Shown in pieces: positions 1-64,000 of a stretch of DNA of 64,000 nucleotides. The notes beneath the pieces were generated by a model. That model saw nothing but the letters and a program-made list of their open reading frames with translations. It searched no databases and was not told the origin of the DNA. Each line of letters begins with the position of its first letter. Position 1 is the first letter of the stretch. This DNA is from a virus, in the IMG/VR virus record IMGVR_UViG_3300030090_007211, positions 32,001-96,000 of that record; one strand, given 5' to 3'. A program made the translations under genes and the position numbers.

Positions 1-651
1 ATTGTTTTTCCCTGTTTTTGCACCATCATAAGTTCTATAATATAAAGGATCCATACCATTAGGTGTAGAAATTAAAGTTACTTTACCACCGGTACCTAAT
101 GATGTAAGTGCTGCACCAAATACTTCTGCACCATTATCAATAAATGCTGCCTCATCCATAATAAGGAATGTTGGTGTATATCCCCTTAAAGCATCTTTAG
201 ATGTAGCTAATGCTTTAACTTCACACTGAGTATCTTTAGTTTTTATATGTCCTTTCGCTTCAATGGATAAATAAGAATCCCCTTCATCTATACCCCATAC
301 CCATGATGGAATTTGATCTAAAAAATCTTTAATTTTTTTAAGGAATTCTTGCGCTAAGGTTTGTTTATTGGCGAGGACTAGTACTTTCCATGGATTATTA
401 GGGTCACCAAATGCAATTTTTACTGCAATATATGCAGCAGTAGTAGTGGAAACTCCTGCCTGTCTAGGTTTAGTAACAATATTTCTATTGAATTCTTCAT
501 AAGATTTTATTATTTCTTTTTGTTTATGAAATAATTTAAAAGGCACATATCCTTCTTGTGTTAAATCATAAGTTTTTAGAAATGTCTCAATAGCGTATAT
601 TGGGTCACCTAAACAACGAGCAAATATCTTTAATTTTTCAGCTCTCTCCAT
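1..651 (-). CDS. terL: Terminase large subunit, N-terminal ATPase part (runs off window start)
   Basis: Hand translation from ATG at 651: MERAEKLKIFARCLGDPIY...KPRQAGVSTT (Walker A)...ALRG...FLIMDEAAF (Walker B)...LISTPNG (motif III); T4 gp17-like. Absent from ORF track because truncated. Confidence 0.93.
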   Translation of the reverse strand, partial: MERAEKLKIFARCLGDPIYAIETFLKTYDLTQEGYVPFKLFHKQKEIIKSYEEFNRNIVTKPRQAGVSTTTAAYIAVKIAFGDPNNPWKVLVLANKQTLAQEFLKKIKDFLDQIPSWVWGIDEGDSYLSIEAKGHIKTKDTQCEVKALATSKDALRGYTPTFLIMDEAAFIDNGAEVFGAALTSLGTGGKVTLISTPNGMDPLYYRTYDGAKTGKNN

Positions 652-664
652 AAGATAACTTTAC

Positions 665-674
665 TAATAAATAT
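665..674 (-). promoter_or_regulatory. Putative phage late promoter ATATTTATTA upstream of terL (representative of about 28 copies)
   Basis: Sense-strand TATTTATWA recurs about 2-40 nt upstream of starts (plus-strand positions 665, 4098, 9382, 10231, 17919, 22140, 24818, 27404, 28981, 33261, 34766, 37760, 39055, 41336, 48223, 50269, 52475, 60988, 63620 and others). Confidence 0.75.
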
Positions 675-692
675 AAAAATGTAAATAAATCG

Positions 693-1529
693 TTAAAATG
701 CGACTAATTTATCGTTTTTCCACGCCTCATAATTAGGACCTAATTCATAGGTAATTGTTCTCCCATCTCTAACTGGTTTAACTATACCTGCATTTACTGC
801 CGCCCTAAAAAATGTTGAGTGTTGTCCAGATGTTCTCCCTTTAGAATTAATATATTCTAAAAATCCTGCTTTTGTTTTCTTAGGTTTATCTTGAATATAA
901 TTTATGAGTGATTGTATCATACCGTCTTTCTTTTCAAAGGTAAGTCCCGCAACCTTATTGAATATTTTTATTCCATTTTGTGCTGCAAAATTTTGAATGT
1001 TTTGTCTTATTTCATCATCAAAACCTCTACCCCATGTTTTTCCATATAAATTAGATACTAATTGTATTGCTTTCTTAGGGGGATTATTTGTAAAAATATA
1101 TTCTATTGCATCTTCTATTGACAATTGTATTCTTTCCAGTGTTTCATTTCCTGCAACTGCATCATCAAATAATCTATATATTTGAAATAACTCTGCTGCT
1201 TTTTGTGGGGGTGATAAATCAGATTCCATTACATCATCACTAAATTTTGATGCAATAGCATGTACATATCTTATATAAGGTCTAGGGTCAAATCCCCTAT
1301 AACCATATCGAATAAGATTATCTAAAAGTTTATACCCAATCATATGATATAAACTTTCATCTTCTATAACTTCCTCCACACTAAAACCATAGATATCTAC
1401 TAATAATGGGAATATATCTTCTAACTCAGAATTTTCAATCTGTTTATAAACCTTATCCATAAACACCTGATGTTTGGCGTTTTCCATCATTACTCTTCTA
1501 TGTTGTGATTCTGTTAATTTAATCTTCAT
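693..1529 (-). CDS. Leader-A protein with YG-domain-like N-region and C-terminal winged-HTH-like segment
   Basis: Likely start MKIKLTESQHRRVMME (internal Met 1529); FMDKVY...DIYGFSVEE; C-terminal STFFRAAVNAGIVKPVRDGRTITYEL resembles a wHTH wing. Confidence 0.7.
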   Translation of the reverse strand: MKIKLTESQHRRVMMENAKHQVFMDKVYKQIENSELEDIFPLLVDIYGFSVEEVIEDESLYHMIGYKLLDNLIRYGYRGFDPRPYIRYVHAIASKFSDDVMESDLSPPQKAAELFQIYRLFDDAVAGNETLERIQLSIEDAIEYIFTNNPPKKAIQLVSNLYGKTWGRGFDDEIRQNIQNFAAQNGIKIFNKVAGLTFEKKDGMIQSLINYIQDKPKKTKAGFLEYINSKGRTSGQHSTFFRAAVNAGIVKPVRDGRTITYELGPNYEAWKNDKLVAF

Positions 1530-1533
1530 AATA

Positions 1534-2784
1534 TTACGCACTCATTTCTAAATAATTATCTAAACTCTCCTCAAACCATTCTTTCGCTTTTGTAGTATCG
1601 GGGTAATAATAATCTAAATTAGGTAATTCTAACAACCCACTTTCTTCATCTAAGAGGGTTTTTACTACATCTATAAAATATGATTCTTGTTCTTCAGGAA
1701 ATACACCTTCTGTATCAATATAATGTTGTAATACCTTATCTATTAATTCAGTAGATATTGGTACCTTTAAATTGTATTTTGCACTATCCCCACTTTTAGT
1801 GTTTCTTACCCATTCTGGTTTACTACCAAATAACTCAGTAATTTCTTCCACTGCCCTCTCTCTTATATCATTTTCTACCACATCATTTATTGTGCTGTGG
1901 TATGCACTTCTCATATCCCTTTCTAATTCACCTAATTCATTGTGACTTAATAAAAATTCTAACACATCTTCTCCATCTACTTCATTATTTTTTATCTGTG
2001 TCCTTAATGTATTAATAAAAGTTGGGTTAATATCTAAGAAATCACCATCATCCCCTAAAACCTCTTCAGGCATACCCATTTCATATAAATCTTCTAATCC
2101 CTGACCACCAATCATAATTTTGTCTGTATATGCAGGAATAGATTCTATCACCTTATCCATTGCCTTTCCTGTCATATCTGATATTATCTCATCTCTAGGG
2201 GTATCCCAATAAGAAAAGAACTCACTAAAATCTTCACTAAATGCCTCTTCTGCTAAATCTCTATCATAAAATAATTCGGCGAAATCATCCCACCCATCAA
2301 TAGATAACACCATATTAGGATATAATCCTTCGGTGTCATTAAATGACATATTATCATAATAATTAAGTTTTATAGGTTTTTTATCATTATAATTTATTTC
2401 CCCAGTGTTAAACTTCTTATTAAACCAACCTAACTTTTTTAATATGTCATATATGGGACTATATTCTCTCCACCTAATAAACTCATCTATTTGGAATTCA
2501 CCAAATACATCCCCACCAACCTCATGATTCCAGTTAGACTTAGGGTCTAATGTCCACTTTATGAAAAAATATAAAACTACATCATAGTCTAACCCAACCA
2601 TTTCACCAAAATAAGTTAATACATCTGCAATGTTATCAAATCTAAAACCTGTTTTAAATGAATCATCATCTTCATCTCTCCATATTTTAAAAAACTCTCT
2701 ATTAAATAGACGAAACAACATGTTTTCTATTTTAGGGCTATCTTCAATAGTCTCTTTAATTATATGTTTAAATGTTAATTTCAT
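1534..2784 (-). CDS. Acidic hypothetical protein with leader-B-like start
   Basis: 416 aa, MKLTFKHIIKE; overlaps upstream gene's stop (operonic). Confidence 0.7.
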   Translation of the reverse strand: MKLTFKHIIKETIEDSPKIENMLFRLFNREFFKIWRDEDDDSFKTGFRFDNIADVLTYFGEMVGLDYDVVLYFFIKWTLDPKSNWNHEVGGDVFGEFQIDEFIRWREYSPIYDILKKLGWFNKKFNTGEINYNDKKPIKLNYYDNMSFNDTEGLYPNMVLSIDGWDDFAELFYDRDLAEEAFSEDFSEFFSYWDTPRDEIISDMTGKAMDKVIESIPAYTDKIMIGGQGLEDLYEMGMPEEVLGDDGDFLDINPTFINTLRTQIKNNEVDGEDVLEFLLSHNELGELERDMRSAYHSTINDVVENDIRERAVEEITELFGSKPEWVRNTKSGDSAKYNLKVPISTELIDKVLQHYIDTEGVFPEEQESYFIDVVKTLLDEESGLLELPNLDYYYPDTTKAKEWFEESLDNYLEMSA

Positions 2785-3002
2785 ACTTTTTGAAACATCT
2801 GATCCATTACTTGATAAATTGCGTCGATTACTGCATAAGAATCATAACCAAAATTATCTTTATGTGTTTCCACAATAGAACGAATGCAAGAATCTACATC
2901 TCTTTCTAGTCTTTCCCATTTATCGTATTTGTCTTCATAAGAATCTGCGAAATATTCATTTACAATTCTTTTATATTGACTTTCTGTTAATTTAATTTTC
3001 AT
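2781..3002 (-). CDS. Small leader-A protein
   Basis: MKIKLTESQYKRIVNE. Confidence 0.75.
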   Translation of the reverse strand: MKIKLTESQYKRIVNEYFADSYEDKYDKWERLERDVDSCIRSIVETHKDNFGYDSYAVIDAIYQVMDQMFQKV

Positions 3003-3252
3003 CACCCTCTTTTTTATTCATAAAGAAATCAAACACACTATCAATGTTTGTTTTAGATTCACTTATTTTATCATCCGCCCAATCATGTCCATCACATAAC
3101 ATATCATCAATCCATTGAGGATCAAAATCATTTAACATAATATCTATTTGTCTCCTCATTTGTTTAAGGTTACCAAAAAACATATAGTTTCTTTCTCTAG
3201 ACCCTTCTTTAATAATTTTTTTATATTGTTCTTCCGTTAATTTAATTTTCAT
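2992..3252 (-). CDS. Small leader-A protein (start corrected from 3354)
   Basis: Internal Met gives MKIKLTEEQYKKIIKE and removes overlap with upstream gene. Confidence 0.75.
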   Translation of the reverse strand: MKIKLTEEQYKKIIKEGSRERNYMFFGNLKQMRRQIDIMLNDFDPQWIDDMLCDGHDWADDKISESKTNIDSVFDFFMNKKEGDEN

Positions 3253-3256
3253 AGTT

Positions 3257-4084
3257 TTACCATTTTTTACATGACCAATAACGTGCTTTCCATTTAGGTC
3301 CGGGATTATCACAATTATGTCTAGCCCTAAAAGAACGTCTTTTATCGGGATCATTTTTCTTTATTCTTACCCCTTTTTGTCCAAAATCTACTTTTACAAC
3401 ATTATCTTTATCATTTTTAACATATACCTTAAATTTTTTAACGTCTCCCGCCATAGGTTTATTTAATTTTACTTTACGACCTTTATATTCCGCTTCTTCT
3501 AGTTGGGTGGATTCATTTTTACTTTTTTTAGATTTTTTTGCTTTTTTCCACAAATCTTCATCTGCTTTGCGTGCACCACCAGAACCAGTAATAAAAGAAT
3601 TAACTCTACCCATTGCCCACGCATTTTGAGGTGTTCCTGGTCTATGACCGCTGTTCCATGCAGCCATCCCTCTATTATATACTTGTTTTAAAATAGAAAA
3701 TGAAATACCACTATCTTTAGATTTATTTTTTAGTGCTTTATCACTAGTTTTAGATTCTACTATTGAATGTGATTCACCAAACATTTTTTCATATGCTTTA
3801 GTGGAAGCACTTTTTTTAGTTTTATATCTTTTTCCTTCTCCTCCTTTACCTGATTTATAATCTGCATCCCATTTAGTTTTATAGGTATCTTTACCAGCGT
3901 ATTTATTTATTTCTTTACGCATTGCAGATTTATTCTTCGTCAGGTACTTTTTAGGTATTTTCCTTTTCTTTTTTTTACCTTCACCTATAGGTTCTTCACT
4001 ACTAAATAGTCCTGTTGACTTCCCATCGAATCTCATTTCTTTTATTATCCTACGTAATTGATTCTCTGTTAATTTAATTTTCAT
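3257..4084 (-). CDS. Leader-A multi-module basic protein (DUF5824-like plus DUF6321-like modules)
   Basis: MKIKLTENQLRRIIKE; SGIS..ILKQVYNRGMAAW.SGHRPG...WAMGRVNSF module; C-terminal RSFRARHNC...ARYWSCKKW module; modules separated by x-x-E sites. Confidence 0.7.
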   Translation of the reverse strand: MKIKLTENQLRRIIKEMRFDGKSTGLFSSEEPIGEGKKKKRKIPKKYLTKNKSAMRKEINKYAGKDTYKTKWDADYKSGKGGEGKRYKTKKSASTKAYEKMFGESHSIVESKTSDKALKNKSKDSGISFSILKQVYNRGMAAWNSGHRPGTPQNAWAMGRVNSFITGSGGARKADEDLWKKAKKSKKSKNESTQLEEAEYKGRKVKLNKPMAGDVKKFKVYVKNDKDNVVKVDFGQKGVRIKKNDPDKRRSFRARHNCDNPGPKWKARYWSCKKW

Positions 4085-4118
4085 AACTATAGTTTACTAA
4101 TAAATAGTTTTAAAGCAT

Positions 4119-4144
4119 AAAAAAATCCCACATTTGGTGGGATT
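4119..4144 (-). terminator. Rho-independent terminator
   Basis: AATCCCAC/GTGGGATT stem followed by T-run on minus strand. Confidence 0.8.
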
Positions 4145-4174
4145 CTCTTTCACTCTTCACGATTCTACTATCTC

Positions 4175-5626
4175 TTACAAATATTTATGTAATTTCTCAA
4201 CAGTATCTATATCCCCCGCATCTAACGCATCATCAATTAAAGATTCTATTTCACGTTTAGACATTTCGGAATAATCAATCTCTCTCGGTTCTTCTTGTTG
4301 TGGAATAATAGGGTCTTCTACACCAGCGTCTACCATTAAATCATCCAACCCATCTTCAAAATTATCTTCATCACCCATAATAAAATCTTCCAATTCCTCA
4401 TCACTATCGGCTTCGTGTAATTCTTTTAAATGACTAATTACTTCACTACATTTACCACTTTGAGATAATATCTCTTTAATAAATTTCATAAATTTATCTG
4501 CGGGTAATTTAGTTAGTTCATGAAATAACCATTGTTTAATACTATAATCTTCAGGATCAATACATTCTACAAATTTTTCCCACATACCTGGTCCCAATCT
4601 CATACCCCAAATCTCACCTTCTATTGTATCTGCTCTTTGTATAACATGTTTCTGTTCTTCAAAGTCTAAATGACCTTCACCCCAATTAGATGCTGCTAAT
4701 TCCATAGAACCTTTAATTAATTCATGTACTAATAATGGGAATATCCACGCCTTCGCTTCAATTCTTGGTTCTAACTCTCGAGTATCTTTGGGCATTTCTA
4801 AATCTTCATCTTCTTCTCCTCCTTCATTTTCATCTCCTGCTTCTACCCATTTAATTTTTTCTGTACCACCAATTTGTCCGCCCATTGCTTGGTCAGGAAT
4901 TATCCAATACTGAAAATCTGCTAATGACATTAATTTACCATATAATCCCATTAATCTAGGATCAATTTGATCTAATTCATCTGCTACCATATGAAATATA
5001 TAATGTCCTTTTTTAGATGCCCCCTGCATTAATGCATTTATTATATTTCTTTTATCCACCTCAATTTCTAATTCTTCCATTCTTTCTGCACTCTGTGGTT
5101 GGAATTCTTCTGGTTCTTCTTCGTCTCCATCCTCTTCATCATTTTCCAAATCCAATGGGGATCCTGGAGGTAGTAATTCAGCGTCTAACATATCATCTGG
5201 AATATCAAATTCCTCACTCACGATGTCTATTGCTAATTGTTCTAACTCATCTTTATGTTGAGCTTCTATTTTAGCAACTTCTCCCATTATTCTCATCATT
5301 TCCATCATCATTTGTGGATTAACCTGATCAATTCCATGATATCTTTTAACTTTATTTATAATATCTTTAAATCTAGCACTTGCTAATTTTTCAGAATAGT
5401 TTTGATCATTACCTGTTACCGGTAAACCCTTACTTTTACCAAAGGTATGTCGACCTTGACGTAAACTATCTTCAATAGAAGGATTCATTCTTTCAGGATG
5501 TCTTTCATCATATTCTATTTGTTCGTTTAGTGAACGAATTCTATTTTGTTCCTTTTTAAGTAATTGGTGTTCGCTAATTACTCTTTTGGTGATATCACCT
5601 AATTTTATTACTATTTTCTTTTTCAT
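4175..5626 (-). CDS. Acidic hypothetical protein (putative virion/core protein)
   Basis: 483 aa; leader-like MKKKIVIKLGDITKRVISE, SLNEQ site; C-terminal IDDALDAGD (IDEAL/UVR-like hairpin). Confidence 0.65.
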   Translation of the reverse strand: MKKKIVIKLGDITKRVISEHQLLKKEQNRIRSLNEQIEYDERHPERMNPSIEDSLRQGRHTFGKSKGLPVTGNDQNYSEKLASARFKDIINKVKRYHGIDQVNPQMMMEMMRIMGEVAKIEAQHKDELEQLAIDIVSEEFDIPDDMLDAELLPPGSPLDLENDEEDGDEEEPEEFQPQSAERMEELEIEVDKRNIINALMQGASKKGHYIFHMVADELDQIDPRLMGLYGKLMSLADFQYWIIPDQAMGGQIGGTEKIKWVEAGDENEGGEEDEDLEMPKDTRELEPRIEAKAWIFPLLVHELIKGSMELAASNWGEGHLDFEEQKHVIQRADTIEGEIWGMRLGPGMWEKFVECIDPEDYSIKQWLFHELTKLPADKFMKFIKEILSQSGKCSEVISHLKELHEADSDEELEDFIMGDEDNFEDGLDDLMVDAGVEDPIIPQQEEPREIDYSEMSKREIESLIDDALDAGDIDTVEKLHKYL

Positions 5627-5633
5627 ATCCCTA

Positions 5634-6296
5634 TTAATTTATACTTTGTATTCCTACCCAAAATTCCCAAGCCTCTCTACCCATTTTTTCAAATACTCTT
5701 TGTACATGGTTATGTTCATGATTTCCAGTAGTGTTTTCTATTCTTTGTAGTGCTGCTCGTATTAGTACATCTCTAATATATCTTTTATTATCTAATAAAT
5801 AATTTATATGTTTTAATTTTTCTTCTAACATGGAGATATCACTATCATTTTCCCCATCTTCATTATCATATTCCTCCTCTTCAATTTGGTTCTCAAGAGA
5901 CTCAGGATCTTTTCTTTCCCCATATAAAAATCTATATAAGTCATCTCTAGTCCAATTTAAAATAGGATAGGAACCAAACATATTAACGATACCACTTTGT
6001 CTAAGAATTTCGAAATATTTCATTATATCTCTTCTTTCTTGACCAGTAATTTCATTTAATCTAGGAAAATCGTATTGATCTCTTCTTTGTTCAGAAACAA
6101 TAAACTTAGAATGGATGTATTCTTTTAAATCCTTTTTTTTCATTTTAGGGTTAGTATTTTTTTTAAGAGATTTCATTTCTTCTTCATCCATTTTTTTAAA
6201 CCCATCAGTGGCATAATATAATTTTACTTGTTTATCAGTAAAAATCCTACCACTAGGGCTTATATTTTTATTTTTACCTATTTTTTTAAAAGGCAT
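5634..6296 (-). CDS. Hypothetical protein
   Basis: 220 aa ORF in operon; LRQSGIVNMFG motif. Confidence 0.65.
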   Translation of the reverse strand: MPFKKIGKNKNISPSGRIFTDKQVKLYYATDGFKKMDEEEMKSLKKNTNPKMKKKDLKEYIHSKFIVSEQRRDQYDFPRLNEITGQERRDIMKYFEILRQSGIVNMFGSYPILNWTRDDLYRFLYGERKDPESLENQIEEEEYDNEDGENDSDISMLEEKLKHINYLLDNKRYIRDVLIRAALQRIENTTGNHEHNHVQRVFEKMGREAWEFWVGIQSIN

Positions 6297-6305
6297 AATA
6301 AATGT

Positions 6306-6926
6306 TTATTTTCTCGCGTTACAGAAAGCATCTGCTAATCCTGCTCTATAATGAAGTTTTTTACTATTACTTCTTCGAGCTTTGTCTATACAACCTTGAT
6401 CGCAACCATTTTTAAATCCATTATCTATACAATAATCTCTAAATGTCCCTTCAGTGCCGTCTTTTTCTATTTCGTCTGATACATCTTGCATCCAGTCTTC
6501 TTCTTCTTTTACAGTAATTGTAGTATCACTATCTTTAGGTAATCCTTTTTCTATTTCTAATGCTTGTGCGGCATCTTTAGCTTGAATAACTCCTTCATCT
6601 ACCACTACTTCATCAGCAACTTCGATATCCATATCTGGAGTTGATAGGTTTTGTGAAATATAATCAAACATTTGTTGACCATACACATCATAAAGCCTCT
6701 CAATTATTCTTTTAGGATTTTTCCTCATATATCTTAATACTGCTGGTGGAATTTCTTCACCATACTGACCGAATACACCTTCTATTTCTGCTTCTTTAGG
6801 AGATTGACGGTATTTAGATTTACTGTAAGTATCCTTCATTTCATGCTGCTCAAATAGATTTTCCATTATACCTCTTCTTACAGCTCTTTTAATTTCTGAT
6901 TCATAAATTTTAACCTTCTTTTTCAT
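6306..6926 (-). CDS. Leader-A-like hypothetical protein
   Basis: MKKKVKIYESEIKRAVRRGIME; Cys-containing C-terminal module. Confidence 0.65.
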   Translation of the reverse strand: MKKKVKIYESEIKRAVRRGIMENLFEQHEMKDTYSKSKYRQSPKEAEIEGVFGQYGEEIPPAVLRYMRKNPKRIIERLYDVYGQQMFDYISQNLSTPDMDIEVADEVVVDEGVIQAKDAAQALEIEKGLPKDSDTTITVKEEEDWMQDVSDEIEKDGTEGTFRDYCIDNGFKNGCDQGCIDKARRSNSKKLHYRAGLADAFCNARK

Positions 6927-6928
6927 TT

Positions 6929-7327
6929 TTATACGTTTAATAATTCTTTATTATATTGTAATACCATATCTTTTTCATATAGTTTTGATTCTACTGACTC
7001 TATATCCTCCCCAAAAGAAAAGAATAATCTTTTATCAGGATATTCATCATACCCCTCCAAATTTTCCCATGCGAGTGCTACAATACCATCTACCGCATCC
7101 CACATTGCAAAAGAATCAGATTCTTGAACTATATCAAGTTTTAATTCTCCTACTAACACACCAGATTTTTTAACAAAATTTTCTGCTGGGGGTTCAGGGT
7201 TATTAGATGCAGGATAAGAATCCCATCCTTCACCGTCTATATCTTCTAATATATCAGAAAAGAGAAATTCATATATGAAGTTCCCTTTCCAATTTTGACC
7301 TACCTTATTTATGTAAACTAAATTCAT
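6929..7327 (-). CDS. Hypothetical protein
   Basis: 132 aa ORF, translationally coupled. Confidence 0.65.
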   Translation of the reverse strand: MNLVYINKVGQNWKGNFIYEFLFSDILEDIDGEGWDSYPASNNPEPPAENFVKKSGVLVGELKLDIVQESDSFAMWDAVDGIVALAWENLEGYDEYPDKRLFFSFGEDIESVESKLYEKDMVLQYNKELLNV

Positions 7328-8964
7328 TATTTATACATTCCGTTTCTTTTAATTGTAGGTTTTTTTCTTTCCTTTAATGCTTTAGGTTTTGGGTTAACAC
7401 TAGGTCTAGGAATTTTTTTCCATCTTGGTTTTTTAGGTTTTGTACCTGGACGAGTAGTTGGTTCTTTTATTCCTGGTTCTTTGACGGGTGCATTACCAAA
7501 CAAAGATTCAAAGTCAATTTCAATGTAATCATTACTTGCGAAAGTATCTTGATCCACTTCACCATCCCCATCATTATCCATATCTAATCTATTAGGTATA
7601 TCATCACCATCTCTATCTAAATCTCCAGTTGCTGCTAAAAAGTCTTGCCCTGTGGCGATAGCATCTACTACATTCATCTCTTGTTCCCCAAATGGTTGAG
7701 GTGCGAATCCTACATCATCACCTGCTTCTAAAGCGGTAGTATTGGTAATATTTAAATCTTCATCTAAAGATGCCCATTCTTCATGTTCTCCATGATCTCC
7801 ATGGTCTTCACACGATTTACATCCTTTACCTAAACATTCCTCACAAATAGTGTGTTTTTCGGTTAAAACTTTTTTTAAGGCTAAATTAGCGTTTTTTTTT
7901 AAAAAAGATTCCATTAATTGTTTTTTTGAAAAAGTGCGAGATTCATTTTTTTCTTCTTTCTCCTCAACTTCTTCATCTTGTTTAAGATCTTTTATTTCTT
8001 TTTTTAAATCAATAACTGCATCTTCATGTTGTTTAAGTGCAGTTTCTAAAGTTTTAATAGATTTTTCTTCTGCTTTTTCTTCTGATTCTGCCAATTCTTC
8101 TTCTCCCTCTACTTCTTCTTCTTCATCAAAATCCACTTCTACAGTTTCTTCGTCATCACCTGCTAAGGCATCATCTTCTTCGTCTTCACCTTCAATTTTA
8201 GCGATAATGTCTTCCACATCTTCATCAGGAATCTCTTCCCAATCAATTGCCGCTACAATAGAATTGATTACATATTTATCTAACTCTGCATCTGGCTCAT
8301 CTTTGTCTCTTAACATTTGTGCTACCTTACCAGTTAGTTTTTGTATTTTCTTAGTATAAGAATCTCCTTCATCCTCATCTTCAGCATCTACTTCAATCTC
8401 CTCATCTTCTCCTTCAAATTCAACATCTGCCATATCACCACCCATATCTACTTCAACTTCATCTTCAACAGGTGCTTCAGCGGCTGGTGCATCTACTTTA
8501 ATTACTTTTTTTTGATCTTCAATAACTTCAGGTTCTTTTACTTCTTCTTCCGGTAATACAAATCCAAATCCTGCACCACCACTAAAAGCAACACCATCAG
8601 TCTCAAATAAGTTAGTGTTTTTTTCAACACCAAATGATTCATTTAACATATCAAATTTTAAATTCAAATGTTTAAGTGCGTCAGCATAAGATTTATATTT
8701 TTCACTACTTTTATTTTGTAAACCACCTACATAGTTAAAATCTTCTGCGATAAATTCACCAGAAGTTTTTTCAGAAGTTTTAATAAAGTAATCTCTATTT
8801 TCTCTAACTATACCATAAACTACGCCATTTGCGCCCTTTTTAATTAATTCTACCTCTGAAGTTGAATCACTTTCGTTAATGGTATTCATTTTACCCATAA
8901 GGTCTTTAATTCTATTCAGTTTGTCTTGACCTTTGATTTTTTTCGGATTAGTTAAATTTCTCAT
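7327..8964 (-). CDS. Large acidic protein, possible head scaffold/core component
   Basis: 545 aa, very E/D-rich; leader-C-like RIKDLMGKMNTINE; many L-x-E sites; DLDRDGDDIPNRLDMDNDGDG Ca-binding-like repeat; basic Pro-rich tail. Confidence 0.6.
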   Translation of the reverse strand: MRNLTNPKKIKGQDKLNRIKDLMGKMNTINESDSTSEVELIKKGANGVVYGIVRENRDYFIKTSEKTSGEFIAEDFNYVGGLQNKSSEKYKSYADALKHLNLKFDMLNESFGVEKNTNLFETDGVAFSGGAGFGFVLPEEEVKEPEVIEDQKKVIKVDAPAAEAPVEDEVEVDMGGDMADVEFEGEDEEIEVDAEDEDEGDSYTKKIQKLTGKVAQMLRDKDEPDAELDKYVINSIVAAIDWEEIPDEDVEDIIAKIEGEDEEDDALAGDDEETVEVDFDEEEEVEGEEELAESEEKAEEKSIKTLETALKQHEDAVIDLKKEIKDLKQDEEVEEKEEKNESRTFSKKQLMESFLKKNANLALKKVLTEKHTICEECLGKGCKSCEDHGDHGEHEEWASLDEDLNITNTTALEAGDDVGFAPQPFGEQEMNVVDAIATGQDFLAATGDLDRDGDDIPNRLDMDNDGDGEVDQDTFASNDYIEIDFESLFGNAPVKEPGIKEPTTRPGTKPKKPRWKKIPRPSVNPKPKALKERKKPTIKRNGMYK

Positions 8965-8991
8965 TTTAATATCTTTTATAATTTTTATTTA

Positions 8992-9348
8992 TTATGACCT
9001 TTGAAACTTACCTGATTTAATATTTTGAAATTGGTAAGTGATATCAGTATTATCTACATTTGCGGAAACCGCTCCTGAATAAGTGTCACCACTTGTACAT
9101 ACACCTACTGGTTTAGGGTTACCGAGTAACATTAAATCAGTGCTAGGTGTGGTAGTATCACCACAAATAACTAAAGGTATAACTTGACCATCCCATTCAT
9201 TAGGTGGACTAAAAGTATTACCATTAATAGTGAAAGGAGCACCCGCATTATCAATTATTACATAAGCACCATAGATAAATTGATCAAAATTTGCATCTGT
9301 GCTTACATGCATCACAGTGAATGTACCTTGGATTGCTGGATTTGGCAT
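8992..9348 (-). CDS. Hypothetical beta-rich protein
   Basis: 118 aa; late motif at 9382. Confidence 0.6.
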   Translation of the reverse strand: MPNPAIQGTFTVMHVSTDANFDQFIYGAYVIIDNAGAPFTINGNTFSPPNEWDGQVIPLVICGDTTTPSTDLMLLGNPKPVGVCTSGDTYSGAVSANVDNTDITYQFQNIKSGKFQRS

Positions 9349-9427
9349 AATAAATTATTTTTCTTTTATCTTATTATTTATTAATAAATATTACATTTTA
9401 CATAAAAAAACTAAAATACTATATATT

Positions 9428-10219
9428 TTAATTCTTTAAAAATCTAATAGATTCATCAAGGGTTAAAGATTTATCATAAGCTAAAGTTTCTAACTCACTT
9501 AACTTATCAAGGAATTCCATTCTTCGTAATACTTTAAATGCAATATTTTCAAAAGAATATTCCCCCTCTCTATCTAAACCTGCTTGTCTCATTTTTTTAA
9601 TTTTTTCTTTTAAAGTTTTAATAGATCTTATAACTTTATCGTATTCCGCCGTTTTATATAGTTTAAATGAATGTTTTATACTATCAACTAAAGAGTTCAC
9701 TTTTTGAGTTACTTTCTTTTCATCTATTTTTTTACTACCTTTTTCTGGTTTTACAACCCATCCATCCCACAATACTGAATAAACACCACTAGAAACATGT
9801 GGTTCGGTAGTATCTTGTACATATAATTCTACATCATAACCTTTTATGGTAATATTATGTTTTTCATTCCATAAATTCTTTTTTGAGTTAAAGTATTCTC
9901 TAACTAAATCTACATTTTCATCTACATCCTCAAACTTTAGTAAAATATGTAAATCTACATCTGAAAATCTAGACCAATTATAATTTGCTAAACTCCCCGT
10001 TAGAATAATATCATCAATATCAACCCACCCTATATCTAAAGTCTCAAAGAAATCGTCTGCAATCATTAACATTCTAGTTCTCACATCTCCATACATATGT
10101 TGTTCCGAATCAAAAATTTTAGGGTTTAATGTATTTCGTATTTTAAATGAAGAAAGATCAATTTCTTCTTTTTCTATAATATCATTAACATCTTGTTCTT
10201 TTAGTCTATTAATTTTCAT
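9428..10219 (-). CDS. Pol-beta-superfamily nucleotidyltransferase
   Basis: LTGSLANYNWSRFSDVDLHI (hG[GS]...DhD) and VELYVQD third acidic residue. Confidence 0.8.
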   Translation of the reverse strand: MKINRLKEQDVNDIIEKEEIDLSSFKIRNTLNPKIFDSEQHMYGDVRTRMLMIADDFFETLDIGWVDIDDIILTGSLANYNWSRFSDVDLHILLKFEDVDENVDLVREYFNSKKNLWNEKHNITIKGYDVELYVQDTTEPHVSSGVYSVLWDGWVVKPEKGSKKIDEKKVTQKVNSLVDSIKHSFKLYKTAEYDKVIRSIKTLKEKIKKMRQAGLDREGEYSFENIAFKVLRRMEFLDKLSELETLAYDKSLTLDESIRFLKN

Positions 10220-10256
10220 AAGTATTTTTATAATAAATACTTAAGTAATTGATAAA

Positions 10257-11219
10257 TTAAACAGCAATAGGTACATTTTTCCAATTAGGGTAAGATTCGT
10301 AATGTAAAATTTCGAAATCACTAAATTTATAATTGAAAATATTAAGTGGTTTTTTAAGTTTTAATGTAGGTGCAGATAATTTAGTACCTCTTCTACGTTG
10401 TTCTTCTACATAGGGTAAATGATTATCATAAATATGTGTATCCCCAAAACTACCTATAAGTTCATAAGGTACCATATTAACTTGTTGTGCGATCATATGT
10501 AATAATAAAGCATAGGATGCAACATTAAAAGGTAAACCTAAAAAGGTATCTACTGATCTTTGATTCCACATTAGAGTAATTTTCCTCGTAGGCACTCTTA
10601 ATGCATTTAATTTATTTGGTGTTAAATCAGTAACGTGATGAGATAAAGGGTGTGTTTCTAAATAATAATTTAATCTTTCAGTAAAAGTTAATTCTTGAGT
10701 ATAAACTTGAAACCCATAATGACAAGGAGGTAGTTTCATTAATTCTATTTCCCCTGCATTCCATGCAGATACCATCATTCTTCTACTATCAGGATTAGAA
10801 TGTAAAGTATCTATTAAAATTTGTATTTGATTTACACTATTAATTGATATTTCTTTAGAGAGTCCTTTATTTACATATAAAACTTTTTTAGTAATAGGTG
10901 TTGACCAATTAACCCATTGTTTACCATAGACAGGTCCTAACTCACCATTATCATCTGCCCATTCATTCCATATACTTACACCGTTATCTTGGAGATACTT
11001 AACATTTGTTTCTCCATTGAGGAACCATAATAATTCATGGATAATGGACTTGGTGTGTAATTTTTTTGTTGTAAGTAAGGGGAACCCATCTTCCATTTTA
11101 AATCGTATCTGTTTTCCGAATACTGAAGTTGTTCCCGTTCCTGTCCTATCTTTTTTATGGATACCCTCCTCCAAAATTTCTTTAAGTAATTGATTATATG
11201 TTTCATCTGCCTTCGCCAT
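10257..11219 (-). CDS. thyA: Thymidylate synthase
   Basis: DRTGTGT, FPLLTTKK, ELLWFL, LGPVYG, LPPCH catalytic Cys, QRSVD, GLPFN, HIY. Confidence 0.97.
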   Translation of the reverse strand: MAKADETYNQLLKEILEEGIHKKDRTGTGTTSVFGKQIRFKMEDGFPLLTTKKLHTKSIIHELLWFLNGETNVKYLQDNGVSIWNEWADDNGELGPVYGKQWVNWSTPITKKVLYVNKGLSKEISINSVNQIQILIDTLHSNPDSRRMMVSAWNAGEIELMKLPPCHYGFQVYTQELTFTERLNYYLETHPLSHHVTDLTPNKLNALRVPTRKITLMWNQRSVDTFLGLPFNVASYALLLHMIAQQVNMVPYELIGSFGDTHIYDNHLPYVEEQRRRGTKLSAPTLKLKKPLNIFNYKFSDFEILHYESYPNWKNVPIAV

Positions 11220-11220
11220 T

Positions 11221-11388
11221 TTATATACCCATTGATCCTACACTGTTTATAATATTATATTCTAATTTATCAATTATTTTCGATAAAAGATCTAGTTCCT
11301 CATACATTTGGTGTTCCGACAATAAAATTTCCAATGCATCTTGTAACTCATATAATTGAGATAATAATTTTTGATCAGCACTTACCAT
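11221..11388 (-). CDS. Small hypothetical protein (55 aa, not in track)
   Basis: MVSADQKLLSQLYELQDALEILL...; fills gap and is coupled to both neighbours. Confidence 0.6.
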   Translation of the reverse strand: MVSADQKLLSQLYELQDALEILLSEHQMYEELDLLSKIIDKLEYNIINSVGSMGI

Positions 11389-11684
11389 TATTTATTATTT
11401 TTTATTAATTGTATTTGTTCAATAATAGGTGTAGTGTCTACCATACCTTCTATTTTATCCGTTTTATAATTTTTAATATGAGAATTTAATACTTTACCTT
11501 GACTTTCTGCTTTCTCAAAAACATCATAATCATTTCTTTTAACGTCATGATAAAGATATTGCCTTCCCCCTTTAAAAATAATTGCTAATTTTTGACTAAT
11601 AGTATTATAACGAGAAGCTAGTATATTACTAGATTCGTAAATACTTTCTATTGATTCTTTGTCGATGTGTCTATTTAGTAACAT
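11388..11684 (-). CDS. KTSC-domain protein
   Basis: SSNI...Y...L.I.FKGGRQYLYHDV...F.KAESQGK.LN.HIK. Confidence 0.85.
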   Translation of the reverse strand: MLLNRHIDKESIESIYESSNILASRYNTISQKLAIIFKGGRQYLYHDVKRNDYDVFEKAESQGKVLNSHIKNYKTDKIEGMVDTTPIIEQIQLIKNNK

Positions 11685-11687
11685 AAT

Positions 11688-11936
11688 TTAATCGTTGAAT
11701 AATTTATAACTATCTACATTATTTAATTGGTAAACTTTACCCATTACTGATGGGGGTTGATCAATAACATTAGAGCGATGATCTTCTGTGATAACCACAT
11801 AATTACCAGTAATCATCATACCACAATCTTCGTGTTCAATTCTAATAGTAGAAGGAAAAGTAGAAGAATTTTTCTCCCACCCCTCTTCTTTTAAAATTAA
11901 AACAATTTTCTTAAATTTTGGTGCGGTATGCGTCAT
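11688..11936 (-). CDS. Hypothetical protein
   Basis: 82 aa, preceded by TTTG-N19-TATATTTA promoter at 11944-11974. Confidence 0.6.
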   Translation of the reverse strand: MTHTAPKFKKIVLILKEEGWEKNSSTFPSTIRIEHEDCGMMITGNYVVITEDHRSNVIDQPPSVMGKVYQLNNVDSYKLFND

Positions 11937-11985
11937 AACATTGTAAATATAAGTTTTTTTTCTGAAAAATCAAAATAAATTGCAT

Positions 11986-12018
11986 AAAAAAACCACATTC
12001 GATTAAAAATGTGGTTTT
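11986..12018 (-). terminator. Rho-independent terminator after hsp20
   Basis: AAAACCACATT/AATGTGGTTTT stem plus T-run. Confidence 0.7.
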
Positions 12019-12039
12019 ACATATAATAGTTTAAGTAGA

Positions 12040-12501
12040 TTATGAAATCTCTATCTTTCTATTTTCTTTTTTATTTTTAGTTGGAGTTAATTTTGGTAAA
12101 AACAAAGTAGTGATACCGTTTTCCACTTTTGCATGAATTTCATCTGCCACTACATTTTCAGGTAATGGGAATGTACGATAAAATTTTGAAGAATGGAATT
12201 CTTTAGAGATGTATTCTCCGTTATCTTTGTGTTCAATCACTCTTTCCCCTTTAACTGTTAACATATTATTTTCTAATTCTACTGATAATTCTTTTTTAGT
12301 AAAACCAGGAGTGGCTAATTCATATTTATAAGACCACTCATCTTCAAATACATTAGTAGTAGGTAAATTTTGAGAATAATCTCTTTTAGTTACCGGTACT
12401 TTGTTATTTAATCCCCTTACAAATGGGTAGGTGGTTGAATTACTCCAAAAGAAATCCTCATTTAGGAAGTCTCTTAAAAAATCATTAAAATTGTTTTTCA
12501 T
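12040..12501 (-). CDS. Small heat-shock protein (Hsp20/alpha-crystallin)
   Basis: NV.E....Y.YELATPGF.K....V.LENN.LTVKG...F.RTF.LPE.V....I.AKVENGI. Confidence 0.93.
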   Translation of the reverse strand: MKNNFNDFLRDFLNEDFFWSNSTTYPFVRGLNNKVPVTKRDYSQNLPTTNVFEDEWSYKYELATPGFTKKELSVELENNMLTVKGERVIEHKDNGEYISKEFHSSKFYRTFPLPENVVADEIHAKVENGITTLFLPKLTPTKNKKENRKIEIS

Positions 12502-12546
12502 TTTTAATTTTTTTATTAATATTATTATTATTTGATTTTTAATTAA

Positions 12547-12586
12547 TCAAAATAAATGCCAGTAGGTTTTCTGTGACATTATGTCA
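12547..12586 (-). promoter_or_regulatory. Sigma54-type -24/-12 element with upstream TGACA-N3-TGTCA palindrome
   Basis: Minus strand TGACATAATGTCA-N12-TGGCATTTATTTTGA, matching TGGCACG-N4-TTGC spacing. Confidence 0.55.
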
Positions 12587-13510
12587 TTAAGGATTGTTAA
12601 TATGTCTTCCTTTTACTTTGTAATAGTTAACATCTATTTCATATTCCTCTAATTTATTTTTAGGAATATAACATTCTCCTGTTGAAAGTAAATGTTGGAT
12701 TCTTTTCTCCCCAAACTTAATATTAAACTCTACTAAATCAATACCAATAAATTTTCTATTGTGTTTAAGTGATGCAACTCCGGTGGTGGAGGATCCAGCA
12801 AATGGATCTAATATAGTGTCTCCTTCATCACTACCTATTTTAACAAACCATTCTGCCAATTCCACATGGAAAGGTGCTGGGTGTAAAACACTAGGATTGG
12901 ATTCTGCAGCAGTTATTACTACATTATGGGGTAATGCCCCTTTTTCATTTAAAGTAACGGTGGCGTGTTCGTATACCCCATCTCTAGAACCAATTGTTGG
13001 AACCGGTTTTTTCATTCTACGTTTAGTAACTTCGGAATGTGGTACTCTACAATTATCTGCCCTAAATTTAGGTTTATTAGTAGGAGAAAAATGAAATACA
13101 TATTCATATCTATCAATAGCCCTATATTTACAATTAGTCGGCATCGATTGTTTTTTATACCATATATAAGGTTTAGCCACTAATTTCCATCCTTGAAGTC
13201 TCATCTTATATTTTAATTCATCAAGAACTGGGTGAACAACCCCATTATCAATCTTATCATTTATATTAAGAAAGAAACTACCATCTGGTTGAAGAACCTT
13301 TAAAAATTTTTCAGTAAATTCTAAAAACCAATCAACGTACTCATCCACATGAATTGATCCTACTTCCCCATCACTATTACCACTATAATTTTTTCTCATA
13401 GCATAATAGGGAGGAGAGGTAAATATCATATCTACTTTTTCTTTTTTCTCAATCATTGAGTCTAGCACGTTTTTTGTATTACCTAAGTGTAATTTATATT
13501 TACTTTCCAT
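12587..13510 (-). CDS. DNA methyltransferase, beta class (N4-C/N6-A family)
   Basis: FTSPPY, HPAPF, ILDPFAGSSTT; start moved to MESK because promoter TTTG-N20-TACCTTTG occupies 13532-13563. Confidence 0.9.
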   Translation of the reverse strand: MESKYKLHLGNTKNVLDSMIEKKEKVDMIFTSPPYYAMRKNYSGNSDGEVGSIHVDEYVDWFLEFTEKFLKVLQPDGSFFLNINDKIDNGVVHPVLDELKYKMRLQGWKLVAKPYIWYKKQSMPTNCKYRAIDRYEYVFHFSPTNKPKFRADNCRVPHSEVTKRRMKKPVPTIGSRDGVYEHATVTLNEKGALPHNVVITAAESNPSVLHPAPFHVELAEWFVKIGSDEGDTILDPFAGSSTTGVASLKHNRKFIGIDLVEFNIKFGEKRIQHLLSTGECYIPKNKLEEYEIDVNYYKVKGRHINNP

Positions 13511-13563
13511 AGTTTCTTTCTTATATGTTAACAAAGGTAATGATATTTATTTAAAAAAACAAA

Positions 13564-16035
13564 TTGGCAATGAAAAAAGTACAACCAAAAGTTAAGAAAA
13601 TAATTAACAAATCAATTGATGAAGCAAAATTATATAATGATACTGAAATAAAAGTAGAACATGTGGTGACTGCCTTGATTAATGATTATGATAATGAAGC
13701 AGTGAAATTTTTAGTGGAATTAGACGTTGATGTGGATGATTTACACAAAAAAGTTGAAAAATATTTGGTTAATTCAGAAAATGATACTATATTTAACAAA
13801 TCTTTAGTGCCGATGTCTGAATATACTAAAAAGATAATAAAAGACTCGGAATATGAGTGTGATAAATTAAAAGAAGATTTCTTAGATACTCCCCATATTA
13901 TGCTATCGATTTTAAAAGAAAAAAATAATATTTCAAAAATATTAAATAAAATGGGTGTAGATTATGAAAATTATAGTAGTATGGTTAAAAAACATTTAAT
14001 AGAAGGAAGTTTTGATTCCTTAGATGATGATTCAGGAGAATTGTTTAATAGACCTTCTAGAAGGAAAAATAAGAATAGTAGTACACCAATATTAGATAAC
14101 TTTTCTATAGATGTTACTAAACGAGCATCAGAAGGGAAGATTGATCCTGTTATTGGTAGAGACGATGTTATTCAAAGAGTCGCACAAATACTTTCAAGGA
14201 AAAAGAAAAACAATCCAGTTTTAATTGGTGATCCGGGTGTAGGTAAAACTACGGTAGTGGAAGGGTTAGCACTTAAAATAAATGAAGGTGATGCACCACG
14301 AACATTATTAGATAAAAGAATAGTATCTTTAGATTTGACTGCAATGGTAGCAGGTACTAAATATAGAGGTCAGTTTGAGGAAAGAATTAAAGGGGTAGTA
14401 GATGAATTAATGGAAAATGATAATATTATTCTATTCATCGATGAATTACATACTTTAGTCGGTGCAGGAAATGCTAGTGGAGCAATGGATGCTGCCAATG
14501 TTTTTAAACCGGCACTTTCTAGGGGAGATATACAAATTATAGGTGCAACAACTTTAGACGAATTTAGAGAAAACATAGAAAAGGATGGTGCATTAACTAG
14601 AAGATTTCAACAAGTGGTTATTGAGCCACCTTCTATAGAAGAAACTATAGAGATATTAAATAAAATAAAAGGGTCTTATGAATCTTTCCATAAAGTCACA
14701 TATCCGCAAGATACTATTGAACAATGTGTTAAGTTATCAGATAGATATGTTACCGATAGAGAATTTCCGGATAAAGCCATAGATATTATGGATGAAGTAG
14801 GGGCTAGATCACAAGTTAATGCTAAACCACCTGACGTTATTACTGAATTGGAACAAGAAATTGTTAAAATAAAAGATGATAAAAATAAGGTAGTTAAAAG
14901 TCAAAAATATGAAGAGGCAGCTAAACTTAGAGATAAGGAAAGAAAAGTTACTGAAAAATTAGAAACCGAAAAAGATAACTGGAAAAAGAAATTAAATAAG
15001 AAAAGAACATTAATTACTCCGGAGGATGTTAGTGAAGTAGTCGCCACAATGACTGGGATACCTTTAAAACGACTTTCTAGTGATGAAGGTAAAAGATTAT
15101 TGGATATGGAATCTGAGATGAAGGGAAGTGTTATTGGACAGGATGATGCAGTAATAAAAATTGCTAAGTCATTAAGAAGAAATAGAGTAGGTATTAGAAA
15201 CCCTAAAAAACCTATAGGTACTTTTATGTTTTTAGGTCCAACAGGGACAGGAAAAACTCACTTAGCTAAAAGACTAGCACAATATATGTTTGGTAATGAG
15301 GATTCTTTAATAAGAATTGATATGTCAGAATACCAAGAAAAACATGCAGTTTCTAGAATGATTGGTGCACCTCCAGGATATGTTGGGCATGAAGAAGGTG
15401 GTCAATTAACAGAAAAAGTAAGAAGAAAACCATATTCAATCATTTTGTTTGATGAAATTGAGAAAGCCAATAAAGATGTATATAATATCTTACTACAACT
15501 TTTAGATGATGGTCAATTAACTGATAGTTTAGGTAGAAAAGTAAACTTCAAAAATTGTATTGTAATTATGACTTCTAATATTGGAGTTAAGAGATTACAA
15601 GAATTTGGTACTGGTGTAGGTTTTAGCACTAAATCTTTAAGTGCTAGTAAAGATGCGAAGAAAAGTGAATTTCTAAGTAAAGAACTTAAAAAACATTTCC
15701 CACCTGAATTTTTAAATAGATTAGACGATGTGGTAATATTTAATTCTCTTAAAGAAACTGAAATCAAATCAATTGTAGAGTTAGAACTTAAGAAATTAAC
15801 TGATAGAGTTAAAGAATTAGGATATACTGTAAAAGTTATGAAATCTATTAAAGACTTTTTGGCGGATGCAGGATATGATGAAGAATATGGTGCTAGACCT
15901 TTAAATAGGGCTATTCAGAAATTCATTGAAGATCCTATATCTGAAGAAATTCTTAAAGGAAATGTTAAAGAAGGTCAAATAATTGCAGTATCTTATAGTA
16001 AAGTTAAGGAAAAAGTAGAAATTAAATTATTATAA
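13564..16035 (+). CDS. clpC: ATP-dependent Clp protease ATP-binding subunit ClpC
   Basis: Clp-N repeats, two AAA+ modules (GDPGVGKT, GPTGTGKT), UVR middle domain (QKYEEAAKLRD), GARPL; EFGTGVGF loop as in Bacteroidota ClpC. Confidence 0.95.
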   Translation: MAMKKVQPKVKKIINKSIDEAKLYNDTEIKVEHVVTALINDYDNEAVKFLVELDVDVDDLHKKVEKYLVNSENDTIFNKSLVPMSEYTKKIIKDSEYECDKLKEDFLDTPHIMLSILKEKNNISKILNKMGVDYENYSSMVKKHLIEGSFDSLDDDSGELFNRPSRRKNKNSSTPILDNFSIDVTKRASEGKIDPVIGRDDVIQRVAQILSRKKKNNPVLIGDPGVGKTTVVEGLALKINEGDAPRTLLDKRIVSLDLTAMVAGTKYRGQFEERIKGVVDELMENDNIILFIDELHTLVGAGNASGAMDAANVFKPALSRGDIQIIGATTLDEFRENIEKDGALTRRFQQVVIEPPSIEETIEILNKIKGSYESFHKVTYPQDTIEQCVKLSDRYVTDREFPDKAIDIMDEVGARSQVNAKPPDVITELEQEIVKIKDDKNKVVKSQKYEEAAKLRDKERKVTEKLETEKDNWKKKLNKKRTLITPEDVSEVVATMTGIPLKRLSSDEGKRLLDMESEMKGSVIGQDDAVIKIAKSLRRNRVGIRNPKKPIGTFMFLGPTGTGKTHLAKRLAQYMFGNEDSLIRIDMSEYQEKHAVSRMIGAPPGYVGHEEGGQLTEKVRRKPYSIILFDEIEKANKDVYNILLQLLDDGQLTDSLGRKVNFKNCIVIMTSNIGVKRLQEFGTGVGFSTKSLSASKDAKKSEFLSKELKKHFPPEFLNRLDDVVIFNSLKETEIKSIVELELKKLTDRVKELGYTVKVMKSIKDFLADAGYDEEYGARPLNRAIQKFIEDPISEEILKGNVKEGQIIAVSYSKVKEKVEIKLL

Positions 16036-16039
16036 TAAC

Positions 16040-17911
16040 TTAGGTAACAGGAGAATTCTCCGCATTCTTTAATAATTGAGTGATTAATTTATCATAATTG
16101 CTCAGATCCTTACTACTTTTAAGAGTATTAGATAATCTTATTAAAGGTTTCAGTCCATATGATTTTGTCTTTGGCCAGTAAAACAGCTTATCTGCTTTTT
16201 TCCAAAACTTTTCTAATTCTGGTCTAATATCCCCAAACATATCTCCTTCTTTTCCTTTTTTATTATAAAATATATCATGTCTTCTTTGGTGTTTTTTATA
16301 ATCGTTTTTTAATATCGATTCTAAGTGGGTATAAATTGCTGGATTTAGATTTAATTCTTTAGAAGGTGCACCTAAAAAACTATTTTTAATTATATTTCTT
16401 ATATTTTTACTTGGTAATCTTAAATTTTCCCATACAGATTCAATATTTGCAGTTTTCTCTTTTAAACTATTACCTTTTATCCCTTTTAATATTTTATATA
16501 TTTCATTAACATCATCATTCAGTGAAGCAATATCGTTTAACAATAAAAGTTTAGTATCTGATCCTGGTTTTTTAAAATCATTACCTACTTTAATCTTATT
16601 AAAATTATAACGTTTTTTATCTTTTTCTTGTAAACTTAATTTTTTATCAAGTAATTTTTGTTGGTATTCCGAAAAGTTTGGGGACTTACCACCATCACTA
16701 TCAGGTAATATTTTAGTACCACATTGATTTAACACACAAATTAATCCACCTGCACTAGTCACATTTTGTAATTTAGTACCTTTAGTGAACACTTCTATTT
16801 TTTTACCATCTATATTATGTATTATTTCTATTGCTGGTAAATCTTTATGACATTTACCAGTGGTACAAACTGCCCAAATAGATACTTTTCCTTTATTCTG
16901 CGAGAATATTTGTTTAGATTGTGCGGGAGTAACTATAAATTTATCGCGTCGTACTCCTTTAATATCTCCACCACCACCATATTTTTTAATTCCGTTTTTA
17001 AGATTAGGATCCCCAAATCCAGGATTTAATAAATATGGATGTATTTTTACCCCTTTTCTAATTTTAATATTATCTAAGACAGTTGCTGCATTATTTAAAT
17101 TTGCGGTATTACCTCCTTGCGTATTAGTTAATAAAGTTTGGTTTGCAAAAACAAAATATTCTGCGTTATTACACTCATGACTAGGAACACCAAAAATTAT
17201 TTCTAACCCTTCTAAACATTCTGGATTATCTTCATTTACTGTTTTACTTTTAACCTCCTCTTTTATCTTATCAACATTGATTGCCACACTTAAAAATTGT
17301 TCTGAGGTATATTTTTCTTTTAAGGTTTTGTAATTAGGTGATCTCCTATATGCGGAACCACATTTATAACCTTCAGGATCACTTCCCCTTTCGTTTTCTG
17401 GACAAAAAGATTGACCTACCCATTTAGTGTCACCAATTTTAGGTGGAGACACATTAAAATTAATTTTATCTTTTATAATACCTTCTTTAACCCAAGAATT
17501 AAAAACATTTTGAATGTAAGTTTTTATAGTATTCATTCTATTTGTTGATAAGTGTCCAGGTTTTACTTTTTTACCATTTTGTTCTCTATCTACATTAGGT
17601 ATTTGAGATTCGCCTGCAGCTAAATTTACATTTACTACAAACCCTGTTGGATTTTTAATTAAGAAGTTTTTGATTTTTTGTAATTCAGGATTTAGTGTTT
17701 TTTCTACATCCCAACTCCATTTAGTGCCGCTTTTACCTGTATAATCGCCTTTCGGTCTATAAAAACCAGGACCGAATTCTACTGATTTATTAATGGTGGG
17801 GAGAGTATTAGTTTCTTCAGTTAATAGTGGATTTTTATATTCACCATTTTCGTAGATCATTAATCCACGCATTCTTTTTAATTCTTCCGTTAGGGTTAAT
17901 CTATTTTTCAT
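16040..17911 (-). CDS. Leader-C protein, paralog of 33290..34750; degenerate OmpA_C-like plus Cys/His domain
   Basis: MKNRLTLTEELKRMRGLMIYENGEYKNPLLTE; GESQ...LSTNRM; HECNNAEYFVFAN...ANLNN...C...CH shared with paralog. Confidence 0.65.
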   Translation of the reverse strand: MKNRLTLTEELKRMRGLMIYENGEYKNPLLTEETNTLPTINKSVEFGPGFYRPKGDYTGKSGTKWSWDVEKTLNPELQKIKNFLIKNPTGFVVNVNLAAGESQIPNVDREQNGKKVKPGHLSTNRMNTIKTYIQNVFNSWVKEGIIKDKINFNVSPPKIGDTKWVGQSFCPENERGSDPEGYKCGSAYRRSPNYKTLKEKYTSEQFLSVAINVDKIKEEVKSKTVNEDNPECLEGLEIIFGVPSHECNNAEYFVFANQTLLTNTQGGNTANLNNAATVLDNIKIRKGVKIHPYLLNPGFGDPNLKNGIKKYGGGGDIKGVRRDKFIVTPAQSKQIFSQNKGKVSIWAVCTTGKCHKDLPAIEIIHNIDGKKIEVFTKGTKLQNVTSAGGLICVLNQCGTKILPDSDGGKSPNFSEYQQKLLDKKLSLQEKDKKRYNFNKIKVGNDFKKPGSDTKLLLLNDIASLNDDVNEIYKILKGIKGNSLKEKTANIESVWENLRLPSKNIRNIIKNSFLGAPSKELNLNPAIYTHLESILKNDYKKHQRRHDIFYNKKGKEGDMFGDIRPELEKFWKKADKLFYWPKTKSYGLKPLIRLSNTLKSSKDLSNYDKLITQLLKNAENSPVT

Positions 17912-17968
17912 CTCTTTTTATAAATATAACATAAAGGATAAAAAAAAACCATAATATTAATGAATTAA

Positions 17969-18000
17969 TTTGGTTTTGTCAAATTTTTGCCTTATATTTG
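17969..18000 (+). promoter_or_regulatory. Bacteroidota sigma70-type promoter (-33 TTTG, -7 TAnnTTTG)
   Basis: TTTG(17969)-N20-TATATTTG(17993). Confidence 0.85.
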
Positions 18001-18015
18001 TATAAATCAAACAAT

Positions 18016-18657
18016 ATGAAAAAGTTAATCACATTATTATTAGTATTAGTAACCTTAAATGGTTATAGTCAGACACCTATCGATTATGATAATTTTGATA
18101 GAGAAATTGCGGAATACCATTTGAGGAAGACATTTATACATTTTAGAGATACAATAAGTAAAATGGGGTATGGTAAAGATAGGTTTATTTTATATCCTGA
18201 ATTAGTGAAAGATAAAAGTTTAGATATACCTATTTGGTCGGATAAAGTTTATGAATTAATCTCTAAACATAATTGTGATATTTTAACTAACATAAAAGAC
18301 GATGTTTATCATGTAGATAGAGAAAAATGGTGGAAAGATCCTAAAGTACAAAAATTATTTGTAGAAGAAAAATATAAACACATCGAGGATGAAAAAATTA
18401 GAGAATCCATAACTGAAGTAGGTTATAGTGAAAATGCTTTATTTACTACTAAAAAATTTACTACTTATGAAGAATTAGCTACCGCCCTAATAAACCAATG
18501 GGAAAATTCCTATTATCATAAATGTTTACAAAGAAGAAATATGTTTTGCACCTATTTATATCGTTCCCATAATATAATAGTTAAAGATTTATTTGCGTGT
18601 AGCGTAACTTATAACCCATCCACTAAATGTGTACATAGTGTTATAAATTTTATTTAA
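18016..18657 (+). CDS. Secreted CAP/SCP-like protein
   Basis: Signal peptide MKKLITLLLVLVTLNGYSQ; SENA...YEELA...NQWENSYYH CAP-like motifs. Confidence 0.6.
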   Translation: MKKLITLLLVLVTLNGYSQTPIDYDNFDREIAEYHLRKTFIHFRDTISKMGYGKDRFILYPELVKDKSLDIPIWSDKVYELISKHNCDILTNIKDDVYHVDREKWWKDPKVQKLFVEEKYKHIEDEKIRESITEVGYSENALFTTKKFTTYEELATALINQWENSYYHKCLQRRNMFCTYLYRSHNIIVKDLFACSVTYNPSTKCVHSVINFI

Positions 18658-20023
18658 ACATATCTTGTTGGATATCCGCTACTCTTTGTTGGTTGGGATC
18701 AATATTTAAAGTGACCCATATATCTCTAATTACATATTCTCCAGTGCCAGAATTACCTGTAATAAATGGTCGAGACCCACTTTCCATTACCCTATAATTA
18801 TTTTCTTGATTTGAAGTAGTGTTAGTCCATCCTTTGAAAATTAAAGGGGATCCTTGAGGACATTTTATTATCATACCCCCACTAGATATTTCACCTTTTC
18901 CATTTGAACTCCCATTCATTGTCCCACCTTTTCTTAGACCAATTTTAAGATTAGGGTCAATTTGTATTAAATGTTTTTCTTTAACAACTATATTACCGTC
19001 TTTTTTCGTTGCTGGGATAATCCCTGGTTCATAACCTTCTATTTGACCATCTACATATTTACTCCAATCTAAATAAGTTTCATAAGATTTTTTATCTTCT
19101 TCCTCATTATCAGGAGTTGGTGTAACATCATTATTAGGTATAGTATCTTTTATTGTTTTTTCCCACTTAGGAAACTTAATTTGGAATCTTCTATTAGGTG
19201 CTGTTTCTTCGTGTGTTGGACTACTAGTATTAGTCCACCCCGCATCTGCAAATAAAGTTGTTTCTCCATTACCCACACCCTTTAGTAAACCTTTTAATTC
19301 TGGTATTTCATCAGATAATAGTTTTACCATTTTATCTGCCCGCGCTTGAGATAAACATCTGTTATAATCTCCTCTTAAAATACCATCTTCATCTTTACAC
19401 CCACTAAATTTACCAGTTATTGAGACATTAGGGTCATTATCTCTGGAAGCGTACCCATTTAAAATAATAGGTGAATTTTTTTTCAAAAATTCTATATATT
19501 CTCCCCATTGAGGTCCATAAGTTTCTTTATTTTTATTCCATTCAGACACAAATTTTCTAAAATTAATATTCCCAACATCTGTTAACTCGGTTTTATCAAA
19601 TATAAATGGATCACTTATATCTAATGTTAATTCTAAACTTACTGTTTTTTCTTTTGGTGGTGGTGGTGTTGGCGGTGGTGTTCCTCCCCCTAACAAACGA
19701 GGTGCCTTAGAAGCGAGAGAAATATATAGAATTGAGCGTCGACTCAAAGTATCACCTGAAACAAACTTTCTATTTCTGAATCTAGCAAATTTTGGTATTT
19801 TTGACATTTTCGATTGCTCAATACCATTAAAGAGTAAATCACCCTTTCTTTTCCTCCCCCAAAATGGAATGGTAGGTGGTACCCAATCTCTACCTTCTTG
19901 ATCTAATTGACCATTTTTTTGTTCTTTAATATTTTGTTCTGCCAAAACATCATGTGAATTATCCTCATAGGTAAACCCCATAAGTTCTTTCATACGCTTT
20001 TGTTGGGAAGTTAGTGGTTTCAT
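18650..20023 (-). CDS. Leader-C protein with OmpA C-terminal-like peptidoglycan-binding domain
   Basis: QKRMKELMGF leader; Pro linker; F.FDK.EL, GYAS, YN.CLSQARA, G.G.GET, NRR. Confidence 0.75.
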   Translation of the reverse strand: MKPLTSQQKRMKELMGFTYEDNSHDVLAEQNIKEQKNGQLDQEGRDWVPPTIPFWGRKRKGDLLFNGIEQSKMSKIPKFARFRNRKFVSGDTLSRRSILYISLASKAPRLLGGGTPPPTPPPPKEKTVSLELTLDISDPFIFDKTELTDVGNINFRKFVSEWNKNKETYGPQWGEYIEFLKKNSPIILNGYASRDNDPNVSITGKFSGCKDEDGILRGDYNRCLSQARADKMVKLLSDEIPELKGLLKGVGNGETTLFADAGWTNTSSPTHEETAPNRRFQIKFPKWEKTIKDTIPNNDVTPTPDNEEEDKKSYETYLDWSKYVDGQIEGYEPGIIPATKKDGNIVVKEKHLIQIDPNLKIGLRKGGTMNGSSNGKGEISSGGMIIKCPQGSPLIFKGWTNTTSNQENNYRVMESGSRPFITGNSGTGEYVIRDIWVTLNIDPNQQRVADIQQDMFK

Positions 20024-20032
20024 AGTAATGGT

Positions 20033-20194
20033 TTATTTTCTTCGTGATACTGGTTTTCTTGAAACCTTCTTAGGTTGTCTTGATTCTTTAATTGCTTTTC
20101 TTTTAGTAGTTTTAACTTCGTTTACTATTTTCTCTATTAGATCAACCATTTCACTTTCAGTTAACCTAATTACTTTTTTATTTTCTTTAGACAT
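20033..20194 (-). CDS. Leader-only basic microprotein (53 aa, not in track)
   Basis: MSKENKKVIRLTESEMVDLIEKIVNEVKTTKRKAIKESRQPKKVSRKPVSRRK; late motif at 20261. Confidence 0.75.
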   Translation of the reverse strand: MSKENKKVIRLTESEMVDLIEKIVNEVKTTKRKAIKESRQPKKVSRKPVSRRK

Positions 20195-20297
20195 TATAAA
20201 TCTTTTAAATAATATATGTTATTAATTGGATGGGCATAAGATGTCCATTACCATTATATATAATAAATATACTAAAAAAGATAAAAAATATAGGGTA

Positions 20298-20453
20298 TTA
20301 TTTTATTTTCTTAACATCATAAATGTCAAGTAACTTAAAAGAGTTAATTTTTTTGGTGAGTGCAAAATAAATAATTGCTTCTTGTATACACGTACTTAAA
20401 CAAGTATTGATAACTTCCCCAGATGTTTTAAGACATAATGCAAATTTATACAT
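20298..20453 (-). CDS. Small hypothetical protein (51 aa, not in track)
   Basis: MYKFALCLKTSGEVINT...; TTTG-N20-TACCTTTA promoter at 20467-20498. Confidence 0.6.
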   Translation of the reverse strand: MYKFALCLKTSGEVINTCLSTCIQEAIIYFALTKKINSFKLLDIYDVKKIK

Positions 20454-20499
20454 TTCTTTTTTTATTTAAAGGTAATAAAAAAATATGGTAAAAACAAAT

Positions 20500-22125
20500 T
20501 TACGCAGTTAAATAACCAATACCATCAGGATCAGCTTCAAATGCGTCATATGCTTCTCTATTTTTAGGTGATAGGTTATCTAAGTCAACACCAACTAATA
20601 CAAAACGAGCTAATGACTCTCTTACTAATATTTCTAATGGTTCAATATTAATTTTAGTAATAGGGTTTTTACTGAAATTCATTACAAAACATTGAGTTAA
20701 TTTTTCATAACCTTTTAAAGGAACCTCTTTTATTTGGTTATCTGTCATCGTAAGAATTTCTATATCATTTGGTAAGTAATCTGCTGGTGGTATTTTTTCT
20801 AACCCACATTGATTGGCTGAAATTCTTGTGGCATTTTTAAACTCTGATAAATCAGGTAATTCAGTCAATGGCATATTACTGAAATCTAAAACATCCATAT
20901 CTTTATTAAGATAATCAGTAACAACTACACCATCCGTATGTTCCATTAACCATTTAAGGTATCTATTATTTTGTAATGGTCCTTGATCTTCAGATGCTTG
21001 TCGTCTTATACTTTCTACACCTTCTTTATAAACTTCATCAGTTATAACGTCTTGGGCTTTCCCACCAAACATTGCAAGATATTTAATATACTTACTATCC
21101 ATTAATCCAGATCCCTGTCTAATGTCTTGAGTTGCTAACGCCCCTAATTCTTTTTTGAAGAAATCTTTTAATCCACCATATTTACCAACAATCGCTGGTA
21201 ACTTATCTCTTTCGATACTTCGGTTATTCTTATCATGCAACTGACCAGATTCAAAATGGAATTGTAATGGGAAGGTTCCTTCTCCATCATCACCATCAAA
21301 TAATTCTTTAGGCATTACTACATAATAATCTGAAAGAGTACCATCTGGTTTAGGATTGTTTTTTCTATAAGAATCAAAATAACTATTTCCTTCTCTACGT
21401 GTACACCAAGATGCTAAATTTCCTAATGGTTCACAACTAGATTCTATAGTTTGTGGAGTATAAACTAATACACCTCCATCTCTATACGCTAATTTAGCGT
21501 GTCCTAAATCGATATATTTTTTCATTTTATTCCATAAAGGATTACCACCTTCACCATCATCATCATCCGCCCCAATAAATGGACTCACTACTGAATATAA
21601 ATGAGCTAAATCACTATATTGATTAATATCACTTACATTCTGTGGTGCATTAGGTCTATTAGGTGCACCAGTTTTAAATACTTTTTTCTTTCTTACATTA
21701 TCAAATACCCCTAAGTATTCATTTGCTTCGGGCAAATCTTCTGTTAAAAATCTAACTGCCTGATCAATATCATTATCTTTAATGTGTCTACCAAACACTT
21801 GAATCATCCATTGAACGAATTCTTTTTTCTGTGTAGGATCCGCCTCTACAATATCGTTAAATATTTCTTCGGTAAGCTTAATAGATGTTTTTCCTTTTTT
21901 ATTAGTAACTACATAAGCAATATCCACACCATCATGTCCTTGAATAGCTTCAATATTAACTTTTTTTCTCATACCCCCTTCTGGGCGCTCTCCATCTTTC
22001 TCGTCTTGACCTTCAGTATTATCATCAAGTAATTTTTTATCTATAACATTTTGGGTTTTTAAATATGATACCCTATCCTCTTTAATTAATACTTTAAATT
22101 GACTTTCAGTTACTATATATTTCAT
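20500..22125 (-). CDS. Leader-A protein with WCT-motif domain and C-terminal leucine-rich repeats
   Basis: MKYIVTESQFKVLIKE; ASWCTR...QFHFES; LDFSNMPLTELP, LTMTDNQIKEVP, MNFSKNPITKI. Confidence 0.75.
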   Translation of the reverse strand: MKYIVTESQFKVLIKEDRVSYLKTQNVIDKKLLDDNTEGQDEKDGERPEGGMRKKVNIEAIQGHDGVDIAYVVTNKKGKTSIKLTEEIFNDIVEADPTQKKEFVQWMIQVFGRHIKDNDIDQAVRFLTEDLPEANEYLGVFDNVRKKKVFKTGAPNRPNAPQNVSDINQYSDLAHLYSVVSPFIGADDDDGEGGNPLWNKMKKYIDLGHAKLAYRDGGVLVYTPQTIESSCEPLGNLASWCTRREGNSYFDSYRKNNPKPDGTLSDYYVVMPKELFDGDDGEGTFPLQFHFESGQLHDKNNRSIERDKLPAIVGKYGGLKDFFKKELGALATQDIRQGSGLMDSKYIKYLAMFGGKAQDVITDEVYKEGVESIRRQASEDQGPLQNNRYLKWLMEHTDGVVVTDYLNKDMDVLDFSNMPLTELPDLSEFKNATRISANQCGLEKIPPADYLPNDIEILTMTDNQIKEVPLKGYEKLTQCFVMNFSKNPITKINIEPLEILVRESLARFVLVGVDLDNLSPKNREAYDAFEADPDGIGYLTA

Positions 22126-22151
22126 TTTTTATTTTTTTATATAAATATACG

Positions 22152-22430
22152 TTAAATCGAATTAATTAACAAATTTAAACGCACTGATTTGGAATTTATT
22201 TTTTCCATCACCGATAAAAACACTTTTCTATCATTTTCTTTGTCTGTAATACGGTACTTTATTTCATCAATTAATTTAAATTCACCTATGTTATTTAATT
22301 CATCTAAAATACTATCATAGGTTAACCATTGGCGTTTAGTATCTGCGCCTGCACCATTTATTTTTTCAAACACAAACATTTTATAATTATAATCTAATTC
22401 TCTCTCTATAGGTAATTTTTCCTTATTCAT
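22152..22430 (-). CDS. Hypothetical protein
   Basis: 92 aa, coupled to upstream gene. Confidence 0.6.
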   Translation of the reverse strand: MNKEKLPIERELDYNYKMFVFEKINGAGADTKRQWLTYDSILDELNNIGEFKLIDEIKYRITDKENDRKVFLSVMEKINSKSVRLNLLINSI

Positions 22431-23245
22431 GCCCCCCTTCCTTTAAATTCTTTTGCCCAATTAGTTTTAGTATCCCTACCAAATTCATGATCTAACCCTT
22501 CTGGTCCGTGAGAAATCCAATATTTACTTTTCTTTCCCCATGATGGATTAACTTTACTTGGGTTATAATAATGAGTTGCACCTTCAGTATTATCATTAAA
22601 GTTTGCACCTTTTAGTAGAAGTTTAGCATACTTAACTGCATTATCCCAAGAAGGTCTATTCATATATCGTTTATCCTTCATGATTTGGTTTATAGATTTT
22701 TCATCTATTTTAACTGGTTGATAAGGATTCCATCCTGAAAATTGTTTATTTTTTAAAACTATATCTAATATACTTCCTTGTCCTGCACTACTTCTATTTG
22801 CAATTACATTTGCAATTGCTTTTATTTCTTCTTCATCATTACTATATTTTTCCATTGCTAATGTCATAGCCACTATTTTAACCGGTAAAGATAAAATAGG
22901 GGGTGCTTTAAATCCTAACTTACGTAAAACTTGTGAACCAATTTCTATACTTTTTAAGTCTTTATATTGAGTATTAAAAAGTTTACCTATCATTAGTGAA
23001 GTTTTATCCCCAAAATCATTATCAGGTTTAAATTTTATTTCATCTGCATATTCAGGAAATTTATCATACAATTTTTGTTGGATTTGTATTAAGGGAGAAT
23101 CTTTTTTAGATTGCATAAATCCATGTTTGAAAGTGTCAAATCCATACCATAGGTCGTTAAAAGTAATATCATCTCTATTAATAACACCTAAGATATCTTC
23201 ATTTAGTAATTTATTAAATTGTTCTTCCGTTAATAAAATCTTCAT
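22427..23245 (-). CDS. Leader-A cell wall hydrolase (SleB/Hydrolase_2-like)
   Basis: MKILLTEEQFNKLLNE; LAME, AIANVIANR, QFSGWN, DNTEGATHYYNP...PSW, H.F. Confidence 0.85.
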   Translation of the reverse strand: MKILLTEEQFNKLLNEDILGVINRDDITFNDLWYGFDTFKHGFMQSKKDSPLIQIQQKLYDKFPEYADEIKFKPDNDFGDKTSLMIGKLFNTQYKDLKSIEIGSQVLRKLGFKAPPILSLPVKIVAMTLAMEKYSNDEEEIKAIANVIANRSSAGQGSILDIVLKNKQFSGWNPYQPVKIDEKSINQIMKDKRYMNRPSWDNAVKYAKLLLKGANFNDNTEGATHYYNPSKVNPSWGKKSKYWISHGPEGLDHEFGRDTKTNWAKEFKGRGA

Positions 23246-23306
23246 TTTATATAATATTTATAAATAAATATACCGTTTTAATATAACATTTTCAATAATA
23301 AGAGTA

Positions 23307-23711
23307 ATGAGGAAACCTTCTAAAAATAAAACTACCACCTATCACCAAAGAAAAAGAAATAGAGTTTTATATCAGATAAGAAAAATTTGTAAATCTAACC
23401 CTAAGATTAAACAAAAGATTAAGAAAATAAAAGATATAAATAAAAGACTCTATTATGCACAGGTATGGGAAGTTACTGAGAAACAACCATTATATATTTT
23501 AGAAAATTCTGGTAATAGAGGGTGGAAAAATTATCACTTAGATCATATATACCCTATTGCGTTAGGGTATTCACAAGGAATGTCACCCGAAAAAATAGGT
23601 AATATAAAAAATTTAAGGTTTATACCTTATCAAGAAAATTTAAATAAGGGGTCTAAATTAACTACCGAATCTAAAAATGCATTAAGAAGAATAAAAAGAT
23701 TAAAAAAGTAA
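23307..23711 (+). CDS. HNH endonuclease-like protein
   Basis: YHLDHIYPI...NIKNLRFIP..ENL.KG. Confidence 0.7.
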   Translation: MRKPSKNKTTTYHQRKRNRVLYQIRKICKSNPKIKQKIKKIKDINKRLYYAQVWEVTEKQPLYILENSGNRGWKNYHLDHIYPIALGYSQGMSPEKIGNIKNLRFIPYQENLNKGSKLTTESKNALRRIKRLKK

Positions 23712-23723
23712 TCTTTTTTCGGG

Positions 23724-23798
23724 TCGGGGTGGTAAGATTCGAACTTACGACCTCCACGTCCCAAACGTGGCGCGATAACCGGGCTACGCTACACCCCG
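23724..23798 (-). tRNA. trnP: tRNA-Pro (UGG)
   Basis: CGGGGTG acceptor stem, CCACG-TTTGGGA-CGTGG anticodon arm, GTAAG-TTCGAAT-CTTAC T-arm; followed by CCC, not CCA. Confidence 0.95.
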
Positions 23799-23802
23799 AA
23801 TT

Positions 23803-24006
23803 TTAAACTTTATAAGTATGAAAAAGACTCTGTGCTTCTGCAACTAGTGCGTCTTTTTCTCTTTCTAATGCAGCAATTCTATTTTTTTGATCTTCATTTA
23901 AAGTCATTCCTGCAGCTTCTGCCTTAATGTCTGACACTTTACCATCTAATTTATCATGCTTCAATAAAAGAGAATGATATATACCTGCTTTTTCTTCGTT
24001 AGTCAT
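23803..24006 (-). CDS. Small coiled-coil hypothetical protein
   Basis: 67 aa ORF. Confidence 0.6.
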   Translation of the reverse strand: MTNEEKAGIYHSLLLKHDKLDGKVSDIKAEAAGMTLNEDQKNRIAALEREKDALVAEAQSLFHTYKV

Positions 24007-24013
24007 AGTTTAT

Positions 24014-24211
24014 TTATTTACAATTCATTATAGTTATTACTTCGTAAAAACACCCACTATCTGTATTTTCGTTGAGTACTTTTACTAATTCATCCATTTT
24101 ACTTTTTTTATTACTTTCAAAAACCTCACTATTACCATTAGTCATTAAAACGTGAGTTTTTTTACCACTACTGGTAAAAATTTTCTTTATCATGTAACTT
24201 TCTTTTTCCAT
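24014..24211 (-). CDS. Hypothetical protein
   Basis: 65 aa ORF. Confidence 0.55.
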   Translation of the reverse strand: MEKESYMIKKIFTSSGKKTHVLMTNGNSEVFESNKKSKMDELVKVLNENTDSGCFYEVITIMNCK

Positions 24212-24255
24212 ATTAATAATATTAAGTAATATTTTTAATATTTTAAAGAGTATTT

Positions 24256-24804
24256 TTAATTATCTTGATTTAATCTTCTATGGTATCTTCCTGCAACATT
24301 ATAAAACATTTCACCTAATTTTGATATATGTTCACCTAATGTATTTAACTTTTCTGCCACATGTAAGGTAAGATCCTCTTTACTCATATCTATCCCTAAC
24401 CCGTATAATGTCGGTCGGGGCACACCTTTATGAATTGATACTGACGTATCACTCAATAATTTAAAATATTTTAATATTTTTTGTAGAGTATTACTATAAC
24501 CAATGATTAAATTTTTAAAATCATCATCAACATAGATTTCTTGACTTAACTCTTTTAATCTTTTAATGTCAGATTGGAATTTGTTACCAAAATTAAAAAT
24601 GGCAGCCATTACATTATCTTTACTTAATTCACCACTTTGTAATCCTTCAATGAATTCCCCTAAAAGATTTACTGTTTCCGAAGTTAAATGTCTTAACTCA
24701 CCTTGTAAATTACCTGCATGACTTTGCATGGTAAAGATGTCATCATAACCCCCTACTTCTTTTAATACTCTTTTTAATTGACTTTCTTTTAATTTTATTT
24801 TCAT
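24256..24804 (-). CDS. Leader-A helical protein
   Basis: MKIKLKESQLKRVLKE; late motif at 24818. Confidence 0.75.
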   Translation of the reverse strand: MKIKLKESQLKRVLKEVGGYDDIFTMQSHAGNLQGELRHLTSETVNLLGEFIEGLQSGELSKDNVMAAIFNFGNKFQSDIKRLKELSQEIYVDDDFKNLIIGYSNTLQKILKYFKLLSDTSVSIHKGVPRPTLYGLGIDMSKEDLTLHVAEKLNTLGEHISKLGEMFYNVAGRYHRRLNQDN

Positions 24805-24844
24805 TAGTTATATTTCTTAATAAATATACTAAATAACGATAAAA

Positions 24845-25027
24845 TTAAGATTCTTTATTGGTATCGTCTACCTCTTCTATATTCATACTACGATTTTTCA
24901 TTTCTTCCATATACGCAGCAAATCTTTTTTCCATATCTTTTCTCATAGCTTGTTGTTGTGCTTTTATTTTTTCTGTACGAGCTTTAGATTTTTTCTTTTG
25001 ATTTTTACGATGTCTACTTTTAGGCAT
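24845..25027 (-). CDS. Small basic protein
   Basis: MPKSRHRKNQKKK... Confidence 0.6.
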   Translation of the reverse strand: MPKSRHRKNQKKKSKARTEKIKAQQQAMRKDMEKRFAAYMEEMKNRSMNIEEVDDTNKES

Positions 25028-25099
25028 AATTTTAACTTTATTTTTTTGTTATATGTTAATAATATTAAATTATTACTGAATAGTCAAATATTTATTAAT

Positions 25100-25501
25100 A
25101 TGAAAATAAATGAAATATTATTAGAAACTTTAGGGATTCCTTTTCCTAACAGAAGAACAGTTACTATAATTAATGATTTAGGTGAAGAAATTCGAGTAGA
25201 ATGTGAAATACCTACTACTGATGAAGAGAAAAATCAAGGATTAATGTATAGGGACAATTTAGGTAAAAATAATGGGATGTTTTATGATTACACACATAAT
25301 GGATTTTGGATGAAAGATGTTCTTATACCATTAGAAATGATTTTTATTGATGGTGATGAGATTGTGGAGATTGTTGATGCTAAACCTAAAGATACTACTA
25401 TTATTAAACCTTCTTTACCTGCAGATGCCAATTTAGAAGTTAATAAAGATTTTTGTCAACAAAATAATATTAGTGTTGGTAATAAGATTTATAAGTCGTA
25501 A
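25100..25501 (+). CDS. DUF192-family protein (start corrected)
   Basis: GLMYR..L..N.GMF...FWMK...IPL..IFID...LEVN; TATTTATTA at 25089 just before ATG 25100. Confidence 0.85.
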   Translation: MKINEILLETLGIPFPNRRTVTIINDLGEEIRVECEIPTTDEEKNQGLMYRDNLGKNNGMFYDYTHNGFWMKDVLIPLEMIFIDGDEIVEIVDAKPKDTTIIKPSLPADANLEVNKDFCQQNNISVGNKIYKS

Positions 25502-26568
25502 ATTTCTGGTTTAATTTTCCCAAATTTCCTAACTATTTCCCCAGCTTTAGCGTTAGCTTCATTTTCTATTGGTGATCCATCTGCACCTTCTTCCGCATTC
25601 CCACTTAATTCCCCATTTTGGTTTTGTTTATGATGAACCAATTCGTGTGCAATAGATCTTATAATATCTGCTAAGGATCTATTTTTACCCAATACTTTTA
25701 CCTCATTATCTTTAATATTATAACTTGCCAATGTTTCTACTTCCTCACTATCGTCTGTAATTTCCACACCAAAGTTATTATCTAACTCTAATTCATTTTT
25801 AGTAAAATCTACAAAATCTGTAATGGTAGATTCTTCCAGAGGTAATAACTCATCTCTCTTTTCAAAACTAGTAGGTTCGATTTTTATAGAATATTGTTTT
25901 TCAATATTCCTTAATATTTTAACCAATAAAGGTCCTACCATTTGTTGGGCTTCCACCTTATCTAACCCATAGAAATGTTCTAATCTATGAAATAACATAT
26001 CTATCATTTTATCTTCACCCATATTCGTTAAATAATAATCCCCACCAAACAAGTTCGCCACTAAAGGGACTTGATAATAATATTCCGACCCAACTTCTAT
26101 ATGATAATCTGTAGGGACTTGAGCATACCCTTCTGAATCATCTATACTTACCATTAACCCTTGTTCTTCTAACTCTTTTATAACTTCATATGCAATTTCT
26201 TCCATTGCCCATGAGTGGGGCATTTGTTTATGTGGTACTACTTTAGTTAGTGGGTTAGTATAACCATCTTTTCTACTATACCCATTTTCATCAAAACCAA
26301 ATCTATCGGCAGTAAAGTCACTTTCGGAGGTATCTACTTCACTTACTCTCCATCCCCTTCTATCCATTTCTCTCCAATCATTCATAATATCTTCCACATA
26401 ATCTCTAATAGGGCCATCATCTAATACCTCATCCACTGCATCATAAACTACTTTAACTGGAGTTACCGTAATATCTTTCATTATATTATCATTAATATAA
26501 TCATAAAATTTTTGTTGTTTAGGATTACTAATTTCTTCTTTTAATATATTTTTAATTAACTTTCTCAT
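25489..26568 (-). CDS. Leader-B protein with YG-domain and C-terminal HEXXH zincin module
   Basis: MRKLIKNILKEE; EHFYGLDKVE; PLEES junction; IAHELVHHKQ...ENEAN. Confidence 0.7.
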   Translation of the reverse strand: MRKLIKNILKEEISNPKQQKFYDYINDNIMKDITVTPVKVVYDAVDEVLDDGPIRDYVEDIMNDWREMDRRGWRVSEVDTSESDFTADRFGFDENGYSRKDGYTNPLTKVVPHKQMPHSWAMEEIAYEVIKELEEQGLMVSIDDSEGYAQVPTDYHIEVGSEYYYQVPLVANLFGGDYYLTNMGEDKMIDMLFHRLEHFYGLDKVEAQQMVGPLLVKILRNIEKQYSIKIEPTSFEKRDELLPLEESTITDFVDFTKNELELDNNFGVEITDDSEEVETLASYNIKDNEVKVLGKNRSLADIIRSIAHELVHHKQNQNGELSGNAEEGADGSPIENEANAKAGEIVRKFGKIKPEIYDL

Positions 26569-26918
26569 CTTTTACCACCCTTATATTCTATAGCATGTCC
26601 TTCATTTATTAAAGTTTTTTGTAATGATATATCTCCTAGGGTTTCTACAAATAATTCCCCTAAACATCTACCATACTTCCCAACTCCATGGGATTTTAAT
26701 ATAAATACATTGTTATTTTCATTTAGTATCTCTATAACTCTATCTTTAGCAGCTAATCCACGTTTTTTTTCTTCTAAATCTCTAGTTCTACTTTCGGGAG
26801 CATCTATTCCTTGAAATCGTATTCTCACCTTTTTCCACGTATCAAATCCTAAGTCCACCAATGCATCCAACGTATCTCCATCTATAACACGATCCACTTT
26901 AGCGTTATACGTATACAT
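26565..26918 (-). CDS. Thermonuclease (SNase-like)
   Basis: RVIDGDT, RIRFQGIDAPE, KYGRCL, LINEGHA. Confidence 0.9.
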   Translation of the reverse strand: MYTYNAKVDRVIDGDTLDALVDLGFDTWKKVRIRFQGIDAPESRTRDLEEKKRGLAAKDRVIEILNENNNVFILKSHGVGKYGRCLGELFVETLGDISLQKTLINEGHAIEYKGGKR

Positions 26919-27399
26919 TTTTTTCGATTATTCTAATTTTATCGTGTGGTAATAAAACTTTTAAAGTTCTACCATTTTCCCATTTTACCTCTAAGTGTTC
27001 TTCAGGTTCTCCTGAAAAAACATGTGAGGATATGTTTTTAACAACACCTTTTGTTCCTTTAGGTATTGCGTTTACTTCATCCTCCATATTAATCATTTCA
27101 ATGGTATCACCAACCATTGGGTAATCGTCATCATACAAATACCTAGCAAATTTATCTAAAATAGTTAAATAAAAATCTTCATCCTCCAAATAATCTAAAC
27201 TATAAACACTCTCAATATGTGGTATTACTTCATTATTAAGTATACTCTTAATAGTCTTAAAAGAATACATATAGCCATCACCAAAAAATTCAATTAATCT
27301 TTCTTCATTGAATGTATTAACTAAATCATCAAAAATTACATCCTTTAATGATCTTTTTTGTGTTTCTTCTCTTAATATATTTTTAATGATATATTTCAT
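26905..27399 (-). CDS. Leader-B protein with C-terminal DUF4314-like domain
   Basis: MKYIIKNILREE; VGDTIE...M.D....P.GTKG.V.....V.WENG..L. Confidence 0.65.
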   Translation of the reverse strand: MKYIIKNILREETQKRSLKDVIFDDLVNTFNEERLIEFFGDGYMYSFKTIKSILNNEVIPHIESVYSLDYLEDEDFYLTILDKFARYLYDDDYPMVGDTIEMINMEDEVNAIPKGTKGVVKNISSHVFSGEPEEHLEVKWENGRTLKVLLPHDKIRIIEKNVYV

Positions 27400-27437
27400 A
27401 TACTATAAATATATCAAAACATTTAAAATAAGAAATA

Positions 27438-28136
27438 TTAGGGATTGATAATAAAATAAGTTGCTATTCCTGTTGCCATACCTAAAAAGGATCCTCCCGC
27501 CGCACTAAAACGTCTTTTAATATTACGTTTATATTTAAATCCTGCCTCATAATCTAAATTAGTGTAATAATCTGGATCCATATGTTTCCTACTTATTTTT
27601 TGAGGGAATAAATCAATAGTTATAGTAACGACAAACGGAACTAAAAATTGTTTGGTAGTAGGGGAGTTGCCTCTAAAAAATCTATTATTTTTATAGTCAT
27701 AAGTTTCCAATACCACAGTAGATAAACCAGTCAAATAACTACCAATAAATACAGGTGTCATATCACATCTTTCTTTTGCGTCTAAGATGCCGTTAATGTT
27801 ATCACCCATTTGAGTTTGAGTTAATACATTACCAATTTTTAAATCTTGTTTATAAATTATTCTTTCGGATTGATTCCATCTACTTAAGGAGTAGATGTCA
27901 TATTTTTTTTCAAAAGGTATTAATCTCTTCATCCCTAATTTATTTTTTCTCCCTAAAATAATTAAATCTCTATCTTCATATACATAGATTCCTTTAACGT
28001 ATTTTCCTTCGGTAGTTAAAATAACATCAGGTTCATGAGTTTGTGCAGACACATTATTAAAAATAATACTAAATAAAATAAAACAAATGGTTGTTATAAT
28101 GTGTGATACACCACAATATTTTATTATGCGTTTCAC
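27438..28136 (-). CDS. Secreted/membrane hypothetical protein
   Basis: Signal peptide ending VSAQ; C-terminal hydrophobic segment. Confidence 0.6.
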   Translation of the reverse strand: MKRIIKYCGVSHIITTICFILFSIIFNNVSAQTHEPDVILTTEGKYVKGIYVYEDRDLIILGRKNKLGMKRLIPFEKKYDIYSLSRWNQSERIIYKQDLKIGNVLTQTQMGDNINGILDAKERCDMTPVFIGSYLTGLSTVVLETYDYKNNRFFRGNSPTTKQFLVPFVVTITIDLFPQKISRKHMDPDYYTNLDYEAGFKYKRNIKRRFSAAGGSFLGMATGIATYFIINP

Positions 28137-28233
28137 ATCCCATAACTACTTTAGTATGGGGCATATTTAGGGTGGAAAATCACTATTTACAATACTATGA
28201 CTAATGTATTGATCTTGTGTGACAGTTATAACT

Positions 28234-28353
28234 TTATTTTTGTTTAACCTCTAAAACTACTTGTTTCTTAGGTTTTTGTGTAACTTTTAATTTCTTTGCT
28301 AACTTAACTAAATCTTGTTCAGTTAGTCTAATAGAACCTCTTCTAATTTTCAT
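28234..28353 (-). CDS. Leader-only basic microprotein (39 aa, not in track)
   Basis: MKIRRGSIRLTEQDLVKLAKKLKVTQKPKKQVVLEVKQK; late motif at 28392. Confidence 0.65.
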   Translation of the reverse strand: MKIRRGSIRLTEQDLVKLAKKLKVTQKPKKQVVLEVKQK

Positions 28354-28448
28354 TGTCACTAAATTTTCATTTAAATTTATCTTAAGTTATATATAAATAA
28401 ATATGTATAAAAAGATTAAACCTGTAAAAATATTAAAAATGGGTTAGT

Positions 28449-28973
28449 TTATCTTAGAATTATATCCCACAATTTATCTTTAGAGGTAGATAGTATATCT
28501 CCTTGACCATAAGGTCTTAGTTGACTCATTTGTTTTTTAGTTGACATTGAGTATCCATCCTCATTCTGAAACCATTGACCATCTTTAAATACAAATATAG
28601 GATACCAATCATAAGAAAATACTACATAAACACCATTTTTATATTCACCATGAGTATTACTACCTTTAAATGGTATTTTATTCAAAACTAAATCTCTACC
28701 TCTAATATTGGCGGTTTTCATTTTTCTCTTAGTGATATCTTTTCTTTCTAATGGTGTATTGGGTGTTCTCCAGTTATCTTTAAATAATTGATACACCTCA
28801 AATGCATCCATTCCCTCAATACCAAGTTGTTGGTTAAGATATTTTAAGATGTCTTGATAAGGAGAAGTACCCACAAATCCCTCACGAGTTAATATATCTA
28901 TAAGTTTTTTATGATATTGTTCCTGTTTATCTGAAACCTCTTCTTTTAATATTTTTCTGATAATATTCTTCAT
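28449..28973 (-). CDS. Leader-B protein
   Basis: MKNIIRKILKEE; late motif at 28981. Confidence 0.75.
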   Translation of the reverse strand: MKNIIRKILKEEVSDKQEQYHKKLIDILTREGFVGTSPYQDILKYLNQQLGIEGMDAFEVYQLFKDNWRTPNTPLERKDITKRKMKTANIRGRDLVLNKIPFKGSNTHGEYKNGVYVVFSYDWYPIFVFKDGQWFQNEDGYSMSTKKQMSQLRPYGQGDILSTSKDKLWDIILR

Positions 28974-28989
28974 ATTCTTATAATAAATA

Positions 28990-29021
28990 TTTGGAGTTTA
29001 GAATAAATTTTCGTATATTTG
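28990..29021 (+). promoter_or_regulatory. Bacteroidota sigma70-type promoter abutting the divergent late motif
   Basis: TTTG(28990)-N20-TATATTTG(29014). Confidence 0.85.
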
Positions 29022-29037
29022 TAATAAATCAAACAAT

Positions 29038-29634
29038 ATGGAAAAATCTAAAATTTATGAACACCCAAAAACAGGTGTTAAATACCTAAATACTTGTGAC
29101 GCAGTTAGAGGAAGTAGTAGTTCAATCGCACAATCAGAGAATAACGATTGTGTAGTTAGAGCTTTTGCTGCTGTAACTGAAGTAGATTATGAGGTAGCAC
29201 ATGATTATGTTAAAAGAGTATTTAAAAGACCACACCGAAAAGGTACACCCAGATTTGGTCCGATTATGTCACAACGTGAAGGATTATACACTTGTGGTAA
29301 GATGAAATATGAAAGGATGACTAATCATGATAAAACTACATATAAAAAACCTGTAAGATATTATTGTTGGGATGATTATAAATACAAATACCACCATGTA
29401 GAATATACTTTAGATAGTAAATACTGTCCCCTAATTACCACTTATGGTAAAACCAGAGCAAGTCAAATGACTGTGGGAACTTTTTTGAAAGAATATAATG
29501 TAGGTAGATATTTAATACATGTCCGTTCACATGCATTTGCAATAGTGGATGGTGTAGTGATGGGAAATCTTGCCGATGCTCGTCAGTTAAAATGTAGAAT
29601 AATAGATGCTTATAAATTTAGAAATGATGAGTGA
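29038..29634 (+). CDS. Putative papain-like fold protein
   Basis: NDCVVRA (Cys) ... HAFAIVDG (His). Confidence 0.5.
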   Translation: MEKSKIYEHPKTGVKYLNTCDAVRGSSSSIAQSENNDCVVRAFAAVTEVDYEVAHDYVKRVFKRPHRKGTPRFGPIMSQREGLYTCGKMKYERMTNHDKTTYKKPVRYYCWDDYKYKYHHVEYTLDSKYCPLITTYGKTRASQMTVGTFLKEYNVGRYLIHVRSHAFAIVDGVVMGNLADARQLKCRIIDAYKFRNDE

Positions 29635-29869
29635 TATATTAGTACCAATAATATTTTTAATGATTCTTACCTTCGTATTTTGGATGGGGTGGGCAATTGG
29701 AAAAAATCAGTATCATCATAATAAAATAAAAAAAGAAACTCCTAAATCTTTGGAGGAATTAGAAAATGAGTTGGAGGGTGCTTTAGAGATTGAAGATTAT
29801 GAGACTGCCATTAAGATAAATAAAATCATTCATAAAATTCATCTTAAAAATAAGAAAAAATCTACTTAG
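29627..29869 (+). CDS. Membrane protein with UvrB/UvrC (UVR) motif
   Basis: N-terminal TM helix; LE.ALEIEDYETAIKI. Confidence 0.7.
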   Translation: MSDILVPIIFLMILTFVFWMGWAIGKNQYHHNKIKKETPKSLEELENELEGALEIEDYETAIKINKIIHKIHLKNKKKST

Positions 29870-31638
29870 AATTTTTGTCCATGATAATTTTCTAAGGAAT
29901 TTATTAGATCCTGATGATACGTTTTAAAATTTTCTTTTGACCATCCTTCAGTATATTTGTCCTGATAGGATATATTATTTTCATTACGATATAATTCTAC
30001 ATCATCCCCAACTCTATCATAACCCATAAAATTAATCATTGCAATATAATCCTCTAAATTTCTTAGGTTATAATCTTTGTCTACATATGATTCCCAATCT
30101 TCTTTATTTATTTGTAAACTAGGAGTGTATTCCAAATCCCAATCACCAATAATTACGGGGTTTAAAGAATTTAATCTTCTCTCTTTTAATATATGATATA
30201 AAATATTATTATATAATTCTAACATTTCTTCTTCTCTCAACCCATACATCGCCCCGTAGAAATTTTTAAGTTTTTTATATAACCAATCAGATCTTAATTC
30301 ATTATTTAATCCATTTTTTCTCACCATCAAAGGGTAGAATTTATTTCCATACTCTCCTTTAAATGTATCATAAGCTGGGTGAGATATCTCCTTAAAATAA
30401 TAATGGTTTTCATCTTCATCTATTGTGTCTACAACTCTTTGGGTAACTTTATCTATAAAGGTAATTTTTTTAGATTCCCCCAATACCCAAGTTTCCTTAT
30501 AATCATCCCAATCTTCATCTTCTTGAAATTCTATTACTTTTTCAATAATTACATCACTCAGTATATCTGAAATAATAGGTGTAGTAATATCTTCCTCTCC
30601 GGCCGATAGATCATGTTTACTTAAATACCATAAAACCATAGAAGGAACAGAACTTTTTATAACCTCTATACTTTCTCTACTCAACCCAGATTCCCCATAA
30701 TAGTATATAATTTTAGGTTTGTCTATAGTTAAACCATAATCCGACACCAAATCAAATACTATTTCATTTAAAGTTAATTCAACCCTTTTTAAGATATCTT
30801 TAACTACTCTATTAATAAATCCATTTCTATGATATTCTCTATCTTGATTTTTTCTTATTTTGGATTCATTTAACCCCAGAGTGTCCAGACTATCATATTG
30901 AACAAATCCTTTTTCTACGCCCTCCGCGTATATATCTTTAATTAATTTACGAGCAATTGGGTCAACCATAGGGTCATAATTCCCAAAACTGATTTTTTTC
31001 CCAATACCCATTGTTTGAAATAAGTGGTACGCAATAAATCTTTTTAACTCACCTAAAACATAATACGTATCAAATTTACCCACATTACTATGGAAAGGAT
31101 CATAATAAATCTGGGGTTGTGCCATATTAAAATAAGGAAAATGTAACTCAATAGTTTCATCAGTGAGAATTAAATTATTTTTAATTTCGTTATAAACTTT
31201 ATCCACTAGTTTATTAATACTTTTATGTTCTCTCAATACAATTGGTGCATCCGGAGCGTTTTCCCCTTTAAGGTATTTGTTATAAAGTTTAGGTATGAAA
31301 AATCTAGAAAGTATTTGTATTATATCCTCCAAATTAAAATATCCGAATTTATACTCAAACCATTTAAAATAATCTGGTATTAATTGCTGTACTATTTGTT
31401 GAGTGAGATTAATTAAAGGTTGGTAACTTTTTCTCGCTTTTTCTAATTCTTTTAAGGTTATCTCAAAACTAAGAAATATCTCATCATCATGTGTCTTTAT
31501 TCTATCTATCACAAAATACCAAAGACCCTCATCTTCTAAATCAGCCTCTGGTTCAAAAACATCCATTTTTTTTAACATATCATCTGCTACCTTTTCGTAG
31601 AATGAATAAGATGTATTATGTTCAGTTAAAGATTTCAT
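29866..31638 (-). CDS. Putative polyprotein with four tandem YG-family domains (start corrected)
   Basis: Units begin after SLTE-H, VLRE-H, GLNE-S, VLGE-S; each has a [F/L]x[D/E/N][K/R]V helix; TATTTATCA at 31643. Confidence 0.7.
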   Translation of the reverse strand: MKSLTEHNTSYSFYEKVADDMLKKMDVFEPEADLEDEGLWYFVIDRIKTHDDEIFLSFEITLKELEKARKSYQPLINLTQQIVQQLIPDYFKWFEYKFGYFNLEDIIQILSRFFIPKLYNKYLKGENAPDAPIVLREHKSINKLVDKVYNEIKNNLILTDETIELHFPYFNMAQPQIYYDPFHSNVGKFDTYYVLGELKRFIAYHLFQTMGIGKKISFGNYDPMVDPIARKLIKDIYAEGVEKGFVQYDSLDTLGLNESKIRKNQDREYHRNGFINRVVKDILKRVELTLNEIVFDLVSDYGLTIDKPKIIYYYGESGLSRESIEVIKSSVPSMVLWYLSKHDLSAGEEDITTPIISDILSDVIIEKVIEFQEDEDWDDYKETWVLGESKKITFIDKVTQRVVDTIDEDENHYYFKEISHPAYDTFKGEYGNKFYPLMVRKNGLNNELRSDWLYKKLKNFYGAMYGLREEEMLELYNNILYHILKERRLNSLNPVIIGDWDLEYTPSLQINKEDWESYVDKDYNLRNLEDYIAMINFMGYDRVGDDVELYRNENNISYQDKYTEGWSKENFKTYHQDLINSLENYHGQKF

Positions 31639-31651
31639 ATAATGATAAATA

Positions 31652-32080
31652 TTACTTTTTTCTATAAAATATTTGGGGGTTACCTTTATCGTCAATTACT
31701 GTGAATTCTATGTAAGGATTGTTTAAGGAAATATTCGGGTCAGATAATAATTGTTTTTGTATTAGTGTAAATGGTTTTCTTTTAACCCAAGTTTCTATTT
31801 TACTTAATTTATTAATTGTGGTAGTAGTATAATAAAATTGTAGTTTATCTTCTTTAGATAATTTTTTATTTTTAACCCATTCTCCATCTACTAATTTATA
31901 ACCCCTTTTTAAAAGTTGTTCCTTTCTTTCATCATATGTAACTAAATTTCTATATGCGTCTAAAAATTGTTCTTCAGATAAATCATCACTTATTTGGGTA
32001 ATGGGTATAGGTTCGGTTACTATACCATAATATTGTTTGGTGTGTTGTTTTACTATTCCTTTCTTTTTTAATCCACCCAT
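31652..32080 (-). CDS. Hypothetical protein
   Basis: 142 aa; late motif at 32094. Confidence 0.6.
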   Translation of the reverse strand: MGGLKKKGIVKQHTKQYYGIVTEPIPITQISDDLSEEQFLDAYRNLVTYDERKEQLLKRGYKLVDGEWVKNKKLSKEDKLQFYYTTTTINKLSKIETWVKRKPFTLIQKQLLSDPNISLNNPYIEFTVIDDKGNPQIFYRKK

Positions 32081-32136
32081 AATTTCCTTTTTATATAAAT
32101 ATATGGATAAATAATTAGTTTAGGGATTAAATAGGC

Positions 32137-32167
32137 AAAAAAAACCCCATAATAAAAATTACGGGGT
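32137..32167 (-). terminator. Rho-independent terminator
   Basis: Minus-strand ACCCCGTAAT...ATTATGGGGT stem plus T-run. Confidence 0.7.
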
Positions 32168-32193
32168 ACCAAATATGAGGGATAAATGGTTTT

Positions 32194-32841
32194 TTATTTT
32201 ATCAATTTAGAAAGTTTTTTAATTTCACCTTCAGAAAGACTAATTACGTTACCATTTTTCTTAAAAGTAATTTTTCTACCTTCAGCAAAATGAGTACCTT
32301 CTTCGTCTCGGTCTTCATGATCTTCATCATAACCCATATCTTTCTTAAGAGCGTCTAAATGTCTTTCGATTTCTCTTACTCTATCAGCAGGTGCCATTTC
32401 TTCTTCATGTTCTAATTCTTCTTCCTCTTTATGGTCATGACCTTCATCATCTCCATAGTTATAAGTTTCTTCACCTTCAGAATCCTCAAAAATTTCATCT
32501 TTATCGAATTTTTCAAGACCTTCTTCTGATTCAGGTGCCCCAGCTTCATCAGATGCTCCCGTATCACCAGTTCCAATAACATCGTCTTCATTAACTACGT
32601 CACCATGATCTTCTTCATCTTTTTTAAGTGCTTCCGCTGATTCAGGTGCATCTACACCTTCAACATCTTCTTTTTCATCGATGTATTCACCTTCCTTAAT
32701 TTCTTTTTCTTTTAATGCTCTAGCTTCTGCCATTTTTTGAGCATTTTCTATTTGAGTCATTGCCTCTTCACCTTCTGCAATTAACTCCAAACCCATAAGT
32801 CTTCTCATGGCATTTGTTTCTTTTAATTGTTGTTTTTTCAT
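32194..32841 (-). CDS. Highly acidic protein with leader-C N-terminus and C-terminal leader-A copy
   Basis: MRRLMGLELIAE; APES.E.L repeats; C-terminal KKNGNVISLSEGEIKKL. Confidence 0.7.
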   Translation of the reverse strand: MKKQQLKETNAMRRLMGLELIAEGEEAMTQIENAQKMAEARALKEKEIKEGEYIDEKEDVEGVDAPESAEALKKDEEDHGDVVNEDDVIGTGDTGASDEAGAPESEEGLEKFDKDEIFEDSEGEETYNYGDDEGHDHKEEEELEHEEEMAPADRVREIERHLDALKKDMGYDEDHEDRDEEGTHFAEGRKITFKKNGNVISLSEGEIKKLSKLIK

Positions 32842-32847
32842 AACTTT

Positions 32848-33243
32848 CTATTTTAAGTCTTTTGATAATTGTTTTGCCTTTTCACCCTCTATTTTGTCCT
32901 CAAAGTCTTCAATTTGTTTTTCTAAGAATTCTTCGATTTTATGTAAAGTAGCAATTGATTCTAAATTATACTTAGTGGATTTTAACATATTACTCAAGGT
33001 ACTAAGTTTAGCGATTATAGAGCCCACTTTTACTTTTTTGTCTTCCGCTCTACGAGATTCTCTATCTTCAGTTAAAAATTGATTGATTTTATGTTTATTT
33101 ACAATCTTTTTAATTTCAGATTCTTTTAATGAAATTACTTCACCATCTTTTTTAAACTTAGTTACTTCTTTTTTATTCTGTAGGATTTTTTTTATTTCAC
33201 CTTCAGTTAAAGTAATTGTTTTTCCATTTTTTCTAATTTTCAT
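32848..33243 (-). CDS. Protein with two tandem leader-A modules
   Basis: RKNGKTITLTEGEIKKIL and KKDGEVISLKESEIKKIV. Confidence 0.7.
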   Translation of the reverse strand: MKIRKNGKTITLTEGEIKKILQNKKEVTKFKKDGEVISLKESEIKKIVNKHKINQFLTEDRESRRAEDKKVKVGSIIAKLSTLSNMLKSTKYNLESIATLHKIEEFLEKQIEDFEDKIEGEKAKQLSKDLK

Positions 33244-33289
33244 TTTATTAGTTTTTTTTATATAAATATATCATTTTAAATAAAAATTC

Positions 33290-34750
33290 TTATTTAGTGG
33301 TTTTATCTCTTTTTCTCTTTTTACCTTTTCTACCAATCTTAAACCATTTAAACACTTGTTTTATTTTAGATTCATCTCCTTGTGTCATAACTTTAACAAC
33401 ATTTTCACATGCTGGGAAATCTGCTAGGGTTTTAATTTCACCAAAAGTATTAGGTGTTTTTACAATAACTTCTTCCTTCATATTATTAAGGGTAGGTAAA
33501 GTAATAGTTATTTTCCCCACACCTCTATGGCAATCAGAACTAGGATTCCATTTACCTGCCCCTTTGTTAACACATTTAGCACTAATAACCATTTTTCCTT
33601 CATGTTTCCCCACAGTATCTGCATTAAAGAATTCATTATTAACACCATCAATACTTAATAAAAAAGTATTTCTTCTCCCCATTTCGTAGGTACCACCTTT
33701 TTTAGTTTTTTTGGCTTTTTGGTTAGATTTTATAATTTCTGCATCATCATATTTGTCTTTCCAAGGAGATTTATTATTAAGACTTGCATAATTTACTAAA
33801 TCTCCATTTCTATTTTCTCTTTTAAGTTGGTACCCATTTGCAAATACTTCGTAAACTGCGTGATCACAATTATGATCACCTTTATCATATATTACCTCAA
33901 TCACTGAATTATTAAAACACTCGTATAATACTTCTGTCTGTTCATCATCATTAGTGTCATCATCATTAGTGTCATCATCATTAGTGTCATCATCATTAGT
34001 ATTATCGTCATTAGTGTCATCATCATTGGTATTATCATCATTAGTGTCATCATCTTGCGTTTGATCTAAAATAGGGTCATAACAAAGAGTGATAATAATA
34101 TTAACAATTTGACCTGGTTTAAAAGTTTCACCACTAGGAATCTTCCAACCAGTAGTATTTACATCATTAGTGCCGCCAGTATCGATAACAAATCCTTCTG
34201 CTTTATTTAAAGTATCTTGTAATACCCCTTCTTTAAATTTAACATTAATAGTAGATAACCCTTCTTTTCCACCAAGTTGTGCTGCAACTCCTTTAGCTCT
34301 ATTTTTCGCCAATTCTTTATTCTTAGTGTATTCGGGAGAGTTTTTATCTTTTGTATATTTTTTAGCTTCCGGTGCTGTGGCATTAAATGGTGTTTTTCTA
34401 TCATTTTTTAAATCAGGAACTACTGAATATTTACGCCAAAAATTACTAGCACCCCCCATTACTTTAAATTCTGTTACATATACTAAATTTTCTTTAACTT
34501 TAGAAGATAAAGTAACATCATTTTTAATGGTACTTTTTACTTTTTCAATAAATCCTTTAAAAGAGTTGGATTTCTCTGCATTTTGTATGGGGAACGTCCC
34601 TGTATAACTTATAGTTTTACAGACAGGTTTCTTCTCAACTTTAGTTTCTTCTTGTTCTCTAATAATCGGATTTTTATATTGTCCATTTTTATAAGACATT
34701 AAACCCTGCATTCTTTGAATCTCCTCAATTAAGGTTTGTTTCTTTTTCAT
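33290..34750 (-). CDS. Leader-C protein, paralog of 16040..17911
   Basis: LIEEIQRMQGLMSYKNGQYKNPIIRE; GGASN...NKELAKNRA (OmpA_C-like); HNCDHAVYEVFAN. Confidence 0.65.
   Translation of the reverse strand: MKKKQTLIEEIQRMQGLMSYKNGQYKNPIIREQEETKVEKKPVCKTISYTGTFPIQNAEKSNSFKGFIEKVKSTIKNDVTLSSKVKENLVYVTEFKVMGGASNFWRKYSVVPDLKNDRKTPFNATAPEAKKYTKDKNSPEYTKNKELAKNRAKGVAAQLGGKEGLSTINVKFKEGVLQDTLNKAEGFVIDTGGTNDVNTTGWKIPSGETFKPGQIVNIIITLCYDPILDQTQDDDTNDDNTNDDDTNDDNTNDDDTNDDDTNDDDTNDDEQTEVLYECFNNSVIEVIYDKGDHNCDHAVYEVFANGYQLKRENRNGDLVNYASLNNKSPWKDKYDDAEIIKSNQKAKKTKKGGTYEMGRRNTFLLSIDGVNNEFFNADTVGKHEGKMVISAKCVNKGAGKWNPSSDCHRGVGKITITLPTLNNMKEEVIVKTPNTFGEIKTLADFPACENVVKVMTQGDESKIKQVFKWFKIGRKGKKRKRDKTTK
33942..34053 (-). 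repeat. 15-bp coding tandem repeat (DD[D/N]TN, about 7 copies)
   Basis: (tcatcattagtgtca)n with variants, forming an inter-domain linker. Confidence 0.9.
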
Positions 34751-34805
34751 AAATTTTATTTATATTAATAAATATCTATTTTTTAATAAAAAAAACCTTT
34801 ATTTA

Positions 34806-34837
34806 TTTGGTAAATTGCGTTTTTTATTGTATATTTG
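34806..34837 (+). promoter_or_regulatory. Bacteroidota sigma70-type promoter
   Basis: TTTG(34806)-N20-TATATTTG(34830), followed by TATAAATCAAACA.TATG as at 18001. Confidence 0.85.
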
Positions 34838-34852
34838 TATAAATCAAACACT

Positions 34853-35455
34853 ATGAAAAAGTTAATTACCATATTATTAGTATTCTTAAATGTAGGAATT
34901 TTCGCACAAATAAATGATTCTATTGTTAATGCGTATTATGACACTATTGTTCATTATACTGAATTTTCTAATAATAGATGGGAAAAACAAACATATGATG
35001 ATAATATTAAATTATATGTAACAGGAGATAAAGAAGATTATTTAATGGAGGAATTAAGCATCATCATTAATGATTTAAATGAATTAATTTACCCATTAAC
35101 TATCACTATTACTTATGATTCACTGGAACATAATATGTTACTGTTTATGGGGGAGCGCAAAGATTTTAGAAAAATTTGTAATGAGGTTGATAGAATTGAT
35201 TATAAGATACGTGGGTATGGTGTCACTTATACTTTATGGGGAACCACAATAACTAAGTCTAAATGTTTTGTAGAAACTAAAGGTAGTAGTCAAAAATTCA
35301 AAAAACATACATTAAGAGAAGAAATAACCCAATGTTTAGGTTTCCATAATGATACTCAACAATATGAAAATAGTATTTTTTATCAAGGTTATTCTATAAC
35401 TAATGAATTTTCAGAATTAGATAAAGCAATTATTAGAAAACATTATAGTAATTAG
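34853..35455 (+). CDS. Secreted DUF2927-like (zincin-fold) protein
   Basis: Signal peptide MKKLITILLVFLNVGIFAQ; REEITQCLG..ND...SIFYQ...SELD. Confidence 0.7.
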   Translation: MKKLITILLVFLNVGIFAQINDSIVNAYYDTIVHYTEFSNNRWEKQTYDDNIKLYVTGDKEDYLMEELSIIINDLNELIYPLTITITYDSLEHNMLLFMGERKDFRKICNEVDRIDYKIRGYGVTYTLWGTTITKSKCFVETKGSSQKFKKHTLREEITQCLGFHNDTQQYENSIFYQGYSITNEFSELDKAIIRKHYSN

Positions 35456-35613
35456 TTTATTTTTTTTAATTCTGAAAGAGGTACAGGTTTAATCAAATGG
35501 GTTCCAATACTGAAGTTTTGTTTTAGCATAGCACCACCCTTTACAATATCAACAATAAAATAAGTAGAGTGCCACCATTTTACTAAGTCCCCAATTTTTA
35601 ATTCTTCTTCCAT
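35452..35613 (-). CDS. Small SH3/KOW-like protein (53 aa, not in track)
   Basis: MEEELKIGDLVKWW...VPLSELKKIN; late motif at 35630. Confidence 0.55.
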   Translation of the reverse strand: MEEELKIGDLVKWWHSTYFIVDIVKGGAMLKQNFSIGTHLIKPVPLSELKKIN

Positions 35614-35715
35614 AAAAGTAATATACCATTATAAATACGATACCCATAAAAACAAATGATAAAATAATTTGTTTTTTAATTTTTTTTTATTATATTTGTT
35701 GTATAAAGAACTTTT

Positions 35716-35844
35716 ATGAAAAAAATGAAATTATATCTGATAATAATCACAATTTTAATATTAACAGGGTGTGCGTCTAGTGCTCATTGTGATGCCTATG
35801 GTGACAATACACACCCACAAAACTTAGAAAGAAATGATTCTTAA
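35716..35844 (+). CDS. Small lipoprotein (42 aa, not in track)
   Basis: MKKMKLYLIIITILILTGCASSAHCDAYG; lipobox LTGC; promoter TTTG-N19-TATATTTG at 35668-35698. Confidence 0.7.
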   Translation: MKKMKLYLIIITILILTGCASSAHCDAYGDNTHPQNLERNDS

Positions 35845-36088
35845 TGACATATGTGAAATAAGAAAAGATTTTAGGGGTGCTGATTTCTGGTTGAAAACTG
35901 ATCCTATAGAAAAAGGTAAACCGACAAAAACTTACCATAAAGATTATATTGGTGTGAAAGTCCAAAGAGAAGATATTTTATTACCTGATTATCTTTTTTA
36001 TTTATTAACGTATCAATATAGTATGGGGGTGTTTAAAAATTTTGATATTAACACCATTAATGATATACAATTAACTTTAACAAATTAA
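35834..36088 (+). CDS. Hypothetical phage protein
   Basis: 84 aa; ADFWL...GKPTK...IGVKV...PDYLFY. Confidence 0.6.
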   Translation: MILNDICEIRKDFRGADFWLKTDPIEKGKPTKTYHKDYIGVKVQREDILLPDYLFYLLTYQYSMGVFKNFDINTINDIQLTLTN

Positions 36089-36092
36089 AATT

Positions 36093-36356
36093 ATGAGTAG
36101 TAGACTTTTAGAAGGAATAATAGAATATTATGAAGAGGAAGAAATTCTAATGGCCAATGGTTTTGATGAGGCAGTAATTGGTATTGATGATAAAACTATG
36201 CGATTAATCTATTCGGTAACTAAATGTATAGAAATATTAATGGTCGAGATGGAAATGGATATAGAAGAAGCCGTAGAATTCTTTGAGTTTAACGTTAAAG
36301 GATCGGAATTGGGTGATAAAACACCAATATGGTGTGAAGATATGTTAATACAATAA
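36093..36356 (+). CDS. Hypothetical phage protein
   Basis: 87 aa; GFDEAVIG...EEA.EFFEFN...TPI. Confidence 0.65.
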   Translation: MSSRLLEGIIEYYEEEEILMANGFDEAVIGIDDKTMRLIYSVTKCIEILMVEMEMDIEEAVEFFEFNVKGSELGDKTPIWCEDMLIQ

Positions 36357-36358
36357 TA

Positions 36359-37753
36359 TTAAGTATGTCTCTTTTTTAACGTCTTATCCAGACGTTTAAA
36401 TTCATTTATTAAATAAGAAGTGAATTTCATATAGACATATTCTCTTTCCAAAGGGTTAAGACCATATACATCTTCCATTTCTTTTTTAAATGAATCTTTA
36501 AAACCAAACCCTGATTCTATATTTTTACCAAACCATTCTATAACCCAATTATTACCCCCAGTAAATGGTACCTTTGCAATATAAAAGTTTGTCCACCCAT
36601 TAAAGGCAGTCTGTTTAATAAAAGTAGTGTAGTGTTTAAGTTTATCCACAACTTTATCCAGATAAGGTTTATTCTTCTCTATCATATCCACAGATTCATT
36701 TAGATAACTCAAATTCAACCTTTTAATATGTGGTGGTAAATATTCTTTCTTACTGATTAACATATAAATTATATGTTCCCCATACCACTCCCAAAAAAAT
36801 CTATCCATTTCAGAATAGGTTAAACCATAAACATTCGTTAATAAATCTTCTATGCAAGGAGGAATGACATAAAAATATGCCCCTGAGGATCCCCACTCTA
36901 TATAGGAATTAATTTTATTACACACACCATCTACATCAATTTCTCTATAACTATCATCTCTCCATTTGGTTTTTTTAACTAAATTTCTATATACCTTTTC
37001 CCTATAATTTTTTGATTTTTCTTCTCTGGTTGATTCATTTAAATTAAATGTTTGATTATCACTACCCTCCCAGTTTAAAGCCCTATGTAAAACATTTTTT
37101 ATCACCTTATCATTAATTTCTTTATAGATAGGATCATCTGCCTGAGTAATCCCAAAACCTAATATTTTTTTAATGTATTGTCGACCCATTTTTCTTATGT
37201 CCTGTTCTAAGTGATGTCGACCCATACTTTTATCATTATGGATCCATTCTGAAAATACATCTAAATGGATAGGGGCGTGTCGACTATCGCTAGAATATAC
37301 TGGAGGGAGAAAATATAATTGTTCCCTATCTGCGTCAATTACAGTAGAATTTATAATTTCTTGTGCAATTTTTTCCACTAACTTTCTCTGATTGGTAGAC
37401 TCATCTAACCGATTAACATCCTTACTATCCTTAAACTCATCAGAAATATGATAACTATTCTCATTATTATCATACTCTCTAATTTTATTTCTATAGTAAT
37501 TCCACACCCTCTCTGCCTCATCAGTCCCTAAACCAAATATCTCTTCTAGGTAATCTTTTAACTCCCCCAAAAAATTATGATAAAGGGTGAAGTCCATAGA
37601 AGATCTAATTGCAACCCCACGAACAAATACCGGACTTACAATAGCATCAAGGTTTCTATCATATAAGGTATTCTTATATAGGTGATCAGCAATCTTATTT
37701 AAATGATTGTATGACTGATTTGTAGATTCACTTAATATATTGTCCTTCTCCAT
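36359..37753 (-). CDS. Putative polyprotein with four tandem YG-family domains
   Basis: Units begin after ILSE-S, RLDE-S, NLNE-S, YLNE-S; end with FGL..DE, LGFG, YGLT.SE, YGLN.LE; late motif at 37760. Confidence 0.75.
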   Translation of the reverse strand: MEKDNILSESTNQSYNHLNKIADHLYKNTLYDRNLDAIVSPVFVRGVAIRSSMDFTLYHNFLGELKDYLEEIFGLGTDEAERVWNYYRNKIREYDNNENSYHISDEFKDSKDVNRLDESTNQRKLVEKIAQEIINSTVIDADREQLYFLPPVYSSDSRHAPIHLDVFSEWIHNDKSMGRHHLEQDIRKMGRQYIKKILGFGITQADDPIYKEINDKVIKNVLHRALNWEGSDNQTFNLNESTREEKSKNYREKVYRNLVKKTKWRDDSYREIDVDGVCNKINSYIEWGSSGAYFYVIPPCIEDLLTNVYGLTYSEMDRFFWEWYGEHIIYMLISKKEYLPPHIKRLNLSYLNESVDMIEKNKPYLDKVVDKLKHYTTFIKQTAFNGWTNFYIAKVPFTGGNNWVIEWFGKNIESGFGFKDSFKKEMEDVYGLNPLEREYVYMKFTSYLINEFKRLDKTLKKRHT

Positions 37754-37788
37754 TATAGTTATAAATATTCCCTATTACGAATAAGCAT

Positions 37789-37816
37789 AAAAAACCCCTC
37801 ATTTAAATGAAGGGTT
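37789..37816 (-). terminator. Rho-independent terminator
   Basis: AACCC..CATT/AATG..GGGTT stem plus T-run. Confidence 0.7.
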
Positions 37817-37830
37817 AGTTATAATATTTT

Positions 37831-38145
37831 TTAATCTTTTAAAGTAATATTGTATTTTGCAAAACTACCTTCAGTAACTTGTTCTAAAGGGGATTCTCCC
37901 TCACCTTCAGCACCATCACCAAAATCCTCTTGTTCTTCAACAACATCATTAACTTCTTCACCAGTACCTTCCTCTTCTACTTCTTCCGCTTCAGTAGTTT
38001 CAGTAATTTCTTCTTCTTGAATAGTTAATCCTCCGTTATTCGCAAACCCTAATGAAAAACCTGCATGATTTTCTTCTATGATTCCAAGATTTTTCTTATT
38101 AGCCTCTTGAATAGCTTGTCTCTTTAATTTTCCTAATCTTCCCAT
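37831..38145 (-). CDS. Leader-D acidic protein
   Basis: MGRLGKLKRQAIQEANKKNLGIIEE. Confidence 0.7.
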   Translation of the reverse strand: MGRLGKLKRQAIQEANKKNLGIIEENHAGFSLGFANNGGLTIQEEEITETTEAEEVEEEGTGEEVNDVVEEQEDFGDGAEGEGESPLEQVTEGSFAKYNITLKD

Positions 38146-38160
38146 AATTTCTTTTATTTA

Positions 38161-39039
38161 TTATTTTGTTTTATTTTTTACCCAATCGAAATAAAGTTTT
38201 TCATTCCTAGTGAATATTGAACAATTATTTTTAACACAATTGTCTTCGAATTTCTTCTTTGCCCAATATTCTGGACCACCTCCCGCAACTTGAGCGCCAC
38301 CCCATACATATTTAGGGCATCCTGCACATTTACCTTTACGTTTGTCAGGGAAAGTAATTGGTGGAAGTCCTTTAATTTTTTTAATACAATTTAAAAATTG
38401 TTCCCATTTATTATTGGTACTAATCAGACCAGGATATTCAAACGAAACATAACGAATACATTTAACAATGGATCCACATTGTTTATCACTTACTTTATCT
38501 ACAATGTCTACTATTTCAATATCGTCTATTATATCACCAGCATTAGGTAGATCACCAATAGGTTCACCTACACCTCTCTTTTGATCTTTTTTTATGTCAT
38601 CACATTGACATTTTTTACACATTCCTGAATCTGCAGCATTAATAGTAAATAAATCTGTGTTTCTTAATACCTCACACATTTTATTTAAGGTATCTGGACC
38701 AACTATTCCATCTACACTTAATTTATATTTACTTTGGAATTCTTTTACTGCATCTTTAGTATGGTTACGAAATTTACCATCACAATATTGCCATTTCTGA
38801 CTACAATTATCATTCATCCCCCCACCTTCGTATTTGGGATTAAAATCATTATTTCCTAATACAAATTGTATGAATTTTACTATGTCTCCTGATGAACCAT
38901 TTTTTGCGTGTTTAATATTACATTTAATTAAACACCAGTCTCTATCATTTTTCCCTATGATTCCTGTTACAACCTCGTTAAGGACTCTCTTATTAGCCTC
39001 TTCGATTAATTGTCTTTTAATTTTTTCTATTCTTCCCAC
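38161..39039 (-). CDS. Leader-D peptidoglycan-binding (PG_binding_1), Cys-rich protein (GTG start corrected)
   Basis: (M)GRIEKIKRQLIEEANKRVLNE; GSSGDIVKFIQ...DGKF...T.DAVKEFQ...L.VDGIVGP.T; late motif at 39055. Confidence 0.8.
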   Translation of the reverse strand: MGRIEKIKRQLIEEANKRVLNEVVTGIIGKNDRDWCLIKCNIKHAKNGSSGDIVKFIQFVLGNNDFNPKYEGGGMNDNCSQKWQYCDGKFRNHTKDAVKEFQSKYKLSVDGIVGPDTLNKMCEVLRNTDLFTINAADSGMCKKCQCDDIKKDQKRGVGEPIGDLPNAGDIIDDIEIVDIVDKVSDKQCGSIVKCIRYVSFEYPGLISTNNKWEQFLNCIKKIKGLPPITFPDKRKGKCAGCPKYVWGGAQVAGGGPEYWAKKKFEDNCVKNNCSIFTRNEKLYFDWVKNKTK

Positions 39040-39087
39040 AATATTATTTTTATATATAAATATAAGGAACAATTAAAAAAAAATAGT

Positions 39088-39125
39088 AAAGAGGGGGCTG
39101 GGGGTGATTTAGACGATTCAGTCGG
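39088..39125 (+). repeat. Intergenic G-rich repeat, copy 1 of 3
   Basis: AAAGAGGGGGCTGGGGG identical at 39088, 40387, 41358, followed by GAC-N6-GT[C/G]. Confidence 0.9.
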
Positions 39126-39133
39126 GTACCCTA

Positions 39134-39508
39134 TCACCATGGCATTACATCAGCATCCCAGTTTACCACTTGTCTTCCATAAGTAATGATATCCATTTGT
39201 ATTTTATCCTGTAAGGCACTATAATAATTTTTCCACACATAAGGAAGCTCTTCTCTTATTACCCCATACCTCTCATAACAATACCTATCAAATAGATGAT
39301 TTATAATAGTCTCTTCAGTGGCATGGGGAAGTGTTAATTTAACTTCTTTTAATAGCGACCTAAGATTACAATTAACAAAAGGAAATTTTATTAATACTGT
39401 CCCCCCATAAATCCCTTTACACATGAAACTCATCTCAACCTCCTTATCTATAGGAGTATCCTCAATGAGCCACTCAACAACCTTATCCAAAAACTCTTTA
39501 TTCATCAC
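39134..39508 (-). CDS. Stand-alone YG-family domain protein
   Basis: FLDKVVEWLIEDT...FPF...RYGVIREE..VW..Y. Confidence 0.7.
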   Translation of the reverse strand: MMNKEFLDKVVEWLIEDTPIDKEVEMSFMCKGIYGGTVLIKFPFVNCNLRSLLKEVKLTLPHATEETIINHLFDRYCYERYGVIREELPYVWKNYYSALQDKIQMDIITYGRQVVNWDADVMPW

Positions 39509-39849
39509 TCACCGCCTTCCCCCATAAATATAGAACGCTGTTTCATAAGGATAATTTGTAGTGTATAGACAACATGAAATGTTTCTTCTGGGGTTAACCC
39601 AAACATGTCTGTAATATTTTTACTTAACTGTGGTAGGTGAAGTGCTACCATGGTCACAGTTGAGGGTTCATCAAAAGGATTAAGACTACCATTAACCTTA
39701 CCATTTTTATCTACGGGATTCTCCTGAAGTAGTCGATCAATAATCTTTTGGCAATAAGGGATGTTTATACAACCTTTCTTAAAGTCCATGTATAACTTTT
39801 TCTGTACGTTGTTGGGTACAATTAGATGGCACGATCTTCTAATTTTCAT
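39505..39849 (-). CDS. YG-family-like protein
   Basis: YCQKIIDRL...MFGLTPEE. Confidence 0.55.
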   Translation of the reverse strand: MKIRRSCHLIVPNNVQKKLYMDFKKGCINIPYCQKIIDRLLQENPVDKNGKVNGSLNPFDEPSTVTMVALHLPQLSKNITDMFGLTPEETFHVVYTLQIILMKQRSIFMGEGGE

Positions 39850-39855
39850 CTTCTT

Positions 39856-40119
39856 TTAGTTATTAAGGTAAATATTAAGTCCAATATAGGTGTAAAATAA
39901 AAATGCAATCATGTAAGAAAGTGAGGGAGGGTATAGATTGTCAATATAATTATTAAGTTCTACATTATTATCCCAATCTTCTTTTGTTGTCATACTAAAT
40001 TCAGTTATACCTGTCTCCTTAATTACTTTTACCAGAATATATATAAGACTCATCATTCTGAAAGGGAAGTTGGGTATCTCAATTATCCAGTTTACTATTT
40101 TTCTAATTATTTTTTTCAT
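39856..40119 (-). CDS. Small membrane protein
   Basis: 87 aa with hydrophobic C-terminus. Confidence 0.55.
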   Translation of the reverse strand: MKKIIRKIVNWIIEIPNFPFRMMSLIYILVKVIKETGITEFSMTTKEDWDNNVELNNYIDNLYPPSLSYMIAFLFYTYIGLNIYLNN

Positions 40120-40244
40120 CTTTGTTTTAGTTTTTGTTTAATCCTTTTTTTCAACTCATAGGTTTTTCTGGTTGACCAACCAGCCCAAAACCATAAAATA
40201 AATCCTATGTAATACACCCAAGGTGTTAATAATTCTTCACTCAT
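40116..40244 (-). CDS. Small single-TM protein (42 aa, not in track)
   Basis: MSEELLTPWVYYIGFILWFWAGWSTRK...; ATGA coupling. Confidence 0.55.
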   Translation of the reverse strand: MSEELLTPWVYYIGFILWFWAGWSTRKTYELKKRIKQKLKQR

Positions 40245-40255
40245 CTTCTTTTGGT

Positions 40256-40372
40256 TTATAGTTTAATTATAAATGTTATTAAAATACTTATGAGAATTCC
40301 TATAATAATACCAATAGTAATTCCTCTTGATAAAGCCCAGTTCATATCTCTAATATAATCTTCGTCTCTCAT
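40256..40372 (-). CDS. Small single-TM protein (38 aa, not in track)
   Basis: MRDEDYIRDMNWALSRGITIGIIIGILISILITFIIKL. Confidence 0.55.
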   Translation of the reverse strand: MRDEDYIRDMNWALSRGITIGIIIGILISILITFIIKL

Positions 40373-40386
40373 CTTTGTTTTTTTAT

Positions 40387-40424
40387 AAAGAGGGGGCTGG
40401 GGGAGATTCCGACAATTCGGTCGA
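40387..40424 (+). repeat. Intergenic G-rich repeat, copy 2 of 3
   Basis: AAAGAGGGGGCTGGGGGAGATTCCGACAATTCGGTCGA. Confidence 0.9.
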
Positions 40425-40582
40425 TCAACTCCATGTCTCTTTTAATTTGTAAGGGGTAAGAAGGAGAGCAGGTTTATATTACTCTCCTTAAAAAATTCAG
40501 ATACGATTTTTAGACTTTCTAAATAATCATTCCGATAATTGTTGTCAAAACAAATATAGGGATAAAATATTAAATAACCAAA

Positions 40583-40888
40583 TTAATTTGCTAATTTTTT
40601 CAGTTTGTCGTAAACTATAGTCTTGTATACGTCTACAAGGTCATACATTTCATGTTCAGCCACACCATATAATTTGTTTACATAATATGTTAAATCATTT
40701 CGTATAACTGCGTTACCATGTTCCAAAGTACCTACATAGTAAATGTCTTCACTATCTAGAAAAGGATAAATCAAACCATACGCACCATATTCGTACCTAT
40801 CATATACCTTATTACTTAAAGGGACAATTTTAGTGTGTGATGCCAGATGTTTAGCAACCTTTAAAATATATTTTTCTTTTTTATTCAT
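40583..40888 (-). CDS. Stand-alone YG-family domain protein
   Basis: YILKVAKHLASHT...YPF...LYGVAEHE. Confidence 0.7.
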   Translation of the reverse strand: MNKKEKYILKVAKHLASHTKIVPLSNKVYDRYEYGAYGLIYPFLDSEDIYYVGTLEHGNAVIRNDLTYYVNKLYGVAEHEMYDLVDVYKTIVYDKLKKLAN

Positions 40889-41319
40889 TAATGTGCTGAG
40901 TTAAATGATAAAGGAATGGTTACCCCTGCACTAATAACACTACTAGGGATAGTAGGGGTGTTATGATGAGAATCATGATGGCCCAATGATCCTTCCAGAT
41001 CTAATTTAATATCATGATGTTTACCAAGATGGGGAAACTGCAATGAAAGGTGTTTAGAATGAGGATTATAATGTGCGTGTACATTGTGTGCCAAAGAATC
41101 CATAATACTCTTTTCATCCGAATGTATATCTAAAGATAAAGAATGTTTTAATTTCTCATCTTTATGGATCTTCTCTATTATCTCGTCCATATCATGATTA
41201 CTTAAATGTAATATATCTGATTTTAACTTTCCTATTCTTTCTTCAGAATCAGATTGTTCTAATAATCTCTTATTAGCGTCTTCTATTAATAACCTTTTAA
41301 TTTTTGCAATCCTTCCCAT
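40888..41319 (-). CDS. Leader-D His-rich protein
   Basis: MGRIAKIKRLLIEDANKRLLEQ; many His in C-terminal half. Confidence 0.7.
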   Translation of the reverse strand: MGRIAKIKRLLIEDANKRLLEQSDSEERIGKLKSDILHLSNHDMDEIIEKIHKDEKLKHSLSLDIHSDEKSIMDSLAHNVHAHYNPHSKHLSLQFPHLGKHHDIKLDLEGSLGHHDSHHNTPTIPSSVISAGVTIPLSFNSAH

Positions 41320-41357
41320 TATATTTAATTTATTATATAAATATACCCACCAAAAGA

Positions 41358-41394
41358 AAAGAGGGGGCTGGGGGAGTTTCGACAGTTCCGTGGG
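41358..41394 (+). repeat. Intergenic G-rich repeat, copy 3 of 3
   Basis: AAAGAGGGGGCTGGGGGAGTTTCGACAGTTCCGTGGG. Confidence 0.9.
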
Positions 41395-41399
41395 TCATT

Positions 41400-41735
41400 T
41401 CAATATAACCCCCATTGTCGTTTTAATTTATTTCTATATAAATCCCATAACTGATTAAACTCATCTCCCTGCACTCCATATGTATCTCTTACATAAAGTG
41501 AAAAAAGATTTGCAAAAGAAAACTCCTGGGGACAAGAAACATTCCAATTAAGTCCTTCATCCAATATACTCATGTAGTATCCATCAAAATGTTTCTCATC
41601 ATTTATAAAAGGTAAATATAAAACCATACAAGTTTCCATGTTACCAATAATCATGGGGTTTACACAATACTGAGTATCGTCACATAACCATTGAGCAACC
41701 TTATCAAGATATTTCTTTTGTTTAGTGTGGGTCAC
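41400..41735 (-). CDS. Stand-alone YG-family domain protein
   Basis: YLDKVAQWLCDDT...LPF...TYGVQGDE..QLW.LY. Confidence 0.72.
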   Translation of the reverse strand: MTHTKQKKYLDKVAQWLCDDTQYCVNPMIIGNMETCMVLYLPFINDEKHFDGYYMSILDEGLNWNVSCPQEFSFANLFSLYVRDTYGVQGDEFNQLWDLYRNKLKRQWGLY

Positions 41736-41911
41736 ACTGATTTATTTTCATCTATACGTTCAAAAATCTGAGTGGCCCCTAACGATATATAATTAAATAA
41801 TAATAATACACTCCAAAATATTAAATTGTTTGTATCCTCTATTACCCATGAATATATGAACATAATGAAAGACAATATCACTGTTAATAGCGTTATAATT
41901 TTTCCTACCAT
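41732..41911 (-). CDS. Small two-TM membrane protein (start corrected)
   Basis: MVGKIITLL...; promoter TTTG-N20-TATATTTG at 41927-41958. Confidence 0.6.
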   Translation of the reverse strand: MVGKIITLLTVILSFIMFIYSWVIEDTNNLIFWSVLLLFNYISLGATQIFERIDENKSV

Positions 41912-41990
41912 AATTTTTAGTTTACACAAATATAAGGCAAAAAAATTGGATTTCCAAAAAAGGAATATAAAAAAAGGTATTTCAATAAAC

Positions 41991-42143
41991 CTATTGGTTA
42001 TTTAATATACCTTCCTTCAGTTTCCTTAACTCTCTAATCCGATCAAATATAATCTTAGTTAATTCTTGAAAGTCTGCAGTTGGATTCTTTAAGACGTGGT
42101 ATTCTAATTCGTTTAGTCTAATATCAATTTCCTCAATAGTCAT
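41991..42143 (-). CDS. Small helical protein (50 aa, not in track)
   Basis: MTIEEIDIRLNELEYHVLKNPTADFQELTKIIFDRIRELRKLKEGILNNQ. Confidence 0.55.
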   Translation of the reverse strand: MTIEEIDIRLNELEYHVLKNPTADFQELTKIIFDRIRELRKLKEGILNNQ

Positions 42144-42223
42144 ATATACTAAATACTAAAAATTTCCTGGAAAAATTTTACTCGTTGAAGGTGTTTCCCA
42201 GAAATGGGTGTTGTTTCTCAGAA

Positions 42224-42397
42224 TTACTTATCTTTGTGTTCACAATCCTTTTTGTGTTTAAACCATCCACCACATTTACACTTCACATAATATACCACAG
42301 GTGCAACTATCGGCGCCGACGCAACTACTGTCCATACATTAGGATGCCAATGATCCCCACAAAAACCGAATAAGTGTTTTATAAATTCTATTACCAT
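42224..42397 (-). CDS. Small Cys/His membrane-associated protein (57 aa, not in track)
   Basis: MVIEFIKHLFGFCGDHWHPNVW...KCKCGGWFKHKKDC. Confidence 0.6.
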   Translation of the reverse strand: MVIEFIKHLFGFCGDHWHPNVWTVVASAPIVAPVVYYVKCKCGGWFKHKKDCEHKDK

Positions 42398-42450
42398 TCT
42401 TTTTTATTCTATATATACTAACGAATTAAAAAAAGTCTATAATAGATACT

Positions 42451-42616
42451 CTAAAAATTCCTGGAAAATTTATGGACAACATCGCCGCCCCCTAAAACTT
42501 CGTTTACCCCGAGGAGGGAAGGGGGGATACAGTGGGTACCCGGAGGGGGGGACCCCCCAGAGGGGTTAAAAAGGGGGGAGGTTTACTATGGTTCTAGTCA
42601 TAGGTCCTCCCTCCCT
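42451..42616. other. Non-coding G/C-run island with flanking palindromes (candidate origin or packaging site)
   Basis: Multiple G3-G7 and C4-C6 runs in an AT-rich genome; GGGTACCC and GGGGGG-A-CCCCCC palindromes; AAATT(T)CC-T-GGAAAA(A)TTT at 42156 and 42451. Confidence 0.5.
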
Positions 42617-42685
42617 AATAACAACATTTAAATTTAATACTATAAAGATACGAATAATAAATGAGAATGTCAAATAATAAGGCAT

Positions 42686-42950
42686 AAAAAAAAGGGGGGT
42701 AAATACTTTGTATGAAACTCTGTATTCCCTTCCCCTTTATCGGGATCTTGGGATAAAACTCTTGGGGAATTGTTCTACCACTTCACCCTTCTGATAGTAT
42801 TTGTAATTTAAATATGCGTGTAACCAATCTACTTTTTATAACAACCAAACTATCGAGAGACTATCTCCTTCCCCCTGAGGGTCTGGGATAATCGTAAAGA
42901 TAAAGACTGTGTTACTTTAAATTATTCATACCATCATATCAAACAACTAT
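42686..42950 (-). ncRNA. Candidate promoter-driven non-coding RNA (about 265 nt)
   Basis: GTTG-N20-TATATTTG promoter at 42955-42986; only 3-5 codon ATG ORFs; internal imperfect direct repeat; ends in hairpin plus T8. Confidence 0.5.
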
Positions 42951-42988
42951 ACAACAAATATAATGAACTTATTTGTATTAGTCAACAT

Positions 42989-43282
42989 TTATATAAAAGT
43001 CTTTTTATCTAACTCTTTATGTAGATCGAATATATATCTACTATAGTCTCTCCAGAGCTCATCTACCTCATCACTTAATATACCATAGTTATTAGTTACA
43101 TAATTATAGAATTGTTCATAGTGTGAAGGTTTACCACCATACCCATATAAATCTTTTGTATTCATAAATGGTAACTTAAGATTGTGCCAATTAATCTTTT
43201 CGTGATATTGTATCTCTATTTCATTAATAAGTTTAGATAACACTTGTTGTCTATACTGTTCCTGTCTTGTCATTGTATTCAT
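42989..43282 (-). CDS. Stand-alone YG-family domain protein
   Basis: YRQQVLSKL...LPF...NYGILSDEVDELWRDY. Confidence 0.7.
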   Translation of the reverse strand: MNTMTRQEQYRQQVLSKLINEIEIQYHEKINWHNLKLPFMNTKDLYGYGGKPSHYEQFYNYVTNNYGILSDEVDELWRDYSRYIFDLHKELDKKTFI

Positions 43283-43436
43283 CTAATTTCTTTTTTTTAT
43301 ATTCTTCCCAATACGCATCATTATAATAGTTGAGGTATATCTTTTCCATCTCTATATCCTTTTTGGTTATCATTACAGGGAGTCTATACTTCTCATGGTA
43401 ATCGAATGGATTAATTTCCTTCTTGTTGTTCATCAT
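43251..43436 (-). CDS. Hypothetical protein
   Basis: 61 aa ORF. Confidence 0.5.
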   Translation of the reverse strand: MMNNKKEINPFDYHEKYRLPVMITKKDIEMEKIYLNYYNDAYWEEYKKKKLDEYNDKTGTV

Positions 43437-43536
43437 CCTTTTGTTTTTCTAATTTAGAAATATTCCTTCCGAATCGTACTCCCAGTACAAAAAAGAAAAA
43501 ATATAGTAATGCGTTAATAATAACCGTTTCATTCAT
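43411..43536 (-). CDS. Small single-TM protein (41 aa, not in track)
   Basis: MNETVIINALLYFFFFVLGVRFGR... Confidence 0.5.
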   Translation of the reverse strand: MNETVIINALLYFFFFVLGVRFGRNISKLEKQKDDEQQEGN

Positions 43537-43666
43537 ATGTTTAAATATAAAGAAAAAAAATGATAAAAAAAAGGGGTCTTATATTTGGTGGTCTAAAAAA
43601 TTTTTTGTATCTTTGTATAAAGGGTCTGGTTCTGAAATATAACCGAAAGAGTATACTCCACCCTGC

Positions 43667-43945
43667 CTATATATTTTTATATAGGAAATCTATATACCTC
43701 TCCCATAACTCATCTATCTCCTTTGGTCTTGCACCATATAACCTTTTACAATGTGCATCGAACAATTGTTTATACGCCAACACATATTCTATATACGTTT
43801 TAACATAATCACTACAACGCTCAGAGTGAAGGAATGGTAATTCTATCTGTCTATCCTCCTTTATGATCGTTGTCGCCTTAAGATCCTTTAGAAATATCTC
43901 TATTAACTCTTTGTCCATTCCCCTATTAAATAAATTTTTAAACAT
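43667..43945 (-). CDS. Stand-alone YG-family domain protein
   Basis: LPF...RLYGARPKEIDELWERY. Confidence 0.7.
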   Translation of the reverse strand: MFKNLFNRGMDKELIEIFLKDLKATTIIKEDRQIELPFLHSERCSDYVKTYIEYVLAYKQLFDAHCKRLYGARPKEIDELWERYIDFLYKNI

Positions 43946-44233
43946 TGTTACATAAAATAAATAATAAAAAATTTGGAAATGTCAAATATTTTTCGTAACT
44001 TTATATTATAGATGAGGTGAGAGACCATAAGGCCACCCCCTGGGCGTATGTGTAATATTTGACATCGGACCACAGTGGGGTCTTCTACCCTGATGTAAAT
44101 CTAATATAAAGATACGCCTTTTTTTTGACAATACCAAATAAAAACACATTTATTTTTAAAAAGATTTCCACAAAAGGATGAGGTATTATAAATTAAATTT
44201 GTATATGTTAATTATTTTTTGTATCTTTGTTAT

Positions 44234-44437
44234 ATGGAAACTGAAAATATATACTTAGATCATGATGGTGTTAAGATGAAAATCGCATCACAAGTAGATT
44301 TCTTATTAAGAAAATATGATAAGTGGTATGTAACAGAAGGTCAATATTTATCACTACCTCATCACGTATTATTATATTGTATACGTAAAGGTTTAATACC
44401 ACCATCAATTAGAAAAGAAATTATACATGGAAAATAA
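44234..44437 (+). CDS. Hypothetical early protein (start corrected)
   Basis: TTTG(44198)-N20-TATCTTTG(44222) then ATG 44234. Confidence 0.6.
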   Translation: METENIYLDHDGVKMKIASQVDFLLRKYDKWYVTEGQYLSLPHHVLLYCIRKGLIPPSIRKEIIHGK

Positions 44438-44774
44438 ATTCAAATCATTCACTCCAAGAGTAGATACCAAACGTAGACTCGTTATGACACGATGGTATGC
44501 AGGTGTACGTGGTGAGAATTCATTCTGTTACATGATTCATCGTATTACTAAAAAGAATACTATAGATAAAAGATTTAAAAACCTCTACTCTTACGGTACC
44601 GATGACTATAGTAGTATAAAAGAATTTCATCACGCAGTAACAGGGGATCCTGTTCGTGTTTTTAAATCCTCTTTCAAGGGTGTATTTAAAATTAAAAATA
44701 AATTAAACCCTATAGAGATATGGAACACTTCACAACATTCCTCGAAAACCTTGACACAACAGACCTCTTTATAA
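44427..44774 (+). CDS. Hypothetical protein
   Basis: 115 aa, coupled to upstream gene. Confidence 0.55.
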   Translation: MENKFKSFTPRVDTKRRLVMTRWYAGVRGENSFCYMIHRITKKNTIDKRFKNLYSYGTDDYSSIKEFHHAVTGDPVRVFKSSFKGVFKIKNKLNPIEIWNTSQHSSKTLTQQTSL

Positions 44775-44845
44775 TGACTCTTCTGGGTCTGGTCTTTGTG
44801 GGTATAGTAATATACATTAACAACGATGACCAACGCTGGTGGTAA
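44720..44845 (+). CDS. Small single-TM protein (41 aa, not in track)
   Basis: MEHFTTFLENLDTTDLFIMTLLGLVFVGIVIYINNDDQRWW. Confidence 0.5.
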   Translation: MEHFTTFLENLDTTDLFIMTLLGLVFVGIVIYINNDDQRWW

Positions 44846-44928
44846 AGAGTGGGAAAGGTACAGTTCTTTGACATCTTTTTTTAACCGAAATGTTTGATTT
44901 TGTCATAAAAAATCAGTATATTTGTAGT

Positions 44929-45001
44929 ATCTGAAAAATTCCTGAAACCGAAATTACGAAGGAATTTACGGACTAGGCAATGTTTTCCTAGGGTTTCACA
45001 G
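44929..45001 (+). ncRNA. Candidate structured (pseudoknotted) RNA
   Basis: TTTG(44893)-N20-TATATTTG(44917) promoter, no convincing ORF downstream, three helices. Confidence 0.4.
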
Positions 45002-45271
45002 TAAACAAACACTAAAAATCCCACTTTTTCCCACCATATACCACATTTATACTAAAACCTTATAATATAATGAGGCACAGGGTTTTTTACACTTGTACTC
45101 AGTATTATTATTTTATTGTGAGGGTATCCTGTACGTCAGGTTAAACGATCTTTTCTCATTCATCATAGGACATTACAATAACCTTAGAAGGTCTTAGAGA
45201 GGATATATTTAGGTCATAAAAAAACCCCTATGTATATAGAGGTTTAAATATTTTTTAGTATAGGGAATTTA

Positions 45272-45574
45272 CTATTTACACATTTTATCTATCTTCATTT
45301 TTCCTACACCTTTATAACCACTTTTATAAATAACATTTTGTTTTAGACATGCACAAATCTCTTCTTTAGTGGTATCTATTTCCTTAACATTTTTCATGTT
45401 AACAATTATGTTATTCCAAAACTCATCCCAACTTTTTGTTTTACCATTATTATCTCCTATGGTATTAATGTCGTTATAATATTCTTTTGATGTATCGCAT
45501 TGATGTGTATCTTCTGTGATAACCCTTTTTACTATACGTTGAATGTCTGATTCTTTTAATTTAATTACTTTCAT
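45272..45574 (-). CDS. Leader-A small Cys-containing protein
   Basis: MKVIKLKESDIQRIVKRVITE. Confidence 0.72.
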   Translation of the reverse strand: MKVIKLKESDIQRIVKRVITEDTHQCDTSKEYYNDINTIGDNNGKTKSWDEFWNNIIVNMKNVKEIDTTKEEICACLKQNVIYKSGYKGVGKMKIDKMCK

Positions 45575-45640
45575 TTCTTTATGTGTTTCTATATAAGTAT
45601 CACAATGATCATGAAATGTAAACCATCATCCTTTTTGATT

Positions 45641-45916
45641 TTATAATGCTTTAATATAGTAACCTTCCATCCCATTAAATGAGGTAAATGAGAATCCTTC
45701 TTTTTTCAAACGATATATCATCTTATCTTTAAGTTTACGATCATAGAAATAATCATCTATATGTTTTTCTTCGTGTGGGAATACTCTAACCATTACAGAT
45801 GTACCTTCTATATTATTTAACATCTCATAAAGTTTTTTCGTGGTGATATCGTTACAGAAACTTAGATTGTGTTTACTAAGTTCTTCATTAAGTAAATCGG
45901 ATTTAAATGTATACAT
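45641..45916 (-). CDS. Hypothetical protein
   Basis: 91 aa ORF. Confidence 0.6.
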   Translation of the reverse strand: MYTFKSDLLNEELSKHNLSFCNDITTKKLYEMLNNIEGTSVMVRVFPHEEKHIDDYFYDRKLKDKMIYRLKKEGFSFTSFNGMEGYYIKAL

Positions 45917-45917
45917 C

Positions 45918-46223
45918 TTATTTTTTATTTCCTATTACTTTTTCATATAGGTTTTGTAATACGGCTTGTCCAGATAAATTACAATATATCTCATTCCATA
46001 ATCTTTTTATTAAACTATAGTCATCCGTTACTGCATTACCCATTCCATCCATACCTTCTTCATAATCTATTACATCTCCGTTTTCATCCAAATACCATTT
46101 GTATATTCGGGATTCTATTGAATATTCTATTCTGTGTGTATTCTTAGGTTGTATAAAGTCGTCTTGGATACCCTCAAATTTATCTCTATGTGGGTGTAGT
46201 GATTCTAATTTAAATTCTTTCAT
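45918..46223 (-). CDS. Hypothetical protein
   Basis: 101 aa; promoter TTTG-N20-TATATTAG at 46246-46277. Confidence 0.6.
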   Translation of the reverse strand: MKEFKLESLHPHRDKFEGIQDDFIQPKNTHRIEYSIESRIYKWYLDENGDVIDYEEGMDGMGNAVTDDYSLIKRLWNEIYCNLSGQAVLQNLYEKVIGNKK

Positions 46224-46317
46224 TTTAATAGTTTTTTATTTTCTACTAATATAAAGAAATTTTTCTATAGTGTCAAATCGATCATGATTATTAAACCATC
46301 ATCCTTTTTGATTTTAA

Positions 46318-47157
46318 TTATTCAGTTTTTAATACAACAAACCAATAGTTACCAACTTTAACAATATCCGACATTGCCTCATATCCATACTTATTTTTCA
46401 TATCGGTTAATCTTTGATTTAAATTATCTTCGGAGGGATCAAATATACCACTAATACCAGTAGTTGTATCACCATCTTTAGAAATAGTAATAGTATTCCC
46501 ATCTATAGTTGCATTACCATAATTATCTTTAGGTAACGCTAATAACTGATCTCTCGCATCTCCCAAATCATTAAATGTTATGGTAATGGGTTTTGATTTG
46601 TTACCACCACAGTGAGATTGATAATTAGGGTTTTTCCATTGGGCAAAATATTCTACTAACCCTTCAGGTGTTTTTTTCATATCACTAATATCTAAACTTG
46701 TACCTTTAGTTGGTAGGTGACCTACCTCATCTTTAAGGTGGTCTAACTTATATCCTTCACCATGACCCCAACCTCCTCTACGATCAAAAGAAGTGTATGC
46801 ATCACATGCATTGTTAACCTGAATAAAAGGTATGTCTACTTTAAATTCTACTTGTCCGGTATTATTATCTATTCTATTCCCTAATGTTTTATCTATAATA
46901 GTCTCTAATTTAATCCCATCTAAATCCACTATTGTCCATTGTCCCTTATTATATAACTTTTTTAATTCGTCCCCAACTATAGTAGTGATAGTATTAATAA
47001 ATCTATGTGTGTTATCATTAGGGTTTTGGGAAGGACCAATATAGGTACCACTCACACCATTACTACTAATATTGATGGAGGGAGAAGATTGTTCACCTAA
47101 TAATCTTTTATTGGCTTCCTCTATTAACTGTCTTTTTAATTTCCCTAGTCTACTCAT
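46318..47157 (-). CDS. Leader-D protein
   Basis: MSRLGKLKRQLIEEANKRLLGEQ. Confidence 0.75.
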   Translation of the reverse strand: MSRLGKLKRQLIEEANKRLLGEQSSPSINISSNGVSGTYIGPSQNPNDNTHRFINTITTIVGDELKKLYNKGQWTIVDLDGIKLETIIDKTLGNRIDNNTGQVEFKVDIPFIQVNNACDAYTSFDRRGGWGHGEGYKLDHLKDEVGHLPTKGTSLDISDMKKTPEGLVEYFAQWKNPNYQSHCGGNKSKPITITFNDLGDARDQLLALPKDNYGNATIDGNTITISKDGDTTTGISGIFDPSEDNLNQRLTDMKNKYGYEAMSDIVKVGNYWFVVLKTE

Positions 47158-47171
47158 AATTTTTGATTAGT

Positions 47172-47678
47172 CTATATTAATTTTACTTTTACCCCATTAC
47201 TGTTGGTTAAGGTAATAGGTTTGTCTCCCTCTATGGCTTTTGCAATACCGGTTCGTGTGTCTTTATTTTTATCTGTATGAATAGTAAATACTATTCTATC
47301 ACTGCTCGTTACCCCACCTGAAATAAATCTATAATCAATACCTTTTTGTTGCATGGCAGTTTTCGCTTTTGATAAACGGGATTTAACAATACTACCAGTC
47401 CCGTATGTTAATTTTATTTTTAATTGTAAATAATCATTTGGGACTAACTTAATAGATTCTATATTTGGGTTAAAGGTTCGACCATCCGCAATTATTTGTA
47501 GTTTATATGAGTGTGCAATATCTTTTTCTTGGGATGTAACCATTATACTATTATCTCCCCCTAAAGGAACTTTTACTATTGTAGTATCTGAAGGTATTTC
47601 ATCTATTCTCTGTTCACCCAATATCCTTTTATTGGCTTCCTCTATTAACTGTCTTTTTAATTTTCCTAGTCTACTCAT
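47172..47678 (-). CDS. Leader-D protein
   Basis: MSRLGKLKRQLIEEANKRILGEQ; cargo unrelated to neighbour's. Confidence 0.75.
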   Translation of the reverse strand: MSRLGKLKRQLIEEANKRILGEQRIDEIPSDTTIVKVPLGGDNSIMVTSQEKDIAHSYKLQIIADGRTFNPNIESIKLVPNDYLQLKIKLTYGTGSIVKSRLSKAKTAMQQKGIDYRFISGGVTSSDRIVFTIHTDKNKDTRTGIAKAIEGDKPITLTNSNGVKVKLI

Positions 47679-47687
47679 AATTTTTTT

Positions 47688-48218
47688 TTAGTCTATATTA
47701 GATTTATCTTCTTGCGAATATGTACATAAGATATTCTGTATGAATCTAAGATAAGTATTATTAACATCTAAATCCGCTGAGAGTTTTTTATTAGTTTTAT
47801 CCATTTCCTTAATATAGTTATTTATCTTATCTTTATCTTTTTTAGGGATTGACATTCCTCTCATTTTACTTTTGAGTTCTTTTACTGAATTGATGGTAAG
47901 TTCATCACATAGGTCATTATTATCTTTACCGGATTTATCTACATCCTTTATGTAGTTTTTACCTTTACCATCTATATGACTTTCATTCATTGATTGTTGT
48001 TTACTAAGATATTGTACCATCGCCTGATCTGCCTCCCATTTATCCAACCCATAGTGTTTCATAAAATATCTGGTAATTTTATGTTGTCCTTTTAACCCTT
48101 TGTTTTTACGAAACGTACTACTAACGGCATCATGTATTTTACTATTTAAGTTTTCATTTAAACGTCTAATTGTTTTTTCAACCAAACTATTTAATATATT
48201 TTCTTCTTCTCTTTCCAT
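47688..48218 (-). CDS. Multi-module protein with YG-like unit
   Basis: RLNE and SMNE-S sites; KHYGLDKWEA; late motif at 48223. Confidence 0.65.
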   Translation of the reverse strand: MEREEENILNSLVEKTIRRLNENLNSKIHDAVSSTFRKNKGLKGQHKITRYFMKHYGLDKWEADQAMVQYLSKQQSMNESHIDGKGKNYIKDVDKSGKDNNDLCDELTINSVKELKSKMRGMSIPKKDKDKINNYIKEMDKTNKKLSADLDVNNTYLRFIQNILCTYSQEDKSNID

Positions 48219-48280
48219 TATATATAAATATCTATTACTTTTTATTTGTAAATATCAATAATTTTTTGTATATTTGTCTT

Positions 48281-48580
48281 ATGAAACAATTATTTTATTA
48301 TATCATCATTCGTCTTACAACCAGACATGCAATTAACGCAGTGAAAATTTATGAAACTCTATATCATAAATCCACTTCACCTGAAGTTAAAAAAAAATCT
48401 CCTCTGAAAACGGAAGGTAAAACTAAACCCACCAAACGTAAGAATCATCCTAAATTTTCAGTTAACCCTAAAAAACAAGAAATATTAGATTCTTTAGAAT
48501 ATCTAAAAAGGAAAGAAGTAAAATCTAAACAGGATAAGAGTTCCATTTCAATGTTAGAGGGAATTTTGGCAACAATGTAG
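48281..48580 (+). CDS. Basic hypothetical protein (start corrected)
   Basis: TTTG(48245)-N20-TATATTTG(48269) then ATG 48281. Confidence 0.6.
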   Translation: MKQLFYYIIIRLTTRHAINAVKIYETLYHKSTSPEVKKKSPLKTEGKTKPTKRKNHPKFSVNPKKQEILDSLEYLKRKEVKSKQDKSSISMLEGILATM

Positions 48581-48585
48581 TGATA

Positions 48586-49263
48586 TTAAAATTTTCTACG
48601 TTTTTTCTGTAAATCATCCATCATATCATGTGGTTGATCCCACCAACCATCACCTTTCTTTCTGAACTCATCTTCACTTTTTCTATTACCCTCTTTATCC
48701 ACATCCACTAATTTGATTCTTCTATGTTGTCCACCTGAAAAATCTGAATTAACTGCAATATCATTTATTTTTTGTTTATAGTCTGCAAACAATTTTTGTA
48801 TATTCTTTTTAAATTCTACTGTAAGTTTTTCCGCTTCTTCACTATATGTTTTTACACTATTAATTGCTTCTTCTATATCATATAGTTCATAATCACCTTT
48901 ATCTCTATCAGTATGTGCCAATTTTTCAGTTTTGGGATTATAATAAGGTGTATAGTATCCTTCTTTTTGTTCTTCACTATGATTTAATAAATCATATGAT
49001 ATATAATCAGGATGAGAGTCATCACCAAAAGAACCATGCCCCCTACTTTCTATGTCTCTTTCACTAACACCTGCGGAAAAATTCCACGCTTCAGGATTCA
49101 ACCGAAAGTATATACGTTTTTTTATTTCTGGGATATATGTACTCCAACCATATTTAGATTTTGCAATATGTAGTTCTGTATCTGGTGATCTATTAATCTC
49201 TGGCGATGTTAAATCATCAGGATTAAATTCTTCTTTAAGTATCTTTTGTATAATATGTTTCAT
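48586..49263 (-). CDS. Leader-B protein
   Basis: MKHIIQKILKEE. Confidence 0.72.
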   Translation of the reverse strand: MKHIIQKILKEEFNPDDLTSPEINRSPDTELHIAKSKYGWSTYIPEIKKRIYFRLNPEAWNFSAGVSERDIESRGHGSFGDDSHPDYISYDLLNHSEEQKEGYYTPYYNPKTEKLAHTDRDKGDYELYDIEEAINSVKTYSEEAEKLTVEFKKNIQKLFADYKQKINDIAVNSDFSGGQHRRIKLVDVDKEGNRKSEDEFRKKGDGWWDQPHDMMDDLQKKRRKF

Positions 49264-49265
49264 TT

Positions 49266-50249
49266 TTAACTCATTGCATGATGATGGTGCATAAAATATT
49301 CGTAAGGGATATAACCGATATATTTTCTACGATAATAATTATTATTAAACACATCTTTTATTATGTTAACTCCTTTAGAACCTGAGGCATGAATCATATC
49401 TACTTTATTACCATCTCTATTATGGACAAATCCTGTGTGTCTTGCGTTTTTACCTCTACCGGATCTCCCAAACAATAAAATATCTCCTTTTTTGGTTTCG
49501 CCCCAATTCTTTTTTCCTTTTCTAAATCCTTTTTCTCTCAATAGACTTCCCGTAGTATCACGACCAGGAGAATCTAATTCCTCAACGTGCCTAAATGTCC
49601 AATCTACTAACCCACTACAATCTCCACCTTCACCATCAAACTCGTCTCCCCACTTATATGGTTCCCCTAATCTTTCTTCTGCAGTTTTTACAATTTTATC
49701 CCCAATAGTTAAATCTACTTCTTCATGATCATAAACACCATCACTTTCTTCATCATCATATTCAATTTCATGGTGCTCTACCTCTTCCTCATCACTTACT
49801 ACTCCTTCTTCTACTGAATTAATTAATTCTTCTACCCCTTTATCATGAAACTTAGCTTCTTTAGTGATTTCCTCATATAATTTGGTATAGGTGTGTGGTC
49901 CTACAATTTTATCCCATTCCATTGAATCTTTAAATACGTCTTTTTGAAATTTCAGAACCGCATCAGCAGTATCAGGACCATATACCCCATCTATTCCATG
50001 TGGTCCAACATCATATCCTAATGCAACCAACATTTTTTGAACTCTTTTTACATGACTTTTTTCATTAGATTTATATCTTTTTAAATATCTACCGTCAATA
50101 TCTCTTTGCCATTCATCCGCATTTTTACTTAAACTTTGATTGGCTGCGGTGGCAACACCACCTATCGTCTTACCTAATTTACTAATAATACTTTCATCTT
50201 CACGTAAGATTATTTTCTTAAATTGGCTTTCCGTAATTTTAATTAACAT
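49266..50249 (-). CDS. Leader-A PG-binding plus NlpC/P60 endopeptidase
   Basis: MLIKITESQFKKIILRE; VQKML..LGY....IDGVYGP.T..AV..FQ; LG.PY.WG...DCSG...GDILLF...HTG...IHAS. Confidence 0.9.
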   Translation of the reverse strand: MLIKITESQFKKIILREDESIISKLGKTIGGVATAANQSLSKNADEWQRDIDGRYLKRYKSNEKSHVKRVQKMLVALGYDVGPHGIDGVYGPDTADAVLKFQKDVFKDSMEWDKIVGPHTYTKLYEEITKEAKFHDKGVEELINSVEEGVVSDEEEVEHHEIEYDDEESDGVYDHEEVDLTIGDKIVKTAEERLGEPYKWGDEFDGEGGDCSGLVDWTFRHVEELDSPGRDTTGSLLREKGFRKGKKNWGETKKGDILLFGRSGRGKNARHTGFVHNRDGNKVDMIHASGSKGVNIIKDVFNNNYYRRKYIGYIPYEYFMHHHHAMS

Positions 50250-50332
50250 ATTTTTTTAGTTTTTTTATTATAAATATTTGGTTTTTTAATAAAAATGTTG
50301 TATATTTGATGAAATATCTAAAAAAATACGCT

Positions 50333-50965
50333 ATGTTAACCAAAATCAATCTACTTTCTATAATATTAATAATTGTCTTGGGGTGTGAAAAAGACAAACC
50401 TTCTAATCAGGTGACGACACCAACATATACCTATAATATCTTATTACAACCCTTAGATGATAAAATAAGTGAAGTTTACTTAACCAGTGCAGAAAGAAGC
50501 TTAAAAGAGTATTTTCCGGAAGTTACCATAAAGGTGGCAGAACCTCTTGTTTTACCTGATAAATGTTTTAATGGGAAAAGATATAGGGCTGATTCCATTA
50601 TTAGATATTTGAGGTCTATAAAGACTAACGAATATCAAACTATTGTGGGTATAACCTCCCAAGACATTTCCAATACTAGAACATTAACTAAAAATGGAAA
50701 GAAAATAGTTTATGATGATTATGGGATTTTAGGGTTGGGGTTTAAACCGGGTCCTAGCTGCGTTATTTCTTATTACAGAATGGCTCGCAATATTCCTATG
50801 TTTAGTAGGACTGTGGTTCATGAATATATGCATACTTTGGGTGTACCTCATTGTGAACATAAACATTGTTTGATGCAAGATGGGAAAGGTTCAGGAAAAA
50901 ATATGAGAGAATCTACCCACGTACATGCAGAGTGTAAACACATCGCACTAAAAGGATTACATTAA
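50333..50965 (+). CDS. Archaemetzincin-like (M54) Zn metalloprotease lipoprotein
   Basis: Lipobox VLGC; HEYMHTLGVPHCEHKHCLM; promoter TTTG(50277)-N20-TATATTTG(50301). Confidence 0.8.
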   Translation: MLTKINLLSIILIIVLGCEKDKPSNQVTTPTYTYNILLQPLDDKISEVYLTSAERSLKEYFPEVTIKVAEPLVLPDKCFNGKRYRADSIIRYLRSIKTNEYQTIVGITSQDISNTRTLTKNGKKIVYDDYGILGLGFKPGPSCVISYYRMARNIPMFSRTVVHEYMHTLGVPHCEHKHCLMQDGKGSGKNMRESTHVHAECKHIALKGLH

Positions 50966-52470
50966 GTAATTTGAACACCGAATTCTTTAGTTAACGAAGA
51001 AGGGGATGGACAAAATTCATCTTGTCCCACACCACCTAATTTTATAAAGTAATCTCCTTCTTTTCCAGGTTCTACTTTTACTAAATAATCTTTAGGGTTT
51101 TCAGACATTAAAAATACTTGTGTCCCTATGTTTGCCATTGCTTGTACTTTTGGGTTTTGAATGAATTGTGGATCCACATTAAAACATCCAGCACTTAAAT
51201 CATATTTGCTTGTCATACTTTCTACTGCCTCAATATATTCTGGTGGAATATTTCCGTATTGTAAATCCTTTTTTAATAATTTACTTAATTCTGCATCTGC
51301 TACCAATCTATTTTTGACAGGTACTATTGCATGTATTGCAGTACCTAAATCCACTCCATCAAGTGTACCTAATCCCAATGTGTTAGGTATACCTTTTTTA
51401 CCCCTATAACCTTTTTTATAATATTTACTATTGATTTTATAAATACCTGGTGCTTGATATCGTTTATGTTTTTTGGCGAGAATAGAATAATTATATACTT
51501 TTCCTTTAGTATATTCTGGTTTATCTGAAGCAACCGAGTTACTTGAAACTATATTCCCTTTTACACAGGTTTTTATAAATTTTTTATTCTTTAATCGAAT
51601 TGCTTTCCATTCCCCTCCTGATAATTGACACCATTCTGCACGTGTAAATACTACATCTTGTTGTTTATCTGCACTAGCAACCGATTGGGAATAATCAATT
51701 AATTTATAGTCTTTAGTAAATGCTAACACTAAATTTAAACGTGGATCCACAATAAAAAATGGTTTACCATTATTTGCGTTTCTCACTTGTATATAAGCTA
51801 ATTCCTTATTAATTCTATCTGCGCCTGGTACAGTATCTTTTACTGCAAATCCTCTCTCAATAGCATCTTTTTTATCTTTAACATAATCCCAATAAGTTGG
51901 ATTATTATAACGATTAAATATAGAATATAAATTTTCACCATCTACAATATAATTTAATGCGGTTAAAATATATTTATTATCATGTTTACCCTTCGGATCT
52001 AATTTCAATTTCTCCGCAATTTTTTTATATTCATTATTAACAAATTGTCTAAATTTATTACCTTCTATTGTATTTTTAAAAGGTGAAACAACAATTCGTT
52101 CATCACCAGAAATGTTTTTATAATTTCTTAATAAGTTAGCTCGTCTACCACCAATTGGTGCGGTTTTCTGATTTGATTGGTGTTTAGTATCTACCTCCAT
52201 AGAAGTTAGGGTTTCAGGCCCCACTATCCCATCAATCTTTAATTTATTTTTACTCTGGTAATCTCTAACTGCCTTATAGGTTTTATCTCCATATTTACCA
52301 TCTACACCATCTTTATTAGGACCAGAAGTCCCCAAATCATACCCATTATTTTTTAAAATTTGTTGTATTTCTTTTACTTTTTCTCCTTTACTACCTCTTT
52401 TATAAAGAGTTGTTGTCTGCTCTTTAAGTATTAATTTTTTAAATTGACTTTCTGTTACTAATATTTTCAT
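50962..52470 (-). CDS. Leader-A PG-binding plus L,D-transpeptidase-like (YkuD) protein
   Basis: MKILVTESQFKKLILKE; GSKGEKVKEIQ...DGKYG..T..AV..YQ...DGIVGPET; AIHA...SAGCFN. Confidence 0.78.
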   Translation of the reverse strand: MKILVTESQFKKLILKEQTTTLYKRGSKGEKVKEIQQILKNNGYDLGTSGPNKDGVDGKYGDKTYKAVRDYQSKNKLKIDGIVGPETLTSMEVDTKHQSNQKTAPIGGRRANLLRNYKNISGDERIVVSPFKNTIEGNKFRQFVNNEYKKIAEKLKLDPKGKHDNKYILTALNYIVDGENLYSIFNRYNNPTYWDYVKDKKDAIERGFAVKDTVPGADRINKELAYIQVRNANNGKPFFIVDPRLNLVLAFTKDYKLIDYSQSVASADKQQDVVFTRAEWCQLSGGEWKAIRLKNKKFIKTCVKGNIVSSNSVASDKPEYTKGKVYNYSILAKKHKRYQAPGIYKINSKYYKKGYRGKKGIPNTLGLGTLDGVDLGTAIHAIVPVKNRLVADAELSKLLKKDLQYGNIPPEYIEAVESMTSKYDLSAGCFNVDPQFIQNPKVQAMANIGTQVFLMSENPKDYLVKVEPGKEGDYFIKLGGVGQDEFCPSPSSLTKEFGVQIT

Positions 52471-52503
52471 ATAATATAAATATAAAGAAAATGTAAAATA
52501 AAC

Positions 52504-53079
52504 CTATTTTTCCATATCAATAAACACATAATGGATAGGATCTATAGGTTTACAAAATTTAAGAATTTCATAGTGTAAATGACTACCAGTGCTGTGACCA
52601 CTACTACCTATCTTACCAATAGGAGTTTTATCTTTTATAAATTCCCCTTCTTTACATAATAATTTACTTAGATGTGCGTATTTTGTTTTATATCCTCCAC
52701 CATGATCAATAATCACACATTTCCCATATCCACCAGAATATTTTGCCAATTCAATAAAACCACTACCAGTGGCATAGACAGTATCTTTTTTATTACCTCT
52801 AAAATCTATACCATCATGATGTCTCCATCTTCTACTAAACGGATCTTTCCTCACCCCAAATTTACTACTTACTTCAATACATTTAACTGGTGAACCAAAA
52901 GGTATATAATCCCACATATCATTAAAAAGAGAATCTTGTAAAATCTGTTCATTGCGTAGTTGGTTGAGTTGGGTATTTTGTTCCTGTACTAGAGAAGATA
53001 AATTATTATAAGAAATCATAAAGTATAAACCCAATATACCTATGATTATACCGCTAAATAGGAATAGAAAATTTCTCAT
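52504..53079 (-). CDS. M23 family peptidase with N-terminal TM anchor
   Basis: SSKFG.R.DP...HDGIDF...GYG...DH...YAHL...STGSHLHYE. Confidence 0.93.
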   Translation of the reverse strand: MRNFLFLFSGIIIGILGLYFMISYNNLSSLVQEQNTQLNQLRNEQILQDSLFNDMWDYIPFGSPVKCIEVSSKFGVRKDPFSRRWRHHDGIDFRGNKKDTVYATGSGFIELAKYSGGYGKCVIIDHGGGYKTKYAHLSKLLCKEGEFIKDKTPIGKIGSSGHSTGSHLHYEILKFCKPIDPIHYVFIDMEK

Positions 53080-53088
53080 AGATTTAAT

Positions 53089-53661
53089 CTATTCTTTAAT
53101 AAACCAATATAAATCTTTTTGATGGTAGGTCCTATCAATACATTTTAGTCGTTCTTGTTTTTCTATGATTGTGTCAGGTTTAAATTTTTTCTTATAGAGA
53201 AAGAGACATCCTGGTTTAATAGTGTTATAAATATATAAATTGGTTTTAACTTCATATCCCGTATTATCTGCGTATACTACCGTAGCATCTGAAAAATCCT
53301 TATTTTCAATCTTATCACAATAAAATTCTATATTTGTTTTATCTTTTCCATACTCTTCTAATAAATCTATTGCCCCTTGATGTCTTTCTTTACTATATTC
53401 TATACCCACACTTTTTTTTATACCATATTGTAAACCATAGTGTAATACTGTTTTTCCTAACCCACTACCTAAATCATAAAAAATGGTGTCCTCATTAAAA
53501 TATTTTTTAAAATTTTCCACAATCTGATTTCCACCTTTTTGAGTTAATTCACCATATACCCCTTGATCTCTTACACTAGGCCAAATACTTGTAAAATTAG
53601 TTTTATTTTTATATTTTGAGTAAGGGCTGGTTTTATAAATTTTTTTTATTATTTCATTCAT
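53089..53661 (-). CDS. Class I SAM methyltransferase, DOT1-like
   Basis: YGE, FYDLGSGLGK, GIEYS..RH, ATVVY. Confidence 0.75.
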   Translation of the reverse strand: MNEIIKKIYKTSPYSKYKNKTNFTSIWPSVRDQGVYGELTQKGGNQIVENFKKYFNEDTIFYDLGSGLGKTVLHYGLQYGIKKSVGIEYSKERHQGAIDLLEEYGKDKTNIEFYCDKIENKDFSDATVVYADNTGYEVKTNLYIYNTIKPGCLFLYKKKFKPDTIIEKQERLKCIDRTYHQKDLYWFIKE

Positions 53662-53665
53662 AGTT

Positions 53666-54235
53666 TTATTCTTTTATTAACCAATAAATGAAATCGTGTA
53701 GATAAGTTCTAGGAATCCCATTTTCTTGGTGGATAGTTTCTGTTATTTCATCAGGATTATAACCTAATCTCTTAAATAAATATAGACAATTTTTAGGAAC
53801 TTTATCATAAACTTCTTTACATACTTCACCTGGCAATAAAGTATTATCACAATAAACTACTGTTGCATCACTAATATCACATTCTTGAAAAGCCATATTA
53901 AAAAATTCAATGTTATCTGTGGAAGGTGCGTACTGATTTTTTAAATGAATTGCCCCCTTATGACGAGGGGGACTATACTCAATACCAATAGATTTGCGAG
54001 GATTAACGGTTAATCCTACATGTAAAACCATTTTACCTAATCCACTTCCTATATCATAAAACACCATATCTTTATTAAAGTAATCACTAAATTTATCCAT
54101 CAGTATTTCTGTACCTCTTTGAGATATTTCTCCATAATGTGATGACCCAATTTTCCTATCAATATACTTTCTATTTTTCCAAGGATATACGTTTGGGTTT
54201 AGTTTATAAATTTTTTTAAGATTTTCTTCTACCAT
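53666..54235 (-). CDS. Class I SAM methyltransferase, DOT1-like (tandem paralog)
   Basis: YGE, FYDIGSGLGK, GIEYS..RH, ATVVY. Confidence 0.75.
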   Translation of the reverse strand: MVEENLKKIYKLNPNVYPWKNRKYIDRKIGSSHYGEISQRGTEILMDKFSDYFNKDMVFYDIGSGLGKMVLHVGLTVNPRKSIGIEYSPPRHKGAIHLKNQYAPSTDNIEFFNMAFQECDISDATVVYCDNTLLPGEVCKEVYDKVPKNCLYLFKRLGYNPDEITETIHQENGIPRTYLHDFIYWLIKE

Positions 54236-54614
54236 TTTTAATTTTTAATCTTACCCACATAATAGGATATGCGATTATTGCAAAGATAAGGAATCCTATC
54301 ATTTTTAATACCATATTACCAAAGGTATAAATGTGTTCCCATATATTTTTTAATAGTTTTTTCATACACATACAATTAAAATGGAGGGAGGGATAGAAAA
54401 ATCTGAGATAGGGGCTTTAACCCACTTGGCTTTTCTCTTTCTCTATGAAACTTTTCTTCTCCCAACCTTCTCATTTATTTTTATTTACTATGTGACTATA
54501 TACCATCCATACTGCATAAGTCAGTATAAGGATCTGAAATTCTAATAACAAAGTAAAGTCCATATTAATAAATAGTAGAATATATAATAAACATTTTATC
54601 TTTTTATATTTAAC

Positions 54615-54644
54615 TTCATCGGTTAAAATACCCTATTCATCGGT
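54615..54644 (+). promoter_or_regulatory. 9-bp direct repeat with 12-bp spacer (LytTR-type geometry)
   Basis: TTCATCGGT-N12-TTCATCGGT. Confidence 0.45.
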
Positions 54645-54711
54645 ATTTTCTTACTTTTCCCTAAGATTATTGGTATAATAGGTTACTTATTAAAAAGAAA
54701 ATTATAAAATT

Positions 54712-55485
54712 ATGAATATCGAAAAAAGAAAAGACAGATTAGCAGACTTATCAATGATCCTTATATTGATAATATTTTTATTTTTAGGTGTAACTATGTT
54801 ATCCGCACAATCAACTCCATACCCCCAATTTCAAAACCCATCTTTAGAGGATGCAATTGGTGTAGGTGTTTCACCTTGGGGATATTCAAAATGTACTACT
54901 GGTGGTCCCTCCTCACCAGATATTCAACCAGGTATTTGGAATGTATTTTTACAACCTTCAGATGGTTTTAGTTATGTTGGGTTTATTTGTAGAGGAAATA
55001 ATACGTGGGAAAGTTTCACAACTCAATTAAATGCTCCGTTATGGGGTGGAACTCAATATGCATTTCTTGTAGATCTTGCCTCTTCAGATAAATATTTTGG
55101 TTATAATGATTCTGCTGCAACTTTAAAAATATGGGGTGGAAACTCCAACTGCGATAAACAATATTTGTTATGGGAATCAACCCCAGTTACTAATGTAAAC
55201 TATTGGAAAACAGATACAGTAATATTTACAACAAGTGAAAAATCAATAACCCATCTAACATTCGAACCAGGCTATACAACTTCATTACCATATAAGGGAA
55301 ATGTATTAATAGATAACATACGCCCTTATAATGGTACTGTTGTAGGAATAGAAGATATTAGAATGGATGAAAAAGAAACTAAAATATATGATCTATTAGG
55401 TAGAGAGATAGAAAATTGGGAATCCATACCTCTTAATACTCTTTATATTGAAGGTGGTGAAAAGAAAGTTAAATATTCTTTTTAA
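54712..55485 (+). CDS. Secreted beta-sandwich protein with T9SS-CTD-like tail
   Basis: Signal peptide ending LSAQ; F.NPSLE...IDNI jelly-roll-like; C-terminal KIYDLLGRE. Confidence 0.55.
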   Translation: MNIEKRKDRLADLSMILILIIFLFLGVTMLSAQSTPYPQFQNPSLEDAIGVGVSPWGYSKCTTGGPSSPDIQPGIWNVFLQPSDGFSYVGFICRGNNTWESFTTQLNAPLWGGTQYAFLVDLASSDKYFGYNDSAATLKIWGGNSNCDKQYLLWESTPVTNVNYWKTDTVIFTTSEKSITHLTFEPGYTTSLPYKGNVLIDNIRPYNGTVVGIEDIRMDEKETKIYDLLGREIENWESIPLNTLYIEGGEKKVKYSF

Positions 55486-55486
55486 G

Positions 55487-55855
55487 TCATCTTGCAAAAT
55501 TTCTAGTTCCGTTTTCTTCTATTATTACCACTTTCTTCAGTTTATTCATTACTGCGCAAACTCTTTCCATTTTGGATTGTCTATCTGTATCGTAGGATCC
55601 GTATTTTTGTCTTTGGGCAATTTCTGTTCTATCATCTACCACTACCCCATATAGGTCAATAAATTCCCTGATCAACTCCGCCATAGTAGATTTACCACTT
55701 CCACTTAATCCTGTTATGGTTATTAATAACTCATCCTGTTGAAGTGTTTCTATGGGTATTTCCCTACATGGATTAATCCATGTTAGTGATACATCACCTG
55801 TATTGTTAGATGTGGTAATGATATGATCCCGTAATGTTGTTAGTTTTTGTGCCAT
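55487..55855 (-). CDS. P-loop-containing small protein
   Basis: ITITGLSGSGKST. Confidence 0.6.
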   Translation of the reverse strand: MAQKLTTLRDHIITTSNNTGDVSLTWINPCREIPIETLQQDELLITITGLSGSGKSTMAELIREFIDLYGVVVDDRTEIAQRQKYGSYDTDRQSKMERVCAVMNKLKKVVIIEENGTRNFAR

Positions 55856-55874
55856 TCGTATATCTTTTTAATTG

Positions 55875-56201
55875 TTATTTATGATTGAATAACCAGCGAG
55901 TAAATTCATTATCGCGGTTAACTTCTATTTTATAATTAGGATACTTTGTATGCATAAATTTAATTATTTCTATTACATCTTTATCTCTAGTTTGGGGGTC
56001 ACAGATAGTCAGAGTTATTTCTCTAACTAACTTTCCTTCATAGAGTTCCCATTCCATTTCCCTTATATTAGCGATACATTCTCCTTTTTTAAGTACGTCC
56101 CATCCATCGACCTCATAACCTTTCTCCACAATTTGTTTCCCTGTTAACTTATAACATGTACAACTACTTAGAATAATAATCAATAACAGTATCTTACTCA
56201 T
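55875..56201 (-). CDS. Lipoprotein
   Basis: MSKILLLIIILSSC lipobox. Confidence 0.7.
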   Translation of the reverse strand: MSKILLLIIILSSCTCYKLTGKQIVEKGYEVDGWDVLKKGECIANIREMEWELYEGKLVREITLTICDPQTRDKDVIEIIKFMHTKYPNYKIEVNRDNEFTRWLFNHK

Positions 56202-56440
56202 CTTTGTTGTTTTAATCTTTCTTCTATTACCCAGTTATGTTTTTTAAATATTATTACTGGTTTTTCTTCATTAGATATATTATCCCATGATTTATATATC
56301 ATATAACCCATATGTGTCTTTGCAAGAAATAGGGTATCTCTGTTTGGACTTATGTGTGAGAATATCACACTACTATCTACACTTTGTGCTCCGATGGTTT
56401 GGGTAATTAATAACCCCATCATTAAAACTATTTTTTTCAT
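56198..56440 (-). CDS. Small secreted protein
   Basis: Signal peptide ending IGAQ. Confidence 0.6.
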   Translation of the reverse strand: MKKIVLMMGLLITQTIGAQSVDSSVIFSHISPNRDTLFLAKTHMGYMIYKSWDNISNEEKPVIIFKKHNWVIEERLKQQR

Positions 56441-56457
56441 CTATTTTGTCTATATTG

Positions 56458-56961
56458 TTAATTTTTATTTGTTAAAATTTTTCTAATACTCCATTTTGCT
56501 CTATGGTAAGTAGATTTGGAGGTACCTTCAGTAATATTCAATTCATCCGCCACTTCTTTATGTTTATATCCGTTAAGTACCATATCAAAAACCTTTAATT
56601 TAACTGGGGATAACTGATTTTTAACTTTTAATACATCTTCAATAGTAAATCCATATTCCTCATGAATATTATCATCTTTACATAAAGCACGATCACCTAT
56701 AATTTCTAAAGGTATTTCCGTATTAACTGGTAAAGTTTTTTTACGTTTAGCGTCAAGAATTGTGTTAATTATTATTCTCCTCACCCATCCCTCAAATGAA
56801 CCTTTTTCCTCGTAGTTAGATAAATTATGATATACTTTTATAAACCCTTGTTGACACCATTCCTGTGCTTGATCCAAATCTTGTGTGTATTTCATCCCTA
56901 CTTGGTATAACATTTTTTCCCATAGTGCGGAATACACTTCTTCCATTCGTATTTCACCCAT
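56458..56961 (-). CDS. ECF-type RNA polymerase sigma factor
   Basis: Region 2 (Q.GFIKV...L..Y...GSFEGW.RRI..NT..D); region 4 (LSP....VF.M...GYKHKEVA..L.I.EGTSKS..HRA). Confidence 0.9.
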   Translation of the reverse strand: MGEIRMEEVYSALWEKMLYQVGMKYTQDLDQAQEWCQQGFIKVYHNLSNYEEKGSFEGWVRRIIINTILDAKRKKTLPVNTEIPLEIIGDRALCKDDNIHEEYGFTIEDVLKVKNQLSPVKLKVFDMVLNGYKHKEVADELNITEGTSKSTYHRAKWSIRKILTNKN

Positions 56962-57012
56962 ATTATTAAATTTAATATAAAAATAATAATAATATATGAG
57001 AAAAACAAATCT

Positions 57013-57738
57013 TTATACCATATTTTCTTTAATAGATAATCTTTCCCTACTAGGTTGGCAATCTCCAATCTCACTCCCAATATATCTTCTATTGGTTTGT
57101 TGACATGCTAATGCAGTAGTTCCGCTACCCATAAATGGATCGTAAACTATATCGTTCTCATCTGTGCACGATAGAATACAATTTAAAGGTAATTCTATAG
57201 GGAAAGGTGCAGGAAATTTATTATCCTTATCAGGATTAAATGTCCATACCACCTTATTAAAAATACTATTCTTCCTATTAAATTTAACTCTACTATCTTT
57301 AGTTTTTTGTAACCAAAAAATATATTCTATTGTTGGGAAGAAATAAGATTTATCTAATTTAGGGGTATTTTTTCTATCCCATATTATAGTTTGTTTTAAA
57401 GGAAAATCAAATATATAAGTAGGAAATATTTCTTGATGTAATTTTTGTATTGGTTGGTGGTTATAGAAAAATGATCCTGTAGGTTTTAAAACCCTTAAAC
57501 ACTCTGTTATAACCTTACGTTGCCATTCATCATATTCGTGAGGTAACAAACAATCATTATAACCATCATATTCTATTCTTCTAGATTTGGTACCGAAACC
57601 ATTTTTCATATTTCTATTACTACTCCAGTACCCTTTATTATACGGTGGTGAGGTAACTATCAAGTCAATAGAACTATCTTCCATTCTTGATAGGGTTACT
57701 AAACAATCCTCATTATAAATTGTATCTTTTTCAATCAT
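57013..57738 (-). CDS. DNA methyltransferase, beta class
   Basis: IVTSPPY, PAPFP, VYDPFMGSGTT. Confidence 0.92.
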   Translation of the reverse strand: MIEKDTIYNEDCLVTLSRMEDSSIDLIVTSPPYNKGYWSSNRNMKNGFGTKSRRIEYDGYNDCLLPHEYDEWQRKVITECLRVLKPTGSFFYNHQPIQKLHQEIFPTYIFDFPLKQTIIWDRKNTPKLDKSYFFPTIEYIFWLQKTKDSRVKFNRKNSIFNKVVWTFNPDKDNKFPAPFPIELPLNCILSCTDENDIVYDPFMGSGTTALACQQTNRRYIGSEIGDCQPSRERLSIKENMV

Positions 57739-57997
57739 CTCTTAATAAATCAAATTCTTCACATTTAACTTTTTCTCTAACCCAGTCTTCTTGTAACGCA
57801 TCCGCCAATGTCATAGAATATTTTTCACCTTCTTCTTTCTTCATTTCCAACTCCCACATATTCTCACTTAAATATTCAAAGGCTTCTTCGTCACTCATTC
57901 CTTTTAATTCTTCGTAATCATCAGTATCTATCTCAATAGTATGACTATTCCGATAAGTGTACCAACTTTCTGCCATATATACTTTTAATTTACTCAT
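57731..57997 (-). CDS. Acidic hypothetical protein
   Basis: 88 aa ORF. Confidence 0.6.
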   Translation of the reverse strand: MSKLKVYMAESWYTYRNSHTIEIDTDDYEELKGMSDEEAFEYLSENMWELEMKKEEGEKYSMTLADALQEDWVREKVKCEEFDLLRDD

Positions 57998-58429
57998 CTT
58001 TGTTTTGGTTTATATACAATGATCCACTATTGGACCATCAGTGTTAGTATTTAATAATCCTTTAATCAAATGAACGTCTCCTTTGATGGTATGGGTATTA
58101 TTATCTTCATAAGTGATATAAATTATACCCTTTTCTATTTTAATTTCTTTTATATTGTCTAAGGATAATTTATTCATCTAACTCTTTTAAAATTTCTTTT
58201 AATTCAAAACACCATATTTCTACCATATCTGGTTCGGTCGAAATAGCACAGCATGCACTATTATTTTCTTCTATCTCTTCTACTATTTCAAGTGCTCTTT
58301 TAATATTGGATTTCATCTTCTAAAATATTACCTATCTCCACTATATCACTTACTACACTATTATAAAATTGTATTAACATCATAATAATAAACAAAAAAA
58401 TTATAATACTCAATAATATTTTAATTTTA

Positions 58430-59146
58430 TTATCCTTCATACTTAAAATAATCTACAATGAATTCAGAATAGGTAGGATTGTTAATATCCACCCCATCAT
58501 CTACTGCATTGTTAATGATAACATTCATATGTTTATCATTGAGCTCGTCTAGTATTTTTTTATCTTTTATTACTCTAACTTTCTTTTCGTTATAATAGAT
58601 ACTTACTTTATTAGGTGTCCATTCACAAGCATACTTTAAAAAATGTTTAGAGGGATTCTTAAACCCCATCCAGTGAGATTTTGCACCTATACTATAGTTA
58701 TTGGGGGTAATACCTAAATGAACATTAGTATTAACATGCCAAAATCCTAATGGATTAGTAATGTCAAACCTAAAATAACCTTTTCTATTTCTCGTATATC
58801 CCTCAAATACATCAATTTCTGGTGGCCAACTATCAAATGACCACATCCAAAATGCTGGCCATAAATGTTTACCCGCAGGTAATTTAGCTTTTATCTCAAA
58901 ATAACCATGTTTAAATTTAGTAGTATTCGAAACCAAACCTACCCCTATCTCACTCTTTACACCTAAATGTGGAAAATATTGTGAATTTTTATGTGTCTTT
59001 AAAACTAATTGTTCTTTTCCATCCGCACAATATATCATTTCTACCGCACTAGGATCATACCAACAAAACGATTTATTGGGATGTATCTGACCCCATCTTT
59101 CTTGAGTTATCCATTCATACCCCGACCATTGAAACCTGTCTTTCAT
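58430..59146 (-). CDS. Glycoside hydrolase family 16
   Basis: GYFE.KAKLP.G..LWPAFWM...WPPEIDVFE (ExDxxE) ... VDY. Confidence 0.9.
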   Translation of the reverse strand: MKDRFQWSGYEWITQERWGQIHPNKSFCWYDPSAVEMIYCADGKEQLVLKTHKNSQYFPHLGVKSEIGVGLVSNTTKFKHGYFEIKAKLPAGKHLWPAFWMWSFDSWPPEIDVFEGYTRNRKGYFRFDITNPLGFWHVNTNVHLGITPNNYSIGAKSHWMGFKNPSKHFLKYACEWTPNKVSIYYNEKKVRVIKDKKILDELNDKHMNVIINNAVDDGVDINNPTYSEFIVDYFKYEG

Positions 59147-59295
59147 TATCTATGATTTCTTTTTCTTTTAAATTTATTTATAATTTCATCCGCCTCCTCA
59201 ATTTGTGATTGTAATTCATCATGGAGAAATATCACCCCCATAATTGCAATAATAACACCACATGACCCAAAAATAATAATAAATTCCATATATTT

Positions 59296-59688
59296 TTATT
59301 CAGGTAAATGTTCCCACTTACCGTTATTTAATAATTTAAAACTCCCAACATATTTTTGTTTCCATTCATTAGGGGAGATAATACTTAAAAAATCACCACC
59401 ATCTTTTCTTTCATACAAAAAATAAATTTCACCCACTATTGGGTCAAAAGCACATTGTGCCTCATATACCCTATTATTCCATTTATACTCTTCCACTAGT
59501 TTGTCATATTCATTTTTAATTTCTGTTAGTTTACTTTTAAAATATTGGGTTGCTTTAATACAATTTTCATCATCAATTACTAAAGGTTTAAAATTAGGGG
59601 AACCAATCGTAGTAGGATATTCTTTTTTAGAAGCATCATACTGATGTGTTTCTTCATTATAAACTATGTAATCCGGTTTCTTCTCCAT
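59296..59688 (-). CDS. DUF2452-like protein
   Basis: YPT.IGSP.F...VY.A...F.PIVGE.Y.LY....G..FLS.ISP.EW. Confidence 0.7.
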   Translation of the reverse strand: MEKKPDYIVYNEETHQYDASKKEYPTTIGSPNFKPLVIDDENCIKATQYFKSKLTEIKNEYDKLVEEYKWNNRVYEAQCAFDPIVGEIYFLYERKDGGDFLSIISPNEWKQKYVGSFKLLNNGKWEHLPE

Positions 59689-59700
59689 GAAGTATCTTCT

Positions 59701-59829
59701 TCATATATCAATTGTTATTTTTATAAGTGCAATTATAATTAAAAAGGGTAATATACATAGGGTACCAATAAAAGTACCTGTTAAATACGCCAAAGTCCAA
59801 ATAAGAGACCCAATTTTTTTAATAGTCAT
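59701..59829 (-). CDS. Small hydrophobic protein (42 aa, not in track)
   Basis: MTIKKIGSLIWTLAYLTGTFIGTLCILPFL...; late motif at 59831. Confidence 0.45.
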   Translation of the reverse strand: MTIKKIGSLIWTLAYLTGTFIGTLCILPFLIIIALIKITIDI

Positions 59830-59859
59830 ATATAAATATAATATAATAAAATTAAAGTG

Positions 59860-60477
59860 TCAATATTGTTTTTTAAACAACGTAATGGGCATTTCAGACG
59901 CTTGTTTATTATCCCACAATTCTTTTCTTTCAGGATGCCATTGTACCAACACTACTTTCTCACCTATTGCCGCCTCTATTGTGTCATCATACGCCCATAA
60001 AATTTTCTCTAATCCCTTACCTAATTCTTTACAATGTTGGTGATGTCTGGAATTGATCATAAATTCATTACCTTCTTTATCATATACCTCATGATATAAA
60101 CTTCGTAAATTATGGGTTTTAGTTTCTCCTTTCACTAACAGACTAGGACAATGATCCCCTTCCACTTTTAAATCTTCTACTACACCCCCTAAGTATATAT
60201 TTACTAATTGCATTCCTCTACATATCCCTAAAATGGGTAACCTCCGCATAAACGCTTGTTCAGTTAATTGTAATTCAAAAGTATCCCTTTTTGGTTTTGT
60301 TCCTACGTCTGCACCCCCACAAAGTAATAATCCACCTTCAATTATATCATCTAATGTAGTAAGAATTTTATAAGAAAAATTATGTTTAACTACCCAATCA
60401 ATATAACTTTGGGTTTTTTCTTTGGAGCTAGCAGGTGCAATACTAATGACATAATTAAATTCATCCAAGTCCCTCAT
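59860..60477 (-). CDS. Peptidase C26 / class I glutamine amidotransferase (PuuD-like)
   Basis: GGADV, RD.FE, PILGICRGMQ, NSRHHQ, VQWHPE. Confidence 0.9.
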   Translation of the reverse strand: MRDLDEFNYVISIAPASSKEKTQSYIDWVVKHNFSYKILTTLDDIIEGGLLLCGGADVGTKPKRDTFELQLTEQAFMRRLPILGICRGMQLVNIYLGGVVEDLKVEGDHCPSLLVKGETKTHNLRSLYHEVYDKEGNEFMINSRHHQHCKELGKGLEKILWAYDDTIEAAIGEKVVLVQWHPERKELWDNKQASEMPITLFKKQY

Positions 60478-60985
60478 AATTTTGTTCCACAGTTATCCAC
60501 GTACCTAAGGCTTTTAATAAAGGAGATTCTGCCCGTAGAATATCTCTAATTACCTCCTTAATTTCACTTTCTATTTCCCACCCAATGTCTGGATTGTCTA
60601 TGGCGTCCCATAATTTCTCTTCTTCTCCTGTAGTAAATAAAGTAACAGTTGCCCCATCTAAATTAACGTAGGCATCTATTTCCCATAATATTTCTTTTAC
60701 ATAAACATCCTGTTCCAGTACATCTGTTAGGGTATAAGTTACATCGGTAATACTAAATTTAAAATCATAACCACCACTACTTGGATAGTCAGCCGTATTA
60801 AACTCTATTCCTTTAAATCTCTCTAGAATTTCTCCCTCTACCTCATATAAATAATCTACTTCTTCGTCAGTTAGGGCGTAGGCAGCAACTAAATTATGTT
60901 TATTAGGTATATATTTGAGACTTTTGGCTTCTCTTCCCAACGCATTTATAACTTTATTAATATATTCCCTACGTTTTTCTTCCAT
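60461..60985 (-). CDS. Hypothetical protein with YG-like N-terminal unit
   Basis: YINKVINAL...AYALTDEE; late motif at 60988. Confidence 0.6.
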   Translation of the reverse strand: MEEKRREYINKVINALGREAKSLKYIPNKHNLVAAYALTDEEVDYLYEVEGEILERFKGIEFNTADYPSSGGYDFKFSITDVTYTLTDVLEQDVYVKEILWEIDAYVNLDGATVTLFTTGEEEKLWDAIDNPDIGWEIESEIKEVIRDILRAESPLLKALGTWITVEQNYEGLG

Positions 60986-61013
60986 ATTAATAAATATAAA
61001 GAAATATACTTAC

Positions 61014-61229
61014 TTACCAACCCCTCTTTTTAATATCACGATATAACCATATCAAAGTTCCAATAAATCCACCATAAGCAGCAATCCCTACAGCAATTTT
61101 TAAATACCAAGTAGTCAAATACCCTTCTTTTACCCAACCAGGATATAATATACAAAACATTAAATTTAAGAGAAGTGCAAAGATATCAACTCCACGTAAA
61201 AAAGGTGATTTCTTATTTTTTATACTCAT
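61014..61229 (-). CDS. Small two-TM membrane protein
   Basis: 71 aa hydrophobic. Confidence 0.6.
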   Translation of the reverse strand: MSIKNKKSPFLRGVDIFALLLNLMFCILYPGWVKEGYLTTWYLKIAVGIAAYGGFIGTLIWLYRDIKKRGW

Positions 61230-61289
61230 ATTTATATTTTTTATATAATATTATTTTATATATATAAATATGAACAAAATATTATTTTG

Positions 61290-61670
61290 TTATAACCACT
61301 TATGTTTTTTAAAATAAAACCACATTCCTGCTGCGGTACCTATAGTTAAAAGAGTAAATATCCAAAATCCATGATGATTACTAAGAAAAGGTACATCATC
61401 AAAGTTCATCCCAAAAATTCCAGTATAAAAAGAAAGGGGTAAAAAGATAGTTGACCAAATAGTTAAAAGGTTTAATCTTTTATTCATTAAATCATTATTA
61501 GATTTCTCAATCATTGCCTCCAATATTAAATGTAATTCTAATAAATCTTTATGGGCTTGTCTGTTATCTATTAATTCTTTTTTTAATTTATAAAATTCTT
61601 TAACATCTATTTCTTTCCCTGCAAATATATCCTCCTCAAACTCAGTTAATTTTTTCTCTAATTTATTCAT
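61290..61670 (-). CDS. Truncated CorA-family protein (stalk plus two TM helices)
   Basis: N..M..LTI.STIFLPLSF.TGIFGMNF..VP...KW; 126 aa. Confidence 0.8.
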   Translation of the reverse strand: MNKLEKKLTEFEEDIFAGKEIDVKEFYKLKKELIDNRQAHKDLLELHLILEAMIEKSNNDLMNKRLNLLTIWSTIFLPLSFYTGIFGMNFDDVPFLSNHHGFWIFTLLTIGTAAGMWFYFKKHKWL

Positions 61671-62649
61671 GAAACATTTCTTTTTTCCACATTCTTATTA
61701 AACAATCTTTATCTAATTGATTATATTTTAAATATTTATCTTTCCATTCTTGTGACATCTCTCCATTATAATTAGGCCAACTTCCATCCAAATACGCTTG
61801 CCATCGGAAACCTTCTCTTGGTTCATATCCATCAATTTCTTCTGCAGTTACCGTTTTATCGCCTAATAAAATTCTTAATAAGTAATTTTCTTTCTCACAA
61901 TAATTTAATAATATTTTTCTTAATATTTTTTTAGTAATAGGGTTATAACCTGCAGGTAAAGTATAATATTGCCAACAGGTTAAATGAAAGGCATAACCAG
62001 AATAATATGCCATCGCTAATTGTTTTTGAAACCAATTATGTTTTTGTTTAATATTATAATGAACTCGGGAAGTATAATCATTATTTTTAATAGAATTTCT
62101 TTTATATCCGTTTATTTTTGCAATAATTTTATTTAAGGTAAGTGCAATACTTTTTTCTGCAATTTGGGCTAAACAAAAAATATTGGTCCAAAACTTTTTA
62201 TTTGTTTTAAATTGGAAAGTTTTAATCCACGCAAACATATCAGGAGTCATATTAAATTTTCTTGATAATTTATAGGGGAGATTTTTACTTAATTCATCCA
62301 ACTCATGTAGATTGTTATTAACATGTAATGCCGCTAATGACATTAATACTTGATCTCGCGAAACATCATCTTCACCATATCTACCAGTGTGTCTCATTGC
62401 TTGATAAAAAGGTTTTTTAAAATGGTGACCAGCAGGTATATATCTATAACATTCTAATATACCTTCTTTCATCAGAGGTTCTTTCCACGTTATATAAGCT
62501 AATGCTGTTCTCCATAAGGCGTCTCCCTCACCTACATTAAGTGCACCTTCTTTTTTTGCCCACTCCCATGCATGTTCGCACATCATTTTACTTTTAGTAT
62601 CAAAATATTTTTTTGACGTTATCCGTTTACCAGATTTAAAACTATTCAT
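61663..62649 (-). CDS. Hypothetical helical protein
   Basis: 328 aa ORF. Confidence 0.65.
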   Translation of the reverse strand: MNSFKSGKRITSKKYFDTKSKMMCEHAWEWAKKEGALNVGEGDALWRTALAYITWKEPLMKEGILECYRYIPAGHHFKKPFYQAMRHTGRYGEDDVSRDQVLMSLAALHVNNNLHELDELSKNLPYKLSRKFNMTPDMFAWIKTFQFKTNKKFWTNIFCLAQIAEKSIALTLNKIIAKINGYKRNSIKNNDYTSRVHYNIKQKHNWFQKQLAMAYYSGYAFHLTCWQYYTLPAGYNPITKKILRKILLNYCEKENYLLRILLGDKTVTAEEIDGYEPREGFRWQAYLDGSWPNYNGEMSQEWKDKYLKYNQLDKDCLIRMWKKEMFHE

Positions 62650-62842
62650 CTTTTTTCCATAAATCTAATGTCCACAAAACTGATTCTATAAAATATAAAA
62701 CACCAACCATTATCATCCCATAATGTGTCCAACTACCTTGATGCCCATAAGTAATATCTTGATATATAGAAGGGATTGCAGACCCCATAATTGAGATACT
62801 GAAGAGTAATTTTACCCATTTATTATCTAAAAACTTTTTCAC
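62642..62842 (-). CDS. Small two-TM membrane protein
   Basis: 66 aa. Confidence 0.6.
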   Translation of the reverse strand: MKKFLDNKWVKLLFSISIMGSAIPSIYQDITYGHQGSWTHYGMIMVGVLYFIESVLWTLDLWKKDE

Positions 62843-62856
62843 TATAATAAATAAAT

Positions 62857-63105
62857 TTAATTATATGCGTAAAGTGCTTCTTCATGTACTTCTTTAACGC
62901 CCTCAACCGTTTCAAATCTTTCAGCGTTATATCCTTGCCAGGGTAAACCATATTTAGTTCTACCTAAATTTCTCACACCAACTAACATATAGGCTCTTTG
63001 ATCGAAAGTATTGACAAACGCTTCTCTCACTACGTAAATCTCTCCTTCAATTACTTCTGCACCTGCAGGTAATTGTTTATCATTTATACAAACTACTTTT
63101 TTCAT
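62857..63105 (-). CDS. Hypothetical SH3-like protein
   Basis: KVVCIND...EG.IY.V...Y.L...Y.A.RF. Confidence 0.6.
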   Translation of the reverse strand: MKKVVCINDKQLPAGAEVIEGEIYVVREAFVNTFDQRAYMLVGVRNLGRTKYGLPWQGYNAERFETVEGVKEVHEEALYAYN

Positions 63106-63603
63106 CTATTTTTTAGATTTCTTCTTTTTCTTACTAGTTCGTTTATTTAATTGACAATCAGAAATCGTTTCATAAACACAATTTGTGCTATCATATTTCA
63201 AGTTACCACCTTTTTGATCATCATCACATTGATGTTTGAATTTACCATTCTTACATTTTTTACAACACATTGGTGATCTTCCTAATTTAGCTTCGTAAGA
63301 TCCTGGTTTAGGATATCGATTAGGGTCATCAGGATCATATGGATCATATGGATCAGGGTTATCTTCTTCATATGGATCCGGATAATCATCATCGTCTTGT
63401 GATAATACTAACGCTGTTGGTGTAACATATGCCCCCGCACTGGCAGTGCTAGTTCCCCCTCTTGCGATATTGTTAGATGTGGTAGGATTAGAAGGAGGAG
63501 TAGGTGTTTGTTCTTGTAAAGACTCTTTTTTACTCTCTTCTTCTATTACTTGTTGTATAATACGATTTAATTGACTTTCAGTTAATTTTATTGTCCTTCC
63601 CAT
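63106..63603 (-). CDS. Leader-A low-complexity/Cys-rich protein
   Basis: MGRTIKLTESQLNRIIQQVIEE; DPY repeats; CCKKC; late motif at 63620. Confidence 0.72.
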   Translation of the reverse strand: MGRTIKLTESQLNRIIQQVIEEESKKESLQEQTPTPPSNPTTSNNIARGGTSTASAGAYVTPTALVLSQDDDDYPDPYEEDNPDPYDPYDPDDPNRYPKPGSYEAKLGRSPMCCKKCKNGKFKHQCDDDQKGGNLKYDSTNCVYETISDCQLNKRTSKKKKKSKK

Positions 63604-63646
63604 TATATATTATTTAATATATAAATATAGGAAAAATAATAAAAAA

Positions 63647-63874
63647 TTACTCATTAGTAGTTAAACGGCGTATTATTTCTTCGTAATATTTTTGTTTATC
63701 GTCACCAAGTAATATTAAGTCTAATAATTTATCTATTTGTTCTTCTAAAGGTAACCAACCACCAATGTAAATTACTAACCCCTCATGTAGATACCTATCA
63801 TAAGGATCAATCCCAGTTTCTAATATCCAAATATCGTAAGCTTTATGATATACTATTTTATAATCTTTTTTCAT
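63647..63874 (-). CDS. Hypothetical protein
   Basis: 75 aa ORF. Confidence 0.55.
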   Translation of the reverse strand: MKKDYKIVYHKAYDIWILETGIDPYDRYLHEGLVIYIGGWLPLEEQIDKLLDLILLGDDKQKYYEEIIRRLTTNE

Positions 63875-63875
63875 T

Positions 63876-64000
63876 TTAATAATCTAAATCTAAATCAGTG
63901 AGTGGAAACTCATCATCGTTATAAGTTTCTAGTAATTTTTCAATCTCATATTTCCAAGATCGATAAAATTCAATGTCTTCGGCTGAATCCATAACTTCCC
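63876..64000 (-). CDS. Partial CDS (3' end)
   Basis: Open frame ...EVMDSAEDIEFYRSWKYEIEKLL... to TAA at 63876. Confidence 0.45.
   Translation of the reverse strand, partial: EVMDSAEDIEFYRSWKYEIEKLLETYNDDEFPLTDLDLDY

Follow-up and report, generated by a model that had tools for sequence, protein, structure and literature searches.

Why do proteins that have little else in common begin, in one uncultured phage, with the same few short peptides? The question arises from a window of 64,000 nucleotides, the whole stretch of DNA analyzed here (positions 32,001 to 96,000 of IMG/VR record IMGVR_UViG_3300030090_007211). Its source is a phage contig of 151,931 bp with 30% GC, ca. 46% complete by CheckV, which belongs to an uncultured, flavobacterial-type jumbo phage, probably with a host in the Bacteroidota. 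A sequence-only reading had sorted these N-termini into four leader classes (A to D) and taken them for a multi-class capsid-targeting and processing code. That reading named each ORF by its low coordinate, which is the stop end; the listed ORFs are indeed present, all on the minus strand, with N-termini as it described. A full-text literature search of incomplete coverage found no earlier description of the motifs. A 20-kb Megablast query found no match among cultured phages, nor did tblastn with a 22-residue leader match anything, the latter probably because so short a query is insufficient, and searches of the ESM Atlas with one leader and with the product of the gene at 693..1529 gave only sub-threshold leads. 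The genomes compared below are the leader-rich relatives G001 and G002, G003, and the cultured Flavobacterium phage immuto; phage PTm1, whose GC content equals that of the contig, served as the control for composition.

Leader families conserved at the protein level

Profiles made from the window's leaders and run on all ORFs of the 152-kb contig recovered discrete families for all four classes, each set off sharply from the next match: 14 proteins for class A (E <= 1.3e-7; next match 0.038), four for class B (E <= 1.4e-6; next match 0.2), three for class C (ca. 2e-14; next match 0.096) and five for class D (E <= 1.7e-15; next match 0.37). Every significant match fell inside residues 1-40. A degenerate class A regular expression, run in six frames, matched 17 times, always on the coding strand and in 16 of the 17 cases at an ORF start. 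When N-terminal 30-mers were compared pairwise, 95 pairs scored at least 35, where residues 31-60 gave 11 such pairs and C-termini gave 16; the corresponding figures for PTm1 were 19 against 8, and no leader families of this kind were found in that control. The leaders are 11-32 residues long and charged throughout, and in all core members of every class they close in hydrophobic-x-Glu, as the sequence-only reading had said. A hydrophobic-hydrophobic-x-Glu motif is enriched two- to threefold at residues 9-24 relative to interior positions in G000 and G002. In a proteome this rich in Lys, Glu and Ile, hydrophobic-x-Glu is a weak motif.

The proteins behind the leaders, referred to here as cargos, are mostly unrelated: BLAST without the first 35 residues linked only the products of 49266..50249 and 50962..52470, whose bodies share a PG_binding_1 domain. 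In class C, two bearers of the leader (16040..17911 and 33290..34750) look like distant paralogs. Other parts of the earlier description did not hold. None of the copies that it had called looser (4175, 6306, 28234, 32848, 1534 and 7327) was significant, the best E value being 0.14. The proposed tie to a late promoter found no support either, since TA(T/C)TTAT is not specific to leader genes. It stands upstream of 75 genes out of 225, among which, besides the head genes, are the gene for the ClpC-like ATPase and others that have no leader.

The leaders are conserved at the level of protein, not of DNA. Their serines are encoded by TCA, AGT, AGC and TCC, their threonines by ACA, ACG and ACT, and their arginines by AGA, AGG and CGT, following genome usage in each case, and the DNA upstream of leader genes is not conserved. 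Selection thus acts on the peptide rather than on the DNA. These data bear directly on the idea that the shared N-termini have no function as protein and reflect mobile regulatory or translation-start cassettes, AT-rich composition or paralogy. In Bacteroidota, genes often open with MK-rich, A-rich sequence, and of the two pairs named above one looks paralogous and the other shares a domain; nevertheless, with residues fixed while synonymous codons vary freely, divergent upstream DNA, several leader genes that are translationally coupled and lack a promoter motif, leaders unchanged in orthologs at 33% identity, and no such families in PTm1, this idea is largely refuted and we give it almost no credence.

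Leader-bearing genes and the exchange of leaders

Class A is the largest family. Directly upstream of TerL, 693..1529 (true start 1529; profile E 3.3e-10) encodes a 278-aa protein that is helical, with a C-terminal winged-helix-like domain in the AlphaFold2 model, and whose leader is invariant among orthologs at 33-39% identity (alignment A2). As a candidate small terminase it was dropped, though not disproved: Pfam and PHROGs were empty, Foldseek gave no match at E <= 0.001 and only weak winged-helix matches to the C-terminal part, and the slot is empty in the syntenic relative G002. Further class A members are a 73-aa protein (2781..3002; true start 3002; profile E 1e-11; hydrophobic-x-Glu at residues 7 and 16), an 86-aa protein read from an internal ATG (2992..3252; true start 3252; recognized by the regular expression and a strict DNA pattern), and a leader followed by the small domains DUF5824 and DUF5754 (3257..4084; domain search and profile). 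A 53-aa protein (20033..20194), whose residues 10-26 form a class A-like core, was found by the regular expression and lies outside the profile-scanned ORF set. The profile also recognized a 541-aa protein (20500..22125), residues 80-314 of which resemble a Pseudomonas phage PA5oct protein annotated as structural; a 182-aa protein (24256..24804; E 4.5e-9); a 100-aa protein with the variant KLKESDIQRIVKRV (45272..45574; E 1.3e-7), a variant that is common in G002; and a 165-aa protein whose leader begins at residue 3 (63106..63603; E 5.3e-9). Enzyme-like cargos include a SleB-type cell-wall hydrolase (22427..23245; Pfam Hydrolase_2), whose leader ends in LLNE/D (slashes mark known or candidate cuts); in its AlphaFold2 model residues 1-20 have a pLDDT of ca. 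50 with a break at 16-18, and the body exceeds 90. Domain search and profile further identified a class A leader on a PG_binding_1 plus NlpC/P60 peptidase protein (49266..50249) and on a 502-aa PG_binding_1 protein (50962..52470).

Class B leaders, identified by profile, head proteins of 359 aa (25489..26568; E 1.4e-6; hydrophobic-x-Glu ending at residue 11), 174 aa (28449..28973) and 225 aa (48586..49263), together with a DUF4314 protein found by domain search and profile (26905..27399). Class C comprises a 623-aa protein (16040..17911), a 457-aa protein (18650..20023; E 1.7e-14) and a 486-aa protein (33290..34750), the first and last being the probable distant paralogs (profile and alignment A6); the leader of the last is ca. 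32 aa, with an invariant closing I-x-E. A fourth claimed member (32194..32841), similar by eye only, was missed by the class C profile, and the idea that class C cargos are OmpA-like is unsupported by Pfam at E <= 0.01. The class D profile found proteins of 104 aa (37831..38145; E 1.4e-15), 143 aa (40888..41319), 279 aa (46318..47157) and 168 aa (47172..47678), and a PG_binding_1 protein (38161..39039) that probably starts at a GTG at 39039. At least four cargos thus carry peptidoglycan-binding or hydrolase domains, and none of these has a signal peptide.

Several weaker cases, also on the minus strand, stand apart. A conserved 483-aa protein in the TerL-proximal block (4175..5626) has a loose leader-like N-terminus by eye, and a class A-like KIYESEIKRAV start (6306..6926) is conserved in relatives; neither was significant by profile. 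A 131-aa protein (32848..33243; regular expression, profile E 0.14) has two tandem class A-like cores, and its counterparts in relatives are 90-102 aa and lie between portal and protease. The earlier list did not include 9428..10219 (regular expression, weak Pfam matches), which encodes a nucleotidyltransferase-like protein whose start weakly resembles class A.

Comparison with relatives argues against the claim that the classes are four separate addresses, because they interchange on orthologous cargo. In the SleB family the leader changes from class A to class B with E16 invariant (alignment A1); in the family of 47172..47678, from D to A with E22 at least 90% conserved (alignment A3); and in that of 33290..34750, from C to a class with the form FxITExEK, with E32 invariant (alignment A6). 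Classes A, B, C and D, with others in relatives, are thus best explained, from these alignments, as functionally equivalent, recombining modules. More than 119 further viral contigs carry the class A tag; the strict DNA pattern of that tag did not occur in immuto, PTm1, Pelagibacter phage HTVC008M or one 642-kb huge phage. Leader-like families are nevertheless present in immuto, where some of the genes lie in the replication and metabolism region, a location that speaks against a role in head packaging.

A T4-type head module and a candidate capsid-targeting tag

The contig encodes a T4-type head module, with TerL, a gp20-type portal, a prohead protease and a gp23-type capsid protein. The protease belongs to the gp21 family (phrog_207, E 3.3e-42) and matches the T4 gp21 structure (PDB 5JBL, E 1.3e-19); where the crystallized T4 protein has Ala it has His and Ser, at positions that, from the T4 literature, we take to be catalytic. 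Between protease and capsid protein is an acidic, repeat-rich protein of 542 aa. The capsid protein contains LLNE/A slightly upstream of its conserved block, a site kept in G002 and roughly corresponding in place to FLTE/A, where T4 gp23 is cut. Between portal and protease, close relatives and immuto carry a small gene with a leader; the corresponding slot in T4 is occupied by genes 67 and 68 of the prohead core.

[quoted passage not shown] The CTS of T4 IPI, IPII and IPIII (and Alt) is N-terminal and is cut off by gp21; read from NC_000866, the N-terminus of IPII and IPIII is MKTYQEFIAE/A. The leaders resemble it in their MK start, short length, hydrophobic-x-Glu end and presence on diverse proteins, class B (MKxIIxKILKE/E) being an example, as does the genome in pairing a gp21-family protease with a gp20/gp22/gp23-type head module, and in the turnover of cargos among related phages. 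Homology to MKTYQEFIAE is not detectable: the agreement is one of length, charge pattern, MK start and hydrophobic-hydrophobic-x-Glu end, and 10 residues permit no alignment statistic. There are also clear differences. This phage has ca. 30 tagged genes per 152 kb, compared with three to four in T4, and at least four to five leader families of 11-32 residues in place of one 10-mer. Its cargos are enzyme-sized, peptidoglycan hydrolases included, and a set of ca. 30 cargo species, some of 500-600 aa, far exceeds what T4 is known to carry. This phage also differs in its host, probably one of the Bacteroidota. The residue after the closing Glu is D, Q, E, N, M or V, in contrast to the Ala, Ser or Gly usual in T4. 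In class A the cut site is ambiguous, because hydrophobic-x-Glu occurs at both residue 7 and residue 16.

Similar themes recur elsewhere. The giant phages phiKZ, 201phi2-1 and SPN3US package much ejected protein, and many of their head-internal proteins are cut at x-x-Glu by a T4-related protease. Their cut sites follow a Ser/Ala/Gly-x-Glu rule, and their propeptides are long rather than one shared short tag; by comparison, the present leaders have a hydrophobic P3 residue, like T4, and the tag recurs as a module. In encapsulins, too, a short, terminal, transferable peptide is sufficient for unrelated cargo to enter an HK97-fold shell. That cargo-loading peptide, however, usually sits at the C-terminus, makes direct contact with the shell protein and stays uncleaved, in a system with neither scaffold core nor protease. 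The N-terminal leaders of PVC payloads, in extracellular contractile injection systems, are transplantable and load diverse payloads into a phage-like particle; however, they are ca. 50 residues long and disordered, serve tail-tube loading and have no tie to a capsid protease.

Taken together, real leaders, diverse cargos, the hydrophobic-x-Glu end, a gp21-type protease and a T4-type head make a T4-like tag the best explanation. These parts of the earlier proposal stood; the multi-class code, the late promoter and the loose copies did not. We therefore consider it probable that the leaders work as an expanded tag of the T4 type for capsid targeting and processing, with packaging, cleavage and ejection inferred. 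The CTS principle itself is already known from T4, and what we describe is best read as a multi-variant, enlarged version. The leader, an N-terminal stretch of 11-32 residues that is basic and amphipathic, would take its protein into the assembling prohead core; the gp21-type protease would then remove the leader after the closing hydrophobic-x-Glu; and the freed cargo would remain in the head and exit with the DNA at infection.

Alternative roles for the leaders and significance

The leaders could instead be uncleaved helices that dock or oligomerize, either among themselves or with another common partner such as a tail or baseplate part or a complex of the membrane or cell wall. Docking peptides typically have the strand-plus-helix shape predicted for the leaders, the protein at 32848..33243 bears two tandem cores, and phage fibers and polymorphic effectors commonly join a conserved N-terminal adaptor to variable C-terminal domains. 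Yet docking leaves unexplained why the closing Glu persists through a change of class and makes no use of the match to the T4 CTS format or of the genes in the gp67/68 slot; moreover, the leaders are far shorter than known fiber adaptors, and no recognizable tail genes adjoin them. We regard it as unlikely. Export has less to recommend it still. A non-Sec export or lysis-timing signal, moving peptidoglycan enzymes and others to or across the inner membrane, would suit the cell-wall-active cargos without signal peptides, and no leaderless endolysin was found among the proteins scanned, which cover part of the genome. However, the leaders are charged and amphipathic and lack the hydrophobic core of at least 10 residues after a basic start that marks Sec and lipoprotein signals, genuine signal-peptide and lipoprotein genes of this genome fall into an N-terminal cluster of their own, and most cargos have no envelope-related domain, so that such a role is highly improbable. 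A radical-SAM/SPASM maturase that might recognize the leaders (PF04055) was absent from G000, G001 and G003, and G002 had a sub-threshold match only.

The phage also encodes an Hsp20 and a ClpC-type AAA+ unfoldase of 821 aa (13564-16035; Clp_N, two AAA domains, a UVR motif and a VGF loop). The unfoldase might recognize the leaders as degrons that time the removal of their proteins, or as chaperone handles. Homologs with 57-60% identity lie close to the head modules of the leader-rich G001 and G002, and immuto and PTm1 have none. This co-occurrence rests on three genomes, however; the G001 and G002 homologs align only from residue 144-162, in frames of 673-674 aa, and thus seemingly lack the Clp_N domain; immuto has leader-like families without the ATPase; and the invariant hydrophobic-x-Glu is left unexplained. 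Such tagging is quite unlikely. A further variant, in which the lineage-specific unfoldase near the head module reads the leaders and unfolds large enzyme cargos or feeds them into the prohead (or passes them to the core) before the protease removes the tag, is very unlikely; if true, ATP-driven loading would explain both the packing of 500-600-residue enzymes and the presence of the ATPase in leader-rich genomes.

The preferred reading, a T4-style capsid-targeting tag, is directly testable, because immuto is in culture and carries related tags. If the tags load capsids, protein delivery by phage capsids in hosts other than Escherichia coli would gain several short, natural loading tags. If they mark packaged, injected proteins, a 15-residue motif would cheaply list the first-wave effectors of a large group of uncultured Bacteroidota phages, among them cell-wall breachers and, probably, anti-defense proteins. 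T4's three-protein trick would then extend to more than one-tenth of a genome's genes, with tag variants that are freely swappable.

Leader families at N-termini

The source genome is a single contig of 151,931 bp and 30% GC, of which the window comprises bases 32001-96000; CheckV estimates the completeness of the IMG/VR virus record at ca. 46%. Because almost all of its genes are on the minus strand, the coordinates used in the sequence-only reading are the stop-codon ends of ORFs, and window ORFs are named here by their low-coordinate end (e.g., w22427). The shared N-termini described in that reading, falling into four classes (A-D), are present as written. To identify them across the contig, we built small profiles from leaders sliced out of translated ORFs and searched these against all ORFs. 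The class A profile matched 14 proteins (E ≤ 1.3e-7; next match 0.038), class B four (E ≤ 1.4e-6; next match 0.2), class C three (E about 2e-14; next match 0.096), and class D five (E ≤ 1.7e-15; next match 0.37), with 100% of the significant matches at N-termini. The class C profile missed w32194, previously listed as a class C member, and none of the copies described as looser was significant. A loose class A regular expression, applied in six frames, gave 17 sites; all were on the coding strand and 16 were at an ORF start. In total, 95 pairs of N-terminal 30-mers scored at least 35, versus 11 for residues 31-60; the corresponding numbers were 184 versus 25 in the 269-kb relative G002. Tenacibaculum phage PTm1, which has the same GC, gave 19 versus 8 and showed no leader families in this comparison; thus, composition does not explain the N-terminal excess.

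The cargos had been called unrelated, which BLAST largely bears out: without the first 35 residues, the sole link was between w49266 and w50962, via a common peptidoglycan-binding domain, although w16040 appears to be a distant paralogue of w33290. As reported, ThyA, two methyltransferases, and the sigma factor have no leader, and the same is true of the ClpC-type ATPase, Hsp20 (window 12040-12501, minus strand), and the GH16 enzyme. Outside the window, tandem proteins of 290-417 aa (contig 127833-131825 and 141269-143572) have very short starts like the T4 capsid-targeting sequence (MKFLDILNE, MKIIEILYE, MIKFTQILEE, and MKLFKLIKEE), which the four class profiles do not capture.

At the conserved class A columns, codon variation matches that of the rest of the genome, with Ser encoded by TCA, AGT, AGC, and TCC, Thr by ACA, ACG, and ACT, and Arg by AGA, AGG, and CGT. 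The DNA upstream of leader genes varies from gene to gene, and several of these genes abut the preceding gene with no promoter-like motif. Orthologues of w693, only 33-39% identical, agree completely at eight of their first nine positions and diverge strongly over the 170 that follow. By these criteria, selection acts on the leader peptide. The proposed link to a TATTTATWA promoter motif was not supported. Of 225 genes, 75 have TA(T/C)TTAT in the 80 nt preceding them; head genes and roughly half of those with leaders are among the 75, but so are the ClpC-like gene and others, and the motif is not leader-specific.

Leader exchange and the closing glutamate

The main new result, at the level of sequence, is that the leaders behave as modules that can replace one another and that close in an invariant Glu. 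Most of the 22 orthologues in the SleB-type hydrolase family (w22427) carry a class A leader (MKIIITENQLKKIIL.E); two have a class B-like leader and one has another kind. Only Met1 and the Glu of L-x-E (E16) are invariant ahead of the cargo domain. In the w47172 family, half of the orthologues bear class D and the other half class A on the same cargo, joined through (I/L)-x-E-Q, whose Glu is conserved at 90% or more. The class C leader of the w33290 family spans ca. 32 residues and closes at an invariant I-x-E; one orthologue instead has a "FLITESEKNKIRSLY" leader, of a class abundant in G002. Because leader classes swap on the same cargo, they appear equivalent, and the earlier view of four classes as four addresses is not supported.

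A hydrophobic-x-Glu motif (h-x-E), the candidate cut site of a T4 gp21-type prohead protease, stands at the leader end in every core window member. It ends at residues 7 and 16-17 in 9 of 12 class A members and at up to residue 26 in the variants w20033, w45272, and w63106, at residue 11 in class B, at about residues 21-32 in class C, and at residues 13-14 and 21-25 in class D. Residues 9-24 are enriched two- to threefold in h-h-x-E over more interior positions, both in the source contig and in G002. In the AlphaFold model of w22427, pLDDT is >90 in the body but ca. 50 over the first 20 residues, where a short helix (7-15) is followed by a break (16-18).

The adjoining head module and the cargos

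A T4-type head module adjoins the window on its left side, with a large terminase, a gp20-type portal (phrog_213), a gp21-type head maturation protease (contig 26496-27188; phrog_207), an acidic, 542-aa scaffold-like protein, and a gp23-type major capsid protein. Its protease resembles T4 gp21 (structure 5JBL, E 1.3e-19) and has His and Ser at positions that are Ala in the crystallised T4 protein, which we take to be the two catalytic positions of T4 gp21. According to the T4 genome record, IPII and IPIII start MKTYQEFIAE|A; class B here reads MKxIIxKILKE|E. The cut in T4 gp23 falls at FLTE|A, and the block PAVMGMVRR follows 27 residues on; in our capsid protein, LLNE|A precedes the counterpart block TVVFPIVRR by 11 residues. 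That of G002 has LINE|A at the corresponding site, and LLNE|D closes the leader of w22427. The T4 gene order is 20-67-68-21-22-23; between portal and protease, close relatives of our phage have a gene of 90-102 aa whose leader is class A-like, and the cultured Flavobacterium phage vB_FspM_immuto (immuto) has a 73-aa gene starting MKKSQIVKAVQEVLEE.

Cargos with recognisable domains are w22427 (SleB-type hydrolase), w49266 (PG_binding_1 and NlpC/P60), w50962 and w38161 (PG_binding_1), w26905 (DUF4314), w3257 (DUF5824 and DUF5754), and w20500 (a region resembling a PA5oct protein that carries a structural annotation); none of these has a signal peptide. Delivery by ejection would fit, because wall-acting proteins among them lack an export signal. 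In the leader protein beside TerL, w693 (window 693-1529, minus strand), a C-terminal part of ca. 90 residues is conserved. Its model is a winged helix that gives weak Foldseek matches to SmtB, SSV1 F-93, and linker histone H1, so w693 may be a DNA-binding head protein. Two further cargo types recur behind class A leaders. One, of ca. 499 aa, starts ...ESGIRDI..KRYKKAKIYFHQDL (loci L021, L070, L071, L091, L101, L121, L126, and L138). 'Huge phage' genomes of 630-640 kb (LR756502.1 / LR745206.1) encode homologues of it at 38-45% identity, in which the match begins only at query residue 8-9. The other, found at several IMG/VR loci (e.g., L029, L042, L061, L118, and L120), consists of 50-180-aa proteins sharing a zinc-ribbon-like CxxC...GW.W...GG motif.

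Related phages and rival readings

A DNA pattern for M-K-x-x-x-T-E-S-Q-x-K occurs in more than 119 IMG/VR contigs, a lower bound. Among the matches listed, GC is 24-38%, all sites are at ORF starts, 107 non-redundant cargos follow, and conservation drops off past residue 15-16. The strict pattern gave four to seven matches in each of three large contigs, versus none for a reversed control, and the proteases of two of the three share 49-50% identity with that of the query. A denser form of the window's leader pattern is seen at 121-172 kb of G002 (L149-L151), where small genes on one strand make up an island of ca. 40 kb and almost all begin with a leader, of which there are at least five kinds (MKIIITESQ, MKKIVKLTESDL, MNLQENIxRIKEMMGL, MNLQESIRRILKEE, and MGKRFIITEEEKKxILGLYE). 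G002 (268,739 bp, rated complete; L143-L156) also has two separate head modules, one at ca. 25-36 kb and the other at 224-238 kb. Both comprise a terminase, a portal, a gp21-like protease, a scaffold, and a capsid protein, and the protease of the second shares 41% identity with that of the query. The two modules may have arisen by true duplication, one may belong to a resident satellite, or the assembly may be chimeric.

The strict class A pattern is absent from immuto (MW353177.1; L158-L164, L168), which has three leader-like N-terminal families of two to four members, written as MKKSQLRQIIKE, (M)ENFDLKKFLVENKLT, and MKKQILSEQFKRMQ, or as MKKSQLRQIIKE, FDLKKFLVENKLT, and QILSEQFKRMQ. They lie mostly within the structural region. 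Two leader-like genes are just upstream of TerL, one of them annotated as a cob(I)alamin adenosyltransferase but possibly a mis-annotated tagged cargo.

The varied upstream DNA, free codon choice, divergent w693 orthologues, and PTm1 control largely rule out a regulatory or compositional artefact. The leaders have no radical-SAM partner that would recognise them as a tag, as PF04055 is not found in the source contig, G001, or G003, and has only a sub-threshold match in G002. Were the leaders an uncleaved docking helix, the invariant Glu would go unexplained, and their charged sequence makes an export signal unlikely. Less probably than under the T4-like reading, they could tag proteins for the phage's own unfoldase, an 821-aa ClpC-type double-AAA+ ATPase (window 13564-16035, plus strand; Clp_N, UVR motif, ClpB_D2-small, and VGF loop at 683-685). 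The idea comes from co-occurrence of this ATPase with leaders in the source contig, G001, and G002, but the G001 and G002 homologues (57-60% identity, near head modules) appear to lack the N-domain, and immuto has leaders without any ATPase homologue, which is absent from PTm1 as well.

T4-like targeting and processing, in which tagged proteins would be packaged, cleaved, and ejected, is the best available reading, partly supported and of moderate confidence, and consistent with the T4-type head genes and the closing Glu. The four addresses and the promoter link are not supported. Signal peptides ending in "SQ" or "AQ" lead us to infer a Bacteroidota host. By analogy with T4, the leaders are probably a much enlarged, multi-variant form of the known T4 mechanism in an uncultured Bacteroidota phage lineage, a reading that can be tested in the cultured phage immuto.
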